The position numbers and the translations under genes were made by a program. Of a stretch of DNA of 64,000 nucleotides, positions 1 through 64,000 are shown one piece after another. Origin of the DNA: Schmidtea polychroa (lineage: Eukaryota); the NCBI GenBank assembly GCA_044892525.1, contig CM097885.1, forward strand, positions 82,894,001 to 82,958,000. Reading direction: 5' to 3'. Position 1 is the first letter of the stretch, and every line of letters begins with the position of its first letter. Under the pieces are notes generated by a model. That model was not told the DNA's origin. It searched no databases and worked only from the letters and a program-made list of their open reading frames with translations.

Positions 1-1774
1 AAACCCTGGAATATCTTTCATTCTCATACAGGTCGATTAATCCAAAAAAACTCATGCAGATCAATTAACTCAAACGAAAAAAAATTAAGACAATTGACGT
101 AAAAATTCTATTTAATACACCGACACTTCTATTATTATTTGTTATTGAATATCGCTAAGTCCGATTCAAAGATATTAAAGAAAATTCGGAATGATCGGGT
201 TAAGGCTTTTCCAATGTAGCCTGGTCTGCGACCAAACCCTCGTCACTTTCATCCTGTAAGAGAAACTCAAGGTCCAACAATAATTGGGCATCATTGGGCC
301 AAGGGGTGTTGAACGTAATTGAACGTAATTTATGATATTATCAAAAATTATATTTGAAAAATGTGTTCTTGAAATCTTAATTATTATTTTGCAATTATGT
401 AATTTATTATCAAAAATTATATTTAAAAAAATGTTTTGATTGAAACCTTAATAATTTAATTTACTATGCTATCACCACAAATTGTACTTAAAAAATATTT
501 TCATATGTTTGCTCTTGATTGAATTCTTAATTATTATTATATTTCTAATCAGATGTTTCTTAATTGATTTTTGTCTTAATTATTCCCCACTCGACAGACT
601 ATTAATGCCTTATTTTTTTGTTTAATTATTCCACACTAGACATTTATGAATAAAGTTATTATATATATTAATTAAATAAACCTTTATTAATTATCTAAAT
701 AAATCCTGTCTGTATAAAACCATCGTATTATACAAAATGATAAAAATAAATAAGTCTCAAAGATTAAATAATCAGAATGCAATCGAATATTTAAGTGAAG
801 ATTAAACAATCAGCTAAAGTAATAATTACACTGAAATTCCACATAAAAATAATTAAGTCACGAGGGTTCCACATAAATGTTCACCCGATATCTATTCGGG
901 CCTGTTTTATAATATTTTTTTAGTTCAAATTCCTCAATAGCTCGACTCCTGTCATCTAACAAAAAATATTTAGTGTGGTTGCGTGTAATAAAATTAAGAA
1001 AGAAAAAGGACAATTTCGCTTTTAAAAATACTCTATTAAAATTTACAAAATAAATTTACAATGTTATAAAAGTAAACACAAGAAATGGATTTACTAATCC
1101 TTGCTGTTTGTCACAGCCTGTAAGAAATTGTTGGCTCCTATGTAGCAACGATCGCTAAATGAATCTTAACAAGAGAGGGTTAAGCAAATGGGTTGGTTAG
1201 TGATTTTGGGGAACCCAGAGAATACTAAAGTATAGTACACTACTTTGTATTCGCTTGTAAATAAAAATGACAACATAAAAGGATAATAGTTTATCCTTCA
1301 CAATAAATAAAAAACAAACCACCTTTGTTTTCTAAGCCTTTAAAATAACAAATTGACACTTCGCAAAACTTTTCCCAAATGACGATTCGCTTCGAATATT
1401 TTCTCCTTTTCTCTTTCGCGCTTTTCTTCTACCCTCTGTGTAATCCACTCGACAATTTATATCCAAAATTTCACTAATTGGTTTTCTGTCTACAATGATC
1501 TGTTTCTCTAATCCTGGATTCAAATGTCAATCAACACCAGCTGTTTCCTTTTCCTTTTGAACTGACAAATTTCAAATTGACTTTACCCAAAGTACTTTGT
1601 ACTAATTATTGATCTTTTCCTCACGAAATTGCAAATGTCTCCTTTATAGTCACGTTTTCTTCTCTTGTTCTGATTCTGAATAAGTAGTTATATAATTTTC
1701 AAATATTGATTATATTTTTGGTAATTTCAAAAAATGTTATTTTTGTTGAGGTCCGTAAATTAAAAGAAAGTTAA

Positions 1775-1970
1775 CATGACTAAACATAAAATGCGCAGTT
1801 TATATTTATAACTTTTAATTTTTAAAAAGTAATAAATATTAAAATAATTTGTGCAGATAAAGAGCTGCTAAATATGCTGATAAAAACTAAAAAACTCTAA
1901 CTGTTATGATCTTTGATTTTCAAAAGTTAAAAGTTATAAATATAAACTGTGCATTTTATGTTTAGTCATG
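1775..1970. mobile_element. MITE / fold-back element (~196 bp)
   Basis: About 45-bp near-perfect terminal inverted repeats (CATGACTAAACATAAAATGCGCAGTTTATATTTATAACTTTTAA ... TTAAAAGTTATAAATATAAACTGTGCATTTTATGTTTAGTCATG); no ORF; TSD unclear. Confidence 0.7.
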
Positions 1971-2620
1971 CATTAAAACAAAAAACAAAATGAATAACTT
2001 CGAGTACATATGATTAGGCTATGTAACAAATATCACAATGCTCATTTTTCAATAAATGTTGAGGTCTCACTATTTGAAAACCCCAACTTACTGGTTCTTA
2101 TATAACAAATGAAATAACAATAAGACTGATTAATAAAATTTATTACAAGTAAAATTCACCTTTTCAAAATATACAGTTAGATTCAATTTTCAGACTTTTG
2201 ACTTCACTTATCTACAATAGGATTCTTTGACAATTCAATACTCGTGCTTGAATGTTTTGTTAGATTGTTATGTCATGCTTGTTATGTATTATTTACTGCT
2301 ACCTTTAAAAATCTTGTGAAACTTTTTGTTCTGTTTCTATTATTAAGTTATTCTCAGGATTATCCTTCGAATAGTTAAGACGCTAATTTTTGGCTATTAA
2401 ACTAATTTTGCAAGCTCCTTATATATCAAAATGTTTTCTATAAATTAATTTAATTTATTTCAGTCTCGTTACACATATGAATTAATTTTATTTACTTTAT
2501 ACTAGAGACTATGCATATTAATTTATCGTCTTAAAATTTGAATTAATTTATTTCGTTCATATTAACTTTGAAATTATTGCTTTTAATTAATTTATAAAAG
2601 TTGATTTCTTATTAAATACC

Positions 2621-2623
<3 letters not shown>

Positions 2624-2667
<44 letters not shown>
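2624..2667. repeat. (TA)n microsatellite
   Basis: Direct reading of the sequence. Confidence 0.98.
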
Positions 2668-2669
<2 letters not shown>

Positions 2670-3068
2670 GTTTTACAATAAAAATTCAAATACAAAATGA
2701 CATTAAAAATTCACAATAAAATACAAATTTGATAAAAATAAAATTCAATATAAATGAAGGTCATACAGATATAGATGAATAAAAGTAAGATTCAATAAAG
2801 TTCAAATTAAAATTACGAATGTTATAAATAAATGTCAATAAAATAGAGTTCGAATTAAGATTATGTACACACAGGAGATGTTGAAAGTTATTATTTTTAT
2901 TTGAAGAATTGAATTGTTGAATTGTTGGGAAATTGGATTGAGAGAGATAGAGAAATTTTATTTAATTATGTTCTTCGGCGAACACATTACCCCTATACTT
3001 GTTTGACCCTGTTCTATAATATTTATCTAGGGTAAATGTAGTGATGGGCTTGCCCTCATCATCTAACA
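2668..3068 (-). mobile_element. Start of a 3' LTR of a giant gypsy-like element (remnant; inner limit uncertain)
   Basis: The minus strand reads hairpin GATAATG-CGAA-CATTATC, then GCGGCCCGGGAAGAA, then TGTTAG at 3068. This is the same layout as the junction before the 3' LTR at 39383, and it lies directly downstream of a cluster of accessory ORFs. Confidence 0.55.
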
Positions 3069-3195
3069 TTCTTCCCGGGCCGCTAGGATAATGTTCGCAT
3101 TATCTCTTATACTACGTACGAGCTCAATCTCACTGTTCCTTATCAACATATTTGTTTTGTTGAATCCTTTTGCCAAGGCAAGGTTTAATGTGTCG

Positions 3196-3486
3196 TCACC
3201 ATTTATACGTCTTCCAAAATGTCGGGTTAATTCCTTCTCCGTAATTTGCTCCCTCTCCTTTGGTATAATAAAATTGGTTTCTTCCTCGATTGCAATATCT
3301 GGTTCTGGTCCTAATTAGGGTTAATCTATGGTCATATTTTCCTCTTGCTGTTGATTCTGAGTCGAGGTCACATTTCATCAGTTTCCCTGAGTGGAATTTT
3401 GGTTTCTGTAATTCCAGTTTGACTGTTTTTGCAGGCTTTTGTATCCTCTCTTCTTCAACGAATATCACATCGTCATCGCTTTCCAT
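3196..3486 (-). CDS. Acidic accessory ORF of LTR element (frame probably extends up to ~3720 across a stop)
   Basis: 96-aa ORF with DDVIFVEE (SUMO-interacting-motif-like); last ORF before the putative 3' LTR. Confidence 0.45.
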   Translation of the reverse strand: MESDDDVIFVEEERIQKPAKTVKLELQKPKFHSGKLMKCDLDSESTARGKYDHRLTLIRTRTRYCNRGRNQFYYTKGEGANYGEGINPTFWKTYKW

Positions 3487-3723
3487 TAGTTCATCTTCGA
3501 AGGTTCTACGTGTCCTATTCTTATTAAATTTCAGTTCGATCTAAGATGGTTCAATATAGATGTCTTCGTTATCATCCGACATATCCTCCATAGTGCTTTC
3601 TTTGATGGGATATAGTTGATCTTTTATCTGTTGTTCACTGAAAGCTTCCGAATCCCATTTTACGACTTCTTCCCATTGATTTTCCATTATCGCGTATATC
3701 ACCTTGACTATCATTGTGATTTG

Positions 3724-4242
3724 TCATGCTGGGAATGGTTCTGGCTCGCGTAACATTTTGTTGATACGTTTATTTTTATCCCATTTTTTATGATGTTTGA
3801 TTACCTGGTATGCCAGGTTTGACAATTTTATCTTGTGTCGTGCAACGTTTTTCGCGTACGAACCCATAAATATATCCTCTGACATTTCTCTGACTCCCAT
3901 GACGTTGTATAGATCTAATGTGAGAGCTTTGAGTTTCCCGATGATGTCGAATCCGACGACTATTTTACCGCAAAGCAACTGCTGAATCTCTATCAATGCC
4001 TCGTATTCGTCTTTATTTCCGATGATATTTTCTTTATTGGCCTTCGTCTTCTCTGGATAGTAATGTAGTACCTTCGTTCTAAGTGTAATCTTTTCATCGA
4101 ATATCGTTACACCTTTAAAATTCCGTATGCTGACCTCAACTGGTCTTAAGTTATTATTGATATCGCAAACTAGTTTTGCATCTACGAACATCATTAGATG
4201 ATGTCTCTCCGCTGGTGACAGCTCTTGGTGGGTGAACGACAT
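3724..4242 (-). CDS. Degenerate DEDDh 3'-5' exonuclease, REX4/ISG20-like
   Basis: Pattern MFVDAKLV..VEVSIRNFKGVTIFDEKI..KVLHY..EALIEIQQLLCGKIVVGFDI..LKAL aligns by eye with the REX4 family (LDCEMV..RVSIVN..G..LYDEYV..V.DY..LL.GRILVGH.L.ND); catalytic E and D appear substituted. Confidence 0.6.
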   Translation of the reverse strand: MSFTHQELSPAERHHLMMFVDAKLVCDINNNLRPVEVSIRNFKGVTIFDEKITLRTKVLHYYPEKTKANKENIIGNKDEYEALIEIQQLLCGKIVVGFDIIGKLKALTLDLYNVMGVREMSEDIFMGSYAKNVARHKIKLSNLAYQVIKHHKKWDKNKRINKMLREPEPFPA

Positions 4243-4860
4243 TTTTTTCTAATGAAGTCCCCGTGCATATGGATATTGGATTGAATTAGCTCCAGCTGCT
4301 GAAATGGGTTTGGGATAGTTGGTACATATAATATTTCTATTGCTATAACGCAAGGTAGGCTGTTCATTTGGACTATCAATTCGTTGTAATCATTTGGGAC
4401 ACTTCGATCACTTTTTATAGTTTTTATTGTTACGGTACAATTGCTCGTTGTGATTATTGGTATTTTCTGTTGGCGTATTGCTACCTCTGTTTTTGTAGTA
4501 TGGAATAAGATTCGATGGGGCACTTTCCTTCCTGTTCTTGCCGCTTCCTCTGCGTTGGGGAATCTGTCGTACGCTCCAATTAGTTCCCGTAGTCTAACCC
4601 GTCTTGCCTCGTTGAATTTGACAAGGTGTAATCCCCTTTCCTGATTTGGGAAACTGCGTATTGTGATTGGACTTCCATCAATGCATATTTTATTTTGCAA
4701 ATTTTTATAAAAACTGCTATAATGCTTCTGGAGCATACAATAATATTGGACATTTGATTTGGGTCTGAACTGTTTGCTCTGGGAATTGAATTGGTTGGAC
4801 TGCAATTCGCATTTCTTTCTAAATTTAAAATATAAATTGATATGTTCAATGGGCATTTGA
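4194..4860 (-). CDS. Accessory/polyprotein-tail ORF of LTR element, 5' part lost in N gap
   Basis: About 220 open codons; RRVRLRELIGAYDR resembles RRVQLRELVKEWNR in the post-integrase ORF 43951-45531. Confidence 0.5.
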
Positions 4861-5665
4861 NNNNNNNNNNNNNNNNNNNNNNNNNNNNNNNNNNNNNNNN
4901 NNNNNNNNNNNNNNNNNNNNNNNNNNNNNNNNNNNNNNNNNNNNNNNNNNNNNNNNNNNNNNNNNNNNNNNNNNNNNNNNNNNNNNNNNNNNNNNNNNNN
5001 NNNNNTCGACATCGAATTTCACTTCGTCTAGTTTTCTATGACATTAAAAAATTTAATAATGTGATCCAAGTCTGATCCAAATGATTTATTAACTTAGGAT
5101 CGAGCGCACTAATTCAATTTATGTACATGCAATATGCATTTACCCAATGTTATTCCTATGAAAATTGAAAGATTTTAATTGATACCAAGCATGCTATTTT
5201 CATTTATGATATTTAAGTTTATTCAATATACACACTGTTAATTAGTTTAATCACTTGATCCTAAATATAATTATATCTAATTCCATATGTAAATAATTAA
5301 ATGAAATATTAATAAATTTAAAATAAATTATATAGAATCTATATTATAGAAAAGTAGATAAGTATATCTATTATCGATATTAGCATAATTATTTAGATTA
5401 TTTGTCACAAGCAGTTTGTTTAATTAATATTCAAGAGGCAGTGGGTTAAAGAATTTGTAATAAGCAAATAAGTTGTATATTTATTTATTATCTTACACGA
5501 AAATTTGGAAATATTTATCACAGATCACGGATGTCGTTTTAACGCATAGATTTCGCTAGTGTTGGTTACCTGGGGAAGTATAATACTCCTAGGACGAGTT
5601 TTCCTCAAGTATCCACCACGACTTAGCTTTAATCTCCCACATGTGTACCCATGATGATAAGTCAT

Positions 5666-5776
5666 GTTGGTGCTGCGCACATGGGTCGGAACTTACAAAC
5701 AGGTGAGCCCCTACGTTAGGACTACTATTCGTAACATTCGCAGTACGGGTTCTCGAATGACAATAGAAGGACTTAC
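5666..5776. other. Conserved structured LTR motif, copy A
   Basis: CAGGTGAGCCCCTA-N3-TAGGACTACT-variable hairpin-TAGAAGGACTTAC, preceded by GTTGGTGCTGC..GGGTCGGAA; shared with 6123, 24384 and 58950. Confidence 0.75.
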
Positions 5777-6122
5777 ATCTTAATTTACTAAGACCCTGTC
5801 TTTGGTCCAAGGAGACAGTTACGGAAATTCGAAGTTCATTTACTGATTAGAATCTTAAGGGAGAGTCTTTCTCAATATCGGGTTCCCTGAGATTACTTAA
5901 CAACGCAACAAGTGATTACAAAATATCTATTAATTGCTGGGGCACTACTCGGTTGACCACCATTAGTTCAACTTTCGGCCTAGGAGATGAATGCCCATTC
6001 TAATCATGCTCGTCATTACTTTGTCAACCCCGAGCAGAGCCCACACATAACCTATACTCCAACATAGTACCCGTGAATTTCTCCACGTTGGAACTGTACT
6101 ATGCCGGCGAGACGCCAGTAAG

Positions 6123-6200
6123 CAGGTGAGCCCCTACCTTAGGACTACTCCTTACTGAGGCCTCGACTTCCCACTCTTGACGGCCGATAGAAGGACTTAC
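6123..6200. other. Conserved structured LTR motif, copy B
   Basis: Same core as copy A with a different inner hairpin (GGCC-TCGA...TTGA-C-GGCC). Confidence 0.75.
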
Positions 6201-6487
6201 GTCGATTCGAATTATCAATCTACTTCACTACCCTTTAGTTTGAATTGCAAACTGTCTAATACTTCTCGATTCTCAAAAAAAAATCTCCACCCTAGTTACG
6301 AAACTGAATCTCTCACAAAAGAAAATTATATAAAGACATAAAATTATTTATTCCAACATTAAGCATACAGAACACCGATGATTTACATGCAACAGAGATA
6401 TCGGATGAGGGAAAAACAAGGAAGGAAAGACATGATAATTCGGTCCAACAGTTTTACGGAGAATAGAGTCATTTCGCGGGAGCGTTC

Positions 6488-7237
6488 CTATTTCTCCCAC
6501 TCCGTATCCGCCAATAACTCATCTAAATTGAAAAACTCGGAGGCGTTTTCCTCCCAAGTTACTCCGGCGGCGGAGATAATTCGCCCTGAGATTCCTGATG
6601 TCGGATCGATTGCTATCAAGGGGGCGCTGACTTCCTTCAGAAGTTCCGTCGATGGTGTATTCTGTTTGGCGGTTATTCGTTCCCGCTGCTTCCTTTTACG
6701 CTCGGCTCTTGATAATTGCCGACGCTTTGGCTTCGATGTCGTTGGATTAGCTGGAGGTGCTGTGGATGTAGAAGCGATCGCAGGCGGCGCTTTACTCGTT
6801 CCAACGAAAATAACGTCTGGTTGTTTGGGCGAGAGCTGGGTCTCCACGCATTCTTGGCAGGACTTCTTGGAAGGAGACGACGACTTAGAAGAAGTGTCGT
6901 GGTGTGCGGGGAAAAGATTGTCGGCCTCATTGATGGGAATACTGACTATCTTTCGCGTAGTCGCAGCCTGCAGGTATACTTTGTGCAGGGCTTCGGATTG
7001 TTCCTTCGTCAAGCTCCTTTGCGAGCGGCTCTCAGAGATTAGAGCGTCCCGACAATGCTCGCTGCGGTATAGTTTTTTCTGTACCTCTTTCATTTGAGTG
7101 GGGCTAAACCAGGTGCCCTCCAACTCATCTATTTTTCTTTTATATCGCCCAATCTGGGTCTGCAGGTCCTTGATAATTGCATTTTTGTCCGAGCAGGAGA
7201 AGCAGGGAGGTAAAAAGGGCTTGGCAATCGGCATCAT
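6488..7237 (-). CDS. LTR-encoded protein of unknown function (CxxC, coiled coil, basic patch, acidic C-terminus)
   Basis: Intact 249-aa ORF; homologous to 24754-25514 (PCFSCxDKN, EGTWFSP, EHCRD, QSEALHKVY); acceptor-like CTTTATAG just upstream of ATG. Confidence 0.8.
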   Translation of the reverse strand: MMPIAKPFLPPCFSCSDKNAIIKDLQTQIGRYKRKIDELEGTWFSPTQMKEVQKKLYRSEHCRDALISESRSQRSLTKEQSEALHKVYLQAATTRKIVSIPINEADNLFPAHHDTSSKSSSPSKKSCQECVETQLSPKQPDVIFVGTSKAPPAIASTSTAPPANPTTSKPKRRQLSRAERKRKQRERITAKQNTPSTELLKEVSAPLIAIDPTSGISGRIISAAGVTWEENASEFFNLDELLADTEWEK

Positions 7238-9120
7238 GTTGGCTAGCTATAAAGGTGAGATTAAGATATGATATTCGAAATGTCATGCATTTGGTGCCAC
7301 TACTCCGTTACTATCTTGGATATTCCAAACAAACAGAAGAACAGATTAGATGGTAAAGGAATTGCTTTCCCCTCCCCCAGATGTCGACTCGTTTCTACCC
7401 TATACATGATTTACGAAGTTTAACTAATGCTGAACATAGGTGACTTGACGAATGTAAATGAATTAACTGGGAGATTTTGATGCTTTCAATTGAGTGCCTT
7501 TACTAACTCGAAGAATTTGCTACCAAGTCTAGATTTCCTTTTTAGATTTACAACTACGCTATCTCGGCGCTAACTACCTTGACAATTTTTGCACTTGGTG
7601 ATTTGAAGGTTTATAATGTTTAATAATATTAATAATAATGGTCTGATAGTAATAGGACAATAATGTTTTAGCAACAAAAGCGTTATAACATTCAATCTAA
7701 ATTTTGGTGGATTACTATCATCATTGACTTGAAATTTATATGGTTACCTATAATACCCATTGAACGAAATTATGAAGTAAATAAGATGAATCCCAATCGA
7801 AGTATTAAACTAACGAGATTAGTTAAAGTTTTGTTTCAATACAAATGGTTAGATTAGTGAGATGTATTTAAATTAAGCTATACCATATTATAAATTAGCT
7901 GAATATTATCATTAATTTGATGCAAAGAAAAACGATTAAATTAACCAGACGGGTTAGATAAAAATTTGACTCGACTAAAGGCATTAGATATTGGAGTAAT
8001 CAAAATCATCCAACTGGTGTTTTGGATCTAAAGTTCACCGATCCAATCTATCAGGTTTGTTCTCACTTACGTGGAGTTTTACCTGCTCAAGATAACCTAA
8101 AATTGCGAGTGCAGGGAACTTTCAGCAGCTTGATTTTTGCCGATAACAGTCGCTATGCTTGTGGTGTGCACGAACTCACCTGCTAACTAAATCGGGAGTG
8201 TTACGCCTTGGCTACTCGTATGTTGATTAATTTTTCAGGCATCGGTGTGTGTGCTTGTGACAGTTGTGAAGAAGTGCATGAGTTGATATGGGTTAGTGCC
8301 TGGATGTTTACACGATGGAATGAATTTGTAAATCTGATCTCGAGGAAGAGAACTGTATACATATACTTCTGGACTTTTATTTGGAAAAATACGATGAGAC
8401 GACATGAGTGCGATGTACGCTTCTTAGAACGGTGGTAATTACCGATCTCGAAATTTTTGTCTATGGGAAAGTCTGCTTAAAAAATAAAAAGAAATCCGAA
8501 AATTCAGAAATAGAGTTTAACGAGTTATACAATTCATTGGACAGATAGTAATCCCGATCTAGTCATTCGCAAAAGTAATATTAGTAGAATTCATATTCGA
8601 TTATACTTGTTGTTGGAGAGTACATCACTACCGAGGAGTGGAAATTTGATTATTAACATGATAACGTATTCAATTTTTCTCTCTCATACTCAAATCCGAT
8701 TGCTAGTTGCGTTCGTATCTTCGATATACTGGCACATATTTTCACCGTTCTTCCAATCTTCGCATAAATTTTCCAGACATTTAGGGGCATCCTTTATATT
8801 CGTAAATCCTGGGCAATGTCACTGTTGAAACTATTTATGGCATAAAGACATTTCATAAGAATATTCATCTACGTGAAGAGAAAAGAACTTTACTAGAATG
8901 CTATTCAATAATTTTATTTAACTTTGATATACACATAATAGCTTATGAATGAATAAAGTAAAATAAAAAAAATAAAATTTACATTCTTTCTTCCTTTATT
9001 TTCGGTACGACTCAAATAATTTGTTGCTATCGAATAATTAGGCTAGAGTGTTGTTGAGCTGTTCTGTGGCTGTATCTGTTTTTAAATTTGTAAGAATTGA
9101 GGGAATCAACCAAGTGTTTT

Positions 9121-9130
9121 CCTTATATAG
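9121..9130 (-). promoter_or_regulatory. Putative LTR TATA box
   Basis: CTATATAAGG on minus about 520 bp inside the solo LTR start; analogous CTATATAAGC at 38977-38986 in the 3' LTR. Confidence 0.5.
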
Positions 9131-10950
9131 TAAATTTTGTTCAATCAGGACTTAGCTTGTGTGTAAAATGATGTTTTTTCTTGTTTTTTGTGTTTTTAAT
9201 CGTTTTCTAAGTTAATTATTTATTTCTTTTTGCTAATTTATTAAATAATTTAATTTTTTACCTTTCTTCCTATTTTCTGTTAGGTTCTGATGGTCGTTTT
9301 GTTTGTAATTTTTGATTTAATCTTTCTTTGTTTTAATTTATAGTCTTCCTTGCGTGTAATTTATTTCTTTAGTGCTATTTTACTCTTTTTTGAATTTTAT
9401 TTTATTTTTTCCTAATTATTCTTGTCTTGGTTTGTGGATTATTGGTATATGGCCCTGTCTATTTTTATATTGTTTATTATTTGTTTTATTTTCCGTGGCT
9501 TTTGTTTTAATATTTTATTTTTCTTTTAATTTTTGATTTTTCTTACACTTGATTGATTACCACAATACCTTTTATACAGGCTCCCTTTAATTAAGTTAAT
9601 TACAATTTTTAATTTTTCTAAAATTTAATTATTACCGCTTTCAGCCCAACACTAGGTATATGATAGGAAAATCTATTTTCCCACGTTCCAAATATTCCTA
9701 TCGCATAACATCATAACATCCACTAGTAAACCATTGCAAGTGACGTTTGTGGATGGCTTCCAGCAGAAGATTATCTTCATAACTTTATACGGCCCTAGCT
9801 AAATAAACCATAATAATGAGATTATAGCTAACCAAATCAAAGACAAATTTGAGACAAAATTAGCAAAGAATATAAAATTAAATAGTCAACTATTGCTTGA
9901 TCCATAATGCGAGCTTCATTCAACCACCTCATGTGATTTTGTATTGGCTTCCTTCAGGTATTACTAAAACCTGGTATTTTGTAGAGAGTCGGAGTTGAAT
10001 TCATTACCATCGAACTGGTTACGGAAAATAATTAATGGTCTAGGGACGTTGAGGAAGACTGAAGTCCTTTATAAATATGTTTTTTTTAATTTTGAGATTA
10101 GAGTCTGGTGCTGATTCATGACTTTTAGACTCCTCGATTCTACCTATTCTTTCTCCAGCTGTTTTTCATGGAGTTTGTACTATTTTTTCGATTTGTGCAT
10201 TTGGTCTTGGAGGAGCCACGGTGTTTCTAGTGGGTAGCACTTTCGGATAATTGAGTAAACCATCAGTGATTGTTTCAGTGCTTTGATACTTAATTTCACT
10301 ACATCGATGCGGAATTTATCTAAAATTAGTTCTATTGAAATTAAATAAAATGTTTACGAATCAAAATGTTTATAGAGAAGTGATTATCAACAAAGTGTTG
10401 GTATAAATATGAGAGCATTAACGGGGTTAAAAAAATTTTCCAATACAAAAATCTAATTTGTTACGGAGGATAAATAGATGCGAAATAAGTACTAAATTGT
10501 GATAACGTGAAACATAAATTATTATGAGTGCAAAATAATGTAAAGTAATGTTGAGGATACATAAATTGCAAAAAAAAGATCTTCATTAAAGACGTAAAAT
10601 GATGGGGAAAATGATTATGAATGAATGGGATATTCTTCTGGAATTAGGTAAAACAGGAGTGGAAGGGAAATGTTGAGTAATGAGATGGAACAGAGTGGGA
10701 ACAATTGACTTGTTATCTTTATGGCCTACTCGAGATAGAGAGGGGAAAAGGTATGGTAAATCAGAGAAACGGGGTTGTAAAAAAATGGATCTATCTCGAC
10801 AGCTGTCAGAGATTACGGAATACCAATGGGAAAAGCGAGAAAAAAGAAGAAATTATCAATAAGTGCCATCAGATGGAAAAGTATAAAAACCGAACACAAA
10901 TTGACAGATGGTAGAATTATTGAAAAGGAGACAAAAAGAGAACATTTATG

Positions 10951-11188
10951 GGTGAGCTTCCGGCCCGGGTGCTTTTTTGTGGTTAATTATTGGTTCAAAT
11001 CCAATCCAATGCCAATCAGTGGATATCCAATCAATTTCTTCACTTAAAGAATTTGTAACTCTTACTAATGATTCATTGTAGGTCTAAAATCTATTTAAAA
11101 AATAATCAATAAAAAATATATGAAAAATAATCAAGGGTTAGTTTTTATTTAACTAACCACAAAAATGCGCCCGGGCCGGAAGCTCACC
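10951..11188. mobile_element. MITE (~238 bp)
   Basis: About 33-bp TIRs GGTGAGCTTCCGGCCCGGG(T/C)GC(T/A)TTTTTGTGGTTA; no coding capacity; TSD not clear. Confidence 0.8.
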
Positions 11189-11897
11189 TTTACCGGCAGT
11201 TGTTAAGTGGTCGTGTTCTTAAAGGGTTGTTATTGTTGTGCTATTCTTCCCGGAGGGTTGTAATAAGCATTTAAAACATTTTTAAGTGTGTTGAAAATTG
11301 GTTTCGTTGAATTCATTGTAATTTATTGTGATAATTAATAAAGTTTTACGTCGTTGGGATTTGTCATTGTCGTTATTAAATAACACGCTCTGAGTCAGAC
11401 AAGTAATAGATAGTTTGCAATCACCAACCCAAAAGTATTATATTATAAATAAAATAAGCCATAAATAATTATTGCCGCTCCTCTATGTTTAACAAGTATT
11501 ATATTGTAAATAAAATCAAACATTAGTTATTATGAAGATAAAAGTAAAATAATAATTATATTATGCTAAAAAAACAAGTTATGTTTACTGCAGATTTATT
11601 TAAAATCCGTACAGTACTATAAGCAAGTAAAATGTAAACCACTGTGAGTGAAATGTGAAAATAATCTCATTATAAAAAGACGACTAAGAATCAAATAACT
11701 ACTATTGAGATTTTTTTTATGAGTATAGTGTAGCGTTCGAAATTTAAAATGTAGTACTAAGTTAATAGGAACGTCAATTATAACGGATGTTATACGATTA
11801 CAATGAAGTGCTTTAAAATGGGTCAACGTAGAATAAGTTCAAGCAATGGGTGTCATGAAAAAATATCAATGCGTACGCACAATAACTACCACTAAGC

Positions 11898-14561
11898 CAG
11901 TGGTGGACAACCCAAATCAATCGAAGGGCCACAATAAATTCATTCAGTATTTTAAGTAAATTTATTCATAATTTTAAGCAAATAGTACAAAGTAAACAGT
12001 ATATAGTATTTAAAAATTTTAATGCGATTGCTGCTTCTCAATTTCCTCAGAGAGTTTGGACAAGTTAATCTCACATTTTGTTGAAGAAATTCTCAACTGA
12101 TCACTAAAATGTTTGTCGGTCAATTTTGTGCGATCTTTGCTCTTGATGCGTTTCATTTTTGAGAATAATGCTTCGCAACGATATGTAGTAGGGAAAACAC
12201 TAATTATCCTCAAGGCAAGAGTATTGAGATTCGGGAAACTTTCAGTTGTAACAAACTTTTTGTAAAACTCAATTTTAGGCATTTCGTTGAACCAATGTTT
12301 CAAGTCTTCACGAGCTTGGAGATCAACCAATTCCGTTTCATACTCAAATGGGGCTTCGTCAGCCTTAACATGAAATGGTGTTAAAAATAAAGCTAATTCT
12401 GTATTAAATTTATCGCATATAGCGAATCTACGTTAGAATTCAAATTTCAGTTCCCGAAGAATATCTGCAAAACGACGAAAATTTTTTGTTTCATTTACAA
12501 CCTCAAAGCTATTTAGTAATGGAAAATACAATGCCATGTTATTGACCAACTTCTTGGTCCATAAATCTAACTTTGCAACGAATGATTGAGTTTTTTGAAA
12601 GCAATCTGTTATGAGCTTTCCTTCTCCTTGCATTTCGACATTAAGGCTGTTGAGTTTTTCAGTGATTTCTACTACGAAACAGATCTAGCAGCCACTGTTC
12701 ATTGTAGAGCTGTTTTACATCATCAGCATTTTCAAGCTTGAATAATCTAATCTCTTCACGGATTTCGTAAAATCGCCTGAGTGTCTTTCCTTGATTTAAC
12801 CAACGAACTTTCGAAAAATAAATCAAATCTCCATATTGGGCCTGAATTTCATTCAAATATTCTTGAAATTGTCTATGTTTCAGTGTGTTATTTTTAATTT
12901 TGTTAACAGTTTCAACTACGACAGTCATCACAGTTTCAATAACAACGATCGGTGCGCACAAATTTTCTAAATGAAGGAAGCAATGAATCGTGAATAGCTT
13001 AGAGACATCAATATCGTTCTTTCTCAAATGCTGAAGTAGTAAAACTACAGCACCAAAGTTTTTTCCGACCATAGCCGGGGCACCGTCAGTTGTCACGCCA
13101 GACAATTTGCAATATGGACATTTACGGTTGGCAAGTGAGGAAACAACAACTTCTACGATATCGACTCTTTTGGTCGTGACTTTTAAGGAATGAAGATCCA
13201 ACAATTCTTCGTAAATATTGAAATATTTATCAATGCCTCTGATAAAGATTCCTAGTTGTGCTGTGTCACTCCAGTCAGTGCTTTCATCGAAAGATATGGA
13301 ATAAAACGAAAAGTTTTGAATCAAATTATTGAGAGTAGTGCTTAATTTATCGGAAATCAATTCTACTCTTCGTGTCACTGTTTGTCTGGATAAACTCAAC
13401 TGTTTAATCAGTTTGACTTTATCAGGAAATAATTCTTCGGCGACAGAAATCATACAATCCTTGACAAATTCACCATCAGAAAATGGTCTCATATTTCTTC
13501 CAATAATATGCGAGACCTTAAAGCTGGCTCTGACAATGCTGTTTGCCTCATCAACTGGTTTTTTGAAGATCATTTGCTGTGCTTGTAAATTTTTTTTCAG
13601 AGCTACTAACTTTTCTTTGCGTTTCTCACCAATAATTTTAGCAAATGAATCATGTCGTGAAGTATAGTGGCGGTTTAAATTTTAAATGCTGTTATAAAAT
13701 TTAAAAATCTTTCAAGACACTCACAGTTTCGCGACAAATCAAACACAAAGCCGAGTCTCTATTTTCGATGAAAAGATACTTTTCTTCCCATTTCTCTTGA
13801 AATTTTCGGTTTGGGGACACATATTTTCTTTTATTGGATCCTTCTTCAGATGTCATCTAAAATAATATTTTATAATTTAATATAATATTTAAAACTAGCA
13901 AAATGTTTTAAAAGTCCTCAAAAGTTTTGTGTTTAAAAATGACCTTTGCGAAGGAGGGAATATAAATAAACTTTAAACTAAAAACCAAACTCTTAAAGCA
14001 ACAAATATGGCTTTTTTTATTTTTTTATTTTTTGAAAAAAACATCAGTAATCAGCTATAAATATATTTAAATTATGAATATGACATTCTCATTGTTTTTA
14101 AAGTAAGTAAAATTGCATATAATTTTATTGATTGAAAAATTGCGCGATTAATGTATAGGAGAGATTTAACAACAAAAGTTAGTTTCATATTGTTGTTTCA
14201 TCTCACCTATTGTAGTGTGTAATTGCAGATTACATAAAGAAATCACTATTAATTTATTTGAAAAATTACTTTTTTTAACGGATTTTATAACACCGTCGAT
14301 CCCGTATATCCCGTCATTCGTGCATGAAAAATTCGATATTGAGCATGACTTGATATTATCTGATGTAAAATATTTTTAATTGGCCATTTAAATAAATATA
14401 ACTCGTTTTTACGATTCAAGTAAACTTAGAATCAATTTTTTAAATTAAAAACATGCTTAATTCGAATATGAATTCTAAAAAAGACAATTATTGATTTGAT
14501 GTTTAAAATTGTGTCCGGGCCACATCAAAACGCTTCGCGGGCCACCGTTTGGCCATGGCTG
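11898..14561 (-). mobile_element. hAT DNA transposon (Charlie/SPIN-like), full length
   Basis: 8-bp TSD CACTAAGC (11890-11897, 14562-14569); imperfect 15-bp TIRs CAGTGGTGGACAACC / CAGCCATGGCCAAAC; transposase inside. Confidence 0.93.
12019..13856 (-). pseudogene. hAT transposase (GTF2IRD2/ZBED-like), frameshifted
   Basis: Fragments with BED-like CLICRETV, SISFDESTD, TTDGAPAMVG, IHCFLHLE, VRWL and C-terminal hATC dimerisation STYxCE-like PTTYRCEALFSKMK; broken into at least 4 ORF pieces. Confidence 0.92.
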
Positions 14562-15439
14562 CACTAAGCAGTCAAATAATATAGCAAATTATTTCGACAA
14601 AATTTGATTAATATAAACTTAAGTGGATGATCAATTTTAAATATGAGGATACCGGGAGATAACGTTGAGTATCGAGATCATTTTGGGCAGGCAAATTTCA
14701 TTTTCACTACATATTACAATGCGCTGTTATAGATGATACTCGAAATTAGATGCTATCGACACGATGCGCTTACTGATAGACTACTGATGACGATAATTTT
14801 TGGTCACTAATTCTAGTAGGCTCTCCGTGTCTCTCAACCATTTTTGGTATCAATTTTTGACTAATTTCGTCATTGAAAATTGAATGTGCCCTATTTTCTG
14901 AATTGTGCCTATATTCTAGTCACAACTGAGGACCATTTTAGCCATTATGGAGATTCCTACTTAGTACACAATGCTGCCTAGTTTAATTCATTTTTTATCA
15001 ATCATATCAGGCTCTTTAATTTAATACTAATGTCTTTATCAGATATGACTGTATCGCATTTCTCTCTAAAGGGGATTCTGATACAACCTTCAGGTGTCTT
15101 CACTACACTTCACACGAAGAAGTACGAAATATCCCGGTGTCTCTTCCACTTGACGCCATGAAGTATCTTCATGTGACATCTATTTATAATATATAAAACG
15201 AAATTTGAGGAACCTGCATATATAAGAAAATATAAAAAATTATGATTAAATTTTAGAAAGAATGAAATTTCTAATTTTCAAAGATTTAATTTAAATTGAA
15301 CCCTAATTACGTAAATGACAAAAATCATAAAAAACTTATCAAAATTCCATGGAATAGTATTATGAAATTTGAAACTAGACTTTTAAAAAATGTGAAAAAA
15401 TGTTTCTAAGATTTTTAAAATGAAATAAAAGTGTTCTGC

Positions 15440-15901
15440 CCAAACTTCGGCTTATATACTATTTTGTAAATTTGCTCAACCAATCAGGGTTGCCCACGCC
15501 TACATCTTGGGTCAATTTAATTTCCAAATGTTTGATTTAAATTCCAATTAATTTGATTGGTCTTTTTGTTTTAATCATTTGTTTTTTTCTATTTTTTTCT
15601 GTTATCCGAATTAATTGAACGATAGCCTTTTATATCAATCTTACCCCTTGGGTAAGATGATATTTTGTGCTAATTTGTGTCTTATTTCGTTGATTTCCTT
15701 TGTGTTTTTAGTTCGTTAAAATATGTTACGTGTGTAACAGCTTGCGTTTCTAATATTATTACTTTTGTTTTATTTATTCTTTTAGTTTTAATTGGTGTTT
15801 AATTAATCGCTTAATGCTTTTTCTAAGTTATTTAGCTTTGTCTCGGCGGATCACTTACGGTTTAGAAATAATTATTTTATTTATTTTAGTGGGGGTTTAC
15901 A
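15440..15901 (-). mobile_element. Possible LTR (U3-like) fragment
   Basis: Minus strand begins TGTAAACCCCC at 15901, with an A-rich body, CCAAT-like site and TATATAAG near 15465, like the other LTR U3 regions; the other end was not found. Confidence 0.3.
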
Positions 15902-16314
15902 TTGCGCCGAAAACACATATTACAAAACCCCTTATAAATTACATAATTTATAAAATTCATTAAAAGTTCGTAAAACTAAGTTTAATCGAATTAGAAAAAT
16001 AAATATTTTTACAAATATTTGTAAATACAATGTGTTTTTTAATTGTTGTAAATAATTGACTCGCTTAACTCGTTCAAATGCAAAAATTTTATTTTGGTTA
16101 TAAGTTTAAAATAATGTGAGGTCACTAATATCACTGTGCATTTCTATTTAACCTAGAATATAACTGATTACATGAAGATTCATTAATACAGGTAAACATC
16201 GGGGTTACGTTCGAGAGACCGGCGTAAAATGAACACAAATATAATGGACGATATAAGGGTAGGTTCCGTGTCAAAATTCTAAGAACAGTCTAACATGTTT
16301 ATTTAATAAATATC

Positions 16315-16316
<2 letters not shown>

Positions 16317-16398
<82 letters not shown>
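16317..16398. repeat. (TA)n microsatellite flanking hATm element
   Basis: Direct reading; a matching TA run lies at 19567-19586. Confidence 0.97.
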
Positions 16399-16401
<3 letters not shown>

Positions 16402-19400
16402 GGTGGGTCGAATGTTAATAAATTTTGAGTTCAAGAAAGGAAACATGGTTAAAAAGTTGTATTTTGGTATAGAAAAATCGAATCAAACCATTTTACTTAG
16501 ATTTATGGACATTTACTGCTCCCAACTTTTCTCCGAAAATGCAGTTCAACATAAGTGTGAAAACAATGTAATTTGGCTAGTGCCGGAATGTGTTTTGCGC
16601 CTTTGTCCATATTTAGATGTAGCTTTCTTAAGAGCTTATAAGTATATTATTTACTCTCTTGGGCTGAGATAGTATATTCTGTGTCCTCATCCCGCATTGA
16701 AATATATCCTGACAACGTCAGTGATTAGGAAGGGCCAAATTTGAATTATCCTTTTCAAAGACAAAAATCAACTTTCGAAATTATTTTTTATTAAAAACAT
16801 CCAGCCAAAAGTTTAGAAATGTATTAGCAAGGGCATAAAAAGAAGTCACATGAAATCAGCTTTGCTTTGCACCTTGGGCAATTCCTTCCTTGATTTTTTA
16901 CACAGTAGTACCATACCATGTCTGGACTTGTGACCAAACACTTTGCAACTGGCAGAAGAAACATCTTTGATGGCTCTTTCAACGGCTTGAGAATGACAGG
17001 GAAATTGTTCTAATGTAATTTTCTTATTCATCTTCAATTCATGATCCAATATATGAGATAAAAGAGGGGGAGGCGTCAAATTACATTTTGTCCAGTCAAT
17101 CATGTCAACATATGATGTAGCAGACGACTGAAGACAGTATTCTTGTCCATAGTGCGAATCACTTCGGAAGGGAGAAAATTTTGTCTTGCAGTTATGATTT
17201 TTTCTGTTGCAAACTTTCTGATTTCTTCATCATCATCACCAACAGCAGCTAGGAGTATATTTTCTGGATGTGAGAAGTAATTGTTGTTCTGAATGACAGG
17301 AAAGATGATTTCTTGGTCTGATGGATCCAAATCCTGCAGAAGTTGGAGCATATAAAAAATATTTCTTGCACCATCTTGGCATGACGAGTGAGACTTTATA
17401 TAAAACCATGACGGTCCATAGAAATTGACAATAAATTTCACTATTCGCATGAGAGGTTCAGATGGAGCAGTTTCGGATATATATAGTCGCAGAATTCTAT
17501 TAGCTTTCGTTAGCCAGCGACTGTGATTCAAATTTCCTGGTTGAACCATTTGTAGAAAAGGGACATCCTTGTTGTTGTGGTACCCATTCTGGACTGCCAA
17601 GCATACTCTGAGGAAATACAATTGATCAGTGTTCAATTCTTTCTTGACATTTTCACTAATATCTACGACCTTTCCAGGAAGGGACATAAAGGCTACTACG
17701 GGCTTGTCTTTTGGATCAAAATCAAGAACGCTTCCTATTTCACCACATGACGTTTTTGGACCTTTTGTTTCTCCACCATCGACGACTGAGAAATACTTCC
17801 TGAATGGCAATTCATTTGCATGCAACAAGCATATCAGCCATTGTAGAGGTCGCCCTAGGCTTTTTTCGAGTCTTCTGATTATTCCATTATTTTTTCCGGT
17901 GTTTGTATTGGTTCCATCGCACACAATTGCTTGAAGGGTCAGTGAGGACTGCGTGCTAACGATGATTGACATGATTTCTTTGCCAATATCCACAGCTTTA
18001 CTACTTTGAGGTACAACATGATCGATATATGTATCCCCTGGAAAGGCGACAATCACATAATGCTCCTCTTTTAGGATCCTTCTATGAAGTAAGGTGGAAT
18101 CTTGTTTCCCGTCGAAACCGAGGCAAATCAAGTTTTTCGCTTCTGCTGAATGCTGTTCAATTTCTCTCTCCCTCCAGTACTTTCTCTGACGCCGTAATTT
18201 TGCGGGATCGATGATTGTTTGAGAGGATAACAGTTCCATATCTTTCAGAAAAGCGTTTACTAGCAAACACGTCTCTCTGTTGCTCACACCACATCTGTCA
18301 ACAGCTTTACTTAATTCAGGATAATGTCTTCTATTTTGAAATTCATCACATTCTTCTACGCTTGACTCTGAGCTTTCTGTTGAATTGTCTAACTTATCTT
18401 TACTTTCATCACTAGCGGCTTCACTCTCCGTGTCACTTCTTGAGGTCGGATGTAGATCGTTAACTTCAGTGTCCATTATTTCATTTTTCATTTGTTTTCC
18501 TTTTTCTGTAGGGCTGCTTTTCGTTTGTTTTCTCTTCAATTTTGAGGTTTCCTGTCTGTCCGTATTTCTGATTTTCATGTTTCTGGTAGTTTGTTGGTCA
18601 ATCCAGAACTCCCACTCTAAGGTAGGAATTTTCAAGGTCAATCGGCATGTACACTGACTTCTTCCACGAGCACCATCATTAAAACATTTGCAGCAACATA
18701 TGTCAAACAATTTGGAAAACGAGCTTAACTTATCTTGAAATTTGGCAGATGACCTCTTGCATTCTGGATACTTCTCTAATTCACGCACTTTTGATATTAG
18801 TCGCTTGACACGAACCACAATACTACTGAACTCAACAGTTGGGATACTTGCCTTCATATAAATTTCCTTCACCTTATTTTCGAGAAGAGTTGCTTGTTCG
18901 TTAAAGCCAGTATGAAATTGCGTACATTTCTCATTGTAACAGTAATCACGAAACACATCTTCACAAGTAGGTAATTGGTTTCTGGGTAGTTCACAAGTTT
19001 GACCAAACAGACAATGACGTGATTTACTTCTTGTTTTGCGAAATTGCTTATTTCTCTGTCCCTTCATAACTGCTCTTCTGTACTCAGCTCTGGCAAAATA
19101 AAAGTGAATCATCAAGTTAACTTTTTTAATTAGGTCCAGCAAACACTTGACATCCAATCGAAACAAATTAAATTATTTGAGTTTAGACTGACTAGTAGTA
19201 TCCATGTGGATTATGTGTTGACTGTAGTGTGTGTGTTAGTATTGTTCAGAAGAAATTGTCTTTGTGAGTGCTTGTGTGAAGGTGCTTCCGTGAATTAACC
19301 TCTCTATACATGCACGCGTTAGCTTGGACTTGTGAATAGAGCATGTCAAAAATGGTCTTTCTGCAAGCGTGTGACTGCTTGCAGGATGAATTTACAATGG

Positions 19401-19566
19401 CACGTGTGTGAGCATTTTTACTGGGATAGTACTAATACATACCAACAAAAGTTGGGACCTGTAAACCCTTTTAAACAGCAGTCTTTTGCAGGGATATTTC
19501 ATTTTCTAGCATAAGCACAACTTTTTAGGCATGTTTGGAGAAAAAAAAAATTTTCGACCCACCCTA
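16399..19566 (-). mobile_element. hATm-like DNA transposon inserted in a TA microsatellite
   Basis: Perfect 14-bp TIRs TAGGGTGGGTCGAA...TTCGACCCACCCTA with further subterminal similarity (AAACATG..TAAAAAGTTGT..TAGAAAA); TA runs on both sides. Confidence 0.88.
16846..19166 (-). pseudogene. hAT-superfamily (hATm-like) transposase with one frameshift near 17105
   Basis: GFDGKQD, VCDGTNTNTG, WLICLLHANELPFR (CxxH), SRWLT and PCHSQAVERAIK motifs; 688-aa and 85-aa pieces overlap. Confidence 0.85.
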
Positions 19567-22500
19567 ATATATATATATATATATATACAAAATTAATTAA
19601 ATTAATTATCAATGTATTTAATAAATACAGTTTAAATTTGTTTACAAAATAAATAATCTCTTGATATAAATGATGAATTTCACACACGCAATAGGCTGCT
19701 CGCGTATACGGTAATAGACTAAAACAACGTGTAAAACTGTGTCTGCTATTAGAATCGTGGTGCCTACTGTCGTCTGGTGTCGGCCGAACCGAACGAACCG
19801 GGGATTCACACGCCGGCACCAACCGGTGTAATTTTGAATCGGCGTAAATCGAACCGACAAAAAATGACGATTTTCTTGTATTTGGAAATATTAATAAGCT
19901 CTAGCAGCCAACTTTTGTATGTTTTATAGTTAAACAATAATGTAAATTTATTATCCTCTTATGTTTATTAAAGATATATGAAGAAAATAAAGTTTGCTAA
20001 ATTCTATTTCTTTGGAAGGATGGGTAACATTTTTGGCTATTCTTTTATGTTTCCCATTAACTTTCACTATCAGTATATAATCCGACACCATTATTTATAA
20101 AAACCAAAACATATTATATCTGAGTTTTTAAATTCATTATAATATTTAAAACAATATAATGAAATAAATATGACAAGGAACGCTATTTATAAATATATTT
20201 CGACAGACTAACTGTTATATTTAGGTTAATGTGCGTTTAAATAATAAAAATGCGCAACATATATAATTACCGTTGAACATATATTAGTATAATTTTTATA
20301 AAATAACTACAATTGGCTGATAATTGTTGGTCGAATAAATGCACTAATCTTATATGTTTCGTTAAAAATTTTAGTAATCGTTATTTATAATATAATAACA
20401 TACAAATATTGTTGTACGTACGTCCCTTACGCCAGTAACTTTTTTTGACATTTGTAGTCAAGTATAGTAATAATATTACAGACACATCGATATCACTAAG
20501 TTGCAAATCAATATTCTCCGGATACTTATTATAAATAGTGTCAGTAAATCACGTGATTTTTCATGGGTTAAAGCTAGTTATATTAAAAATAGCGGTTAAA
20601 TAATTGAAAGAGTTTATAAAATCAATCAAAATAAAAAAAATAAAAACAATTTTTTAAATATTTGAGGATTTAAAGAATTATCCTCATAAACAACTCTTTC
20701 ACTGTAGTTTTATAGACCATTTAAAATTTAGGTACATTTATTTTCATTTTACAAACTTTATTATGCTCAAAAATATTAATCATTCCACTTGGTTCACAAT
20801 GTTCTTGAAATTAAATTTCAAATATAACTTCAGTCTCTTTAATGTATATGTGCATTAAAATTTATAAACAAACCAACAGTATATATGATTTTCTACCAAA
20901 AATACTATTCATTTCATACGAATTAGATACAATCTTAAATTTTACTTTTTCCTTGCTTTCATTGTGTTATATTTTAAAGATTTATAACTCTTGGAATAAG
21001 GCAATGCCATTATCTATTTAATTTCAGCAATATTGCCAGAATTGTGTATTTCAAAATCATGTTTTTAGAATCTAGAAATGCAGCAGTGCAATCAATTTCA
21101 TGCATACTGACATCTTGGGTTTCGTCTTACAATTTATTTGCAATATTTTAATGAAATTATCAATAATCTCCATTAACATTTTATCAAAAAATATCTATAA
21201 TTATTATTATGTTTCAATTCCGTCAACCTGTTAGAATTTTATAGAACATGTAAAAAAAAGGTAAGACTAAGATAAAAAAATCAATTCTTTCACCGTGTTA
21301 CGCTTGTATGTAAACTCAAAAAACGCACCAGTGAAGTATATAAACATGTACTTGTTGACTTTTTACATATTTCTGTTTCATACTGTTTGTTTTTTTTTAT
21401 TAGCAAATCAAAATAAGCAATCAAAGAACACATGGGAATTTAATGCAATATACGAAAAATTCAAAGAAAAACGAAACAAATATCACAAACATTTAATTTA
21501 TACACAGTTGGTTTGTAAATTGATAATGTTTGTCGTTTGGGAGCTACCCGCACAGCAAGCTAATAATTGGGAAAGTAATATTATATTAAGTCCAACTTTG
21601 TTAAAAATTTTGTATTCAAAAACTTCGATCATAAAATTTCCATTGATATTTAAGATTATATTCACAGCTTCGATCACAAAATTTACATAGTGGTTGAGAT
21701 TGTATTTACGTGTTGATTGATATTCTGCTTGACATTGTTGTTTGATATTCTGTTCGACGTTGTTGATCGATATTCTGTTCTACGTTGTTGATTGGTTGTT
21801 GCTAGTAAATTCGTTCATTATTGAAAAAGATCCATCTTCTCTGCATTATTTTGAAAAGATCAACCTTCTGGTTTGTCTGATTATTTAAACAAATAAACTG
21901 TTTTTTTATAAGTAAATTTTAATATATTATATAAATAAATATGTATGCAGTGTAGGCACTACAATTTCGAACTATTTTCAACGTTGACAGACTAAAAACA
22001 GACAGAATAAAAAAAATTTATATAGAAATTCATTTTCAAAAATAAAACTACACTAACCGTTCTTCAGTGACAGAAACTTGTGAAATGTATTAACAAATAA
22101 TTTAAATTTTTATAGTGTAGTAACGTGCATTGTTTCACTGAAATAATTATCACAAGTCTAACTTAGCGTTAAATAATTTTCTAGTAGAAATATACTTTTA
22201 ATTATATAAACATTACATGAAACAAAAAATATAAATCCCTTCTAATTGATTTGCTGTTAGAAATTATGAATTGAACAACTTAATTAAATTCGTGGTAAGT
22301 AAAAAACTGACTATATTAAAATTGTACGATTGTTATAAAAAATTGTTTGGTGTTGTCCTTTGTGAAGTATGCCGACTCAGGTGAGAATTTGGGTTTATAT
22401 AATCTTTTCTGTTATAATTTTGTTAGATCTCTGGTTAATTTTATTTGCATTTCTTAATTTTTCTCTTTTCTTTCGTTTAATTGGTTTTGCCCTCGCCTTC

Positions 22501-22744
22501 TATTTCAGCCTTTATTTTTTTCTGTTTGATTTCTCTTTCGGCGAATTCTTTATTTTTCTCGTATTATTATGTACACTGCAGATGTTTGCTATATTTATTT
22601 TATTAATTATGTGTGCTCAATCCTGAGTTGCATTTTGGATTGTTTTAATTGATGTTGTTAACTTGGTAAATTGATATTTTAATTGATTGTTTTTGTTTTT
22701 TATGGTCATGTAATTTGATAGAAGAATACATTTAGCGTAACGTA

Positions 22745-23485
22745 AGTAGATGGATTGGGCACCGCTTGCACAGTACCCCCCCCCCCCCCCCGCCGGGGAA
22801 ATTTTTTTCAAGGTCAAATTTTAAACAAAGACATATTCTCTCAAATATATTAACCTATTTTGTATAAGGATTTATCATCATTTATTATATAGTTCATTTG
22901 GATTCAATAACAAATGATGATAAATCCTTATAGATGTAACAATTAGTTTTCTATATAGAAAAAGACTAAAACTTTAATGTTATTATTTAACAGGTCGACT
23001 ATACCCAAATTATTGCCAATCGTCAATTGGCCATAGCGATGAATGCCATCGTACTATGAAGAAATATTATAGAAAAACGTTCAATTCCATCAACTTTTTT
23101 ATATGTCCCAAATGCGTAACTAGCGAAAAAATAAAATATAAGGCATTTTTTAACAAACATCGAAATCACTTAGGGCAATTTTCGATACCAAAAAATGATT
23201 TATTTAAAAAAATAAATAAAAAAATAAATAAAAAAAATTTACAAAAAAATATTATTAAAAAAGACGATATTAAAAAAGATATTAAAAAGATATAAAAAAT
23301 ATTAAAAAAAATATTATAAAAGATTCTATTAAAACAGATTATATTATCAAACATTCTATTAAAAATATTATTAAAAAAGGATCATTAATATTGACAAAGT
23401 TATTATCATTTTCCCGAGACCATTTTCAAGGTCATTTGACTATTTTATTATTTTTAAAAATATTATTTTTTTCAAGGTCATATTT
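22745..23485 (+). repeat. Terminal fragment of a TTCAAGGTCA-containing repeat family (possibly Polinton/Maverick TIR)
   Basis: AGTAG..GATTGGG..poly-C..AAATTTTTTTCAAGGTCA and TTTTCCCGAGACCATTTTCAAGGTCAT are shared with 60609-61450; superfamily assignment is a guess. Confidence 0.4.
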
Positions 23486-24349
23486 TAAAACCTTAATCTG
23501 AACAGTCAATAAAGTATCGTTCAAATCTAAATATTCGGTTTGCGAACCATTAATATAAAACTCGATATCATTTCTACTATCGGTAATTGAATTCATAGGA
23601 AAAACTTCCTCAAATGCCCCAAATTCTATTACAAATCATTTTGCAAATATAGTTCCATGTCCTTTCATTCGTTTGTTTATACGTGATATTCCATGTCTTT
23701 TACGTTTTGGAGCATGAGCTGGAGCTGGAGCTGGAGGTTTTTCTTTTTGAAACATACCTGCAACCCCGGGTAAAACTTTCCCTAATTCTGCTAAAGCATT
23801 TGATTTTAGAGATGGTAATATTTTCTGTTCATTCCTTCTGTAATATATAAATTATCTTTAAAAGTGTATGCATGCTCAGTTATTTCAAAGTATGATAGCT
23901 TAAATTTGAATTCCACTAAATTATTAGTTTTTGGATGTGTAGAGAGATTTATTTTGACTGTATCATTAAATACATTACGTAAATCAGTAAATCCAATACG
24001 TTTAGCATCAGCCATTGTAGAAAATAAAATTTCGAATGGCTTATTCAAGCAATTCATGTATAAATATTGACCATCATCATAAATTATAGGTTTACTTGAT
24101 TTCGATGACTATCTTTATCAATAAGAACACTAATATATTCCGTTACTGATACTTTCTCATTATATTCAATAACGGATTTGCTATAGATTGGGAATAAATT
24201 GTATACAAATTGTTGGGTGTACGTGGGGGAAATGGATAACTATTACTAATATGCACACAAACTCTCATCATTCCGCTCAGACGCTTCCCTCGTACACGCC
24301 CCATGATCATGCAAATATTCCCACGTATGAGCCCGTAGTGATGTTCTAC

Positions 24350-24458
24350 GTTGGTGCTGCCCACACGGGTCGGAAGAAGCTAGCAGGTGAGCCTCTATCT
24401 TAAGACTACTCCTAACCCCCTCTCAGTACAGGTTCTATGGTGCCTTAGAAGGACTTAC
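24350..24458. other. Conserved structured LTR motif, copy C
   Basis: CAGGTGAGCCTCTATCTTAAGACTACT...TAGAAGGACTTAC. Confidence 0.75.
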
Positions 24459-24753
24459 CCGTTCCTACATTTGCAATCGGCCCGACCCTGGTCCAAGAGG
24501 ACGGCCTTCATTCAAGGATGCTGTTCCAGTTTAACAATTCAATTATGCATTTCACTCATCATTCTCATCATTCAATCAACAAATAAAGAAAAATAAAATT
24601 TGTATTACATTCAAAAATTATCGAGACCGAAAAATCGTACACCAACATGCAATAAACTATTGATTACATAATACCGACGAATTGTTAGATACAGAGATAT
24701 TAGTTAAAGGTCTTTTCGAAATGAGAGATGGATCCCATCGTCGGGTCGGAATT

Positions 24754-25514
24754 TCAGAACGCATCTCCATCGGCGAATACTTCGTCTATGTCTACTGGCA
24801 ACCTGCGATCCACCAGATACTTAATGCCCTCGGCTGGAACCACTTTGAATATCTCCTTGGCCGGAATTACGTGGGTGGCTGAGATATCCTTAATTGTGGA
24901 CTGGGCCATGGATAAAGAAGCTTCTAGCGCCGCCATGGCGTTCCTGCGCTTCTGATTTTTCTCCGAGCGTGTTAATCTATTGCGTTTCCGACGTGGCTTG
25001 ATAGTATCTACTGGAACCTGTGACATAGGTTGAGGTACTAGAATCGGGGCCAAGATAGGGTCCGATGAGCCTCCTGCCATGGGTCTGTAGCCCGAGAGAA
25101 TTGGAGCGGGAATTAGTGGCAGATGCGGCCCATGCCCCTTACAACCAGTTGTGGTTGACTGTGCCGATTGGTGGTGGATCGGGAACACGTTAGTCCCGTC
25201 TTGCACTGGATACTCGCGAACTCGTTTCGCTATTTCTGATTCCGAGTAAACTTTATGGAGTGCCTCTGATTGGGCTTTTATGGTTAGCCTCTGGCACCGA
25301 CTTTCTTCTAGGAGACTGTCTCGGCAGTGCTCCAGGGCAATATTTTGCTCTTTTCCTCTTTCATTTGTGGCGGGGAGAACCACGTGCCTTCATAATGATT
25401 GATTCTTTTCTTTAGTGCCCCGATGTAGAGGTGAAGCTGCGCGATGTCAGCATTTTTGTCCGCGCAGGAAAAACAAGGACGAAGAGTTTTCTCGGTATTG
25501 ATTGGGGTAGTCAT
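24754..25514 (-). pseudogene. LTR-encoded protein homologous to 6488-7237, frameshifted near 25380
   Basis: Two overlapping ORFs (68 aa and 209 aa) together align with the 249-aa ORF; TTTAG acceptor-like site immediately before ATG. Confidence 0.8.
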
Positions 25515-26615
25515 CTAAAGATTAAAGATATTTACGTTTGCTTTTAGTATTTCGTTGATCGACGATCGTATTTTTGCGGCGCGAGTTTTATCACCTACAT
25601 CCTTCATAAACTGAACTTAAAGGAAAAATTATCTCACACATACATTCAACATTCGTCCTTAAACTCATTTATGCCCCAAACATCCACGATAATTCGCACA
25701 AATCTCTGTAACTTATTTAAAAGAAAATGAGAATAACCATGTTAATTTGCTCGTCTAAATCAATCTCATCTCAAATTCGGGGTGTCGATTATGGTTAAAT
25801 ATATCGTTGCTATTCACAATGTTAATATAGTGTCATTAATCGGGTTTGTGATGTTACTTAATTACATTTTTCTTTGCACTGTTAATTTTATTAAATTGTC
25901 TATTTATTTTTAATATATTATTATTTTCAAATCTCCGCTGGACTCGTTGTCATAACGACGCAACCTAAGGTGTTTTTGTATGGAAATATCTCTATCCGTG
26001 TGTATTGTGAAATACCGTTTGCAAGTAAAATGTCTCTGCACGAAAAGTACTGCCTGCTCATTTGTTTCTACATACCGTTCTACCAGCTCAGGCGAAGCCT
26101 ATACTATTATGCAATCTATCACGTCATACAAGAACTTTGCCGTTTATACTACTGTAGTCTTCTAGAGCGAATTTCTCTACAGCCTGTGAGTGTATGTACT
26201 CTTATGGCATTATCTACTAGAGTTGTTATGAGTAAAGGCCTTACGTATGTGTGTGTGATTCGGAGGGTTGTGAACGAGCTAAAGCTAATCATCTAATCTC
26301 TATGGTGTTGTAAATTCACGATAGCAGCTGTCAACACACTCAATGGATGAATCTTAAAAATTTTTCTATGCAAGTAAACATATTCAAAAACTTATTACCC
26401 GCCGTTACCCAGTGCTTAGCAGAACTACTGCTATATATCATTCATAGCACTGGGCAGAAATTGACCGTGACGCTGAGAAAATAATTGTATTTTTCAATTC
26501 AGGTAGGACGAAAAGCGGAGATGATCTCGCACAATGCTGGAACCGGATTCGGACGCGGCTACGACAGAGATATTCGAACACGGCGCTTTATGTAGAGCAA
26601 ACACTGAAGGGAAAA

Positions 26616-29600
26616 ATGAAGAGAGCGGCCGATATGGACCAGAGAGCGATTACGCTGCTCACAAGAGTCCGAGATAACAAATACAGGAATAATACAAACG
26701 ATAAAAATAATGAAAAAGAGAACTTTAATAATATTAATAATATTTATTCTAAGGATCAAAATAAATGGAGAAATGAAGCTGCTTTGAGACGGCAGATAAC
26801 GATGGAACACCGTGACACGACTACTCCACCTCATGACCTGGACTATGGACATGGACCTGGCAGGCAGATGGCTGCAGCGCACCGAATAACGACTCCACCA
26901 TCCTGTGATCTTGATTGCCAGGATGTATCCGGCAGAGGCTTTGTGGACGGGAGAGATGCTGGAGGAGTAATGAATGGGTACGATAATTATGATTACTCTA
27001 ATAAAAATAAATCAATAATATATAATTCGAATCAAACAAATATGAGAGGAAAAAATAATGACTATTACCCGCATGACAGCCATATAAAGAAATCAGCCTA
27101 TGGCTTTGCTTCACCTAATATGCCTGCTGAAAGTAACTCTCCCTCTAAATGCTTTGATAATGAAAGACAAAATACTTCTTACGTGAATGGCCGTCCGTTA
27201 AATGAAAAGGCATACTATCTTGACACTCCTGATCTGCCTAACAGTGATGAAACTATGCGAATTAATGAACTTAATGCGAAAATAATTGATAAAATAAACA
27301 ATAATAACCAAACCTATGCCAACAATTACCTTCTTCCACATCCTTCTTCTGCCCAATATGATGAAAGAAGTGCTCCAATAAAAATAAATCCACCTTCCTA
27401 TAAAGAGAAATTAATAAACAGAATAAATAAAAATAATGCCCATGAAGATCGAATTAATGAAGACTATATTAGAAAATACAGTCTCCATAATGATACGAAA
27501 TACTATGATTATAATAAAGAATGTAATACTCATATTGACAATAGTAAAAAATACTATTGTCCTGACGAATATAGTTACTTTTGCGAAAATCGCTCTGCCA
27601 AAAATGGCGAAAATAAATTTAAATTAATTAATAATGATAATAATAATATATTTAAACAACATATTTATAATAATGATATAAGTAATAGTGAATATAATAA
27701 TAATAAAAAGCATAATTTAAATAATGAAAATGATAAATCCAATAACTCTAAAAATCCAAAAAACAAATATAATAATAAATTTATAATTAATAATACATTG
27801 AACTATAATTTAAATCAAATTGAAAATGAATTCTATAATTTTAAATTAAAATTAGATAATAGTCTAATTAATTTTAAATACAAAATCGGAAATTTGTTTA
27901 AATTACCTAAACAATTTCCTTTTTTGAAAAATAATGATTTCCAAAATTTTTCTTGCCCTTCGGGCAAGAAAAATAAGCCCCTACGCAGCTCATCGGCCTG
28001 CGGCCGATTCGCCGGCTCCCGGACCAACAACGACGACGACGAAACCACAAAAAACGACCTTACTATCGACTTAACCGCAGAACCTCTACCCAACAATAAC
28101 ATCAATGACCAACACGCTGAAATACCAAATACGAAAATATCCAATAATACCTTTCGCCGAGAAATAAAAACACTCTCGAAACATTTTTGGACGATGTTCC
28201 ACAAAGACCCCACCTACATAAATATTCTTAAAGATTATAATAACGAGCTAAATAACTACAATGAAGACGACCAACCAATACCACTGACCAATAACACTAC
28301 AATGAACGTACCCACACTACCCATCACTAACAATAATGACACTACATTATCCAAAACACAAGCCAACAAAAATGACAAATACGAAACCACACCTAGTCTC
28401 ACCAATAACAGATTTCACGCCTTAGCCACCATAAATAATGACCCTAAGGTAAACAGTATAACAGACGCAAACCCACCAGCACCGTCTAACTACAACATTC
28501 CTACATCCACCACTAACAGTACCACTAATGTCCCACAACCTCATTCCATTTCCCCCCCTACCAAACCCATAGAAACTCAATCTTCCCCAATCAAAGCTAA
28601 TCAATCAAACACAATACAATCAACAACTAAACCACCCACTTACATTACTCCATTAAATACATGCAATAACAATATCGAAACCACAATACACTCGTCCCCA
28701 AATAAGGATACAAATATCACCCACAATAAAAGGGATAAACATCTCATACAAGAAATCCACAGAATAATCAACTGTAACAATCAAGAAATCTCCAAAAAAC
28801 ATGAAACAACCACAAAAAACCTGCAACAATACATAATACAACAACAACACGAACAAGCTAATACACACGAAACATTAGCGCTCCTAATCTCACAGATGAC
28901 AAAATTGCAACAACAACTACTCACACATAATACAGCAGCATCCTCCCAACTCCCTCACGACATTGATGATGTACACTTAACTCTCACGCCCAAGGATGAT
29001 GACCTAAACATACCTCCACAATTCCATCAACCTGAACCCTCAGACAATGAATCAAATGATTCCCAATCGGAAGATGACAATGACGGATACATCACAGAAA
29101 TAGAACGACAAATCCATGTGAATAACAAAGTCGACATTGATGAGACCCCAACCCAACAAACACCATCACAATATGAACAAATCAACAACACCCAACAAGA
29201 ACAAACAACACAAAGAACAACATCTTCCAGCGGCTCCCTTTTTTCACCAATGGAAAACATAACTCCAGTTGACCTCAACGACCCCTTTAACATGTATCAT
29301 GCACTAGATGTCCTCCACATAAAAGACTTTGCAATCATTAAAGACATAATGAAAACGCCACCAGCACCAGATACACAAACCTCAGAATCATCCACCAATA
29401 CACCCAATCCACTATATAACCTGCTCAACACCAACGAACAACCAGTAACCCAAAACCTCACCACGATTGACTCCCCATTCACGCTCAAAAAACAAGCACT
29501 ATTTAAACTAGGTAGTGAAGGCTACCTAAAATGTAGGATGAAAAATTGCAAACATGGCAAAATTGGCCCTCTGATGGAAGACAAGCAACATGAACACATG

Positions 29601-30095
29601 AAAAGCATGCATGACCGAATTATAAAAGACACAGACACATTCGAATGCCTAATATGCCAAAGACAGAGGAAAAAAGGACAGAACCAAACCAAATTCCTTC
29701 TCACAAATATTGAAGAACACTGGCTTGATTATCACCCTGAAAAACAAATCCCTGGTACTAGAGAACAATATAATGACAAAAGGCGAATCCTCACACTAGA
29801 GCTAAACGAAGAGGGAACACTACTATGCACATACATATGTAAGAAAAACCCCTGTGATATACATATGACTGTGAAGACCACCGCCAATGACATACTCAAA
29901 CACATTTCTACAAAACACAAAAGTAAAGTATTTGACCAGACCACAAACGTCAAATGCCACTGTGGTGAAACAATAAACTTTGATAATATGAAACAACACC
30001 ACCACTCACACATGGGAATACTTGAACCCACTGAAATAAACAATGAACCCCCCACAAACATCCCAGTAACCACCAAAGACATAGACTCCGACTGA
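26616..30095 (+). CDS. Non-LTR element N-terminal ORF: Asn/Thr-rich low complexity plus four C2H2-like zinc fingers
   Basis: 1159 aa; CRMKNC..HMKSMH, CLIC..HWLDYH, CKKNPC..HISTKH, CHC..HHHSH; ends at a single TGA in frame with the next ORF. Confidence 0.85.
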   Translation: MKRAADMDQRAITLLTRVRDNKYRNNTNDKNNEKENFNNINNIYSKDQNKWRNEAALRRQITMEHRDTTTPPHDLDYGHGPGRQMAAAHRITTPPSCDLDCQDVSGRGFVDGRDAGGVMNGYDNYDYSNKNKSIIYNSNQTNMRGKNNDYYPHDSHIKKSAYGFASPNMPAESNSPSKCFDNERQNTSYVNGRPLNEKAYYLDTPDLPNSDETMRINELNAKIIDKINNNNQTYANNYLLPHPSSAQYDERSAPIKINPPSYKEKLINRINKNNAHEDRINEDYIRKYSLHNDTKYYDYNKECNTHIDNSKKYYCPDEYSYFCENRSAKNGENKFKLINNDNNNIFKQHIYNNDISNSEYNNNKKHNLNNENDKSNNSKNPKNKYNNKFIINNTLNYNLNQIENEFYNFKLKLDNSLINFKYKIGNLFKLPKQFPFLKNNDFQNFSCPSGKKNKPLRSSSACGRFAGSRTNNDDDETTKNDLTIDLTAEPLPNNNINDQHAEIPNTKISNNTFRREIKTLSKHFWTMFHKDPTYINILKDYNNELNNYNEDDQPIPLTNNTTMNVPTLPITNNNDTTLSKTQANKNDKYETTPSLTNNRFHALATINNDPKVNSITDANPPAPSNYNIPTSTTNSTTNVPQPHSISPPTKPIETQSSPIKANQSNTIQSTTKPPTYITPLNTCNNNIETTIHSSPNKDTNITHNKRDKHLIQEIHRIINCNNQEISKKHETTTKNLQQYIIQQQHEQANTHETLALLISQMTKLQQQLLTHNTAASSQLPHDIDDVHLTLTPKDDDLNIPPQFHQPEPSDNESNDSQSEDDNDGYITEIERQIHVNNKVDIDETPTQQTPSQYEQINNTQQEQTTQRTTSSSGSLFSPMENITPVDLNDPFNMYHALDVLHIKDFAIIKDIMKTPPAPDTQTSESSTNTPNPLYNLLNTNEQPVTQNLTTIDSPFTLKKQALFKLGSEGYLKCRMKNCKHGKIGPLMEDKQHEHMKSMHDRIIKDTDTFECLICQRQRKKGQNQTKFLLTNIEEHWLDYHPEKQIPGTREQYNDKRRILTLELNEEGTLLCTYICKKNPCDIHMTVKTTANDILKHISTKHKSKVFDQTTNVKCHCGETINFDNMKQHHHSHMGILEPTEINNEPPTNIPVTTKDIDSD

Positions 30096-30122
30096 CTAAA
30101 CCAGCACCAGATCTCCGCATAC

Positions 30123-33100
30123 ATGCTAACACATGCAACTACTGAAAACACTATATACATAGATAGCTTTATAGGACTTGCATGCATTGAAAAACACTTC
30201 CAAACCTTTTTTTCTGCCTTCCCATTTCATAAATATCCTACATGGATAGACCTAATTTGGCCCATCAACATCGAAAGGAACCTCTGGATACTCTTTTACA
30301 TAAATAAAAAACGTAACCTTGCCACAATTATTGATCCCACCTGCCAAATTAGCACCATGAAACATTACAACACAGCAACAACTATACTCAACATACTGAC
30401 CAACCTCCAAAACATAATAACCACAAATGATTTCACCTTACAAGAACTAACATATCCAAGATGCAATGAAACAAAGCAATCAGGATACTACATATGCCAC
30501 TTTGCCAAATGCCTAGCCTCCAACAGATGCATCACACTCCCCGACATACAAAACATACGCACAGACCTTAACAAAATAATAAACCTAATAATATATAGAA
30601 GGAAAGCAACTGATGACGTGACCAGATATACCGCATTCATTGATGACATAATTATCCAGCTTGACACTAATACTATCCATGTTGATGAGAGCCTCGTAGA
30701 AATTGCCAAGATACATGAAGCTATATACCCCAACAAATACAAAAGTAAAACAATACCAATAAACATCCTCAACTCAAAAGACACTAAGCGATTAGTATTC
30801 GAGCTACGACTAGACTTTGATAGAAGACCAAAAGCAACAATTGAAAAAATACTCAACAAAAATGAAAACACAACGACCACACCGACAGACGATGACATCT
30901 ACAAAAACTTCCAAACCACAACAAAACACATAACTAAATATAGTACACCAGATACACAACCCTCATACATTGACCTTATATCAGATAAACCCATAACAGA
31001 CACAGAACTCAACGAATCCATACTCAAACTTGACAGCACATCAGCCCCAGGTAGTGACAAAATCACATACAAAGAGTGGAAAAAGATAGACCCGAAAAAC
31101 AAATTTAGACTGGCACTTTTTAACAACATACTACGCAATGGACATAGTCCCAAAACGTGGAAAACCTTTAGAACGAAACTCATCCTTAAACCAGGCAAAG
31201 AGCAATCACCGCATGAAGTATCATCCTGGAGACCGCTTGCTATACTGGACTCAGCATATCGCACATTTGCCTCAATCATGAATGATAGACTTCTCTCCTG
31301 GATTCAGCTAGGACACCTGTTGAGCACTAACCAGAAAGCGGTGGGAACTCCGGATGGATGCGCTGAACATAACACAGTTATCAGTCTCGCCAAGGAATGT
31401 GCAGTGAGAAATGGGACGGATATTAATATCATCTGGCTGGACCTTGCGGATGCTTTTGGTAGCCTTCCGCATGACCTTATTTGGCATACCCTGTCGAGAC
31501 TGAAACTGAAGGCAAAAACAATCGATCTTATTAAAGAAATGTATACTGACTGCTACTCAATATACGAATGCGAGGACCGACGATCAAGGGAGATACGGAT
31601 AAACAATGGAGTCAAGCAAGGCTGCCCAATGTCTATGACTCTGTTCAGCCTCTCCATTGACTATATCCTCCAGAAAATCCTCAAACAACACCCACTTGTT
31701 ATAGATGGACACAATATAAGCATAATGGCATATGCAGATGACATTGTCATGATCTCCAACACACGGCAAGAAATAGGTAACATGTTACGAACTATAGTTG
31801 AACTCTCTGACATATCTCACCTTAAATTCAGACCCTCTAAGTGCGGCTACTTCCAACTACAACGAAACCACAAAGAGATACCCCTAACTATATACAAGGA
31901 AAAAATACCCATCATTGATCACGACAACATATATAAATACCTAGGAGTTGACTTCGGCCAGAAAGGCAAACATGACATTGACAACACACTCATAAAAGCG
32001 ATTGATGACACGACAAAAATAATGACCTCTGACCTACACCCAGCACAAAAACTTCAAGCATACAAGACTTTCATACACTCTAGACTAATATTTCCATTCA
32101 GAAACTGTACAATCAACAACATGATTCTTGACAGCAACAGAAACAAAGTAGTACAAAATAGACCCAAACAATTAGGATATGACCAAAAAATAAAGAGAAT
32201 ATTAAAAGATACACTAGATGATATACACCAAAACATTAATAACAACTTCTTTTATGCACATTGTAAACTAGGAGGTCTTGGCATAGTGCCTAGTATAGAT
32301 GAATACATGATACAAGGCATCACACACATCATCAAAATACTACACACACGAGACACTAGCATGAGGGAATTCATAATCCAGCAAATGATAGCAGTAGCCA
32401 AAATACGATTTAAACACACCACAATAGACATACACCAAACACTACGCTGGATTAATGCAGACATTAAAGGTGACATAAGTGGACCAGCAACTGTATTCGG
32501 AAAATTTCGGTCTGCCATAAAAAGAATGAATGAGAAATTCGGCATCAAAATCACACTGACACTTGACAACAACAAATACATACTACTCCTGAAAACAAAA
32601 GACTACACCATATATATTAACGACACAAACCTCACAGAAACCTCTGCCAAACTACATGAAATCACAAGTGAATGGTATGCAGATCAATGGTACCAGATGA
32701 CATGTCAAGGATACATTTCTAGGACCATAGGCGCAAATAGACAATCAGCACACCTAATCAAATCACACACCCTGACAGATAAACAATACATATTTCTCAT
32801 TAAAGCAAGAAACAACATGATAAGCCTCAACTATAGTGCATACAGAATGAAAGAAAACATGAATACAAAATGTAGGCTCTGTAATGCTGAACCAGAAACA
32901 CAAGCACACATATTCAATCACTGCCTCAAAACAACAAATGCTAGGAGAAACAAACACAATAAGGTCATGGATAAAGTTAGCGGGTATCTCATTTCGAAAG
33001 GTTTCCAAGTAGACGTAGAACGCCCACCCCCCGGAATAGACACTAGGCTAAGACCAGACCTCATCATCAAAACAAAAAGGAATAACAAAATCCACATACT

Positions 33101-33413
33101 TGACATTAAGGTACCCTATGACCGTGAAGAAAACTTCAAAACTGCCAGAGAAGACAACTACAAAAAATACAGAACATTGGCAATTGAAACAGGGAAAAAG
33201 AACGACTGCAAGACTACATTGGATGCGCTAGTTGTCGGCACTCTAGGCTCCTGGGACAAAAATAACGACACAGCACTTACCAAGATAGGACTAAACAACA
33301 GCGAAATCAAAGCTATAGCCAAGCTATGTATGAGAACAGCAGTGGCTGCCAGCTTTGCAATATACATGGATCACATAACAAATATAAGTAAACCATTATC
33401 AAACACACAATAA
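30123..33413 (+). CDS. Ulp1-like (degenerate) protease, reverse transcriptase and restriction-like endonuclease
   Basis: SAPGSD, WRPLAI, WLDLADAFGSL, GVKQGCPMS, AYADD, YKYLG; CRLC..HIFNHC; RPDLII..ILDIKVP. Confidence 0.95.
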   Translation: MLTHATTENTIYIDSFIGLACIEKHFQTFFSAFPFHKYPTWIDLIWPINIERNLWILFYINKKRNLATIIDPTCQISTMKHYNTATTILNILTNLQNIITTNDFTLQELTYPRCNETKQSGYYICHFAKCLASNRCITLPDIQNIRTDLNKIINLIIYRRKATDDVTRYTAFIDDIIIQLDTNTIHVDESLVEIAKIHEAIYPNKYKSKTIPINILNSKDTKRLVFELRLDFDRRPKATIEKILNKNENTTTTPTDDDIYKNFQTTTKHITKYSTPDTQPSYIDLISDKPITDTELNESILKLDSTSAPGSDKITYKEWKKIDPKNKFRLALFNNILRNGHSPKTWKTFRTKLILKPGKEQSPHEVSSWRPLAILDSAYRTFASIMNDRLLSWIQLGHLLSTNQKAVGTPDGCAEHNTVISLAKECAVRNGTDINIIWLDLADAFGSLPHDLIWHTLSRLKLKAKTIDLIKEMYTDCYSIYECEDRRSREIRINNGVKQGCPMSMTLFSLSIDYILQKILKQHPLVIDGHNISIMAYADDIVMISNTRQEIGNMLRTIVELSDISHLKFRPSKCGYFQLQRNHKEIPLTIYKEKIPIIDHDNIYKYLGVDFGQKGKHDIDNTLIKAIDDTTKIMTSDLHPAQKLQAYKTFIHSRLIFPFRNCTINNMILDSNRNKVVQNRPKQLGYDQKIKRILKDTLDDIHQNINNNFFYAHCKLGGLGIVPSIDEYMIQGITHIIKILHTRDTSMREFIIQQMIAVAKIRFKHTTIDIHQTLRWINADIKGDISGPATVFGKFRSAIKRMNEKFGIKITLTLDNNKYILLLKTKDYTIYINDTNLTETSAKLHEITSEWYADQWYQMTCQGYISRTIGANRQSAHLIKSHTLTDKQYIFLIKARNNMISLNYSAYRMKENMNTKCRLCNAEPETQAHIFNHCLKTTNARRNKHNKVMDKVSGYLISKGFQVDVERPPPGIDTRLRPDLIIKTKRNNKIHILDIKVPYDREENFKTAREDNYKKYRTLAIETGKKNDCKTTLDALVVGTLGSWDKNNDTALTKIGLNNSEIKAIAKLCMRTAVAASFAIYMDHITNISKPLSNTQ

Positions 33414-34614
33414 GATACATACCAACACAAACCCGTTCTAACCACCATGATCTCAGTTAAGCAGAATATTGTGTTATGTTNNNNNNNNNNNNNNNNNNNN
33501 NNNNNNNNNNNNNNNNNNNNNNNNNNNNNNNNNNNNNNNNNNNNNNNNNNNNNNNNNNNNNNNNNNNNNNNNNNNNNNNNNNNNNNNNNNNNNNNNNNNN
33601 NNNNNNNNNNNNNNNNNNNNNNNNNNNNNNNNNNNNNNNNNNNNNNNNNNNNNNNNNNNNNNNNNNNNNNNNNNNNNNNNNNNNNNNNNNNNNNNNNNNN
33701 NNNNNNNNNNNNNNNNNNNNNNNNNNNNNNNNNNNNNNNNNNNNNNNNNNNNNNNNNNNNNNNNNNNNNNNNNNNNNNNNNNNNNNNNNNNNNNNNNNNN
33801 NNNNNNNNNNNNNNNNNNNNNNNNNNNNNNNNNNNNNNNNNNNNNNNNNNNNNNNNNNNNNNNNNNNNNNNNNNNNNNNNNNNNNNNNNNNNNNNNNNNN
33901 NNNNNNNNNNNNNNNNNNNNNNNNNNNNNNNNNNNNNNNNNNNNNNNNNNNNNNNNNNNNNNNNNNNNNNNNNNNNNNNNNNNNNNNNNNNNNNNNNNNN
34001 NNNNNNNNNNNNNNNNNNNNNNNNNNNNNNNNNNNNNNNNNNNNNNNNNNNNNNNNNNNNNNNNNNNNNNNNNNNNNNNNNNNNNNNNNNNNNNNNNNNN
34101 NNNNNNNNNNNNNNNNNNNNNNNNNNNNNNNNNNNNNNNNNNNNNNNNNNNNNNNNNNNNNAATGTCTGCGACACAGGAGAGGGGCTTAGGAACAGGTAA
34201 TAAAAATAATAAACCTAAAATTGCATCTAATGGCACAGAGTGCTTATTAGTGCAAGTACCCTAACGGACCCCAGATCAGAAATGGGTCTTTTAGGGTAGA
34301 CTAAAAAAGCAAAAATAAATGTAGTCAGAGGCATAAATAACCAACTGACACATAACAAACATGTAAATGGTTTGATAACTCGCCAATATCAAATCATTGA
34401 GCGGTTTTATCTCTGATATTCCCGTGAAGCACTGCATAATAGTGCTCAAATCCTTGGCCACCAGCGTAGTGATGACTGATGATCCCTCATGGGAACACAG
34501 AAGAAAATAATTCGTTTAAAAATCAAACCCGTTATGCTATGACCGCTTTGAGGTTGAAGCTCATCCGCCAGGATCCGACCTTCTCTTTGGAGCGGTAGGT
34601 AAAACCAAGCTTTG

Positions 34615-36260
34615 AATCACATCGGCTGATGACTCTGAACATGATGGAAGAAGCTTCAATCCTGGAGATATCGCTAAGAAAAATTATACTTTATCACAGT
34701 CTAATCTCATTTCTAGATCCGATAAAGCTCCTTCAAACAGAAATGGAAGAAGCTCCAATCCGGGAAATGGCATCAAGGATAAATTACTTTCAACATATAC
34801 TAATCTTCCTTATAGAAATAATGAAATCCGATCCCTTGAATCACCTTATGCCTCCTGCCCTGATGTATCGAATCTTGATGCTCCAAGGAAACCAGATGAC
34901 TGTGAGGTGATGGATAGCAGACTTTGTCCTGCCAGGAAGATCCTGAAGAAATACGGAATCTCTTCTCCTTGTTATGATATTATTGCTCCAGAGAATGCAT
35001 CCTCGGACCCGACCAGAGATACTTCCTGGAAAGCCTTTTGCCCTGCTCGTAGGATTCACATCCTAAATAAAAATAATGGTAATTATAATCAGAATTTCCA
35101 TTGGAGTTCAAGATAAGATAATGCAACTGAATGACAACTTCTTATATGCAGCTTGCAAGCTTGGTGGTCTTGGACTTGTATCATCCATTGACGAATACCT
35201 TATTCAAAGCATCGTACAACTTATCAGGGCTTTAAACTCTAGCGATCTTAACTTTAAGACTCTAATTACTACTGAACTTATCGAGGCTAGGGGACAAGGA
35301 GATTTAAATGTGGCACTGTCCTGGCTGAATGGCCAACTCTCTAAAAGCTACCCAACTTTCTCCATCTTCTCAAAATTTAAAAAATCTGCCCGTCGTCTGC
35401 TTCATAACTACGGTATATCTACCAAAATTGTAATGCTTGAGGACCTTCTACAACTCGAAATAAAATATAAGAGTCGTATCAATTACTTCTCCCTCGGTAA
35501 TGTGGATAGAACCTCAGCTGAACTACACTCTATTATTGGCCTTATTCATGCTGAACGTTGGTGTGCGATGAAATGCCAGGGCTATATGGCAAAGGCAATT
35601 AGCGAAAGCAACATCGCTGACTATTTCTTTAAAAGTGACATCCTTCCTGATGCCCAATTCCTCTTTCTTATTCGTGCACGCAACAACCTTCTAAAATTGA
35701 ACTACTCACCACACCGCTTAAAAACTAATAAATCTATACTCTGCCGGCACTGCCATGCCCACCCAGAAACACCTGCACACATCTTTAATCATTGCCAAGC
35801 ACGTATTAATGCAAGACGAAATAAGCATGATAATGTCCTAGAAACTGTGGCAAACTTCCTTATATCTATTAACTATGAAGTAGACATAGAGAAAGTACCT
35901 GAAGGCACCAATTCCACCCTTAAGCCTGATCTTCTTCTAAAATCTAAGCGTAACAAATCTATCCATATCTTAGACATTAAGGTTCCTTTCGACTCCAGAG
36001 AAAACTACGACAACTCTAGGAGAAATAACTATAACAAATATAAGGAACTAGGAGAGGAAATAGGTAGACTCCATAAATGCCCACACACTCTACATGCCCT
36101 GGTAGTTGGCACCCTTGGTTCATGGGACAAAAATAATGACTCGATACTTAAAATTATCGGCCTATCCAATAATGAAATAAAGGAACTAGCCAAAAAAGCT
36201 TGCGTAGCTGCAATCAATAGCAGCTACCACATATATCGTCAACATATATATAAAAATTAA
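34615..36260 (+). mobile_element. Second, internally deleted NeSL/R5-like element of another subfamily
   Basis: 35076-36260 encodes the post-RT/CCHC/RLE region (KLGGLG, CRHC..HIFNHC, KPDLLL, ILDIKVP), similar to but clearly diverged from 30123-33413; a low-complexity open frame at ~34615-35116 may be its N-terminus. Confidence 0.78.
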
Positions 36261-37093
36261 TTATACTTATATATTTATCTTTTTGTAGCCAAAGCATCTC
36301 TTATTTATTTGTCTTCTATGGTTATTATATATCACCCCTATACAATTTTCTTTGTCTCTTGGTGAACCAGTCTTGAAAACCAGATATTGATATATAATAT
36401 GTACTCAGAGCATTATCCTAATCTATTTGTGTACTATGGCTATTATCTATATTATTTACTATTATTAATCAACTATATAAATATCTAAACTCTCTAATTC
36501 AACCAACTCTCTCTAAACTGACTTAATGACCATAATACCTAATGTTGTAATACTATTATCCTTAATGTATTTAATATAATATTATTTCTGTTATTGCNNN
36601 NNNNNNNNNNNNNNNNNNNNNNNNNNNNNNNNNNNNNNNNNNNNNNNNNNNNNNNNNNNNNNNNNNNNNNNNNNNNNNNNNNNNNNNNNNNNNNNNNNNN
36701 NNNNNNNNNNNNNNNNNNNNNNNNNNNNNNNNNNNNNNNNNNNNNNNNNNNNNNNNNNNNNNNNNNATTAATAATGTACTGCGGGTGCCAATCACCGAAT
36801 GGGTTAATCTAGGAATCCTTGTAGGGGTTCTGCCTATTTGGTGGTCTTTTTAGTAGTTCTTATCAATACTATAATGATCTTTATTATACTATCACTACTA
36901 TAATCATTAACATTACGAACTAATAATAATATCCATACTTATCCCAACCTTCACCAACTCCTTCCAATATATACTATAATAAGTAATATAATATGCGATA
37001 TATAAACCTTCAAGGGAGCCTTCCTGCCCCGACATTTATTTATTTCAGATATTATCATGTACGATCCGGTATCCCTCTCAAATGGCGGACCTT

Positions 37094-37477
37094 CCCAACT
37101 GCTCCATTTACTCCAACTGCTCCATTTACTCCAACCACTCCATTTATTCCAACCGCTCTATTTGCTCCAACTGCTCCATTCACTTCAACTACTACAATCA
37201 ATCCAAATAGTGAAATATACACCAACATCAATAATCCTGCAATATCGATCACCTCCACCTATCAAGACCAATCCAAACCTCTAAATTCTGAACACCTGCA
37301 CCAAATCTTTAAACTACTGAAAACTCCTACGATGATGACTCCCCAAAACTCTACCACGATACTCCAATTGCTCCAACTGCTACAATTGCTCCAACTGCTA
37401 CAATTACTCCAATTGCTACAATTACTCCAACTGCTCCAATTACTCCAATTACTCCAACTGCTCCTATTACTCCAACC
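37094..37477. repeat. Two arrays of 9-bp tandem repeats (ACTCCAATT/GCTCCAACT type)
   Basis: Arrays at ~37094-37190 and ~37361-37477; they translate as TP/TA-rich, LLQ or Gly-X-Y depending on frame. Confidence 0.9.
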
Positions 37478-37649
37478 CATTTGGAAACCCACGTTCTGAT
37501 ACCTGAGTTTATAACTCTGGTATCCATCGGTCATTGAATTAAAAGCTACAGAACTCTAAGGGTGAGAAGTTCTCCCCTTCCTGGCCAAGTGCCGTCAATT
37601 GATTAAAATAAAATTTGATTTTTTTTTTTTTTTTTTTTTTTTTTTATTT

Positions 37650-39383
37650 CGTTACCTCAGTTTTCTAATATTGGTCGATTCATAATCGGATAACTTTTAT
37701 CTAGCTGAAAATTTTTGTCGACAACCAACTGCTAATGCTGATAGCGCTTTCGCTCATATTGACCGTAAGTAACTGATAATGACTACTGATGTTGTTTACA
37801 TTATTTTCAGGGAATCGAAGCTTATCAGTAACCTAAAAGTCAAAATCCAACTTAAAAAGTGCATCGGCACTGGGTTTCATCGCTAACGCTCTGGCGATCT
37901 AAATCTCTATAAGAAAACCTAACGATCGTTCATGCGCATCTATTTGGAATTTGTGCTAAAACTGAAGATTATTATCTATGACTGTGTAACTCACTACGAC
38001 GAAAAAGTGCTGAGGAAGTAATTATGTCCAATTTGAGCTTAATGGAATATGATTTCGACCTAAAAGAGTAGATTCACTTCATCTCAATTGCTCCGGAAAA
38101 TTCTGTTGGATTTACTATTTTCGTTCCTAACATCGTGATCTCAATTTCACTACTGACGGAATATTTTCTCTGACGATCGCAGACTTCACTCGGTGAAAGA
38201 AAACTCCTCTAATCTCTCTTACTTCATACTCTGGATGTCCTCACCCCTCCTGACCCACCCAAGAGCGGCATACATTGCTGCCACCACTCTTGGACCGTCA
38301 GGAAGGACGATTCCATCTCTCCGCATCTCAATTTTATTGGTATATCGAATGAACATCAAAATAAATGATATAATGCATTTGAATGAATTAAAATTTCACT
38401 GAAATCATAAAAATTATATACCTGGCGACCACGCCGTCTGAACCTCGAACATGATGCTATACTATAGTATTAATGTTACGTTTCTGGTGAACTCTATCTC
38501 ATTAAAATTCTCGATTCCATTTTCTCGTTTCAAATCATTCTCATATACTTTCCGGTGAATATCCATCTGAGCCTCCGCATCATATTCGATCTCCAGACAA
38601 CGCCGTCGTCAGCACCATAGAGAGAGAAAACCATATTGTGTTTATAACTTTTTATTAAGAATAAATTAGTTTTTATTATCCATTTTATATAAAAATATCA
38701 ATAACAAAATACAAACATCCTGCTTACTATGATCGTTTCCTCCGAGAGTATTAGAAATGGTTTATGAGTCCTCTTTCGATACACTATTAGTCCAATAAAA
38801 ATTCGATAGAAATTGAGTCCTGTTGAATATTAGGTAAGTGTCTGAAAGTTTAGTTCCTGAAATATTCGTATAGCTGCTTAAGAGTAGTATCTGTAGAGTT
38901 TCGGTAGAATAGTTGCGTAGTTCTAAAGTCCTGTAGAGTATAGTGGTTAAATGGTACTCTACAGATTTTCTTCATTGCTTATATAGTATTTTCCGTCCAA
39001 TCCAATTTCCCTCGCTTTTCTTATGACTTTATTGTTATTCGGTTATAATATAATTTTCTTTTGTTTTAATTACTTTATATAAACGTTTGCAAATGGTTTT
39101 ATTTCCATTTTATTCTTAGTATCTTATTTATTTTCCTTAAATTTATTATTCTATTTCCTTCTGCTATCATAGATGTTAGGTAATTTTCTTTTCCGTCTTA
39201 CTTTTCGTCTTATTAACTTTAGTAATTTATTATTTATATTATTTCCTTTATTTTCTTATTTTCTTTTATTGTTATCTAATTTTAATTGTTCTTATAGTTA
39301 CTGTATTTTTTCGGGGAATTTATCCTATCCTTTTTTATTTATCTTTAACCTGGTTTCTAATACTCTCGAAGCTTAGCCCAACA
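37650..39383 (-). mobile_element. 3' LTR, proximal (U3) part
   Basis: Minus strand starts TGTTGGGCT at 39383 (same as solo LTR TGTTGGGCT at 9651); TATA-like at 38977-38986; AGCTG..ATTTTTG.CGA.AAC near 37705 resembles 8127-8150 of the solo LTR; left boundary approximate. Confidence 0.72.
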
Positions 39384-39602
39384 AATCACTCCGGGGCCCG
39401 TTAAAATTGCGTCCCGCAATTCACATAATGTCATACATTCTAATCATACCTCTGTTATTATAACACAAAACTTCCACAATCAAAATACATGCAGACATAA
39501 AAATAATTAACTGACTAATACTTTAATTAAACAGATAATAAGACAAATATAAGCAAGTAGTGGCCACTTAGGGTGACCGGAATTATATACATCAAATTAT
39601 TG

Positions 39603-40283
39603 TCACGGGATTTCAATGTTCGAAATGTTACTAATGTTCTGGTTAACTACCTTTTGGGGATCTCTGGGATTCTGGCTCGAAGGGTTGGTCGAAGTTGTTG
39701 CTGTGGAGAGCTGGATTGTAACGGGTATTTGATTAGGAGACAGATTTTGTTGTATTTGGTCGAGTGGATCTGGTTGTTGAAAATGTACTGCTCGTTTATG
39801 TACGTTTCGGAATCGTAGGTTCTTTCTTTTGGGTCTCTCGGATAGTGGTTGGGTTCTGTTCCATGCTCGATAGATATCATACGCCTTCCAGATGATTAGC
39901 GCGCAGATGAGGATGGTTTCACTAATGGTAACATAGAATAGGGCTTGACTTTCTTTTATTTCTTTCTTTACGAGGGTTTCTTTCAGAGACTGTTGGGTGG
40001 CTTGTTCATGTAGGAGGGTTTCAAGTTGTTCGATTCTTTGAGATTGCAGATTGAGTTGTATTTGGGTCTTTTGCCAGACGGCTTTGTTCCAGCATTGTTT
40101 CGGGATATTGTTGGAGGGCTTTCTTTCATTTTTCAGTTTGATTAATAGGCTTTGCTGTTTCTCGGGATTCTCCCAGGGTGTTGGGGTTGACTGCCGCATG
40201 GGTATTCCGTTTATTGTTATCATTATTAGGGTTATCAGGGTTGCTCCAGGCCACATACTAATATACGAACATTTTATATACAT
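39603..40283 (-). CDS. Accessory type-I-membrane-like protein (likely start ATG at 40256)
   Basis: Hydrophobic N-terminus MWPGATLITLIMITING, coiled-coil ectodomain, TM ALFYVTISETILICALIIW, basic tail. Confidence 0.65.
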   Translation of the reverse strand: MYIKCSYISMWPGATLITLIMITINGIPMRQSTPTPWENPEKQQSLLIKLKNERKPSNNIPKQCWNKAVWQKTQIQLNLQSQRIEQLETLLHEQATQQSLKETLVKKEIKESQALFYVTISETILICALIIWKAYDIYRAWNRTQPLSERPKRKNLRFRNVHKRAVHFQQPDPLDQIQQNLSPNQIPVTIQLSTATTSTNPSSQNPRDPQKVVNQNISNISNIEIP

Positions 40284-40311
40284 TTATTTACATCAATTAT
40301 CCCTTTTTAAT

Positions 40312-41013
40312 TTATGATCGGGATTTCTTTTTACGGGCTTTCTCAGACGCTCTCATCACTTCCGTTTCCGCTTTTATTACCCGTTTTCTCAATTCTGGCA
40401 GTACTTCTAGTTGTTTATCTCTTTCGTCTATCTGTTGTTCTAGGAATTTTATTTTTCCTTTTAACACTTTTATTTCCTGTGTTGCTCTTTCCAGGTTTTT
40501 ATGGTTTAGTATTTGTAAGAAATCATTTCCTCTTTCTTCATCTCCTCCGTCGTCTATTTCCTGGTATTTGTTGTTCATTCGTCTCATTATTTCACATTCT
40601 TTCTGTTTTTGGTGTAGTTGGAGTTGTAGCTCTTTCAGACTTTCTTGGTGTTTCCGGGCCTCGGTTTTCCAATAATCGCTAATCACTTCGTCTGCCTTTC
40701 TACGGGCCCTTTCCTGCCATAATTCTCCCGCAATCTTCTCCCAATTTCTCCCTCGTTTTCTTTGCTCGTGAAGCCATTCGTTTTCTTCCTCTACTTCTTT
40801 CTTTGCTTCTTCCAACAAAGTATACTCTTTTTTCAATACTTTAATCATTTTTCGATTATCTCTCCATCTTTCTACTAATCTTTCGTTTTCTCGTCTCTCT
40901 TCTTGTAACTCTTCCTTGATAGTTTTCTTCCTCTCCACCTCTTCTACTTCAATTTCTCCCTCTTCCAGCTCGATTATAGATGTTATGATGAGTTGTCCGT
41001 TTTCAGTATTCAT
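40312..41013 (-). CDS. Accessory coiled-coil protein
   Basis: 233-aa E/K/R-rich heptad-like ORF between AT-rich spacers. Confidence 0.7.
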   Translation of the reverse strand: MNTENGQLIITSIIELEEGEIEVEEVERKKTIKEELQEERRENERLVERWRDNRKMIKVLKKEYTLLEEAKKEVEEENEWLHEQRKRGRNWEKIAGELWQERARRKADEVISDYWKTEARKHQESLKELQLQLHQKQKECEIMRRMNNKYQEIDDGGDEERGNDFLQILNHKNLERATQEIKVLKGKIKFLEQQIDERDKQLEVLPELRKRVIKAETEVMRASEKARKKKSRS

Positions 41014-41189
41014 TTTCTATAATATATACATAATTAATAATTGCGCTACAGTGCGGCTTATACTTATACATTTATATGTAATTTTATATAATCAGGGTTA
41101 CAGTCCCGTCAATACTTTTATCGTACTATTAATTTTTTTGTTGGGATATAGGTCCCGATTTTTTATACTTTTATCTTTTCCATTTATCT

Positions 41190-42227
41190 TTATACAAAGG
41201 TTTCTTCCTGGCCTACATATCCTTCATCGCTTTCTACTGACGCTTGTAGTTGGAGTGCGATGGGATCAAATGGGATGTAGTACCGGGGAATCTGCGCTCT
41301 AAGCTCTTGGACTTCGTCTCTTAGCGCTCTTGACACGTTGAGTTCCTCGTCCAACAGGTATGTTAGATACCTGGTTTCGTCGTCCCTTACCTCGATCTGT
41401 TTTTCTAACTCTTCCGCTTTTTCGCCGTTCTCCCATTTTTTGATTTCCTTTTCGAGGTTCTTGATAATTTCGTCATACATTTTCCTCTCGTTTTCCAATT
41501 TTTTATTCTTTCCGGCTAACACTATGTTCCGTTGTTCTAGTGCCCCTTTATAGCCGTTATTGTCTCTTTCAAGGTCTGCCACCTTATTCACGAATTCAAC
41601 GATTCGACCTGACTGTTGCAGGATCATCTCTTCCATGGCGGTATTCTCTTGTTCCTTCATAGATAGTTTCATGGCCAGATGCCTCTCAAACTCCATGGCC
41701 TTGGTCTGCCAGGTTTGACTTCGGGCGGCGATTTTCCTGAGCCTTCTTAGCTCTTCTCTCTGATCAAGGTTCTCCTCCCATTTCCCCTGCTCGCTTTCGT
41801 ATTCCAATCTCTGAGGTACTTCTCTCATTTCCTTTTTGATTTCTTGATGTTGTCTTTTCCACTTTCTGGCTTCTGTCAATAGTTGGCGGGATTTCCTTTC
41901 CTCTTTTTGTTTTTCTACCTCCCGTTTTTTATTCTCGTCGGTCAGTCTTTTTCTCGATTCCTGTACCAATTGTTTTAGGTAGTGACCGTGAGCTTCCTGT
42001 CTAGTGTTCTCTAATGCTGACCACTTGGCGGCTCTTTTACATGCCTCTGCCTCTGCTCGTAAATTTTGCACCAACCACTGGAATTGGTGGTTTTCCCATT
42101 CTCTTGCTTCTTCAAGATAGTTTCGTGTCTGATTTGATAGTTGCGCCATCACTTTGGCCCATCTTTCTCTGTGTACTCTATTGATTTTTACTTCGTTGTT
42201 TGGGGCGTCAGTTCGTTCTTGTGTCAT
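41190..42227 (-). CDS. Accessory coiled-coil protein
   Basis: 345-aa E/K/R/W-rich ORF; acceptor-like TTATTCAG 6 nt before ATG. Confidence 0.72.
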   Translation of the reverse strand: MTQERTDAPNNEVKINRVHRERWAKVMAQLSNQTRNYLEEAREWENHQFQWLVQNLRAEAEACKRAAKWSALENTRQEAHGHYLKQLVQESRKRLTDENKKREVEKQKEERKSRQLLTEARKWKRQHQEIKKEMREVPQRLEYESEQGKWEENLDQREELRRLRKIAARSQTWQTKAMEFERHLAMKLSMKEQENTAMEEMILQQSGRIVEFVNKVADLERDNNGYKGALEQRNIVLAGKNKKLENERKMYDEIIKNLEKEIKKWENGEKAEELEKQIEVRDDETRYLTYLLDEELNVSRALRDEVQELRAQIPRYYIPFDPIALQLQASVESDEGYVGQEETFV

Positions 42228-42520
42228 CTTTGTCTGAATAATGATATTATCAACTCAACGTCGCACATTTATATTCGTTTTATTATTTATTTATTGTTAC
42301 AATTCGATATAGGTGGGTTGTTTTTAGAAGTTTTCCGCTTAAGTTTACCTTTAGTGGATTTGGGGATTTTTCTACACTATTATATAATATTTTACTGGAT
42401 ATATACGCCGATATTTACAATTAGTATATACAAAATTATTCGTCTCGCTACTCAGTCCTACTCTTCCCGTCTGTTCGACAATCTCTTTGAATTCTTCTCT
42501 TTGTCGCTTATCCATTTCTA

Positions 42521-42558
<38 letters not shown>

Positions 42559-42699
42559 TACGTTACTGGTACAATCTCATATTTCTATTTACAGTTATTT
42601 ACACTTTGTTTTAGGTTATATTTATTGACTGGAAGAGTCGGCCTCTTGTCCGCCCTCTTCCCTACTGGTTAACCATTCTGACCAGTCTTCTATCTCCTC

Positions 42700-42981
42700 T
42701 CATTCCATCTCTTCAGTTATTCTTATTAACTCCTCTTCCTGTCCCTGGCTGTATCGCGATATTCGCTCTATTTCTCTCTGCATTTGTTCTATTTTTATTC
42801 GTTGATCTTCGATTATTCTTACATAACTGAAGCCTTTATTTAAACTTTCGACTAGATTTCTTTGTACAGACAGTCCTTGTTCTTGTAAATTTGAAATTAC
42901 TTGAGCTAGCATTGCACATTGTTGTTTCCACATCTCTTCGGTGGTCGTGCTGTGATTTCCTTCATCGCTTATTCGCTCCAT
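42700..42981 (-). CDS. Small accessory coiled-coil protein
   Basis: 93-aa ORF flanked by AT-rich spacers. Confidence 0.5.
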   Translation of the reverse strand: MERISDEGNHSTTTEEMWKQQCAMLAQVISNLQEQGLSVQRNLVESLNKGFSYVRIIEDQRIKIEQMQREIERISRYSQGQEEELIRITEEME

Positions 42982-43149
42982 TCTTAATTTATATATACTT
43001 TCAACCCTTATCTAATTTTAATTTTTATGTTATTTATCCCCATCATTATATAATATTGATACCGCGCTTATATAGAGATATAGAATACTGTTATATAAAT
43101 AAATATTACATACTTACTTTTTACAGTCTATATACAGTCATAATCCTTT

Positions 43150-43944
43150 CTATATACGTGAGTTTGGAGGGCGCTGAGCATTCCAGGCCTCCACCCACTG
43201 TTCCTGCTTGATATTATTTGGTCTTTTTACCTGATGTTGAAAATTTCTGATTCTGGTCATCTCCAGTTCTCCGCGATGCCGTCTATCTTTGATTATTTTT
43301 ATTGTTCCCCCCGTTATGATTAAAAATGCCCCTGCTATTATTATACCGCTGATCCACATCATTTGTTTTACGCTTATAATTTCCGATTTTTCTTTGCTCG
43401 TCATGATGAATATCGTCTCCATATTATCCGGACTCCCGCCTTTACTATTCCCTTTTATCATTCCCCGTATTCTTGCTATCTCTTCGTTCATACCTTCCTT
43501 TGCCATCTTTTGTATTTTTTCCATCTCCTCCTCTGACACATAATTGTCCTGATATTTCTCACTGGTTTTCTTGCGTTTTCCTTCCTCCTCTTTTTCATCA
43601 TTGAGTTTTCTTTTCTTCCCTCTTTTCCCAGGGTATCGTCGACATTCTCTTTCTGGACCGTTTCTCAGGATACAGACCGTATATTCCTTTGGCGGTTGTT
43701 GTTGCGTTACATATTGTAGGCAGTCTTCTCCTGGTCCTAGTCTTGAAATACAAACTTTGTGCTCTTTCCTTGGCTGAAGTTGTGTTATCACTATCTCACC
43801 TCCTTTACTCAGGTGTACCTCTTTCCATTTAACTTTTGTTATTTTCTTCCCGTTTCGATGTTGGTACGCTTCTTGTATTCCCACTTCCGTTATTGGTTCC
43901 GCATCTTCATTTTTTAACACTAGTCTCTGATAAGCTCTAGACAT
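43150..43944 (-). CDS. C-terminal polyprotein segment with TM helix
   Basis: Same frame as 43951-45531, separated by one TGA; TM MMWISGIIIAGAFLIITGG; short internal repeat KEHKVCISRLGP/KEYTVCILRNGP. Confidence 0.7.
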   Translation of the reverse strand: MSRAYQRLVLKNEDAEPITEVGIQEAYQHRNGKKITKVKWKEVHLSKGGEIVITQLQPRKEHKVCISRLGPGEDCLQYVTQQQPPKEYTVCILRNGPERECRRYPGKRGKKRKLNDEKEEEGKRKKTSEKYQDNYVSEEEMEKIQKMAKEGMNEEIARIRGMIKGNSKGGSPDNMETIFIMTSKEKSEIISVKQMMWISGIIIAGAFLIITGGTIKIIKDRRHRGELEMTRIRNFQHQVKRPNNIKQEQWVEAWNAQRPPNSRI

Positions 43945-43950
43945 GCATCT

Positions 43951-45531
43951 TCATAATATACACCTTTCTTTTAGATCCCATTCTTCTTTTAGATCCCATT
44001 GTTGCTCTTGTACTTGCTTTTTCTTTTCTTGTTTTAGTTCTTCCTCCTTGTTATCTTTGTTTTCCGTTTCCTTGGCTTCCTTTATCGTTCTCATTCCTCC
44101 ATGGGCTGTTATCATTTCCACCATTGTTAATACGAGTATCATTATCATCATATTTGTCTCCATTTCTTTGTTGGTAAAAAGTAGGCATACCCTCTGTTTT
44201 CCATTATTCGTCTTTTCCTCTTCTTTTGTTTGGTTTCCCAGTTTATTTTCCGTCTTTTCCATACTTGAGTCGTTATTCCCTTGATTATTCTCTTCTGGTT
44301 TCCTTTTCTCTCCGTCATCGTTTCGCCCTTTTTCATCCTTATCGTCGTCTTTATCGTCTTTATCTCCCCCGCTGTCGTTTAAAATGTCGTCCTCGACATT
44401 TATATCATTCACCAATCTGCGATATGCTGTTAGCACTCTATTTCTTGCTAATTTCGCTTCGAACTCAAATTCTTTTCTTCCCGTTGCTGCATGTCTCTTT
44501 CTATTCCATTCTTTTACCAATTCTCTTAATTGTACCCGGCGATGTTTTCCGATTCGCTTTTGTTCGTTTTGATTTTGCGTGAATTTGAGGTCTTCTCTGT
44601 TCAATACGATTAATATAATTTTTGGAGTTCCTCCCTTTGTTAGTGTATTTTTAACCATTGCATTTTCTCCGTTTTCGTAGAACTCATTGATGTTCACTGC
44701 ATATTTATTGCTTTGTGGTATTCTCCATGTTAACAGTAACTTCATGGCTTTTAAGTTTTTCCGTATCGTATTCCATTGGAACTGTGACGTGTTTTTACAG
44801 ATATTTTCTACCTCGGATCTTGTCGCATTTTTACAGATGAATCTAATCATTTCCAAGTTTGGTTGTATTGTTGCCCAATCCATGGTGGAGTTTCCTTCAT
44901 TCGATATTTCGTCGAGTATTGATCCTGATTGATGTAGTATATGTAATGTTTTCGGGTGTATATTTGTTATTGCTGCATACATCATTGCTGTTTCTCCTTG
45001 TTCATTTTTTGCATTAGATTCTTCTCCTAAGTCTCTAAGAATTCTTATGATGGTTATTGCTCTGTTTTCTTTTGCTGCTAATATTGCTTGTTGTAATGGT
45101 GTTCTTAAATCTTTTGTTGGTATGGTAAACGCTAGTGGTATGAATGTTTTTATTTTACCTATGTCTAGATTTGTGGTTTGATCTCTTGCGTAGGTGTGTA
45201 CTGTTTTTATTATTTTTGCCAGTATCGCTTCATCAGATAAATCTCGCATTTCTTCGAAGAACACCTCTTTGGCTTTGCGTATTATTATCTCTTGGTCTGA
45301 GTTTATTATCTTGGTTTTACCTGTTGTTGTTATATCAGTTATTATTTGATCGACTTGTTCCTCAGACTCTCTTGCTTTTACTTTCTTTATTTTTATCTGT
45401 TTCTTGTTTGAACTAATAATGCGTTCCTCCGCCGTAAGAACTTGAATAATACTTAGGTAGTTTTCTCGAATGTTATTCATAGTCTCCATCATATATAGAA
45501 CACTCACAATTTCCCAATATTTTACTTGCAC
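43951..45531 (-). CDS. Polyprotein segment with second ankyrin-repeat module
   Basis: RTPLQQAI, NEQGETAMMYAA, SNEGNSTMDWA; overlaps the integrase ORF end by a one-base frame change. Confidence 0.8.
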   Translation of the reverse strand: MQVKYWEIVSVLYMMETMNNIRENYLSIIQVLTAEERIISSNKKQIKIKKVKARESEEQVDQIITDITTTGKTKIINSDQEIIIRKAKEVFFEEMRDLSDEAILAKIIKTVHTYARDQTTNLDIGKIKTFIPLAFTIPTKDLRTPLQQAILAAKENRAITIIRILRDLGEESNAKNEQGETAMMYAAITNIHPKTLHILHQSGSILDEISNEGNSTMDWATIQPNLEMIRFICKNATRSEVENICKNTSQFQWNTIRKNLKAMKLLLTWRIPQSNKYAVNINEFYENGENAMVKNTLTKGGTPKIILIVLNREDLKFTQNQNEQKRIGKHRRVQLRELVKEWNRKRHAATGRKEFEFEAKLARNRVLTAYRRLVNDINVEDDILNDSGGDKDDKDDDKDEKGRNDDGEKRKPEENNQGNNDSSMEKTENKLGNQTKEEEKTNNGKQRVCLLFTNKEMETNMMIMILVLTMVEMITAHGGMRTIKEAKETENKDNKEEELKQEKKKQVQEQQWDLKEEWDLKERCIL

Positions 45532-48130
45532 TTTATCGGTAAATTGAGATATAGATTTTTGAAGTTTGTAATTCGCTTTCTGATCAGCTGTTCGTCTTTA
45601 TGGTTTGAGAGTTTTATACCCCGTTGTAGTAGTTGATTTGGGATTTCGAATAGATGATGCCCTCTCATAGCTTCTCTCATCAAGGTGTTTTCTCCTTTGG
45701 TAAATGTTTCGTTTATATCCACCATATAATCGTTTTTCATCGGGATTCTCCACGAAATTAGTATTCCAGTAATTGTTATTAATTTCCCTTTGATAGCGGT
45801 TAATAGTCCGTCGTACATGTTTCCTATCTCTCTGTTATCTTCGTATGACAATAGATCTAATAAGGTTATGAATGCTTCAGTGCTTTTTCCTTCGATTGCA
45901 TGATGTAGTGCATTTTTCTGATCGTGGTCTTGTGTGGTTATCTTTGACCCGGTTTCAAGTAATGCGATAATAATATCTTTAGCTTTATCCCGATTTGCTG
46001 CTATCATTAGTGGAGTATAACCTTGATTGTTTTCTTGGTCTGTTGAAACGTTACAATCGCGAAATGCTTCAATTGTTTCTAGTATTTGTTCATTATTACC
46101 AACCTTTAAAAGCTTGTGCAGTGGTGTATCTCCATAGTGGTCTGTGATCGTGAATAATATAGGCCATTGACTTTTAACTATCCTGAGCAATGGGTGTGTT
46201 CTTTCTCGATTTGCATAGTTTTCTATCGTTGTTAGCAGACCTCCCAATATCTCAAAATCTAATCTATCTTTCGCCCATCCGGGTATTTTAGCTTTTACCT
46301 CTTTTATGATTTTCTCTGCTTCTGATGGTTGTAGCCCCAGTTGATTAGTCGTTGGTTCGTTTATCTGCTGTAACATATTTATTCTGTATGTTTGTGATCT
46401 TGTTGTTAGTGTTCGCCCTTCTGGCTGGCTGGTAGCTGTTTTCGGTATGGGTTTACAACGTGCAACGTTTACATATATTGGCCTTGTAAAAGGATTGTTT
46501 ACCAATCGTACTCTTACATTAGTTTCTCCGACGAATAGAATCTCATACGGACCTTTGCCGTTTCGTTGCAATTTTTTGGTGGTTCCTGGAATCAATTCTG
46601 GTGTTTCAATCATCACCCAATCACCGGTTTGAAATGTATGTTGTTTAACGTTTTTCTTTCTATCATGCAGATCTTTATAACTTTCTTGATAAAATTTTAT
46701 GTTTAATCCTGCAGTTTCCCAGATTTCCTGCATTCTTTCCTTGAACTTGGTTACATAATCGTCTATTTCCATATATTGTGATATTGGTGGCTGATACTCT
46801 AAATCCATTGGCATATTGCATTCTCTGCCGTACATCAACTTGAACGGACTCATCTTTGTGGATGCGTGAATTGACATTCTGTAAGCCATTAAGCACAGTT
46901 TTATATACTCATCCCAGTCTCGTTGATGACGATCGACATAATTCGATAACATTTGGATCAATGTTCCATTGAATCTTTCTGTCATACCATTTGTTTGTGG
47001 ATGATACGGTGATGTTCTTAATTTTGCAATCTTGAAGTAATTGGTTACTTCGCACATTATTTCGCTCATGAAATTTGTTCCTTGATCAGTTAATATCTGT
47101 TTTGGTGTTCCATACCGACAGCATATCTTCTCTACTAGTATTTTTGCGATTGTTTTCGCTTTCTGGTCTGCCATGGCGAATGCTTCGGGGAATTTCGTCA
47201 AATAATCTGTGATCACCAATATATACATATTTCCTCTATCCGATTCTGGTAGTGGACCGACTACGTCCATTGATATCATTGTCATTGGTTCTGCTGGTAC
47301 TGGCATTGGTTTTAATGGTGCCTTCCATTTTGTTCCCGTGTTCTTTCTGGTTGCGCAAGTTATGCAATTTTTTACCCATTCCGTTACGTCTTCAGTCAAT
47401 GTAGGCCAAAAATACTTTTGTTTCATTCGGGCTAACGTCTTTTTAGATGACATATGTCCTCCGAGTCTTCCGTCATGATACTGGGTCAGCAAATCTTTAC
47501 GTCTATTCTCTGAAATGCACATCAGTCTTTTATCACCATCCATTATCAATAACCAATCTTTTTCTATTATATATCGATGTCGATGTTTATCCATATGTTC
47601 TTTCAGTTTTTGATCTTTCTCATATACCTCCGCTTTCCCTGTTTTCACATATTCAATAATTTGCTTCAACTCTGTATCCTCTTGTTGGTCTTTTCGTAAT
47701 TGGCAAAAATCTAAATCTTCCGCTACCATCAGACATATCCGTTGCATTTCGTGATCTACTAAATCTGGAAAGATAAATCTTGACATACAATCTGCATTGG
47801 CATTCGCTCTTCCCGCTTTGAATTTTATGAACGGTGAATATTCTTGTAACTGCATTGCCCATCGCATCAATCTGCTTGAAGCTTCTTTGTGCTGTCCGAG
47901 CCATACTAATGGTTGATGATCAGTGGTTATGCATATTTCGTGACCCCATAACAAATATCGAAAATGTTTAATCGCTTGTATTATAGCTAACGCTTCTCTT
48001 TCTGTTACTGAATAGTTTTTCTCATGCTTTTTAAACGTTCTGCTGTAATAGCCGATTACTCTTTCTTTTCCTTCTTCATCTAGTTGTCCCAGTATTGCTC
48101 CGGCTGCATATCCACTTGCATCTGTTGCTA
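45522..48130 (-). CDS. pol: RNase H (C-part), integrase and first ankyrin module
   Basis: ATDASG/EALAI/ITTDHQPL RNase H; H..GH..C..C zinc finger; MDVVGP, TDQGTNF, TERFN catalytic D,D,E; GDTPLH, GYTPLMIA, KNALHHA ankyrin repeats. Confidence 0.95.
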
Positions 48131-50371
48131 CAAGAATGGTTTTTTGAAATCTGGATGTACTAGTATTGGGGCTTCAATCAATTTATCTCGTAATGTCTCA
48201 AATGCTCTTTGTTGTTCTGCACCCCAAATAAATGAAATATCTTTTTTCACTAATTCCTGGATTGGTTTCGCAACACTTGCGTAGTTTTTAATGAATTTCC
48301 GATAATATCCGCATAATCCGAGGAATTCTTGAACTTGGGTAACAGTTTTTGGTGCTGGACAGGTTTTTATTTTCTCTATATTTCTGGGATCTGGTTCTTT
48401 GCCTTTTGCTGACACTATGTGTCCTAAAAACGTAACTTTCTCTTTTGCCCAATCACATTTTGATGGTTTGAGTTTCAATTTCCATTGTCGTAATCGAATG
48501 AAAACGTTTCTGATATCTTCCAAATGTTGTTCAAATGTTGCTGAATATATTAATAAATCATCAATATATACCATACACTGCTTGATCCCGTGGGTGACAA
48601 AGTTCATGCACCTTTGAAATGATGCTGGGGCATTGGTCAGTCCGAATGGCATTTTCCTGAATTGGTATAGATCTCGACCCAATGTGAATGCTGTTTTCTC
48701 TTTGTCCTCCTCTTTGACTTTGATCTGCCAATATCCGCTCTTTAGATCTAAAGACGTAAAGTATGCGGCCCCCTGTAACATAAGTAACATCTCATTGATG
48801 TCTGGTAATGGGTATGTGTCTCTTTTCGTTACTGCATTTAGTTTCCGATAATCGATACAGAATCTCTGTGTACCGTCCTTTTTCTTCACCATGACTACCG
48901 GAAATTGCCATGGTGAACAACTTGGTTCGATCACTTGTGCGTCTAACATCTTTTGTACTTCTGCTTCGGCTATCTCTTTCTGTTTTTCGGCTAGTTTGTA
49001 TGGACGTAGTGCAATCGGGGTTTCGTCTATTAAGGGTATTGCGTGTAATGTGACATCGCATGCTCCCAAATCTATATCCGAAATGGCGAATATATCTTTA
49101 TATTCTATCAGTAATTGTTGAAGTTTTTCCTTTTCCTTCTCCGTTAGCAAGGTGCTATCAATTATCCATAATTCGTCAGCTTTCATTGTTTCGTTGGTGA
49201 CTTTTGGTAATTCAATATCCATCATGGGTGTCAATCTACCCAATCTTTCATTTTCATATATGATCTTGTCTTCTTCCTCGAAATTCGTGATGTTGATTGG
49301 TATTTCCTCTTCTTCATTTATGGTTATTATTTCTCTTGCTAATGGTAATTCTCGTCTTTTCTCGAATGATTTGCTTGGCTCAAAGATAGCTTCCCCTTCT
49401 AATCCAGTATCTACTTTTATTTGACATATCATCTGTGATTTCGCTGGTACGATTATTTTCTCCGGGCATCTGATTATTGCGTTCATCTTGCATATTCTAC
49501 CCATTTTATCTTTCAGACACATTGTTGTTAGATCGATTACTACTTCCTTGAACAGTTCCGGCATTAAATCTGTTCCGATGATGCATGGTTCGCTAAGTTT
49601 GGGTATTACTGCCAGGTAAGTTTCGATTTCATTATCTTGATATCGCAACGTGGTCCACCATCTTCCTACTACATCCACGGTTTCTTTACTGCATGCAATA
49701 ATATGAATAGTTGTTTGTTCGATGTCTTTCCAATATTTACTGGGTATTTGGTTTATTGCTATTGCTGATACATTCGCTCCAGTGTCTATCATTGCGCTCG
49801 TCTCTTTCCCGTTGATTTGGATCATGACTGTTACTGCTGCTCCTCCTGGTGAGCTCATTACTGCTATTGTTCTTACGTCATCGGCTTGGTCTACGCTTTT
49901 GGTCCTTCTAGTTGGCATATAATTCATTCCTGGTTGACTTGGTAACTGTGGATACATATTTTGTGTCATGGTCAAAGCTGTTTGTTGTCCAACGATATCC
50001 GGTGGTATATAACTTCCGTTGGCTATCCAGGTATTTGTTTTTTCTTTCTCCCAGTATGGTGCTGTTTCTATTTGCTTTTCGTTCGGGTTTCTGCTTGGGT
50101 ACGGATATTTGTCATTCCCGTTATCATCATCATCACTATCACTGCTGTTTGATCGATTTCTAAATCTGTCTAAAAATTTTGGTTTGTTCTTTTTTAGTTG
50201 CGCCCTCGTTGCTTCATCATACATTGTTTTCCGGAATCGTCTGCCAACTTCCTCGTCAGTCCCTTTTATTTTTGTCAGTATTTTGATTAATCGTTTTATT
50301 CTGTGTATATCTTTTGAATGACCGTGTAACACCATTGTTTTCGCCAAAAATGGTAGGAAGCCTACTATCAA
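48128..50371 (-). CDS. pol: Glycoprotein tail, aspartic protease and reverse transcriptase
   Basis: MIDTGANVS and CIIGTDL protease; PWQFPVVMVKKKDG, FCIDYRKLN, LDLKSGYWQ, MPFGLTNAP, YIDD RT. Confidence 0.97.
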   Translation of the reverse strand: MIVGFLPFLAKTMVLHGHSKDIHRIKRLIKILTKIKGTDEEVGRRFRKTMYDEATRAQLKKNKPKFLDRFRNRSNSSDSDDDDNGNDKYPYPSRNPNEKQIETAPYWEKEKTNTWIANGSYIPPDIVGQQTALTMTQNMYPQLPSQPGMNYMPTRRTKSVDQADDVRTIAVMSSPGGAAVTVMIQINGKETSAMIDTGANVSAIAINQIPSKYWKDIEQTTIHIIACSKETVDVVGRWWTTLRYQDNEIETYLAVIPKLSEPCIIGTDLMPELFKEVVIDLTTMCLKDKMGRICKMNAIIRCPEKIIVPAKSQMICQIKVDTGLEGEAIFEPSKSFEKRRELPLAREIITINEEEEIPINITNFEEEDKIIYENERLGRLTPMMDIELPKVTNETMKADELWIIDSTLLTEKEKEKLQQLLIEYKDIFAISDIDLGACDVTLHAIPLIDETPIALRPYKLAEKQKEIAEAEVQKMLDAQVIEPSCSPWQFPVVMVKKKDGTQRFCIDYRKLNAVTKRDTYPLPDINEMLLMLQGAAYFTSLDLKSGYWQIKVKEEDKEKTAFTLGRDLYQFRKMPFGLTNAPASFQRCMNFVTHGIKQCMVYIDDLLIYSATFEQHLEDIRNVFIRLRQWKLKLKPSKCDWAKEKVTFLGHIVSAKGKEPDPRNIEKIKTCPAPKTVTQVQEFLGLCGYYRKFIKNYASVAKPIQELVKKDISFIWGAEQQRAFETLRDKLIEAPILVHPDFKKPFL

Positions 50372-52230
50372 TTTCCAATTTACTTTCTTTCTCTCTTATA
50401 GATATCAAAACACGCTAACATTTGAGTCAATATTACTCTGACAATCTGAATAATTAAGATGATTCCCAGTATTCCTGCCATCATTTGACCGAACACTAGA
50501 AATCTTCCCCACATTGCTTTCATCATGTTCGACGTGGCTTGTTGAAAATGATCTGGTGATAATAATAGTTCATAATTGGGACCTGATTGGAAATTTGTTC
50601 CACCAGTTATGGTAACCATATTTGATAAAATGGATTCTCGCCTTGCTGGGAATAGTACGTTTAGTCATGCTGTTTCTAAATCCTCTGGTGAGTACATACC
50701 TGCTTTTGACACATCAATTGGTTTGAAATTTTGTTCTGTTGCGAGTTCTATTAATCCAAACTTTTTAGGTTCTTGTACTTCGGTTTTTACCGGTAACATT
50801 ATCCATTTCCCATCGGGTTTTTCATAATATGGTCCGTATGCATTTGAACAGTTAAAGGTGTTCGGATAAAATCCAATTTGGTTCATGATTCTAGTGACGG
50901 GTTGAACGAATCTATTCTGCCCTTTGTAACTAATTTCTAATTCGTTTGGACATTTTCCTGGTGGAATTGTGGGTTTTCTTGGCATTCGCGCAAACGTCTT
51001 GGTACATGCATATGTATACATCACCTCTCCTACCATCCTGCCAAAATGTCCATCCGGTAACGGGAGTGATGGCATCGTGTTATCTGGGTGTGTTATTGCG
51101 ATGACTAATTTTGTTTTTAGTATCTCTTTATTCAATGAACAGTCATTTTGTATGAGATCGTAATATACTTTTTGCATTGTCGTTTGTCCTCGATGAAATA
51201 AAAAGTCCATTTTGTTATTGGCATACAGGTACAGCTTTACGTCCTCTGTTGATATCTTCCCCACTGCTCGGTCTATTACTTGTCTTGACATGTAAATGCC
51301 TGCGTAGTTGGTTCTGTATACTATGCTGTCACATTTGGTGGTCTCTTTTTCTCTGATGAACCTCATACCTATATCCGGATCATCTGTAATTAGTGCCGTT
51401 GGTGTTTTTTGTGTTGTGAGTCTTTTTTCTTTGGGTGATGGGGGAACTGGTTTTCCATTTCGCATCCTTACGTTTCCATTCTCTTCATCGTCATCTTCGT
51501 TTTCATAAATTTCTCCTTTTACTTCATTGAATAAAGCACTTTTTAACAGTTGGAGTCGGCATTTTTGGGTGTTAGCTTCATATATTATGGTCGAAATTCC
51601 CGTCCTACACACGTTTTCCGTAGCTCTGCATGCTGGGTTGGTTTTCATTTGATAATTATTTGCGTCGAATTGCGCTTCGTATTCCTTCAACTCCACTGTG
51701 TAGGATTCGATTACTACTACCCCCGATATCACCTCTCCTCTGATCGTGTAGGTGCCCCCGTTGCATGATCCATCAGTTGATTTTACTCGTCCGGCTACAT
51801 AGATGCTTTCAGTCTTGATCATTCCGCTTTGTCCGTGTATTGTTACTCCATCTCTGATTCTCATCGCTCCGGTTCTAAAAAGCTCTTTACAGTCTTCTCG
51901 TTGTATAGGTACTATTTCTTTATATAATCCGGGTAGTATGAGAGTTGAATATGAATATTGCCCACAGTAATATGCCAACACCTTCTTTGATATTACGCAT
52001 TCTCTTGCTTGTGTTCGGATAAAATCTGACTCTTGATATACGTGATAGGAGACTTTCTTTTTTACTATATCTAATTTATTCGGAGACGCCTGTCTACATT
52101 CCTCTATATCTCTCAGCGAGTACTTTTCTCCCATTACTGAATTGTCACAGTCGTAAATTGTAAATCCTGCTGCTCCGCTTGTGCATAGCATCCATATCAT
52201 CATGGTCATCATTAAAGAGTTGATCGATGC
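50340..52230 (-). CDS. env: Env-like class III fusion glycoprotein (chuvirus G / gB-like) with signal peptide and TM
   Basis: Signal-like MMTMMIWMLCTSGAAG then FTIYDC..YSLRDIEEC..C..YCG..DC..G..AG..DGSC.G..YANNKMD..C..GEVMY..C..C..EL..F.QP.TRI..C..Y..GKW; TM FLVFGQMMAGILGIILII; one in-frame TGA at 50665. Confidence 0.82.
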
Positions 52231-54726
52231 TTTCCTGCTGGCTGGGTCTTTCATTGGCAATTCCCATTCTAGTTCGTTTAGCAACTTCTTCAACCGAATT
52301 TGCATTGATCTCTCTTGTTCGTTTTTTCGTGGCGCTTGTATAAGCCTTTTCCACCCGCCGGCGCGGATAATATGTGGCTCAATTGTATTTTCAATGATCG
52401 TAACTGTCATTTCTACATGGTTTGCGAATTGTTTGTTAGGTATTTTCCTTGCTGCTAATCCCATCAAATTGTACATTAGATACGTTAATACCACTAGATG
52501 ATGTTCGTCGTCGTTCGCGTTTAGAGTTAATTGTTCAATTACTCTCCTTGTCTCTTCCCAATCTGTTTTAGTGGTTTTTGTTTTCTCTTTGATTAATTTC
52601 GGAATTATTCCGGATATTGTATTCCATAGTTGTCTGGCGTCTACGCTTGCTACTTTTCGTTGCCATAACCGTCGCAATTGTAGGTTTGTTATTATTAACA
52701 TATCCTTTACTAGCTCTCGTATCCATTTTTCACCTCTTTCGATTGTTGGTTGGGCCTCTCTCAGATCCCACACTATTTTATCCAGTTTCTCCAATCTGAT
52801 TTGTCCTTGTTCTTGTTTTAGTTGTTCTCTGTTTTTAAATTCTGGTTTTTCTCCTTGCTTCCTAGGTCTTCCTTTTGCCCGTTTCTCCATCATTGTTCCA
52901 GCTTCCCTTGTCATTACGTAACTCGGGTTTCTCTCATTATCTGTTCTTGGTAATGAGCTATCGTTGTTTCTCAGCCACTCATTCCATTCGTCTATTATTT
53001 TGTCCGTTTGACCTTCTGGTGTTACTTTTGTTGGTCCTTTTTGTCGTTGGAATTGTTCGTCGGTTTCGGTTTCGGTTTTATTATCGATAATCTCCTCGAT
53101 ACTCAGCTTACTTGGTTGTTGATAGCTAGTTGACGGTTGGTCTGTGGTCCAGATTTCTGCCCCTGTCGGCCATCTCACCAGAATTGGTGATCTTTCTTCC
53201 GCTCCTTCGTCACTATCTTCTAATATGATTTCCTCGATTTCTTCGGTTTCATTTGATTTGCTTGGCACCTTGTCAGGACTTGGTGTACTTAAGCTACCTT
53301 TCGTGGTTTTACTGGATTTGGTTTTCTTTTTGATTGGTTTTCCCAACGTTTCTGCCAGTGTCAATATATTGATCTCCCCCAGTCTCATGGGTGTTATTCC
53401 GACGTCTGCATTATCATCTAATGATTTTCCGAATAACTGTAGGTGAAATGGAGTTTCGTAGGCTAGTTTATTTTTTAATTCCCTGATCTTCGTTGTTGGG
53501 TGCACTTCTATATCCTCAATGCTTTTGTCGGGATACTTGACTCGGATACTATATCTTTCTTGGGTATCTTGTGCCCACTCTTGATTCCTCCATTTTCTAA
53601 TGATTTGTTCTAGCTGTTCTGGATACCATTCGTTATACTGTCGGTATTCCTCTATCGCTTTCGCCATTTCTCTTAGATTGTGGATATTCTCTGATGTCTT
53701 TAGGATGATGTTGGCCAATGCTATTACCTGTCGTTTTTGATTTTTTGCTCCCATTGCTAAGATATCACCTAATTGTTTGTATCTTTCCTTCTCTTCTCGC
53801 TCTCGGGCTTCTATCGCTTCCTCACTGTCCATGTCGGCATATTCGCGTTCCTTCTTTCTCATCGCATGAATATGTCTGGTTTCCGTTTCACTTTCGGACG
53901 TGACGTCCGCTTCGCTTTCGCCGTCCGATACCGGTTCTACTTCGTCCTCTTCGTATTTTGGAGGTTCATCTTCCTCTTCTTCTGATTCACTTTCTGTCTC
54001 GCCAATGTCTGTTTCTACGAAAATTCCTTTCCTGACTTCCCACTCTTTATTTTCCGCATTCCACGCCCTTTCCCATGGGGTTCGTCTGCAAGATCTAGTA
54101 CTCAGTTTTTTTATTTTTCCTTGTAGCTCCTTCTCTTTTAGCCATTGTTGATGAATTTCAATTATCTCTACTGATTTTTGGTATAGCGTTTTCATCCTGT
54201 CTCGTATCTCTTTCTGGTATGTTACATCTCTTGTTCTGAATTCGTCCATGGGCAATATTCTAATTATTTGGTGATTATCCCACATTCCCATTTCGCTTAA
54301 CGAGGTATCGTCCTCTGCCCGTAATATTATTTTATCGTACATCATGACTACGTCATCTATCATGCCATCACTACTCTCGCTTCGTACTTTTTCCGTTACC
54401 TCTTGGTTTATCTTTGATACTAAGTCATCCACCGTACTCTGATTGCTCATTTTTATTCGTCGTTTCTCCTCGTTTGGTAACCATATGGTTATTTCCAATT
54501 TCTTTAGTTGCGTTTCTTTTAACCTTCCATATTTGTGGATCAAATTTATGGTTCTCCAATCGCTCATCCTGAGCAATTCTGTATCTCGTAATCGGCTCAT
54601 TAGTTCATGCATAGCTGGGGTTCGTTTTGCTATGAGCAAATCCCAGTTATCTTCAACTTGTTCTTGGATTTGTTTGATTAGTTTATCTAGATTTCGTCTT
54701 AAGGTGCATTGTTTTATTTTTTCCAA
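50665..54726 (-). CDS. Polyprotein segment: ubiquitin-like domains, acidic linkers, Bcl-2-like domain, glycoprotein ectodomain
   Basis: 1353-aa ORF; UBL-like at ~54500-54250 and ~53555-53360; BH2-like IEPHIIRAGGWKRL with GGW at 52351-52359. Confidence 0.8.
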   Translation of the reverse strand: MEKIKQCTLRRNLDKLIKQIQEQVEDNWDLLIAKRTPAMHELMSRLRDTELLRMSDWRTINLIHKYGRLKETQLKKLEITIWLPNEEKRRIKMSNQSTVDDLVSKINQEVTEKVRSESSDGMIDDVVMMYDKIILRAEDDTSLSEMGMWDNHQIIRILPMDEFRTRDVTYQKEIRDRMKTLYQKSVEIIEIHQQWLKEKELQGKIKKLSTRSCRRTPWERAWNAENKEWEVRKGIFVETDIGETESESEEEEDEPPKYEEDEVEPVSDGESEADVTSESETETRHIHAMRKKEREYADMDSEEAIEAREREEKERYKQLGDILAMGAKNQKRQVIALANIILKTSENIHNLREMAKAIEEYRQYNEWYPEQLEQIIRKWRNQEWAQDTQERYSIRVKYPDKSIEDIEVHPTTKIRELKNKLAYETPFHLQLFGKSLDDNADVGITPMRLGEINILTLAETLGKPIKKKTKSSKTTKGSLSTPSPDKVPSKSNETEEIEEIILEDSDEGAEERSPILVRWPTGAEIWTTDQPSTSYQQPSKLSIEEIIDNKTETETDEQFQRQKGPTKVTPEGQTDKIIDEWNEWLRNNDSSLPRTDNERNPSYVMTREAGTMMEKRAKGRPRKQGEKPEFKNREQLKQEQGQIRLEKLDKIVWDLREAQPTIERGEKWIRELVKDMLIITNLQLRRLWQRKVASVDARQLWNTISGIIPKLIKEKTKTTKTDWEETRRVIEQLTLNANDDEHHLVVLTYLMYNLMGLAARKIPNKQFANHVEMTVTIIENTIEPHIIRAGGWKRLIQAPRKNEQERSMQIRLKKLLNELEWELPMKDPASRKASINSLMMTMMIWMLCTSGAAGFTIYDCDNSVMGEKYSLRDIEECRQASPNKLDIVKKKVSYHVYQESDFIRTQARECVISKKVLAYYCGQYSYSTLILPGLYKEIVPIQREDCKELFRTGAMRIRDGVTIHGQSGMIKTESIYVAGRVKSTDGSCNGGTYTIRGEVISGVVVIESYTVELKEYEAQFDANNYQMKTNPACRATENVCRTGISTIIYEANTQKCRLQLLKSALFNEVKGEIYENEDDDEENGNVRMRNGKPVPPSPKEKRLTTQKTPTALITDDPDIGMRFIREKETTKCDSIVYRTNYAGIYMSRQVIDRAVGKISTEDVKLYLYANNKMDFLFHRGQTTMQKVYYDLIQNDCSLNKEILKTKLVIAITHPDNTMPSLPLPDGHFGRMVGEVMYTYACTKTFARMPRKPTIPPGKCPNELEISYKGQNRFVQPVTRIMNQIGFYPNTFNCSNAYGPYYEKPDGKWIMLPVKTEVQEPKKFGLIELATEQNFKPIDVSKAGMYSPEDLETA

Positions 54727-54728
54727 TT

Positions 54729-55600
54729 TCAGCTTGATATTAAAATCGTATTCGGCTTGGCGTCTTTAGCCCATTCATGAACATTGGTTGGTTGTTTCTC
54801 TTTATGCAACTTTAATATTTGGGTTTCTCCTGGCCAGATCAATGCATCTATTAAGTGCATGTCTGGTTTAATTTGTTCCCCTTGATATTGATACAGGTAT
54901 TCTTTCTTTCTTGAACTGCCCAAATGTTCTCTTATCCAATCGAAAAGCTCGTCTGTAACTATTTCTTATCCATATTCTCTCGAGCCCTTTACTCGTTCCG
55001 ACTTTTATTACGTAGTGTGTTGTCTCCGCTTGTTTCATCTTTTCCATATATTTCTTTATTATCGTTTTTTCCTCGCTTGGTATTAAATCTTTTTCGTTTC
55101 TTTCTAGTTTCATTATCTTTTGTAGGACGCGTCTATATGGTATAATGAAAATAAATTCCTGGTTTCTTACCACCACTGGAAGTATTTCTTTTACTTGTTT
55201 TATCGCTTCTTCTCTTTCTTTTCTCAATTTCATCTCGATATTCTCATCTTCACTTTCACTTGTCACGTCGCTTTCACTGTCATCTTCATCTGCTCCGATC
55301 TTTTCTCTTAGTTGTTCGATATTTTCATTTAACTGGAATATTTCTCCGCCAAGGCTACTCACATAATCCTCATCGTCATCCGTTGATAATACCTTCTTTG
55401 TCGTCCTCATCATATTAATTCGTAGATTTCGCATTCTTGGTACTTTCTTTAACTTCTTATGCTCGAATATCGTTAAATCTTCTGAGTCTGATTCTTGTAT
55501 CATATCATGATTTAGATGATTAATCTGTTTCCCATTTTCGTTATTTTCTGCTTCCGTTTCTGTTTTGATTTTCTCGTGTTCCCTTTCGATTTTATCTTTT
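54729..55600 (-). CDS. Polyprotein segment after gag with SUMO/ubiquitin-like domain (frameshifted)
   Basis: Joining the 211-aa and 64-aa ORFs gives HYVIKVGTSKG..FRL....KEYLYQYQGEQIKPDMHLIDALIWPGETQIL, a beta-grasp-like pattern. Confidence 0.55.
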
Positions 55601-55640
55601 ATCTTTTTCCAGAATATCTTCTGAATTCTCTGATTTCCTT

Positions 55641-57340
55641 TTAACGGTGTTGTTGGATTTTCTTTTTTAGCTGCTGTAATCGTTCCTTTGGTTTCTCTGG
55701 TTCGATCAATGGGACTACTCTTGGATTTTTCCCATAATTATAGCAATACTGCTCTTTTATCTCTTTTACCATTCTCATCATATTTATTCGTAATGGTTGT
55801 TCTTGTCGCTGCTGAATTCGCTCTCTTTTTATTCTTTCTTCTTCAGCTTGTAGTCTCTGCCATTCTTGTGCATGTTGTTGTACTTCATAATTGTTAAGAT
55901 TCTCGGTGCTCCTCATCATACGTATATTCTGAGTTTGTTGTGGTGCTGGTTCTTGTCTTGGTCTCATCATTTGTTGCATCATTTGTTTCATTTGGGAAAT
56001 TTCTTGCATTACATTCATTTGTTTCCCCTCACTGGGGTTACCTTGTCGTTGCGGATTTGGTGTATAATTATTATTCCGTTGTGGTGGTCGTTGTTGTTGA
56101 CTCCTTTCTCGGCATTCTCTTGAGATATGACCTGGTTGACCACAGTTAAAACATGTTCTCATTTGGCATATGTTTTCCGTGTGCCCTCGTCGTCCACACC
56201 TACTGCAATTTGCGTTTCGGTAACAATCTCTATTCCAATGCCCTGGTTTACCGCATGTTCGGCATTGTTTGTTATCGTTCGCATTTCGTCGATTATTAAA
56301 ATTGTTCCCATTATTTGAGTTGTTGCGTTCGTTGTTATTCCCGTTTGATCGTCCGTGTGGTGGTTTGAAAATTTGATGCGCACCTGGTATAAACTGATTC
56401 ATCTTTGGTTCGTGATTGTTGTCATCTCCATTTTCCGTTTTCACTGTTGCTGTTGCGATTCTTCCCTCCTCTTGCATGACATTCATTTGTGCTGGGAGGT
56501 GTAGTTCGCATCTTGTGGCCCAATCTATGGCCTCTTCTAGTGTTTTACACATTTGACATCCCACCGAGGCTCTTACCTCTTCCCGGCGTAGTCCTTCTAT
56601 GAAATACCCAATTAAAATTTCCTCCGGCAAGTTTCCGTTCATGGCCTTTTTTGCCAATCTTCGCAATTCGCTTGCGTATAACGTTATTGACTCGTTTGCT
56701 CTTTGTTTTCTACTTCCCAGTTCGCTTAACGCTTGATTTATTGGTTTGCTGGCTCCGAAGGTTTTCCTCAGGAATGTTTTGATATCGTCCCATTTATCTA
56801 ATTTCGTATTTCTTTCTTTAGCTTCTAAGTACACTTCTAATGCGCTATCGCATAAAAACAACGGCATCCTTTTGCTAACTGCTTCAGATGTCCATCCACA
56901 CACATCGATATAGACTTCAAAGTTGGTTATGAACGTTGCCAACTTGTTCGCATTCCCGTTGAACGGTTCGCCTCTAAATTTTTCTTTATACTCGTCGGTT
57001 CTTACCACATTCGTCATGATTGGTTCTTGAAACTCTATTCTTTCTTTTAAATTTTCCAGCGATGTCGCTAAATTATGGACGGATAATTCTTCTGTTGACC
57101 CGGTTAGGTTGTTTGTTATATCAGATAGGCTTTCTCTGCTTCTAGATCGACTGGGCGTATATCCGGCTGTGGGGTTTTCTTGATCGTATATCTGTGTTTT
57201 GTTAGTTCTTTTTGCTCCTTGTGATATTCCTCTCTGATGCCTAAATGATCGTCCTTTTTTGAGTTGGTCTAATTCGTCTCCTGAAAATAATACGTCTCCT
57301 CGCTTACTTGAAGATCTAAGGTTGGGTTTATCCGTGATTC
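55641..57340 (-). CDS. gag: Gag (capsid plus three CCHC zinc knuckles)
   Basis: FNG....FITNFE..W.....LFL.DSAL capsid pattern, QRANESITLY..LRRLA; CRTCGKPGHWNRDC, CSRCGRRGHTENIC, CFNCGQPGHISREC; frame open without ATG up to ~57340. Confidence 0.95.
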
Positions 57341-57865
57341 TTTCTTACTCTTTTCTGTCTTTTCACGTGGATTTTTCTACGGTTAGCGGCTGCTGAATTG
57401 GGCAAGTTCGGTTCTGATAGTGTTTCCTTCGAGGAATATTCCGCGTAATTTCTCGGCTGATTTCCGGAGGAGATATCTGAGTCCTTGATTGACTTCTGCT
57501 AGTACGTCGATGCTAAGTATTTTGATAATTCCGTCGTAGATAAGAATGTCGTTGTTGTCTTCCGTGTTTGGGTGGGTTTGTCTTCTGTTGAGCGGGTTCT
57601 GGATTGGCTTGATTGGCTGGATTGGTCTGATATCTAGAATGAAAAAATGATATCGTGTTGCATTTGCTTACACGAATCAATCATTCCTTTTTGCCACATT
57701 CAAGCACAGACACCGTTTTAGGGCCTCTGTTATGCTCCTCTTCTTTTCCCCATATAATTCCTCGTGGACTATAATTACCCATCAACCCATAGTTTTCGTC
57801 GATTTTAAATTATCTATATGGGGTAGTCACAATTATCTATATGGTCGTATTAATTATCTACAGTG

Positions 57866-58345
57866 CTAACTGAAGTAAATCGTGTTCTTCTCCTTTATCA
57901 CACATACACATAAAGAACAATGCGTTAAACTGACGGCGCATTCGTCACAATGGCTAAGGTGTCCACAAGGTAGAATTAGAATTCTGGCAGGTCGCGTCTT
58001 ACAAATGTTACAAGTTCTCAAGGCCGCTGCTTTCTCTACTATCGATGTTCGTATTCTCTGAGACAGAGTTTTTACTTGTTCGCGTATTCTCACATATTCG
58101 ATGTTCAGAGCGGGGTCGTCGAGTCGTTGCTGCATCCATTGGTAATGGGTAGACAAGTCGGTGTCGGTGTTTGTTGCTCCCAGTTTATTGGTTAAATAAT
58201 TTTGTTTTGATATCAGAGGTGCATCGTGGCGTTGTTGTTCCAGGGTCTCTATTTGTTGCAGTTTTTCCCTTAACGTCTTTATGGAATCGTTTTCTATGTC
58301 GACGAACCGGCTTAGTCGTTGTAAATGTTGTCGGGCTTCTGACAT
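57866..58345 (-). CDS. RING-finger protein (IAP/MDM2-type C3HC4) in the 5' leader
   Basis: Coiled coil then CNICKTRPARILILPCGHLSHCDECAVSLTHCSLC at the extreme C-terminus; acceptor-like TATTTAG 2 nt before ATG. Confidence 0.88.
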   Translation of the reverse strand: MSEARQHLQRLSRFVDIENDSIKTLREKLQQIETLEQQRHDAPLISKQNYLTNKLGATNTDTDLSTHYQWMQQRLDDPALNIEYVRIREQVKTLSQRIRTSIVEKAAALRTCNICKTRPARILILPCGHLSHCDECAVSLTHCSLCVCVIKEKNTIYFS

Positions 58346-58751
58346 GTCTAAATAAGTATGTTGTCATTACTCGGTCTCACTTAAAAAATTAAAAATAATA
58401 TTATTGTGTTATAATCAATATTTGTTTGGCTTTTATTCGCTATTGTTTTATATTTTATTCACTCTTTGATAATTTTCCCTTTTTGTTTAATAACTTAGAA
58501 TTAAACAGAATTAGCCAATTCCCATTTTCTTTTCTCATCATTCTCAATCACATTCATTCAAGCTCATTTAGATTCGTTTATATTCATAGTATGCTCTATT
58601 TCACACAAAACAGCTCGTATCATCATTCTAATGCACTATAATATCGATTCATTTCAGTCCCGTTCCATTTTTTATCATAATTAATTAAATTGTTAATCTA
58701 ACACGTCATACCCAATAATAGGTAATCAAACAAATGAAATTAATAAGTGAG

Positions 58752-58769
58752 ATCCCGGCTGAGCCCCCA
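58752..58769 (-). promoter_or_regulatory. Primer-binding site, tRNA-Pro type
   Basis: TGGGGGCTCAGCCGGGAT matches 16/18 of the canonical PBS-Pro TGGGGGCTCGTCCGGGAT; 7 nt from the LTR end CA. Confidence 0.85.
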
Positions 58770-58776
58770 AAAATCA

Positions 58777-59487
58777 TGTTGGGTGTACGTGGGGGAAATG
58801 GATAACTATTACTAATATGCACACAAACTCTCATCATTCCGCTCAGACGCTTCCCTCGTACACGCCCCATGATCATGCAAATATTCCCACGTATGAGCCC
58901 GTAGTGATGTTCTACGTTGGTGCTGCCCACACGGGTCGGAAGAAGCTAGCAGGTGAGCCTCTATCTTAAGACTACTCCTAACCCCCTCTCAGTACAGGTT
59001 CTATGGTGCCTTAGAAGGACTTACCCGTTCCTACATTTGCAATCGGCCCGACCCTGGTCCAAGAGGACGGCCTTCATTCAAGGATGCTGTTCCAGTTTAA
59101 CAATTCAATTATGCATTTCACTCATCATTCTCATCATTCAATCAACAAATAAAGAAAAATAAAATTTGTATTACATTCAAAAATTATCGAGACCGAAAAA
59201 TCGTACACCAACATGCAATAAACTATTGATTACATAATACCGACGAATTGTTAGATACAGAGATATTAGTTAAAGGTCTTTTCGAAATGAGAGATGGATC
59301 CCATCGTCGGGTCGGAATTTCAGAACGCATCTCCATCGGCGAATACTTCGTCTATGTCTACTGGCAACCTGCGATCCACCAGATACTTAATGCCCTCGGC
59401 TGGAACCACTTTGAATATCTCCTTGGCCGGAATTACGTGGGTGGCTGAGATATCCTTAATTGTGGACTGGGCCATGGATAAAGAAGC
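58777..59487 (-). mobile_element. 5' LTR remnant (U5 end plus end of the LTR ORF; motif copy D at 58950-59024)
   Basis: Identical by eye to 24211-24921 (offset 34566). Confidence 0.92.
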
Positions 59488-60180
59488 CATAAGTTGATTT
59501 CTTTATATGGCTGTCATGAGGGTAATAGTCATTATTTTTTCCTCTCATATTTGTTTGATTCGAATTATATATTATTGATTTATTTTTATTAGAGTAATCA
59601 TAATTATCGTACCCATTTATCCTTCCTCTAGCATCTCTCCCATCTACAAAGCCTCTGCCGGATACATCCTGGCAATCAAGATCACAGGATGGTGGAATCA
59701 TTATTCGATGCGCTGCAGCTATCTGTCTTCCAGGTTCGGCTTCAGGTCTGCCAGGCTGATGTCCATAGTCCAAATCGTGAGGCGGAAGGGTCATGTCTCG
59801 GTGTCCCATCGTCATCTGCCGATTCAGCGCAGCTTCATTTCTCCCATTGTTTTGGTCCTTTAAATAAATATTATTAAAACTCTTTATTTCTTTATCAATA
59901 TTTTTATTGTTTGCATTATTTTGGTATCCGCTCTCCTGGACTCTTGTGAGCAGAGTAATCGCCCTCTGGTCCATATCTGCCGCTCTCTTCATCTTCCCAT
60001 TCAGGGTTTGCTCCACATAAAGAGCTGTGTTCGAGTATCTCTGTAGCAGCCGCGTCCGAATCCGGTTCCAGCATTGTGCAAGATCATCTCCGCCTTTCGC
60101 CCTTCCTGAATTAAAAAATACAATTAACTTTTCGCTGTCACGGACAATTTCTGCCCAGTGCAATTGAATGTTATATAGGT
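59488..60180 (-). mobile_element. 5' fragment of the NeSL/R5-like family, 3'-truncated
   Basis: Translation GKMKRAADMDQRAITLLTRV..HDSHIKKS matches the N-terminus of 26616-30095 with substitutions and an indel. Confidence 0.85.
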
Positions 60181-60217
60181 TCTTGATTTTGGACATCATT
60201 GTTTTTCAATAATATTG

Positions 60218-60218
<1 letters not shown>

Positions 60219-60268
<50 letters not shown>

Positions 60269-60300
60269 TTAATAATAATATTAATAATAATAATAATAAA
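60219..60300. repeat. (AAT)n microsatellite followed by imperfect AATGGGTTGTGTG repeats
   Basis: Direct reading. Confidence 0.92.
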
Positions 60301-60608
60301 AGTTTAATGGGTTGTATATCTGTGTAGAAAATATTTTAGGTTTTCACTAATATTGATAATAATAATAATTATAATGGTTAATGGGTTGTGTGTGTGTGTA
60401 GAAAATATTTTAGGTTTTAAATATTGATAATAATAATAATGGTTGATGGGTTGTGTGTGTAAACCANNNNNNNNNNNNNNNNNNNNNNNNNNNNNNNNNN
60501 NNNNNNNNNNNNNNNNNNNNNNNNNNNNNNNNNNNNNNNNNNNNNNNNNNNNNNNNNNNNNNNNNNNNNNNNNNNNNNNNNNNNNNNNNNNNNNNNNNNN
60601 NNNNNNNG

Positions 60609-61453
60609 ATTGGGGCTCCCCGCGACAGGAGCCCGCCAGATCACATACCCCTCCCCACCCCCGCACCCCTGGAAAAAATTTTTTTTTAAATTTTAAAAAT
60701 AAAAGATCAAGGTCATTTTTTTTGTTTTATTAATTGGCCCAGCGGGCTCACACTTTTTTTTCATCCCAAAAATTAATGTTCCCGCCAACAGATTTTATTG
60801 AACGATACCTCATCTTAATGCCCAATGCAAGACCTTTAAGATGTGCTATAGGTATTTTATATATCTTTAATAGTTTTAATGTTATTAACATTTGATGACC
60901 ACCATCTTTTCAAAGTTAAATTATTATTACTTTCAAAATATTATTAAGTGATCCATAGGGCTCACACTTTTTTTCATCCGAAAAATTAATGTTCCCATTA
61001 TTCGAATTTATTAGTTGATAGCTTAATTTGAAGCTTAGGTCAAGACCTTTCGAATGATCTATTGAAGGTATCATCATCATTAATATTGGGAAAGATATTA
61101 ACGTTTTCCCGAGACCATTTTCAAGGTCATATAATTATTGTTATTATTCAAAATATTATTAATTGATCCAGAGGGCTCACACTTTTATTCATCCCAAAAA
61201 TTAATGTTCCCATCATTCTACTTCATCGATAGATAGCTTATTTTGAAGACCGGTGCAAGATCTATCTATTGATATATAAATATCATTATTATCATTATTA
61301 TAGGCAAAATTATTAACGTTTTCTTGAGACCATTTTCAAGGTCATTTATTTTTTCAAGGTCATATTATTATTTTTTCAAAATATTATTTTTCAAGGTCAT
61401 TTATTATTTTCAAGGTCATTTATTTTTTCAAGGTCATATTATTATTTTAAAAA
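60609..61453 (+). repeat. TTCAAGGTCA-family terminal region with ~214-bp tandem repeats
   Basis: GGGCTCACACTTTT..CATCC..AAAATTAATGTTCCC at 60744, 60958, 61173; five short TTTTCAAGGTCAT repeats at ~61336-61440; homologous to 22745-23485. Confidence 0.75.
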
Positions 61454-62450
61454 NNNNNNNNNNNNNNNNNNNNNNNNNNNNNNNNNNNNNNNNNNNNNNN
61501 NNNNNNNNNNNNNNNNNNNNNNNNNNNNNNNNNNNNNNNNNNNNNNNNNNNNNNNNNNNNNNNNNNNNNNNNNNNNNNNNNNNNNNAGAGGACAAGGCAA
61601 AGTTTATGCATTTAGTATTGCCAGGCCTAATGAGCAGTGACCAAATATCTGTGCCTGAAAGACACGGTGGATATTTGTTCGCGTCCACAAGGGTCGTCTG
61701 TGCCTCTCCAAAGTAGGGTCAGAAGAACCTGGGCATTATAGCTTTCCGTACGGAACATTACGCCTAGCATGGGTAGTCAACTACCAGCACATTCGAAACG
61801 TATAATTTCAAAATACATGCGTCATTGGCACTATAACCAAATTAATTAATGTTTTCACTAACACAAATATATATTTTCAGAGGCCTCCCACTAGTTAGAT
61901 TACAACCGCCCACCACGACGATCAGCTTGTAAATATATATTAATTAAGGGATAAAGAGGACCCACCCAACCCTATTATATTTAATTTACAAAAGGTTTCT
62001 CTCTTTTCAGCTGGTAATCTATCTCAAAATTATCATCTCCATCGGGCCATTTGGAATACATCTTGCAAATTGGACATATTTCTTAGTTTCTGATGCGGCG
62101 TCAACATTCATTGCTAAAATTTATATTGATTTAAAAGCAATTAACTTACAGATGTTATCTAGCATTTTATCGTCACATGCTTGATAAATTAGGCAACTGT
62201 TATTTGTGGTATACTTTATCAATGTCATTTCCCACCATAAAACACAGATACCTAAATATAATATATATATTTTAAAGAATTAATTCATGTCTTACATTAA
62301 TAATATTCTTCAGGTATGATGAGTACTTTACTTAATTGCTAAAACATCGGTTTTTCCCATTTTTCTTGACATTTGTTGAAAGTTTACATAATTTAAGTCT
62401 GATAAGTAAACATTCATGTTGAAGGACACCCACAATCAAATAATTCATTT

Positions 62451-62635
62451 AAGAAATCTTTAAATCCGGAATTATAACTCCTTTAGTGTTTCACCATTTT
62501 GTCTGGTTCATCTTCTTCATAATCCAATAATTCATGTTTTAATAAGAAATCTCTAAATCCAGAACATAAGTCTTTTAGTGTTTCACCTTTTAATCTGGTT
62601 CATATTCTTCATAATTATATAATTCATTTTCTTCA
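62451..62635 (-). repeat. 93-bp tandem duplication within a decayed ORF
   Basis: Two units at 62451 and 62544; the minus strand translates as YEExEPD..GETLKxLxSGFxDFL-like repeats with stops. Confidence 0.7.
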
Positions 62636-64000
62636 TTACTTAGTAAAATAATTAAAATATTGTAGTAAATTCTTTATTTACTTACTTTATGGATACTAAA
62701 ACGAAAAAATAAAGTTATATCACAATTATATTTAAATAATTTAAATTTAGTTATTTAAACATATTTAAACACTTTAGTTATTTAAGCATATTTAAACATT
62801 AATATTATTATATAGTATAATTTTATATAATATTATAATATTATAATTTTATGTACACTTATATAGCCGTCATTTAATTTTTTAAATTCAAAAATTTATA
62901 ATGAAGATTCTTTGAATTAAAAAATATTCTGTTAGTATTTCCAGGCAGAAAAAAACGAATTCAATAATTAAAATCTTAATTTTCATGTTGTTAGGGTTGT
63001 AGCCAGAAGTTAATCGCCATCAAATCGTTTGTTCTCAATTTTTTTTTGTTCAAAACATTCAGGTGAGTTGTTATCTGGAAAGTTTCTTTGAGCTCAGTTT
63101 TGTTAAAACACTCACGGTATTTTTGAGAGACGTGAAACTGGAAAAAAATTAACAATGGGTGGTCATCCATACATGTTGTTGGTCTGAGCTGTCGATTTAT
63201 TTTAGAAATAGGTATATTAAAAACATTTAAGGTATCATTCAGTAAAATAATATAGTATTTTTGAGTATGTTTTAGTTAATTTATAAATAAGAGTATTTTG
63301 ATATATCAATAAAGACCATATACTCCGAGTTTATCCGACAAAATATTCTGTCCCCCTGTGGGTATTGCTAGCAAGGGTACTGGTCACATTCAACATGTCG
63401 CAAGGGTATATTAATCAATTAGAAATTCTTAGGTAATTTAGTAAGATGATCAGAAATTCGTAAATATTTTAAATGTAACTTTACACTTATGTCGAGCGAC
63501 TAATTTATTGGTTAACTTTGTAGTCATTTAAAGCAAAAATTAATTTATTCATCTAATGTTCGTTACAATAGTTAATAAAATGAGAAAAACATGGTCTTTA
63601 TTCATTGATAATTTTAAATTCTTTATCATTGGGAGTAAATTTGTTTGAGGCAAAAATAATTAAAGGAGTCATAATAGAAATATGGTTATCATTTATCCAA
63701 TTAAGGGGCTTATTAGTTAGAAATATATATTATAAAGTAACAATTATTTTCTAATTTAATTAGATGATCATTAGACGTAATATATCTTTGCGAGAAATTT
63801 AAGATTTTTGAGTAACCAAAACATGGATATTTTGTGCGAGAAATTTATGAATATTGGTTAATTTTGTTATTTTTAGTCATTTAAAATAATATTTAGCAAA
63901 GGTAATTTAGCAAAAGTAGGTAGTTAGTGGCTTACGGCAGGAATAGGGGGGGGGGGGGTAAAAAATGTTGCAAACTTTTGATTGCATAACTTTTTCCGTA

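Follow-up and report, generated by a model that had tools for sequence, protein, structure and literature searches.

Solo LTRs are usually regarded as promoter or enhancer debris. Here, we describe one that carries a gene, in a window of 64,000 nucleotides of Schmidtea polychroa (assembly GCA_044892525.1, contig CM097885.1, positions 82,894,001 to 82,958,000 of the forward strand); all coordinates below are counted from the first letter of this window.

The closest described systems resemble the locus in different ways. (i) Burro/GYPSM1, as portrayed in the accessible part of its account (PMC6431247), is similar to a second element of the window, hereafter the sister element, which has a gag with CCHC knuckles, a mononegavirus-type fusion protein between gag and protease, ankyrins, and multi-kilobase LTRs. 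The ubiquitin-like and Bcl-2-like matches of the sister element add a weak likeness (E = 0.006 and 0.018, both below cut-off, the Bcl-2 piece without a PDB match). Burro encodes a single polyprotein of ~5000 aa; the sister copy here lies in several frames. The BIR and dUTPase-like domains of Burro were not detected in the sister element, in which a RING was found; and no gene or RNA element inside the LTR is named in that part of PMC6431247. (ii) The sag gene of MMTV overlaps U3 and encodes a type II membrane superantigen in an LTR of ~1.3 kb (PMC9147501, in part). Like the gene described here, it is a protein gene in a long LTR, present in every LTR copy, and expressed from a spliced RNA, a status that at our locus is read from motifs. 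In contrast to sag, the ORF here follows the TATA box, and its intron, acceptor, and poly(A) signal all fall within a 4.1-kb LTR; we saw no membrane anchor (no hydrophobic stretch by inspection), no Pfam match, and no sequence link. (iii) Rev/RRE, Rex/RexRE, and Rem/RmRE, in the accessible sections of PMC12789967, combine a small oligomeric protein with an Arg-rich motif (here a predicted dimer), a spliced RNA (here by motifs), and a structured element in or near the LTR that is kept in unspliced RNA. The present protein differs in having no homology to them, a predicted parallel coiled coil, and no clear export signal; its putative target would sit at the 5′ end of a read-through RNA, with the gene inside the LTR of a Gypsy element of an invertebrate host. 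(iv) U1-mediated poly(A) suppression in HIV-1 and foamy virus LTRs, as far as the accessible parts of PMC3694450 and PMC12789967 describe it, also involves a conserved donor near the LTR poly(A) signal, but the donor here is in U5 and so is present alike in 5′, 3′, and solo LTRs. A literature search found no description of a gene inside Burro or Gypsy LTRs, nor of a Rev-like Gypsy protein; Grohme 2018 and its supplements may already contain LTR ORFs or transcripts.

Solo LTR and sister element

The interval 5560–9651 is almost certainly a solo LTR of 4092 bp on the minus strand. As laid out in the preliminary description, TGTTGG starts at 5560, CCAACA ends at 9651, and CTAG flanks both; the ends are thus TG..CA with a short inverted repeat, and the 4-bp duplication falls within the 4–6 bp range of Gypsy elements (flank match p ~0.007, given the local composition). 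The LTR is homologous to that of a gag-pol element in the window, which belongs to a distant sister family and not to the same family.

5556–5559, no strand: target-site duplication CTAG, left copy
5560–9651, minus strand: solo LTR, U3 end at 9651 and U5 end at 5560, orientation taken from the PBS side of the sister element
9652–9655, no strand: target-site duplication CTAG, right copy, pairing with 5556–5559
24211–39383, minus strand: 3′ LTR of the sister Burro-like element, broken by non-LTR insertions and assembly gaps, with a U5 module within
24754–25514, minus strand: homologous ORF in the LTR of the sister family, split over two frames (change at ~25341 to 25332; tblastn E = 2e-30)
39384–58776, minus strand: sister internal region in several frames, with RING ORF, gag with zinc knuckles, fusion-protein-like env, PR, RT, RH, integrase, ankyrins, and further ORFs
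58754–58772, minus strand: PBS-like TGG motif of the sister element, adjoining the 5′ LTR piece
58777–59487, minus strand: U5-side 711 bp of the sister 5′ LTR, identical to 24211–24921, truncated by a non-LTR fragment

Ends, TATA box, acceptor, ORF, poly(A) signal, and U5 module are collinear in the two LTR families, and the intron between no longer aligns. Within the sister element, the fusion-protein-like env (PF24664, E = 7e-52) lies between gag (PF03732) and protease (PF00077). In the ~150 nt flanking the solo LTR, the best matches to a PBS or PPT reached only 8/19 and 11/19, and the ORF list holds no retroelement ORF next to it. We tentatively read the solo LTR as that of a Burro-like giant Gypsy element, with the accessory gene as part of the family design. 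The internal region belonging to the solo LTR's own family is absent from the window.

Coding and selection

6488–7237, minus strand: 249-aa ORF, with helices at residues 15–40 and 46–98 (predicted parallel dimer), a low-complexity linker, a basic helix at 177–192, and an acidic-hydrophobic tail

Comparison of the two LTR families shows purifying selection on the 249-aa ORF: over the 102 codons compared, differences distribute as 35/30/61 by codon position, with pS = 0.73 and pN = 0.32 (Fisher p = 1.4e-9). It runs from 7237 to 6488 and is intact, as had been described, without an internal stop, and no ATG ORF of at least 249 aa arose in 500 shuffles of the local 1 kb. We consider it very probably a functional element gene and, because of the selection between families together with 15 distant relatives, an old accessory gene of the element, not the chance survivor of one copy. 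The word "retains" in the preliminary description suggests that the ORF is kept up after insertion; this is not borne out, since the selection measured lies between element families, during replication, and the ORF of the sister copy is frameshifted. Being downstream of the TATA box, the ORF falls in R or U5; R would span ~2.8 kb if the far poly(A) site ends it, as opposed to 15–250 nt in retroviruses. A 239-aa ORF on the opposite, plus strand was discarded as a real gene, the plus frames of the sister carrying 17, 7, and 9 stops.

Promoter-like, splice, and poly(A) signals

9130–9651, minus strand: A-rich, putative U3-like segment upstream of the TATA box (61% over 385 columns against the first 400 nt of the sister LTR, partly compositional)
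9119–9146, minus strand: TATA-like box (TACTATATAAG), with a counterpart at the matching position 38975–39002; score reached by 6 of 100 shuffles, so modest
8995–9000, minus strand: promoter-proximal AATAAA with U-rich tract (T fraction 0.65), a possible short-R poly(A) site, not clearly conserved
8869–8890, minus strand: second strong splice acceptor, missed in the preliminary description
8174–8182, minus strand: best consensus donor CAG/GTGAGT (GT at 8179), without a clear counterpart in the sister LTR
8056–8270, minus strand: non-coding block similar to sister LTR 26061–26274 (score 38, 0 of 100 shuffles, maximum 35.5), likely a 5′ untranslated exon, ending at donors 8082/8070
7247–7269, minus strand: branch-point-like motif and acceptor (AG at 7248–7247), 10 nt before the ATG; the sister LTR has the same motif, with AG directly before the ATG
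6347–6352, minus strand: AATAAA, 136 nt past the stop and followed by a U/GU-rich tract; sister AATACA at 24606 in the same setting

The TATA box, donor, acceptor, and AATAAA noticed earlier around the ORF were all found in place, with unequal weight. TATATAA at 9129–9123 arises by chance in 181 of 500 shuffles, and AATAAA in 70 of 500; both signals are weak alone and count only via their counterparts at the same positions of the sister LTR. Taken singly, the TATA and acceptor alignments with the sister are not clearly above shuffles (6/100 and 22/100). A full MAG/GTRAGT donor appeared in 7 of 500 shuffles of 7250–9100, and the acceptor at 7247 is one of only two on the sense strand to pass the pyrimidine filter. 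On these motifs, splicing through 7247 is probable.

The locus had been called a complete cassette, and this holds insofar as promoter-like and poly(A)-like signals flank the gene and an acceptor lies just before the ATG, all inside the LTR, so that each LTR-LTR recombination leaves the whole unit. The simple two-exon model that went with it, joining 8179 to 7247, is not supported: 20 ATGs and three AATAAA lie between the TATA box and 8179, the second acceptor at 8869 intervenes, and the donor aligned with the sister is 8082/8070 instead of 8179. None of the six donor-acceptor pairs examined has an in-frame upstream ATG. For transcription from solo copies, we hold the chances to be even. Among 12 listed sequencing runs, none of them listed as containing this sequence in RNA, four share ~80% of its words; all four come from one study, possibly the source.

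These signals bear on a reading to which we give somewhat less than an even chance, and which is compatible with any protein function: that only in the 5′ LTR of a full element is the gene at work, with a short R ending near 8980 and the gene in a very long U5, or with solo copies silenced. Solo copies would then be silent relics, intact only through youth. Of eight candidates, the AATAAA at 9000 has the most U-rich downstream tract, as this reading would have it, and the sister ORF is already broken despite the identity of its two LTRs over 711 bp. Yet 5′ and solo LTRs should not differ in sequence before the U5 end is reached, and internal signals could therefore not distinguish them.

U5 module

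6116–6200, minus strand: U5 module copy 1, GTAAGT donor at 6200, then stem-loop 6157–6116
5693–5776, minus strand: U5 module copy 2, GTAAGT donor at 5776, then stem-loop 5734–5693

As read from the sequence, the region near the U5 end shows a new feature: a conserved splice donor with, downstream of it, an RNA stem-loop that covaries. The sister 3′ LTR also carries the module (donor at 24458), and in both families the donor lies ~150 nt past the poly(A) signal; in the sister element, acceptors usable by it precede the RING ORF and the gag leader. All 21 of the 21 variable cells in seven outer columns are paired, against 7–13 for slid partners, a count drawn from three distinct copies only and from a structure derived from the same sequences; the inner stem shows one both-sided change. 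Stability is confined to the stem-loop (sense z = −3.5, −2.4, and −1.7; antisense −0.9 to +1.1), the whole 140-nt motif not being unusually stable (z = −0.2 to −1.5). A comparison of 3.9 kb of the element with Rfam gave no match with E of 1 or less, and the window holds no module copies beyond the four known. Neither the donor with its stem-loop nor the family context figured in the preliminary description. Masking of the 8179 donor by the 3′ arm of the stem-loop was set aside: for neither copy does the region offer a better duplex (−34.5 and −28.8 kcal/mol), but the arm contains the complement of a donor consensus, which makes the test circular, and it is not counted.

Predicted protein

The protein is predicted to be a parallel coiled-coil dimer with an Arg-rich helix and an acidic tail. 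The modeled homodimer scored 0.49, against 0.00 for the best of three controls; the mark set for this score is reached by 21 of 30 solved homodimers and 0 of 23 single chains (17/29 and 0/30 for eukaryotes). Contacts agree by at least 66% across runs and pLDDT is at least 69. The Arg-rich motif spans residues 170–190, and a basic run (regex) recurs in 8 of the 15 relatives; that of P0003 matched Pfam REV with E = 0.0013, below cut-off. The tail has eight acidic residues in 24 and a hydrophobic motif common to relatives. No leucine-rich export signal was clear by eye, the only motif of the kind being the short acidic-hydrophobic one in the tail, which would be equally suited to an activation domain.

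Searches gave no family in Pfam, no fold match in the viral and PDB libraries of Foldseek at E = 0.001 (with a model of pTM 0.29), none of 470 candidates in a single-protein search at near lengths, and no relative in viral contigs. The PDB sequence search returned only furin/kexin matches, from the host part of P0003, and the atlas comparison gave leads only, all below 0.9 (delta antigen 0.77, hypothetical proteins up to 0.85).

Possible functions of the LTR gene

The element may regulate its own RNA via the LTR gene and the hairpin, by analogy with Rev and Rex. In general terms, the LTR promoter would yield a short RNA, spliced and terminating at the poly(A) site near 6330, whose product would be a basic protein that dimerizes and binds nucleic acid. 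In the read-through RNA from the 5′ LTR, the stem-loop would lie just inside the intron starting at the U5 donor, so only RNA unspliced there would keep it. Our guess is that, in the manner of Rev and Rex, the protein binds the stem-loop and promotes read-through, intron retention, or the export of genomic RNA; such control would be needed because the LTR can be copied whole only from genomic RNA in which its own intron is retained. On this view, a solo LTR would supply the regulator by itself and in trans, for as long as neither mutation nor silencing removed it.

We put forward this explanation as a whole, an LTR accessory gene with Rev/Rex-like regulation, as tentative and somewhat short of even; the step from protein to stem-loop is doubtful. 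The only tie between the two is that both sit in the LTR. The 20 ATGs of the leader and its good poly(A) signal at 9000, where transcripts could end early, speak against the short transcript, and the Pfam, PDB sequence, and Foldseek searches gave no sequence or fold link to Rev, Rex, or Tat. The Rev fold is a helical hairpin, unlike a parallel coiled coil.

Were the protein to act on the U5 stem-loop, a system resembling Rev/Rex would exist beyond Retroviridae, and the nuclear exit of a very long retroelement RNA rich in introns would have an explanation. It is unlikely, though conceivable, that giant Gypsy elements of flatworms evolved, independently of vertebrate retroviruses, a complete Rev/RRE-type switch inside the LTR: the spliced gene for the regulator would occupy an R of several kilobases, its RNA target would lie in U5, and each solo LTR would be a free-standing trans regulator gene that drives or titrates full-length copies. 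LTR-LTR recombination here removes gag, env, and pol but spares a selected gene together with its splice and poly(A) signals; inactivation by the usual route thus multiplies one gene of the element.

The same gene could instead encode a Tat-, Tax-, or Tas-like transcriptional trans-activator, which we regard as an unlikely alternative worth weighing: the coiled coil would dimerize, the basic helix bind LTR DNA or nascent RNA, and the acidic tail activate, leaving the stem-loop for packaging, dimerization, or another role. The predicted parallel dimer, the basic helix, and the tail with its shared hydrophobic motif would all suit such a factor. In bZIP proteins the basic region adjoins the coiled coil, whereas here the basic helix comes ~80 disordered residues past it; Arg runs are typical of RNA binders, and the lack of a fold match also tells against an activator.

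Improbable, too, is a protein that counters host silencing or serves particle assembly or RNA packaging, binding RNA with the stem-loop not its target. Burro-type elements have many accessory domains (PMC6431247) and are PIWI targets (PMC8532177), so far as the accessible parts of these sources go, and placement in the LTR would double the dose of the gene and let it outlive the element; against this, Pfam, PDB sequence, Foldseek, and atlas comparisons found no similarity to a known suppressor or capsid part.

Lastly, it is very improbable that the interval is no LTR at all but a captured host gene, a non-autonomous DNA transposon whose inverted ends measure 10 bp (CTAGTGTTGG), or a setting for the plus-strand 239-aa ORF as the real gene. 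CTAG is palindromic, so ends plus flanks form a 10-bp inverted repeat, and that ORF does lie on the opposite strand. Against this, the interval matches, at both ends and in four inner parts, the LTR of a gag-env-pol element that is flanked by something other than CTAG; none of the 15 relatives is stand-alone and host-like; and the plus frames of the sister carry the stops given above. This reading is already largely refuted.

Relatives and host gene models

Of the 15 distant relatives, 14 match back by blastp. From eight initial matches, P0008 was removed, being a repeat protein whose match covers residues 2–44 only. Fourteen of the 15 are fused to an unrelated Pfam domain, a different one each, which fits gene models that absorbed dispersed copies; in P0003, P0007, and P0010, the fusion joint falls at the same point, four residues before the Met. 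The relatives are thus apparently mis-annotated element copies, of putative LTR origin, and LTR ORFs of this kind appear to corrupt host gene models.

A Second Element in the Window and the Identity of the Solo LTR

Besides the solo LTR, the window carries another minus-strand element. It encodes a RING ORF, a zinc-knuckle gag, an env resembling a fusion protein, protease, RT, RNase H, integrase, and ankyrins, and its env lies between gag and pol, as described for planarian Burro elements (PMC6431247). This order points to a triclad flatworm as the probable host. The features used below are:

24211 and 58777, minus strand: starts of the sister LTRs (TGTTGG), the two being identical over 711 bp
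39383, minus strand: end of the sister 3' LTR, ending GCCCAACA
6200 and 5776 (solo LTR), 24458 and 59024 (sister LTRs), minus strand: GTAAGT donors of the U5 module

A PBS-like motif, which we take to match tRNA-Pro, adjoins 58777 and thereby fixes the orientation of the sister element. Collinear between the solo element and the sister LTR are both ends, the A-rich first 400–500 nt, the surroundings of the TATA box, a 200-nt stretch that ends in donors, the acceptor, the ORF with its 3' untranslated region, and the U5 motif. Their introns do not align (47 of 100 shuffles scored as well). Judged by sequence, 5560–9651 is an LTR, and the two LTRs represent distant families, not copies of each other. 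The flanks of the solo LTR are devoid of PBS- or PPT-like sequence, and its 4-bp target-site duplication has p ~0.007.

Before the sister 3' LTR, 39384–39402 is a GC-rich, partly palindromic motif instead of a plain polypurine tract. Between integrase and this LTR, five more ORFs (39603–45492, minus strand; 513, 264, 345, 233, and 226 aa) include one with ankyrins, two that look coiled-coil, and some with hydrophobic stretches; most lack a Pfam family.

A Gene inside the LTR

An ATG ORF of 249 aa or longer arose in 0 of 500 shuffles and is thus far beyond chance. The sister ORF aligns to it across two reading frames, at 58% over 48 aa and at 28% over 199 columns. Across 102 gap-free codons, differences number 35, 30, and 61 at the three positions, most at the third, with pS 0.73 and pN 0.32 (Fisher p 1.4e-9); dN/dS is ~0.14, a rough figure because synonymous sites are near saturation. 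As read from the codons, this selection worked during replication of the element and is silent on upkeep after insertion; the sister copy is already broken. A 239-aa ORF on the opposite strand was rejected as a gene, its frame not being kept in the sister.

A protein search of 1.84 billion representatives returned eight matches, seven of them real, and two further searches added eight relatives, bringing the set to 15. All are unnamed MetaClust records; 14 also contain an unrelated Pfam domain, no two the same, and 14 recovered the solo protein in the reverse search. We read them as gene predictions that swallowed dispersed copies. In three, the fusion point falls at the same place, four residues ahead of the family's Met, consistent with an acceptor close before the start codon; an AG lies 10 nt ahead of the ATG in the solo copy and immediately ahead of it in the sister. 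The 249-aa ORF is a real gene of the element.

The preliminary description had presented the solo LTR as a self-contained cassette retaining an intact, apparently spliced gene. Its motifs were all found in place and the observation stands, but the interpretation is only partly supported. In this AT-rich DNA, a TATA box occurred by chance in 181 of 500 shuffles and AATAAA in 70. The donor at 8179 scores best on its strand (matched in 7 of 500 shuffles), but the donor that aligns with the sister LTR is 8082/8070. There are 20 ATGs in the leader up to 8179, another strong acceptor is present at 8869, and the AATAAA at 9000 is also followed by a U-rich tract. A transcript of the gene would likely consist of more than two exons or start internally.

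The only position-matched TATA box lies upstream of the ORF, which places the ORF in R or U5. MMTV sag, by contrast, is a gene inside the LTR that overlaps U3 (PMC9147501). If R ends at 6330, it would span ~2.8 kb; retroviral R is given as 15–250 nt (PMC12789967).

A Donor and Stem-Loop in U5

Overlooked in the preliminary description, a GTAAGT donor lies ~150 nt past the poly(A) signal in both LTR families, followed by a stem-loop that folds on the sense strand only and has no Rfam match. The inner stem-loop shows almost no variation beyond one change that affects both sides. In the outer stem, seven columns, six of them variable, give 21 cells over three distinct copies, and all 21 are paired, against 7–13 cells in a slid-partner control; as covariation this is thin evidence, with three copies and a structure drawn from those same copies, but the sequences vary widely. 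Acceptors precede the RING ORF and the gag leader of the sister element, which makes the U5 donor plausible as the major donor; the stem-loop would then sit just inside that donor's intron.

On the plus strand, the invariant core (5703, 6126, 24387, 58953) reads CAG/GTGAGC, a strong donor. Antisense spliced RNA may arise from it; the fold instead favours the minus strand. The 3' arm (6105–6140, 5683–5718) is able to base-pair with the sequence around the 8179 donor (8165–8195), forming the best duplex in 6350–9100 for both stem-loop copies. The arm could mask this donor in read-through RNA, although the duplex test is circular.

The Protein and Its Possible Role

AlphaFold2 predicts helices at residues 15–40, 46–98, and 177–192, the remainder being disordered (pTM 0.29); searches matched it to neither a fold nor a family. 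Two copies of residues 9–115 were modelled as a parallel dimer whose axis runs through the invariant GTW motif (score 0.49 versus 0.00 for the best of three controls; contact agreement at least 66%; pLDDT at least 69). Of 30 solved homodimers, 21 reached the mark used, as did 0 of 23 single chains; in eukaryotes the figures were 17 of 29 and 0 of 30, but only 1 of 7 for those lacking an older solved relative. The model supports, rather than shows, dimerisation. Residues 170–190 are basic, 8 of 15 relatives have arginine runs (by regex), and one has a sub-threshold Pfam REV match. Eight of the C-terminal 24 residues are acidic, and a PVDID-like tail motif recurs in the sister ORF and 4 of 15 relatives.

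Since reverse transcription rebuilds the LTR, genomic RNA would, under standard strand transfer and wherever R ends, have to read through the poly(A) signal of the LTR and retain the LTR intron at the 5' end. In HIV-1 and foamy viruses, U1 bound at a nearby donor suppresses 5' polyadenylation (PMC3694450, PMC12789967), and in complex retroviruses Arg-rich proteins with structured elements carry unspliced RNA out (PMC12789967). The simplest joint reading, advanced tentatively, is that a short spliced LTR RNA encodes a dimeric RNA-binding regulator whose target would be the U5 stem-loop, alike in role to Rev/Rex and not a member of that family. A transcriptional activator would suit the protein about as well and is a doubtful candidate; an anti-silencing or assembly factor, which the protein fits about equally, seems rather improbable.

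Burro elements have been described before and are silenced by PIWI (PMC8532177); passages in PMC11410931 and PMC13238120 mention them only by name. Our literature search found no LTR-internal gene or RNA element for Burro/Gypsy, which Grohme 2018 and its supplements may show.

Neighbouring Elements

Pieces of non-LTR retrotransposons, with Ulp1-type protease, RT, and zinc finger, lie within both sister LTRs at 26431–33480, 34162–36600, and 59484–60178. Presumably NeSL-like, they occupy different places in opposite directions, are 85% alike over 698 bp, and may reflect target preference; a TAA at 30093–30095 divides ORFs of 1159 and 1096 aa. Transposase-like ORFs occur at 12659–13573 and 17100–19112 (minus strand): one of 304 aa, weakly matching DUF4371 and presumably hAT-like, and one of 670 aa with no Pfam match. 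Two ORFs without Pfam matches adjoin an assembly gap at 3724–5012 (minus strand), the 172-aa one resembling a DEDD-type exonuclease by eye. A 214-bp tandem repeat occupies 60727–61450 (units TCAAGGTCA), with a related stretch at 23381–23492, left of the sister element.

Follow-up and report, generated by a model that had tools for sequence, protein, structure and literature searches.

The 64,000-nucleotide stretch of Schmidtea polychroa DNA analyzed here (the window) carries a giant LTR retrotransposon on its minus strand. Pfam matches identify a RING ORF, gag, a mononegavirus-type fusion protein, PR-RT-RH-IN and ankyrin repeats. The fusion protein (PF24664, 50668-54765) lies between gag (55644-57344) and PR-RT (48131-50395), and the internal region is broken into several frames. 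The available text on the planarian element Burro/GYPSM1 describes a gypsy element of about 30 kb with an env-like fusion protein between gag and pol, ankyrin repeats and a RING/IAP-like ORF (PMC6431247). The window element shares this protein anatomy: it has the env-like fusion protein between gag and pol, the PR-RT-RH-IN order and the ankyrin repeats. The two accounts differ in that the published one, in its available part, is confined to proteins, with neither an LTR RNA structure nor a gag-only 14-kb relative. Three relatives have LTRs of about 4.2 kb placed about 26 kb apart (about 30 kb in all), 4-nt target duplications and a tRNA-Pro primer site. Coordinates of the features are collected in Table 1.

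Table 1. Features of the window, with positions counted from its first letter
Feature	Position	Strand	Remarks
Copy A, five-helix U5 domain (family A, related to type I)	5627..5788	-	covariance model (CM) R1 151.7 bits; training-set member
Copy B, five-helix U5 domain (type II)	6049..6212	-	CM 148 bits; training-set member
Copy C, U5 domain (type I), 3' LTR of Burro-like element	24311..24470	-	CM 144.5 bits
Copy D, U5 domain (type I), 5' LTR	58877..59036	-	CM 144.5 bits
Helix-1 loop starting with donor-like GUAAG	59012..59024; 5764-5776, 6188-6200, 24446-24458	-	near-invariant columns
Invariant 3' strand of apical hairpin and 1x3 internal loop	58950..58959	-	first part primer-site-like
Helix 4/5 8-nt bulge ending CCAA	58917..58924	-	
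Anti-D-arm box, loop of upstream hairpin	59055..59065; 24489-24499, 5803-5813	-	
Anti-D-arm box, type II position, downstream of core	5976..5986	-	
PAS-like heptamer complementary to tRNA-Pro T arm	58995..59001; 24429-24435, 5746-5752	-	
Primer-binding site, complementary to 3' end of host tRNA-Pro(UGG)	58753..58769	-	17-nt match
Poly(A)-signal-like hexamer	59167..59172; 24601-24606, 6347-6352, 5926-5931	-	about 145-160 nt upstream of GU
CCAAT-like box and TATA box	9122..9148	-	about 520 nt from LTR start
LTR-internal ORF, about 250 aa	6491..7246; homologue 24757-25389	-	without Pfam match
Chimeric solo LTR: full type II LTR plus last 376 nt of family-A LTR	5560..9651	-	target duplication CTAG
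3' LTR of Burro-like element	24211..39383	-	interrupted by non-LTR element sequence
5' LTR, remaining 3' part	58777..59487	-	cut by inverted non-LTR fragment
Internal region: RING ORF, gag, fusion protein, protease-RT-RNase H-integrase, ankyrin repeats, accessory ORFs	39606..58363	-	

The sequence interrupting the 3' LTR is a NeSL-like non-LTR element with an Ulp1 protease and an RT (26448-36257), whose two long ORFs are split by a single in-frame stop at 30093-30095. The inverted fragment that cuts the 5' LTR (59459-60205) is 85% identical to it. The LTR of copies C and D also contains an inverted internal copy of its own terminus, 438 nt from the LTR end (24211-24223, 24637-24648).

A 14-kb family, type III below, has LTRs of 1.65 kb that are >99% alike and a Gag 30-32% identical to Burro Gag; no pol match was found in it. 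Its loci at G000:C1 5989124-6004536 and 30554222-30569599 (L142-L145) are young and have a tRNA-Pro primer site, the gag-like ORF of 877 aa begins >8 kb downstream of the 5' LTR, and motif matches belonging to the family number on the order of a thousand. This family is probably a non-autonomous Burro passenger. One type III element (L146-L148, G000:C1:67.51-67.54 Mb) has a Polinton-like stretch between its two LTRs, with a DNA polymerase B and a double jelly-roll capsid.

Copies A and B lie together in a solo LTR. They had been taken as a duplication within one LTR family, but the pair is a one-off chimera: the type II LTR portion terminates at 5935, the end of a family-A LTR follows, and a 4-nt CTAG target duplication flanks the whole of 5560-9651. 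None of 19 other family-A loci has a type II unit in that place. Doubled U5 units occur elsewhere, at L088 (G000:C1:28508375-28513321), L090, L104/L130 and L326. In one case a 496-nt type II tail follows a type I LTR, in another 299 nt are duplicated in tandem, and in a third two type III units stand 400 nt apart; L326 has two model matches. Since doubled ends recur in these other combinations, we regard the A/B pair as a chimera rather than a family trait.

Conservation and fold of the LTR motif

The four copies are present as first noted, with TAGAAGGACTTAC exact at 5764, 6188, 24446 and 59012 and CAGGTGAGCC at 5700, 6123, 24384 and 58950, and all of them are near the U5 end of an LTR. The literal pattern that the earlier note gave for them has 0 matches, being one N too short between CTA and TA. 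Its remark that the surrounding sequence is hard to align was borne out: copies A and C can be aligned at 5666-5776 alone (74% identity), and five family pairs are 65-71% identical over the 140-nt motif as against 44-61% over the flanks. The conserved unit runs about 75 nt past CAGGTGAG and takes in two more helices. Copies C and D are identical. From copy D it is about 100 nt downstream to the LTR end and the primer site, and in every family inspected 150-190 nt separate the end of the motif core from the LTR end. There are three subtypes: I (copies C and D, with the related family A), II (copy B) and III (the 14-kb family).

Genome-wide, the first block pair has 1,765 matches (control 0) and a looser core pattern 4,307 (control 2); these counts are lower bounds, because the whole genome was scanned with patterns and not with a covariance model. 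Viral contigs gave 0 motif matches. By eye, the six pattern matches in metagenomes have neither the helices nor the flanking blocks and are apparently due to chance, and no credible match beyond this genome was found in the viral contigs and metagenomes searched.

Of 123 matches, 66 were kept at <93% identity, and 60 of these were aligned after excluding six units with large indels or truncation. The alignment gives a fold of about 160 nt with five helices on the sense (minus) strand. Helix 1 has a 13-14-nt loop starting GUAAG; helix 2 is long, contains an invariant 1x3 internal loop and is capped by hairpin 3; helix 4 has an 8-nt bulge ending CCAA and is capped by hairpin 5. Types I and A add an upstream hairpin. 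When all column pairs were scanned with a G-test/APC statistic, the top 10 were all helix pairs, and four of these reached E<=0.05 under our own tree-based null (20 alignments). Overall, 94.0% of cells are paired, compared to 34.5-46.4% in slid controls, and double changes occur in 24 of the 33 pairs (0/500 shuffles). Among 21 distinct further copies 89.4% of cells are paired, in an alignment fitted to the model. RNAalifold on its own does not predict helix 1, and single-copy folding z-scores are weak (-0.7, -2.4 and -1.1).

The 33 pairs contain 268 G-U and 36 A-C cells, an excess that identifies the sense strand as the RNA, and the MFE is lower for the sense strand in 50/60 sequences. The fold sits on the minus strand, and the strand assumed in the earlier note was wrong. 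That note had also proposed that the two ends of the motif pair with each other. This helix is paired in 96% of cells because its columns hardly vary; none of its 8 pairs shows a double change and one pair is broken in 8/60 sequences. It may form as an alternative fold. Likenesses of the antisense strand to 5S, SRP helix 8, RNase P and group II domain V were discarded, since the fold lies on the opposite strand and Rfam returned no match.

Rfam has no match to the motif: there are 0 at gathering score in the window, at E<=10 the interval 5500-6400 gives nothing but chance matches to Rfam 15, and on 20 loci none falls on the motif. A simple transcription factor site is ruled out by the compensatory changes. 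The covariation in all five helices, together with the absence of Rfam matches, supports the earlier suggestion of an undescribed cis-acting RNA. One locus does contain a mir-753 precursor (L025:1806-1867; 81 bits, above the Rfam cut-off), about 110 nt outside the LTR end.

Conservation reaches >=90% at 41 near-invariant positions, and a further 9 are invariant. Columns 13-25, the helix-1 loop, are nearly invariant; each base of GUAAG is conserved in 58-60 of the 60 sequences, and the sixth base is variable. The internal loop is invariant on both strands and does not covary. A kissing interaction of the helix-1 loop with the loop of the small hairpin shows no covariation.

A new self-cleaving ribozyme class, as the earlier note also proposed, is very unlikely. 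The size, the several helices and the roughly 40 near-invariant positions are ribozyme-like, and no Rfam family matches. However, no pseudoknot appears among the top covarying pairs, and by eye the domain does not fit the hammerhead, HDV, hairpin, twister, pistol and twister-sister cores. Cleavage in U5 would, moreover, detach R from the primer site and be expected to block strand transfer. In twister-sister ribozymes, GCAAG and GCUCA strands close one internal loop; here these strands lie in different covarying helices, and their mutual pairing shows no double change. The HDV ribozyme is a nested double pseudoknot with P3 directly before the 3' strand of P1, and the candidate likeness was rejected given that the top covarying pairs include none that cross and no P3 was found by eye.

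Probable position in the transcript

In four of five LTRs, at a distance of 330-570 nt from the LTR start, a TATA box is preceded at 16-28 nt by a CCAAT box; the fifth LTR has a variant. AATAAA is concentrated 140-175 nt upstream of the GU that starts the helix-1 loop, with 29/88 occurrences in two adjacent bins and at most 6 elsewhere. By eye, a poly(A)-like hexamer is present in 15/16 type I units (AATATA/AATACA), 13/18 of type II and 1/11 of type III, with U/GU-rich sequence behind it. The TATA position would imply a short U3 and an R of about 3.2 kb: transcription probably starts about 550 nt into the LTR, and most RNAs would end at the poly(A) site about 130 nt before the motif. The LTR-internal ORF at 6491..7246 ends upstream of the hexamer. 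From the TATA and hexamer positions we infer a long R that holds this ORF and a domain placed in U5, which only read-through genomic RNA would carry. The ORF is about 27% identical between types I and II and apparently falls within the R region of about 3.2 kb.

Transcript data came from assembled contigs of runs that we guessed to be RNA. Neither the joints listed for 39600-59487 nor the contigs at one type I LTR end include a joint at the GU, and some contigs continue through the GU to the primer site; these contigs speak neither for nor against splicing or cleavage. In one type III family no genomic copy was found in which other sequence adjoins the exon side. One LTR (L071) has another strong donor-like sequence, GGTAAGT, about 60 nt after TATA and near the inferred start site; it is a candidate for the true major donor.

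The nearly invariant GUAAG with its variable sixth base is donor-like, and in types I, A and II it is conserved 140-175 nt downstream of the hexamer. The helix-1 loop could offer a 5' splice site to U1 snRNP, either for splicing or to suppress the upstream poly(A) site, with the fold gating access. Genomic RNA does require bypass of the 5' LTR poly(A) site, and there are precedents in HIV and in foamy virus, where the available text describes a donor-like sequence in a structured LTR region, again in both LTRs (PMC3694450). The foamy virus donor is, according to the same text, upstream of the poly(A) signal in R, whereas the one here is downstream and in the inferred U5. A donor downstream of the poly(A) site in both LTRs provides no built-in 5'/3' asymmetry. 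Against a U1 site, the exon-side bases track the cis helix and not U1 (position -1 fits U1 in 20/60), only 5 of about 40 conserved positions are explained, and type III retains GUAAG without the hexamer. We consider this explanation unlikely but credible; it is compatible with the primer-docking function discussed below.

A transcript starting at the TATA box would place the motif behind an AUG-rich leader of 3.4 kb, with 61-83 AUGs ahead of it in three Burro LTRs. The invariant blocks might in that case recruit 40S subunits past this leader by pairing with the 3' end of 18S rRNA, as an IRES- or BTE-like element. Loop columns 19-24 and hairpin columns 87-96 are near-complementary to the 3' tail of the host 18S rRNA and to helix 45. 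When 1,520 nt of 18S are searched, the second block fits best at helix 45 (16/2000 shuffles); the first block gives 63/2000 shuffles. This comparison was post hoc, however. Over the 5,145 nt of the rRNA operon another window is better, and 179/1,600 shuffled block pairs do equally well. Reading frames that begin with the AUG/GUG at the base of helix 5 are 1-79 codons long and not conserved, and type III gag is >8 kb downstream. The BTE pairing is itself called unproven in the available text of PMC6614841. Ribosome recruitment is very improbable.

Complementarity to the primer tRNA

Every primer site seen is for tRNA-Pro, and no family with a different primer was found among those examined. We took the host tRNA-Pro(UGG) sequence from the genome and count positions on its 72-nt gene. 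Units of types I, A and II contain a box of 8-11 nt complementary to tRNA-Pro nt 8-18 (anti-D-arm box). It is found upstream in 21/22 type I/A units, with a regular expression built from tRNA-compatible letters and so partly circular. For type II, the best D-arm match falls at +196 to +221 from the GU in 18/18 units; a regular-expression parse of these boxes mis-parsed 3/16. Type III matches are weak (6-9 nt, mostly 6). Pyrimidine runs match the D arm easily because it is G-rich. With pre-specified windows on 20 newly fetched loci, which share ancestry with the training set, the D arm scored 19.85, versus 15.25 in an upstream control region, and 58 control tRNAs scored 14.26+-0.87 (maximum 17.3) on the same loci.

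The T arm scored 16.8 on the new loci, versus 16.09+-0.88, and its match is not Pro-specific; the heptamer complementary to it is found in 27/66 units, none of them type II. An 8-nt primer-site look-alike occurs in 42/66 units. The CCAA bulge fits the anticodon loop in 60/60, though over 4 nt only. An open scan of the whole tRNA gave tRNA-Pro a top-three sum of 57.4 versus 56.9 for host tRNA-Lys, and a top window of 21.4 versus 21.2; 73 phage tRNAs scored 50.2+-2.2, with 1/73 above tRNA-Pro.

A shared fold ahead of the primer site, accompanied by tRNA-complementary boxes, is likely to serve tRNA docking and to mark RNA for packaging. The place in U5 beside the primer site, the retention of the domain in the pol-less family and the D-arm box at two alternative positions all point this way. 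The gag-only type III family keeps the U5 domain, as expected for a cis signal served by helper proteins. We therefore propose that in the genomic RNA this domain docks the primer and directs packaging, a reading that we put at an even chance. Of the three functions suggested in the earlier note (regulated splice donor, packaging/dimerisation signal or ribozyme), packaging is the best supported, and primer docking is added by evidence which that note had not seen.

If the proposal is correct, read-through genomic RNA alone would carry the domain. Gag/NC would bind the invariant loops and open the tRNA, whose 3' end would anneal to the primer site and whose D arm would anneal to the anti-D-arm box. 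In types I, A and III the T arm would pair with the PAS-like heptamer, and the anticodon loop might perhaps pair with the CCAA bulge. As a result, full-length RNA would be selected for particles and minus-strand synthesis licensed, comparable to the roles of Ty1 boxes 0/1/2.1 and the HIV PAS.

Against primer docking, the tRNA boxes lie beyond the invariant core or on its border, and the core itself is left unexplained. Most simply, the invariant loops are a putative Gag/NC or tertiary-contact surface. Alternatively, the core could bind an element-encoded or host protein that controls export, transcriptional read-through or dimerisation, comparable to an RRE, RxRE, CTE or DIS; the tRNA boxes would then be a separate function next to it. 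Invariant internal-loop strands without covariation are typical of sequence-specific recognition, several Burro accessory proteins have no assigned function, and the loop contains an imperfect palindrome. That palindrome is perfect in 3/60, however, where a dimerisation loop should favor a perfect one, and in the gag-only family such a protein would have to be supplied in trans. We judge a separate protein site distinctly unlikely. A more elaborate scheme would make the domain a tRNA-sensing switch. Intact tRNA-Pro would be gripped at the CCAA bulge by its anticodon loop (in the manner of a T-box specifier), and at its D arm, T arm and 3' end. The RNA would flip between the five-helix fold and the alternative pairing of loop to hairpin, and would thereby link the loading of the primer with U1 access, read-through of the 5' LTR and packaging. 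Such a switch is quite improbable.

Primer docking has parallels in well-studied elements. According to the available text, Ty1 boxes 0, 1 and 2.1 are complementary to the T or D hairpins of its primer tRNA (PMC5454406). They form part of TIPIRT, a structured 5' cis domain required for packaging and priming (PMC5454406, PMC4974528). The Ty1 boxes are 6-7 nt long, against 8-11 nt here, and the Ty1 domain functions in a mini-element given helper proteins (PMC5454406, PMC4974528). As described there, they are 3' of the primer site in GAG, whereas the boxes here are 5' of the site, in the LTR, and move between families; the Ty1 core is a pseudoknot, whereas none was detected here, and the primer here is tRNA-Pro. 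Ty3, of the same gypsy superfamily, also has primer T and D arms contacting element RNA outside the main site (available text of PMC5371799 and PMC11381356). It differs, on that account, in having a short 5' site and segments about 4.8 kb away, compared to a 17-nt site and boxes within 300 nt here. The HIV-1 PBS segment shares the U5 location, a PAS complementary to the T arm and an A-rich loop comparable to one that could read the anticodon (PMC11181671). It has another fold, the available text describes no anti-D box in it (PMC11181671), and the PAS-like heptamer is absent from type II here. The U5 domain would resemble Ty1 TIPIRT and the HIV PBS segment in working, yet it belongs to no Rfam family by sequence or fold.

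The Burro-like host element is already known; we found no published description of its LTR RNA fold. A search of openly available papers gave no Burro LTR RNA structure or ribozyme, and the available text of PMC8532177 and PMC11410931 has no description of such a domain.

The fold is deeply covarying, testable and common to thousands of LTRs, from an env-bearing giant element to a non-autonomous animal relative. To our knowledge, cis-acting RNA domains of LTR retrotransposons have been mapped for little beyond yeast Ty1 and Ty3. The D-arm box has moved between families, and the ligand of the invariant core could be new. The domain predicts genomic RNA and primer selection, and is a sensitive marker for LTR annotation.

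The host genes for tRNA-Pro(UGG) form a tandem array with a 475-bp repeat at G000:C1:130.90-130.95 Mb (L150), and there are 2,164 pattern matches genome-wide, an abundant primer supply.

Follow-up and report, generated by a model that had tools for sequence, protein, structure and literature searches.

The minus strand of a 64,000-nucleotide stretch of Schmidtea polychroa DNA (the window) carries, at 24211..59487, a damaged member of the planarian Burro-type giant Ty3/gypsy retroelements, a kind of element that is already published (PMC6431247). The copy is dead. The reading that our analysis makes very probable as a whole is that a Burro-type element inserted here and is now broken, and that its intact relatives likely replicate as enveloped particles in the manner of retroviruses and likely spare the host cell by means of cell-death and ubiquitin-signaling modules that they have captured. 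A preliminary description had proposed a giant Burro-like gypsy element with an Env and cell-death/ubiquitin cargo, which our analysis supports. It had also called this copy a virus-like system, which does not hold given that the copy is broken, and it had left open whether the architecture was new. The answer is largely no, as section 7 of PMC6431247 already sets out for Burro/GYPSM1 the order of the domains, the notion of a provirus, and the hypothesis on apoptosis and ubiquitin.

Organization of the element

Read along the minus strand, on which all element features given below lie, the element comprises a 5' LTR remnant, a tRNA-Pro primer site, a RING ORF, a long frame, and four accessory ORFs, and it closes with a 3.9-kb LTR that carries a gene of its own. 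The long frame is ordered Gag-(ubiquitin-like, Bcl-2-like)-Env-PR-RT-RH-IN-ankyrin, and the internal region measures 19,393 bp, in agreement with the ~19.4 kb first estimated. Pfam matches above cut-off were obtained for RING, Retrotrans_gag, CCHC, Monjiviricetes_fusion, RVP, RVT_1, RT_RNaseH, integrase, and two ankyrin blocks. Together with the repeat ends and tRNA pairing, these bear out the LTRs, tRNA-Pro primer-binding site, RING ORF, gag, glycoprotein, PR, RT, RH, IN, and two ankyrin blocks of the preliminary description, and its transmembrane segments and four accessory ORFs were recovered as hydrophobic anchor-like stretches and as minus-strand ORFs starting at 43011, 42254, 41016, and 40283. 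Correct as to these modules, that inventory left out 11,290 bp of inserted non-LTR retrotransposon DNA (26354-37643). Its estimate of near 28 kb for an intact element was too short, given that a normal member is about 30 kb long (28.6 to 31.1 kb in four siblings) and that both the TRAF gene and about 1.3 kb of leader are missing from the window copy.

The two LTR ends were defined by a 711-bp repeat that is 100% identical between 24211-24921 and 58777-59487, the latter being the last 711 bp of the 5' LTR. The repeat closes with CCCAACA, and the 3' LTR opens with TGTTGGG at 39383. The first ~3.3 kb of the 5' LTR and the upstream target-site copy are gone; the missing LTR remainder was not found in the next 30 kb, and the target duplication of the window copy is not readable. 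Target duplications of 4 bp were read in relatives, namely in all five lone LTRs checked and in three of the four siblings. Comparison with the LTRs of relatives placed the 3' LTR in two parts, the first of 1,740 bp (37644..39383) and the second of 2,143 bp (24211..26353). The resulting 3.9 kb, compared to 4.0 to 4.2 kb in relatives, is multi-kilobase as had been described but does not reach the upper end of the proposed 4 to 5 kb. Seven bases past the LTR, the primer-binding site (58752..58769) pairs at 18/18 positions with the 3' end plus CCA of the genome's own tRNA-Pro(TGG), and the same site occurs in 4/4 siblings. TG...CA LTRs and a tRNA primer site are therefore present in the window, and the Pol region shows the PR-RT-RH-IN order of Ty3/gypsy, with a gypsy-type RNase H and an HHCC integrase by Pfam. 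The LTR gene noted earlier is also present, in frameshifted form: ORF comparison gave about 253 codons at 24754..25514 with one frameshift near 25,335. It had no Pfam family and no Atlas match, and a search of 1,265 candidates of 139 to 445 aa yielded no homologue with an E value at or below 0.001.

The upstream ORF (57866..58363) encodes a C-terminal RING finger (zf-C3HC4_3, E 2e-08) and no BIR. The long frame begins with a Gag capsid domain and three CCHC knuckles (55641..57344), ending at a frameshift near 55,690. Downstream of Env, Pfam identified the protease (DTGA) and reverse transcriptase (YIDD) at 48131..50395, with frameshifts near 50,390 and 48,130. Between PR and RT, where Burro has a dUTPase-like stretch, lies a conserved 116-aa stretch (49540-49193), putatively dUTPase-like, which had no Pfam or PDB match. 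RNase H, integrase (HHCC and core), and the first ankyrin block follow at 45522..48173, with a frameshift near 45,560. The second ankyrin block and a C-terminal region with two hydrophobic stretches (43150..45597; stop at 43951-43953) end the long frame.

Probable ubiquitin-like and Bcl-2-like units

Three units of the long frame are likely ubiquitin-like and one is likely Bcl-2-like, as the preliminary description had proposed. The labels are drawn from weak but concordant sequence matches, all of which fall below curated cut-offs. Unit a (54768..55053), which is split by a frameshift near 54,960 and has another near 54,755, had an Atlas lead of 0.85 on a homologue and no support in Pfam or PDB. 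Unit b (54244..54546), probably ubiquitin/SUMO-like, had an Atlas lead of 0.86 to PF11976 on a homologue and weak beta-grasp matches in Pfam; its PDB profile search returned no ubiquitin match. Unit c (53329..53601) matched Pfam ubiquitin at E 0.006, below cut-off, and its four PDB profile matches were all ubiquitin-fold proteins (E 0.4 to 0.8). Profile-profile comparisons among the three units were weak (E 0.0007, 0.02, and 0.3), and a ubiquitin-like fold model of low confidence (pLDDT 42) gave no clear match in a structure search. The probable Bcl-2-like domain (52279..52806), which has a BH2-like motif, matched Pfam Bcl-2 at E 0.025 and PDB profiles at E 1.3 to 2.5. The top Foldseek ranks were all Bcl-xL/Bcl-2, with E values from 0.24, on a low-confidence model (pLDDT 46), and a homologue search with this region returned one homologue, P0001. 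When Env, units a and b, and the putative dUTPase-like stretch were run against PDB by sequence, the searches came back either empty or with unrelated matches.

Accessory ORFs and the TRAF gene

Accessory ORF 1 (42703..43011, about 95 codons) is kept in both Burro lineages examined, at 85 to 88% to siblings and 27% to the BIR-bearing family described below. ORFs 2 (41190..42254) and 3 (40312..41016) are coiled-coil-like and had no Pfam family, and ORF 4 (39603..40283) has one membrane-anchor-like stretch. Sibling comparison revealed a TRAF stub at 42472..42515, about 1.3 kb of the TRAF gene being absent here. All four siblings have a full TRAF gene without introns, made up of RING, zinc finger, and MATH, and thereby carry the MATH/TRAF-C domain known from Burro; it is lost from the window copy. 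TRAF also lies downstream of 36 of 39 other matches to the 5' region, compared to 0.003 expected per site, and the genome holds at least 123 near-identical TRAF copies, mostly inside elements. No TRAF donor gene was identified, since the homologue search returned nothing at a strict E of 1e-30 among 3,327 candidates. We considered that the TRAF loss might mark a spread subfamily and rejected this, given that the window copy alone spans the junction among the 40 scored of 501 candidates.

Intact relatives and selection

The four siblings are collinear with the window copy, at about 90 to 93% over the long frame. They have LTRs of 4.1 to 4.2 kb whose pairs are 99.5 to 100% identical, so that the siblings have the size (about 30 kb) and multi-kilobase LTRs of Burro. 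One of the four retains an uninterrupted long frame of 4,811 codons without a stop, which runs as a single frame from Gag to ankyrin with Env between the Bcl-2-like unit and PR, as in Burro. The dN/dS ratio was 0.016 to 0.39 in the 14 of 21 pairs for which it was computable; dS was saturated in the other 7, and Fisher tests gave p <= 3e-6 in all 21. Individual values were 0.04 for Env, 0.04 for unit b, 0.05 for unit c, 0.016 to 0.026 for the Bcl-2-like unit, 0.16 for the RING ORF (against a sibling), 0.14 for accessory ORF 3, and 0.39 for accessory ORF 4. By these sequence comparisons, every module tested, cargo included, is under purifying selection, which shows usefulness to the element, not which use.

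Decay and history of the window copy

The long frame of the window copy is broken by six frameshifts and two stops into seven pieces, which map in order onto the sibling's 4,811-codon frame. The copy is incapable of acting alone: its Pol no longer shares a reading frame with Gag, a stop separates Env from the membrane anchor, the TRAF gene has been deleted, and little of the 5' LTR remains. Homopolymer assembly errors were rejected as the source of the frameshifts, given that these lie in runs of only 2 to 5 bases, as in the background.

When the breaks arose bears on how the copy came to be here. Across 1,717 conserved columns the window copy shows 25 private changes, more than any other of the 7 copies compared, yet its LTR ends differ at 0 of 711 positions compared to 7 to 9 expected (P about 1e-3 to 1e-4), which fits decay poorly, even though 711 bp without differences still allows a divergence of up to 0.42%. 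This discrepancy suggests that the breaks may predate insertion, either in a recent copy that intact relatives mobilized in trans from a template that was itself defective, or in a copy whose LTR ends were recently homogenized by gene conversion; we consider the chances of this evenly balanced. Compared with the nearest relative (L058, 10 mismatches), the two LTR ends show the same differences, as this history would have it. However, the scored candidates include no other copy with the TRAF-loss junction, and in any case the truncation of the 5' LTR and the insertion of the LINE have to be later.

Env, cargo, and a proposed mechanism

Env (50428..52230) consists of an internal signal-like stretch, a chuvirus/gB-type fusion ectodomain matching PF24664 (Monjiviricetes_fusion) at E 7.7e-52, and a membrane anchor (50484-50428), which in the window copy is preceded by a stop at 50665-50667. 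Its predicted signal, gB-type ectodomain, and anchor are the features that would be expected of an infectious errantivirus. By analogy with retroviral and flavivirus-type biology, a transcript from the 5' LTR would yield one polyprotein; Env would enter the ER by way of the internal signal and the stop-transfer anchor, with Pol left in the cytosol; and the element protease would free the parts. The RNA would then be packaged by Gag and copied by RT from a tRNA-Pro primer, and the resulting copy would be inserted by integrase. Env could putatively mediate entry into other cells, the Bcl-2-like, RING, and TRAF products may damp apoptosis and TNF/NF-kB-type signaling, and the LTR gene is a putative nuclear regulator. 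It is likely from our analysis that the TRAF gene and the LTR gene of the siblings help the element prevent the death of its host cell.

We also considered that the family could be an intracellular retrotransposon, in which Env and the cargo serve particle assembly or protein turnover within the cell and not intercellular spread or host control. Purifying selection does not tell which use is made of them, and Env lies in one frame with Gag and Pol, whereas other gypsy-like elements have a separate env ORF (PMC6431247). Even so, we regard this explanation as rather unlikely, given that Env retains its signal-like stretch, its full PF24664 match, and its anchor at so low a dN/dS, and that an anti-apoptotic effect is reported for Burro1 cargo: the Burro1 BIR-RING protein is reported, second-hand in PMC13465017, to shield stem cells from apoptosis, and it is also reported to aid regeneration.

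Beyond an enveloped, host-sparing element, a bolder and more doubtful proposal combines three parts: that Burro elements carry a host-signaling control cassette like those of large DNA viruses (a complete intronless TRAF E3 ligase gene, which both lineages examined have kept, together with a regulator that is encoded in the LTRs and has spread with thousands of them, solitary LTRs among them); that these element-borne genes would be a main source of the TRAF expansion reported for planarians (PMC6109357); and that they would explain why piRNAs in stem cells degrade mRNAs for TRAF, E3 ligases, and ankyrin proteins (PMC6824462). We hypothesize that "host" TRAF counts and some planarian piRNA targets may need re-reading, with at least 123 TRAF copies mostly element-borne. 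The window copy itself is of little weight here and the family of more. Two abundant Burro lineages coexist in this genome. One has BIR-RING, whereas the other lacks it but has TRAF, the Bcl-2-like unit, and a RING ORF. They form a natural contrast, and comparing them tests which cargo protects stem cells.

Comparison with known systems

The window lineage resembles Burro/GYPSM1 (PMC6431247) in its length of about 30 kb, its single frame of ~4,800 to 5,100 aa, a Gag with three CCHC knuckles, likely Ubi/SUMO-like and BCL2-like units, an in-frame Env between BCL2 and PR, then PR, RT, RH, IN, and ankyrin, and accessory ORFs. It differs in having neither MATH in the long frame nor BIR, and in carrying a whole TRAF gene (RING-zinc finger-coiled coil-MATH) downstream, whereas Dugesia tigrina has a MATH ORF upstream (PMC6431247). 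The LTR gene is not mentioned in the available text of that paper.

A BIR-bearing Burro1-like family in the same genome (3 copies, L036-L053) shares the backbone, with RT 88% and Env 54% identical, the RT comparison being one of sequence identity within this genome. It also shares the upstream RING ORF, a downstream TRAF ORF at 32 to 35% identity, and, in one of its three copies, a distant LTR-gene match. Its long frame also includes MATH, and its TRAF ORF is followed by a BIR-RING (IAP) ORF of 392 codons; the window copy and its siblings lack both. No BIR was found in the window ORFs or the sibling ORFs scanned, and a motif scan detected none in the window element or in 20 sibling loci, compared to one in each of 3 control loci; membership in Burro1 was rejected on this ground. 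The window lineage is thus without the one module that has reported functional data.

Gag-Env-Pol elements with gB-type Env have been catalogued for Schmidtea (PMC13524379). As far as the accessible portion of that source goes, Smed_errantivirus_1-6 share the Gag-Env-Pol order and an HSV/gB-type Env, span 14.5 to 18 kb, and are listed without LTR or tRNA type, the word "accessory" being absent from the main text as available. Compared by eye, the Env of Smed_errantivirus_5 agrees at 31 of the first 60 positions, and none of the six seems a direct orthologue.

The LINE insert and the integrity of the region

The DNA inserted within the 3' LTR on the plus strand (26354..37643) is of the NeSL/R5/LIN non-LTR type. 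It comprises a long element (26448-33413) with a Ulp1-like protease, RT, zf-RVT, and one stop, then a second, partial element (35067-36260) with a T run at its end, and it contains two N stretches. The possibility that the LINE is a native part of the LTR was rejected on the evidence of empty sites. A 5' fragment of a related LINE (59484..60205, minus strand), 84.5% to the inserted one, adjoins the cut 5' LTR, and the two meet over a common stretch of 4 to 5 bp. A chimeric assembly of unrelated elements might be suspected from the perfect 711-bp repeat, the loss of most of the 5' LTR, and the nesting of LINE pieces, but it is very improbable, given that the region is collinear with its siblings from LTR to LTR, that the insert replaces only 10 bp of an otherwise unbroken LTR, and that the frameshifts lie outside long single-base runs. 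According to the available text of PMC4640811, the insert is like NeSL/R5/LIN elements in having a Ulp1-like protease before RT and a C-terminal zinc finger; the named planarian LIN families there target rRNA or tRNA genes, whereas the copies inserted here lie within the LTR of a Burro element and terminate in a run of T.

Results

A single LTR retroelement occupies the minus strand of the window, and its identity as a giant gypsy-like element is very probable. The sole long direct repeat in the window measures 711 bp, its two copies (24211-24921 and 58777-59487) are 100% identical, and both close with CCCAACA, for which a matching TGTTGGG start lies at 39383. Seven bases past the 5' LTR copy is an 18-base primer site, complementary over its full length to the 3' end plus CCA of tRNA-Pro(TGG), as taken from the genome of the window (G000) itself. 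Above the Pfam cut-off, and in this order, we recovered a RING ORF, Gag, CCHC knuckles, a chuvirus-type fusion glycoprotein (E 7.7e-52), protease, RT, RNase H, integrase and two ankyrin blocks; four accessory ORFs follow, and the internal region spans 19,393 bp. On these grounds, the feature list of the preliminary description, including its tRNA-Pro primer site and its internal region of about 19.4 kb, was largely right. Its LTR length of 4-5 kb holds at about 4 kb and not up to 5 kb, given that the 3' LTR minus an insert is 3,883 bp and LTRs of the same type elsewhere are 4.0-4.1 kb. A plain polypurine tract is absent before the 3' LTR (39384-39410), where a GC-rich motif kept in 4/4 sibling copies is found instead. 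The tRNA-Pro(TGG) pattern has 2,164 matches genome-wide, and tRNA-Pro(TGG) genes form a tandem array with a 475-bp period at locus L065 (G000:C1:130.90-130.95 Mb).

When the genome was searched with the 5' region, 40 of 788 candidates were scored, and four other copies were fetched for full comparison. These siblings are collinear with the window element (about 90-93% over the long Gag-to-ankyrin frame), are 28.6-31.1 kb long, and have LTR pairs that are 99.5-100% identical; a 4-bp target duplication is readable in three, the fourth lying within a microsatellite. One sibling has a stop-free long frame of 4,811 codons, to which the seven pieces in the window align in order at 84-99% identity. 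Immediately outside the window, loci L001-L003 contain inverted repeats some 4 kb long (99%) as well as AAT-type arrays.

By itself the window copy is inactive. Its long frame carries six frameshifts and two stops, one of these stops separating the ectodomain of Env from the anchor, and its LTR gene is also frameshifted. The 5' LTR is truncated at 59487 against a LINE fragment, with 4-5 bp common to both at the junction, and its remainder was not found in the next 30 kb. The earlier statement that "this copy is a virus-like system" thus fails for so broken a copy. The 3' LTR is interrupted by 11,290 bp of non-LTR retrotransposon DNA on the opposite strand (26354-37643), missing from the earlier list, which encodes a Ulp1-like protease and RT and contains N stretches; empty sites in related LTRs show that it replaced 10 bp of LTR.

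The private load of the window copy is the highest of seven (25/1,717 conserved columns), at about 0.65% per non-synonymous site versus 0.08-0.42% in the other copies, and its frameshifts lie outside long single-base runs. The LTR ends, however, show 0/711 differences versus 7-9 expected. A template that was already dead when copied, gene conversion or an assembly effect could account for this combination.

The LTR gene is open in 8/8 sibling LTRs and in 8/9 LTRs of the window's own type; in a search for it, 150 of 5,999 candidates were scored, all at no less than 89%. Its synonymous sites are saturated between copies (loci L004, L008, L016 and L028) whose long frames are more than 90% identical, which suggests LTR exchange between subfamilies. 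Another LTR remnant of the same kind at 5645-7246 (minus strand) has an open LTR gene, and this gene is 69% identical to a second subfamily.

The cargo units between Gag and Env gave weaker matches. For the Bcl-2-like unit, Pfam returned E 0.025 and PDB profiles E 1.3-2.5, ranked below unrelated matches; a low-confidence model (pLDDT 46) placed Bcl-xL and Bcl-2 top in Foldseek, in alignments of about 140 columns, with no match reaching E 0.001. These three lines share a common sequence signal and so are not independent. Ubiquitin-like unit c matched Pfam ubiquitin at E 0.006, and 4/4 of its PDB matches were ubiquitin-fold (E 0.4-0.8); units a and b had only Atlas leads (0.85-0.86) on a homologue, and PDB-profile and fold searches returned nothing relevant for them. 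No match supporting a dUTPase-like label was found. The three ubiquitin-like and one Bcl-2-like assignments, proposed earlier, fall short of the cut-off but are in line with the HHpred-based annotation published for Burro (PMC6431247), and we therefore keep these four labels as likely. Among natural copies, dN/dS was 0.016-0.39 in 14/21 pairwise comparisons, with dS saturated in the other 7, and synonymous change was in excess in 21/21 pairs (p at most 3e-6). The cargo is therefore used by the element, though this says nothing on which function.

Downstream of the long frame, 4/4 siblings carry a 479-codon ORF that combines RING, TRAF zinc-finger and MATH domains and amounts to an entire TRAF gene lacking introns (complete in siblings L006:7749-9188, L010:7338-8777 and L014:5786-7225). 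It is absent at window position 42472, where the window retains only its first codons and 3' end. Once the window's own match and a 53-bp piece are set aside, 39 other 5'-region matches remain; 36 of them have a TRAF-MATH match in the same orientation no more than 40 kb downstream, with 0.003 expected per site, and in 32 of the 36 it lies at 18.4-19.5 kb. This test used 123 of 150 scored MATH matches (at least 85% identity; 27 near 70% were excluded) from 1,461 candidates; an open frame of 460-490 codons is given for 91 of the 123, with an internal stop flagged in 2 of the 91. A homologue search at a strict E of 1e-30 (3,327 candidates) found no donor gene.

Discussion

The overall architecture is already known, which answers a check raised in the preliminary description. 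In the available text of PMC6431247, Burro/GYPSM1 exceeds 30 kb, and its frame of 4,873 aa encodes Gag, three CCHC, MATH, Ubi/SUMO-like, BCL2-like, in-frame Env, PR, dUTPase-like, RT, RH, IN, BIR and ankyrin; a proviral nature and interference with apoptosis and ubiquitination were proposed there. From the accessible portions of other papers, six Schmidtea Gag-Env-Pol elements with a gB-type Env are catalogued (PMC13524379), BURRO1 and BURRO4 are under PIWI control (PMC8532177), Burro is named once (PMC11410931), and a 2026 paper, as cited in PMC13465017, reports a protective effect of the Burro1 BIR-RING protein on stem cells. Unlike Burro1, the window's family lacks both BIR and a long-frame MATH. 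A separate family in the same genome carries these two features; against the window element, identity is 88% for its RT and 54% for its Env. This second abundant lineage (L038:5905-7083 and L036-L053) carries a 392-codon BIR-RING ORF, and a BIR search that scored 150 of 309 candidates found most in 392-393-codon frames. By sequence, then, the window's family is a sister lineage of Burro1 that would work like it. The literature searched, which excluded the two likeliest papers, yielded no description of a conserved LTR gene in Burro-type elements or of a complete TRAF gene regularly carried downstream.

By analogy with retroviruses and polyprotein viruses, one polyprotein would be made. A signal-like stretch precedes Env and a hydrophobic anchor lies behind it; through these, Env would enter the ER and Pol would end up back in the cytosol, and the element protease would free the parts. 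Reverse transcription would be primed on tRNA-Pro, with integration giving 4-bp duplications, and the element may enter other cells, though we consider spread between cells an even bet. The Bcl-2-like, RING and TRAF products may damp apoptosis and TRAF-dependent signalling, and a host-protective use of the cargo is somewhat favored. As far as the accessible text goes, a TRAF/MATH expansion is left unexplained in PMC6109357, "transpos" does not occur in PMC7586133, and piRNAs degrade traf, E3-ligase and ankyrin mRNAs in PMC6824462. That element-borne genes feed both the expansion and these mRNAs is a speculative and rather unlikely proposal.

Other mobile DNA was seen in and around Burro copies. 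Related LINEs lie at differing sites inside three different Burro loci (window 26354-37643; L032-L033; L062), which may reflect abundance alone, and the NeSL-type LINE terminates in a T run on the sense strand at 2/2 ends seen (window 37619-37649; L033 near 2600). A transposase-like fragment at 12019-13681 (minus strand) weakly matches DUF4371. A DNA-transposon-like element with a 690-codon frame occupies 16391-19587 (minus strand), and a 99% identical copy of it breaks up a different Burro copy, accompanied by a short duplication (L055-L056).

Follow-up and report, generated by a model that had tools for sequence, protein, structure and literature searches.

A diverged Bcl-2-like domain directly upstream of env in a Burro-type giant retroelement of Schmidtea polychroa

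A retroelement on the minus strand of a 64,000-nucleotide stretch of Schmidtea polychroa DNA (contig CM097885.1; hereafter the window) carries, directly before its env region, a helical domain that recalls Bcl-2 and has no NWGR at its BH1 position. The locus raises the question of whether this domain is a true relative of Bcl-2 and, if it is, what an element of this kind would do with it.

That Burro elements carry a Bcl-2-like cargo is already known in print (PMC6431247). This account, which credits the observation to Grohme 2018, places the BCL2-like motif directly upstream of env, with a ubiquitin-like domain (Ubl) before the motif and env between the motif and the protease; it also gives a length of 4,873 aa for the Burro1 polyprotein and suggests interference with host apoptosis. 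The same review offers neither a structure nor selection data nor a mechanism for the motif. Burro1 protects stem cells by an anti-apoptotic activity credited to its BIR/RING region, according to Lee et al. 2026 as cited in PMC13465017, and BURRO1 is transcribed upon loss of SMEDWI-2 (PMC8532177). Literature searches found no functional study of the Burro Bcl-2-like domain, although such a study could be present in Lee 2026 or the supplements to it. The present analysis adds selection data, a Gly-to-acid change shared among families, the absence of the domain from four related elements, and a topology that can be tested.

Architecture of the element and its relatives

The element is assigned by its architecture, as described in PMC6431247, to the Burro-type giant Gypsy LTR retroelements. 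It spans more than 35 kb in the window, nested insertions included, with identical LTR ends 34.6 kb apart. Its features, in order along the minus strand, are the following:

58777–59487, minus strand: upstream LTR, 3′ part; ends in CCCAACA, followed by the PBS-like TGGGGGCTCAGCCGGGAT
57866–58363, minus strand: accessory ORF with a C3HC4 RING (PF13920, E 2e-8), upstream of gag
55641–57344, minus strand: gag, with Retrotrans_gag and CCHC knuckles
54868–55737, minus strand: part of the polyprotein that lies after gag and before the frame with the Bcl-2-like domain; no confident family
50665–54765, minus strand: 1366-aa stop-to-stop frame, a fragment of the disrupted polyprotein, with the Ubl, the Bcl-2-like domain and the larger part of env
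53443–53547, minus strand: weak ubiquitin-like match (PF00240, E 0.17; E 5.7e-4 in sister family C, introduced below)
52858–52872, minus strand: GRPRK basic motif upstream of the Bcl-2-like domain, present in sister family B too
50665–52164, minus strand: env, N-terminal part (PF24664, Monjiviricetes fusion glycoprotein, E 7.7e-52)
48128–50395, minus strand: end of the env region, aspartic protease and reverse transcriptase (Pfam scan and the order in another copy)
45522–48173, minus strand: RNase H, integrase and first ankyrin unit (Pfam scan)
43951–45597, minus strand: second ankyrin unit and polyprotein tail (Pfam scan)
24211–24921, minus strand: downstream LTR, 3′ part; 711 bases identical to 58777–59487

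Both 711-base LTR repeats end in CA, and their identity indicates that the insertion is young. The PBS-like sequence behind the upstream LTR presumably resembles a tRNA-Pro site. Like Burro/GYPSM1 (Jurka 2007 and Grohme 2018, via PMC6431247), the element exceeds 30 kb and encodes a single polyprotein close to 4,800 aa (4,700–4,817 aa here), with gag, Ubl, BCL2-like domain, mononegavirus-like env, protease, reverse transcriptase, RNase H and integrase, as well as ankyrin and RING cargo. The Burro1 domains BIR and MATH gave no Pfam match in 13 frames of the window and four frames of another copy, which take in part of the accessory regions. A PDB search with the Ubl region likewise returned no match.

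The first-pass annotation, made from the letters of the window, had embedded the domain in a polyprotein. It does lie inside the 1366-aa frame that continues into env, but the polyprotein of this copy is split into several frames. In another copy the order is gag, env, protease, reverse transcriptase, RNase H, integrase and ankyrins. A genome search for copies produced 897 candidates, 150 of which were scored; their identity is 93–100%, the domain is free of stops in 145, and intact frames of the length given above surround it in 67 (hand count).

Four gag-env-pol or env-pol polyproteins from ENA (P0003–P0006) were available for comparison. In none of them did the profile of the Bcl-2-like domain score above 0, and this absence indicates that the domain is a lineage-specific addition. 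The counterpart of the GRPRK motif, which we take to be AT-hook-like, is GRPK/GRPP in three of them (P0003–P0005). All four have env before pol, and each has two or three aspartic-protease-like stretches. The GAG-ENV-POL errantiviruses with a gB-type env, known in Platyhelminthes, Nematoda and Bryozoa, resemble the present element in having env between gag and pol (PMC13524379); the words 'bcl' and 'burro' are absent from the main text of that source, and the four such polyproteins compared here are without the domain.

Several further reading frames accompany the element. Downstream of pol, the window holds four accessory ORFs (39603–43950, minus strand) of 226–354 aa, which are coiled-coil-rich or have a hydrophobic segment and belong to no confident Pfam family. 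Another copy has an accessory ORF with a RING and a TRAF-type zinc finger downstream of its polyprotein (L117:8926–9999); the likeness of the window to that copy stops at about 42472, and the window ORF at 41190–42254 has no Pfam match. Non-LTR retroelement-like ORFs, judged by eye from their translations, are nested in the Burro element at 26448–33413 (plus strand), 35067–36260 (plus strand) and 59456–60205 (minus strand), and an inverted fragment at 59484–60178 in the upstream LTR is 84.5% like the 5′ end of the nested non-LTR element. DNA-transposase-like ORFs, also recognized by eye, lie at 12019–13681 and 17100–19172 (minus strand). The ORFs at 3724–7246 and 24754–25389 (minus strand) resemble the upstream region of another copy of the window's own family and are perhaps further LTR or element remnants; 6020–6207 matches L118, and 25170–25484 matches L116. 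Contigs of two runs presumed to be RNA cover the domain region wholly or partly, and give no evidence on expression.

Relationship to Bcl-2 and constraint on the domain

The helical segment ending in a BH2-type motif was correctly described at first pass, and it is found on the minus strand together with the following landmarks:

52321–52752, minus strand: Bcl-2-like helical domain, aa 672–815 of the 1366-aa frame; seven predicted helices
52480–52521, minus strand: BH1-equivalent NANDDEHHLVVLTY, with DDEH in place of the cellular NWGR
52342–52383, minus strand: BH2 motif IEPHIIRAGGWKRL, from sequence and alignment

Searching the genome with PF00452 and PF24664 recovered three further polyprotein families (B, C and D; that of the window is family A), in each of which a Bcl-2-like domain occupies the same position immediately ahead of env. 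Between families A and B, the alignment runs without a break through the domain and env, at 31% identity over 767 columns. Sixteen rows were chosen for alignment from 42 distinct domain variants, which represent the four families of this one genome. The window's domain is 18–22% identical to those of B, C and D, and the alignment with these sister families places HHLVVLTY, at and just after DDEH, at the start of helix 5. GGW, whose conservation in relatives mattered to the first-pass annotation, is invariant in 16 of 16 rows across the four families, and is kept in all 33 family-A copies matched, these being the best-scoring ones.

Profile comparisons consistently lead to Bcl-2. A cut-out of the window's domain has Bcl-2 as its top Pfam family (E 0.015, 16.2 bits, below the cut-off of 31.4), this family ranks first in seven of seven domain cut-outs from the four families (E 8.7e-7 to 0.018), and three family-B copies (L052, L067 and L073) pass the curated cut-off. 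The domains of families B and D stand nearer to the canonical type. A profile built from seven non-Burro Bcl-2 domains of the same genome scored 13.8 bits on the window's domain, against 1.4 on its reversed sequence and at most 2.2 in 50 shuffles; under the same profile, all 16 Burro rows beat their own best shuffle. When a Burro-only profile was run against the PDB, Bcl-2-family chains made up 59 of 60 among the matches listed (best E 8.3e-4), and the helix 4–8 region aligned gap-free to Bcl-xL. HHalign of the Burro profile with the seven non-Burro domains gave 95.3% and E 2.4e-8.

Searches with the single sequence of the window's domain were silent: a large protein collection gave no relative (322 candidates, of 751–2391 aa only), 50% representatives gave 0 matches, PDB sequences gave nothing, and neither did the ESM Atlas (best 0.80). 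The Burro alignment, run against proteins of 72–252 aa, retrieved 0 of 1150 candidates. These searches thus found no Bcl-2-bearing relative from another species, all four families coming from one genome. The silence of the single-sequence searches, together with the position of the window's own domain under the Pfam cut-off, is what would be expected if an amphipathic helical linker merely resembled Bcl-2 by chance. We regard such a coincidence as very improbable, given that four families match Bcl-2 independently, some copies over the cut-off, that shuffled and reversed controls fail to score, and that the profile searches (PDB and HHalign) converge on the same family. Pfam, the Burro-only profile and the shuffle controls all sustain the Bcl-2 likeness originally claimed, and on these sequence comparisons the domain is very probably homologous to Bcl-2.

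Predicted structure points in the same direction with less force. AlphaFold, run on the Burro-only alignment, produced seven helices with pLDDT 59 and pTM 0.54, a moderate model whose full-length helix order is Bcl-2-like; the single-sequence model (pLDDT 48) was unusable. Foldseek against the PDB returned 42 Bcl-2-family rows out of 46 (TM up to 0.53, best E 0.22), and its top viral row was an adintovirus Bcl2 (TM 0.62, E 0.30); no row reached E 0.001 or better among PDB or viral models. In VIA, all nine rows aligning at least 110 of the 144 residues belong to the Bcl-2 family (Z 6.5–7.8), but unrelated helical repeats head the list (top Z 8.8), and the best Bcl-2 row, at Z 7.8, is tied with such repeats. 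For the Bcl-2 fold expected at first pass, the nearest structures are indeed Bcl-2 chains, but no E-value is significant and the model is of limited confidence; the structural evidence is supportive, not decisive.

The domain is under strong purifying selection. Over its 144 codons, the window copy and a second subfamily show 59 synonymous and 10 replacement differences, the latter mostly conservative. The dN/dS of the domain is about 0.02 in family A, where dS is near saturation, and 0.12 in family B; in family C it is 0.46 on few changes, above the 0.076 of the env of that family. Regions flanking the domain are constrained too, with 0.053 for the upstream linker and 0.006 for the stretch from GGW to env, the most conserved of those tested in family A. 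Since the whole polyprotein is constrained and the family C ratio is 0.46, selection does not indicate a death-related role. It does bear on the proposal that the domain is a decaying passenger, that is, a captured Bcl-2 gene fragment retained only since the frame must stay open. The low identity of the window's family to the other three and the family C ratio would fit such a passenger, but the codon counts largely refute it and GGW and the helix pattern are retained across deeply diverged families, which leaves this proposal with hardly any credibility.

The BH1 position, the membrane segment and the possible role of the domain

The absence of NWGR, remarked on at first pass, holds for the window's domain and extends to all four families. 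Among the best-scoring copies matched, a sample biased to intact ones, NWGR is replaced by DDEH in all 33 of family A, by NRDK in 18 of 19 of B, by DRDV in 30 of 33 of C and by DKEV in both of D. The Gly position is acidic (Asp or Glu) in 33/33, 18/19, 32/33 and 2/2 of these copies, respectively, and the Arg, the normal partner of the BH3 Asp, is replaced by His, Lys or Val. A Gly-to-Glu change at this very Gly abolishes heterodimer formation in Bcl-2 and makes the worm protein CED-9 insensitive to EGL-1. The Arg-Asp salt bridge is a hallmark of BH3 binding, and mouse Boo, which is without NWGR, bound no pro-apoptotic partner (PMC5691656). Judged by the sequence of its BH1, the domain is not a canonical pro-survival Bcl-2 member, and the change of the Gly to an acidic residue in all four families, together with the loss of NWGR, argues against classical BH3 sequestration.

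Loss of NWGR is nevertheless no proof of a closed groove, since M11L, N1L and F1L have no BH motifs and affinities for BH3 are tabulated for all three; M11L and F1L bind BH3 peptides, F1L those of Bim, Bak and Bax (PMC3847314). Vaccinia A52 and B14 have a Bcl-2 fold with no groove and act against NF-kB (PMC2494871). By analogy with the poxvirus proteins A52, B14, M11L, F1L and N1, the Burro domain may be regarded as a diverged Bcl-2 fold without NWGR, borne by a mobile element and possibly acting independently of a groove. Unlike them it keeps a BH2 that can still be recognized; A52 and B14, for their part, are said to be soluble proteins (PMC3847314). PDB-profile and Foldseek searches gave no sequence or fold match to poxvirus Bcl-2-fold proteins, and the parallel is confined to function. 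With cellular Bcl-2 proteins, the domain shares the BH2 GGW, the gap-free alignment of helices 4–8 to Bcl-xL and a hydrophobic segment at its C-terminal side; it departs from them in having DDEH for NWGR, a score below the Pfam cut-off, a location within a polyprotein and an anchor putatively borrowed from env. The segment concerned is:

52165–52227, minus strand: hydrophobic segment before the env ectodomain; probable internal env signal peptide, which may also act as a tail anchor for the Bcl-2-like domain

This segment starts 47 residues after GGW in family A, 49–53 in B, 21 in C and 33 in D, and its KD peak is 1.40 in A (weak), 1.96–2.03 in B, 1.99 in C and 2.43 in D. The polyprotein of another copy shows no hydrophobic peak of 1.3 or more in its first 1,787 residues; one first appears at residue 1,788, in the segment that opens env. 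If the segment is an internal signal peptide, established membrane-protein topology would keep Gag, the Ubl and the Bcl-2-like domain cytosolic. Signal-peptidase cleavage would then leave the env signal helix as a C-terminal anchor of the domain, placed where cellular Bcl-2 proteins carry their tail anchor, and the domain is predicted to be held by it at the cytosolic face of the membrane. Release from Gag would be carried out by the element's own protease.

Such an arrangement could serve a classical pro-survival mimic, whose groove would sequester host Bak/Bax-like BH3 helices despite having no NWGR, as in poxvirus M11L and F1L. This is unlikely, even though the Bcl-2-like helix order runs through the full length of the model, BH2 is retained in all families, a tail-anchor-like segment follows the domain, multi-BH proteins are present in the host, and F1L, itself devoid of BH motifs, sets a precedent by binding Bim, Bak and Bax (PMC3847314). 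The acidic residue at the Gly tells against it, as does the replacement of the Arg, partner of the BH3 Asp, by His, Lys or Val (PMC5691656), and the env signal would be expected to direct the domain to the ER, not to mitochondria.

The same topology could also reflect structural reuse, with the helical bundle acting as a matrix-like or spacer module that, by way of the env signal helix, connects Gag with the membrane while particles assemble, and with no role in host signalling. The constant placement of the domain, after Gag and ahead of the env signal in each of the four families, the very low dN/dS from GGW to env in family A and the loss of the BH3-binding motif are all compatible with this explanation. 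However, the four related polyproteins without the domain indicate that assembly does not generally need it, and the domain sits among other host-type regulatory cargo; we consider structural reuse doubtful, to about the same degree as the classical mimic.

The reading that we prefer, at a probability of about 0.5, is that of a diverged Bcl-2 domain in a gag-env-pol polyprotein, predicted to be membrane-tethered, which likely dampens host death or stress signalling via a surface other than NWGR. A host partner would be contacted by a surface outside the classical NWGR groove, with an effect on cell survival. In its favour, the element has further cargo of RING, Ubl and ankyrin type; against it, the anti-apoptotic role reported for Burro1 is credited to BIR/RING. 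If this reading were true, planarian cells would receive a membrane-tethered Bcl-2 mimic from a retroelement that has hundreds of young copies, one helix would serve both as env signal and as Bcl-2 tail anchor, and the host-transposon mutualism reported for Burro1 would be extended.

Possible origin of the domain

Bcl2 homologues have been noted in adintoviruses (PMC8502044). Like the Burro domain, the adintovirus/Polinton Bcl2 is a Bcl-2 cargo of an integrating virus-like element, and it provides the top viral fold match in the Foldseek comparison; unlike it, these are stand-alone genes with a near-canonical BH1 in which the W is kept. Multi-copy Polinton/adintovirus-like elements occur in the same genome (L053–L058, L046–L051 and L119–L127) and include a TBP gene and a Bcl-2 gene that stands alone, along with an integrase, an A32-type ATPase and a long polymerase-sized ORF; in one of these families, what looks like a short intron interrupts the Bcl-2 frame.

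Applied to the non-Burro Bcl-2 domains of the genome, the Burro profile gave 31.1 bits for L042 and 20.7 for the Polinton gene L053, with the other nine at 8.5–18.4. In the tree, the Burro rows fall on one side of a branch supported at 89/94 and are joined to L042 and the same Polinton gene at 80/89; AU tests did not reject L031 or L038 as the Burro sister (p 0.064 and 0.063, respectively). A shared origin of the Burro and Polinton Bcl-2 is weakly suggested by these comparisons. A bolder scenario, which we consider quite improbable, is that Burro took its Bcl-2 gene from a lineage riding on planarian Polintons, with the env signal doubling as tail anchor and the acidic residue in place of the NWGR Gly turning the protein into a survival factor that does not respond to BH3 and could not be switched off by the BH3-only proteins of the host. 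The domain would then give Burro a second means of opposing cell death, next to the IAP arm already published.

Elsewhere in the genome, a canonical Bcl-2-family gene with NWGR is present in seven nearly identical copies (L031–L037) clustered within 0.9 Mb (G000:C4, 89.9–90.8 Mb).

Follow-up and report, generated by a model that had tools for sequence, protein, structure and literature searches.

The 64,000-nucleotide stretch of Schmidtea polychroa DNA analysed here (the window; contig CM097885.1, positions 82,894,001 to 82,958,000) carries an LTR retroelement on its minus strand, a Burro-like giant Gypsy element by its architecture. Behind its primer site lies a small frame of 159 amino acids (hereafter referred to as the RING ORF), running on the minus strand from an ATG at 58345 to a TAG at 57866, with IYFS as its last residues. 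It begins 407 nt downstream of the tRNA-Pro primer-binding site (PBS, 58769–58752), and ahead of gag, whose frame starts at 57344. An intact frame with this ending, placed between PBS and gag, had been described from the letters of the window alone (the sequence-only reading), and this description is confirmed. The features of the locus are the following.

57866..58345, minus: RING ORF, 159 amino acids, with a helical N-terminal domain, an IAP-type C3HC4 RING and a short tail (ORF list, Pfam, structure-library matches, dN/dS)
58348..58360, minus: candidate splice acceptor, a T-rich stretch with an AG two bases ahead of the start codon (sequence)
58752..58769, minus: PBS, pairing over 18/18 bases with the host-genome tRNA-Pro(TGG) 3' end plus CCA (sequence match)
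58777..59487, minus: what is left of the 5' LTR, matching the 3' LTR end without a difference over 711 bp and truncated by a LINE piece in inverted orientation (self-comparison)
24211..25521, minus: 3' LTR (outer end 24211, inner end not fixed), with remains of an LTR-borne ORF of ∼250 amino acids (sequence comparison)
43150..57344, minus: Burro-type polyprotein region, in 8 pieces (ORFs, Pfam)
57863..57864, no strand: deletion junction 2–3 bases past the stop codon, where about 1.35–1.5 kb of the spacer between RING ORF and gag is missing (blastn against copies L050, L105 and L112)
42471..42473, no strand: deletion junction of 1.3 kb, where the TRAF-like gene of sister copies is gone (comparison with sisters)

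The carrier element and the family of the RING ORF

The polyprotein reads, in order, gag (Retrotrans_gag and zf-CCHC), a Bcl-2-like stretch, a fusion glycoprotein of Monjiviricetes type, protease, reverse transcriptase (RT), RNase H, integrase and ankyrin, as identified by Pfam, with the Bcl-2-like motif recognized by eye. The window copy of the element is defective, with its polyprotein in pieces and LINE sequences inserted inside it; the RING ORF is one of its undisrupted frames, as the sequence-only reading had noted. The spacer between RING ORF and gag measures 525 nt in the window vs 1.7–2.2 kb in 11 full-length sisters, and its deletion is private to the window copy among the copies compared.

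Several other features of the window were noted. The two LTRs are identical over 711 bp (24211–24921 and 58777–59487) despite an interior broken in many places; gene conversion, recent mobilisation in trans or an artefact of the assembly may explain this. The 5' LTR is broken off by an inverted fragment (59484–60164) of the LINE family inserted at 26444. The LTR encodes an ORF of ∼250 amino acids (24754–25389 in the window; L114:4746–5504) that has no counterpart in Pfam; over 89 residues, the versions of the two families are 27% alike. In the nested NeSL-type LINE, a stop at 30093–30095 separates frames of 1215 and 1105 amino acids in the same phase, at the start of the Ulp1-like protease domain. 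The tRNA-Pro(TGG) genes form a long tandem array with a 475-bp repeat (G000:C1:130.90–130.95 Mb), with 1,556 pattern matches genome-wide.

The family of the window element is hereafter family A, and a sister family found by a BIR search is family B. All 150 scored copies of the RING ORF, the best-scoring of 3,452 genomic candidates and hence biased toward intact ones, match it at 43–100% identity, and 131 of them have no internal stop; among 70 copies examined, 62 are stop-free with a full RING motif. Start, length and location, 244–646 nt from the primer-site motif, are conserved wherever that motif was found. An upstream BIR exon was considered and rejected, as merely this interval separates primer site and ATG. 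In a set of 60 distinct coding sequences (5 stop-bearing copies dropped, identical ones merged), dN/dS is 0.12–0.20 throughout the dS bins above 0.02, and the 26 most similar pairs give 0.41; these values come from the 1374 unsaturated pairs of 1770, the other 396 being left out as saturated, and the pairs are not independent. On the same alignment, the ratio is 0.18 in frame vs 1.12–1.61 in four other frames, and 0.34 in the antisense frame sharing third positions. The N-terminal domain is likewise under purifying selection. Selection and frame controls rule out a chance ORF, and the RING ORF is a real, selected accessory gene of the family. The sequence-only reading had made its proposal depend on conservation among family members and had suggested dN/dS across copies as a check: conservation is found in at least 150 genomic copies, and the ratio indicates purifying selection.

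Some copies (L023–L030, L051) are much closer to the window in the RING half (dS about 0.06–0.09) than in the N-terminal half (dS about 0.5), and are probably mosaics from recombination between subfamilies. In the diverged copy L035, a frame of 285 amino acids (2014–2868, oriented), mitochondrial-carrier-like by eye, lies about 1.1 kb upstream.

In three lineages, the RING ORF is the first gene to follow the primer site. Its family-B orthologue (160 amino acids, 28% identity over 152 residues, E 9e-19) lies behind a matching tRNA-Pro site, is stop-free in 150 of 150 scored copies, and has a pN/pS of 0.18 over 13 distinct copies. The RTs of the two families are 89% identical, vs 24–53% for the other cargo. 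The third lineage is represented by the gene model P0010, which joins the RING ORF to gag and ends before loop 2, so that its catalytic residues are unscored; it has no close copy in the genome, the best being 35%.

Behind pol, family B carries a TRAF-like gene and a stand-alone BIR-RING IAP of 392–393 amino acids. In family A, neither the window nor any of the three copies traced beyond pol has a BIR-RING IAP. For the family-B gene, at least 150 BIR matches were scored, mostly frames of 392–393 amino acids (e.g., L103:6959–8137, or G000:C1:201110959–201112137). A complete TRAF-like gene, with zinc fingers, coiled coil and MATH domain, is present behind pol in both families (L106:7800–9185; L103:5399–6814), with its N-terminal RING scored in family A only. 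In RING trees of 61–63 columns, three low-copy host RING exons, one of them with an upstream BIR exon, cluster with the RING of the element IAP (support 97/89), and the RINGs of the 5' gene fall outside this group. The N-terminal domain of the RING ORF compared with the pre-RING part of the element IAP gives an hhalign probability of 0.05%. The possibility that the RING ORF is a remnant of the element IAP was rejected, as both genes coexist in family B and their N-termini are unrelated.

A T-rich tract and AG lie 0–3 bases ahead of the RING ORF ATG in all lineages. More generally, a YAG lies 0–3 bases before the ATG at 14 of 16 accessory-gene starts vs 37 of 306 internal ATGs and 12 of 109 spacer ATGs; the accessory starts (from L101, L103, L106, L107, L110, L111, L114 and L121) were hand-picked, and four of the AGs double as in-frame stop codons. 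This arrangement suggests that the accessory genes are made from separate spliced RNAs, with a spliced RNA set like that of complex retroviruses, or spliced-leader trans-splicing, as possible sources. Contigs of presumed RNA runs cover the 3' part of the RING ORF, gag and the LTR, with none at the start codon, a coverage that is evidence of neither transcription nor splicing, and no spliced read was seen at the candidate acceptor.

The RING ORF protein and its contact residues

Within the protein, the following parts were delimited.

58019..58345, minus: residues 1–109, predicted all-helical domain with no family match (AlphaFold2)
57908..58012, minus: RING core, C112–C146, C-x2-C-x11-C-x-H-x3-C-x2-C-x6-C-x2-C (alignment)
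57875..57877, minus: Y157, tail aromatic, counterpart of cIAP1 F616 and XIAP F495 (alignment)

A Pfam search, proposed by the sequence-only reading for its C-terminal C3HC4 RING, is positive for zf-C3HC4_3 at residues 110–151 (E 1.8e-8; 34.4 bits for a cut-off of 27), and orthologues from other lineages score 44–46 bits. With these ligands, IAP spacing and a score above the curated cut-off, the domain is an IAP-type RING. The closest solved chains are the RINGs of cIAP1, cIAP2 and XIAP (E 5e-9 to 3e-7, extending to 2e-6 with BIRC7). Y157, located eleven residues past the last RING Cys, places the tail aromatic as in IAP RINGs, bearing out the earlier remark on the tail. The original label, “IAP/MDM2-type”, holds for its IAP half only: MDM2 chains match at E 0.18–0.88 (0.002 with a profile), and kinship to MDM2 was rejected. 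The ligand pattern of the MDM2 and MDMX RINGs is C2H2C4, and the C3HC4 RING ORF therefore lies outside that family. As the sequence-only reading had stated, no BIR domain is seen, and the Pfam search found none in the RING ORF; UBA and CARD domains were not detected in it either. Since the family-B IAP aligns to family-A loci and to the window via the RING alone, the RING ORF is not an IAP in the sense of a protein with at least one BIR.

Six helices are predicted in the N-terminal domain (residues 3–15, 22–41, 47–55, 64–76, 78–92 and 94–109), with a pLDDT of 83.5 for the whole protein and 87.6 for the helical part modelled alone. The coiled coil that had been proposed is present as heptad stretches, but the prediction is a multi-helix bundle rather than one long coiled coil. 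Residues L25, K28, Y68, L75 and I98 are kept in three lineages. In a fold search with this domain alone, the best matches were spectrin-type three-helix bundles (Z 5.0, rmsd 4.3, 84 aligned), with Foldseek E-values of at least 1.4, which assigns the domain to no family and is no evidence of a new fold; Pfam and ESM Atlas searches returned nothing usable. A homodimer model (two copies and zinc, alignment unused) scored 0.03, for a mark of 0.32, and bears on binding in neither direction. Outside the genome, the single RING ORF sequence matched no protein, and none in viral contigs; a family-A profile retrieved five generic RINGs, and an N-terminal profile two family-B-type proteins. The predicted product thus combines a helical domain with an IAP-type RING that binds zinc.

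The contacts of cIAP1 (from PMC6349121) were scored in 78 full-motif copies, comprising 54 of 59 from the main group of family A, 11 of 11 from a divergent subfamily, and 13 of 13 from family B. All eight zinc ligands are kept in the scored copies, as is the H588 site (78/78), and the F616 site is Tyr in 77 of 78. The I604 site is hydrophobic, the helix Leu is retained, and the loop-1 Ile site is Ile or Val in all 54 main family-A copies and in 11 of 13 family-B copies. The residues by which cIAP1 activates E2∼ubiquitin are altered in every scored copy. The linchpin Arg (R606 site) is found in none of the 78, being replaced by Val (30), Thr (14), Asp (13, comprising every family-B copy), Lys (11), Ala (9) or Ser (1), and all 11 Lys-bearing copies are without the loop-1 hydrophobic residue. 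The loop-2 Pro is likewise found in none, the M575 site is charged (Lys, Glu or Arg) in all, and the R614 site is non-basic in 77, with a His in the remaining copy. In the window copy, S144 occupies the loop-2 Pro site and V147 the linchpin site. The RING ORF therefore lacks the linchpin Arg and loop-2 Pro of a canonical active RING E3. In the BIR-RING IAP of the element, Pro, Arg, Lys and Phe are all present in each of the 27 scorable copies (of 29), and all four low-copy host RING exons have the Pro and the Arg. Both residues are absent from 20 of 138 scorable RINGs among the best 150 library hits, a sample that favours sequences like the query and contains one family-B protein.

In RNF38, changing the linchpin to Val, Thr, Ala, Ser or Asp lowers E2∼Ub binding 21–28-fold, with minimal activity for Ala and Ser, and Lys is second best (PMC12326332). 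The R606A mutant of cIAP1 is defective (PMC6349121). However, the changed residues do not prove inactivity, because XIAP has Tyr at the linchpin and is nevertheless active as a ligase, and this position can select another E2, as in Hrd1 and Doa10 (PMC12326332).

Possible roles of the RING ORF

A RING that stays folded, with an invariant tail aromatic and a drifting E2 face, is most simply explained as a partner RING. I therefore tentatively favour, with a probability of roughly 0.45, a weak or non-catalytic, MDMX-like partner of an active ligase, which would damp or redirect ubiquitin signalling. The protein would be made from a spliced RNA, and its RING and tail aromatic would pair with an active RING ligase, either a host IAP or the IAP of the sister element. 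Its own ligase activity would be low, judging from the changed E2∼ubiquitin contacts, and the partner would be damped or redirected, with the helical domain perhaps picking the place or target. MDMX is such a partner of MDM2 (PMC8459461), IAP RINGs can heterodimerise (PMC3972657), and inactive scaffold RINGs have precedent in MDMX and BMI1 (PMC8459461, PMC12326332). As no BIR-RING IAP is seen in the family-A copies followed, the host would have to supply the partner there, or it would have to act in trans. Counting against a partner RING, the loop-1 Ile, helix Leu and I604 site are retained; the loss of the R614 trans-tail contact weakens the version in which the tail helps the partner. A more elaborate form, which I consider unlikely, is that giant retroelements encode a dedicated pseudo-ligase. 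This MDMX-like decoy would have a spliced RNA to itself, heterodimerise with host IAPs (in family B, also with the captured element IAP), and rewire ubiquitin-dependent death or defence signalling where the element moves.

The retained loop-1 Ile, helix Leu and tail Tyr, together with the eight zinc ligands, could also belong to a true homodimeric E3 of low activity, using an E2 not of the UBE2D type and recruiting a host restriction or silencing factor for ubiquitination through its helical domain. Purifying selection on that domain, the function of XIAP and of yeast ERAD ligases without the linchpin Arg, and the Lys of 11 copies, second best in RNF38 (PMC12326332), fit this account. I nonetheless regard this main rival as rather unlikely, since several contacts are altered together and differently per lineage, the pattern of a surface released from one function: Asp is fixed at the linchpin in family B, and the Lys-bearing copies have all lost the loop-1 Ile. 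An anti-restriction role, as the sequence-only reading had suggested, may apply through ubiquitin. The drift of the E2-side residues would equally suit a RING outside ubiquitin chemistry, a small structural or regulatory protein of the element's life cycle. The arenavirus Z RING protein would be an analogy. The fixed first place behind the primer site in three lineages and the retention of the gene in family A, although the BIR-IAP gene is missing there, also speak for such a role. It appears quite improbable, as the IAP-type tail length and aromatic persist at 28% identity, and the TRAF-like, IAP and Bcl-2-like cargo points to ubiquitin and death signalling.

The sequence-only reading had proposed a second anti-death or anti-restriction module, by likeness to baculoviral IAPs; in its anti-death form, this would be an anti-apoptotic ligase of IAP type, acting alongside the Bcl-2-like domain. 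IAP RINGs are indeed the nearest solved relatives, and Burro elements carry BIR, BCL2-like and TRAF domains (PMC6431247). Yet IAPs are defined by the BIR (PMC3972657), which is absent here, the catalytic contacts are changed, the N-terminal domain is unrelated to the pre-RING part of the element IAP, and it is the element IAP, not the RING ORF, that groups with host IAP-like RING exons. In the sister family the canonical IAP job is held by the separate BIR-RING gene, a better candidate for a true anti-death function than the RING ORF. This proposal is left with a slim chance, and the evidence does not support the protein acting directly against cell death. Effects on cell death that arise indirectly, via IAP partners and in either direction, fall within the favoured reading of a partner RING.

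Relation to known systems

Burro and GYPSM1, known from planarians (Jurka 2007 and Grohme 2018, both cited through PMC6431247), are giant LTR retrotransposons of Gypsy-like type. The element described here shares with them a Gag-first polyprotein of about 5,000 amino acids, with BCL2-like and env/fusion parts before the protease and ankyrin after the integrase, as well as MATH/TRAF, BIR and SMC-like cargo and accessory ORFs (PMC6431247). Here, this architecture is seen in the Pfam order in the window and in the long open frames of sister copies L112–L113; as for cargo, TRAF is present in families A and B (deleted in the window) and BIR-RING in B only. Both the element type and its apoptosis and ubiquitin cargo are already published (PMC6431247). 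The text of that article mentions no separate ORF for an IAP-type RING following the primer site, and a literature search found no description of the RING ORF; the figures and the Repbase GYPSM1 entry, which lay outside that search, may show or annotate one. The Burro label “AIR1 ... RING Zn-finger” probably denotes the Gag zinc knuckles.

The RINGs of cIAP1, cIAP2 and XIAP (PDB 6hpr, 3eb5, 4ic2) share with the RING ORF the zinc-ligand spacing, the PCGH motif, the preceding helix, and a tail ending 2–4 residues past the aromatic. In contrast, the RING ORF has no BIR, UBA or CARD, and its equivalents of the loop-2 Pro, linchpin Arg, M575 and R614 are changed. The BIR-less RINGs of iridoviruses, ascoviruses and mimiviruses have a similar small helical-plus-RING layout, with Foldseek matches over the RING only (E at least 5e-3); here, however, the carrier is a retroelement, and the likeness is limited to the RING, with none shown for the N-terminal domain. 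To MDMX (MDM4) and BMI1 the likeness would be in the way of working only, a folded RING and tail being kept while the protein's own activity is expected to be low; there is no sequence kinship to either of them beyond the RING.

The proposal that Burro elements meddle with host apoptosis and ubiquitination stands untested, largely because the cargo sits within a polyprotein of 5,000 residues. Small, separate, intact in most scored copies and selected in lineages only 28% alike, the RING ORF offers an easy handle on it. Should it prove a decoy RING, retroelements would have a parallel to regulation of the MDMX/BMI1 type; should it prove an active ligase, it would exemplify a catalytic RING that lacks the customary linchpin and Pro.
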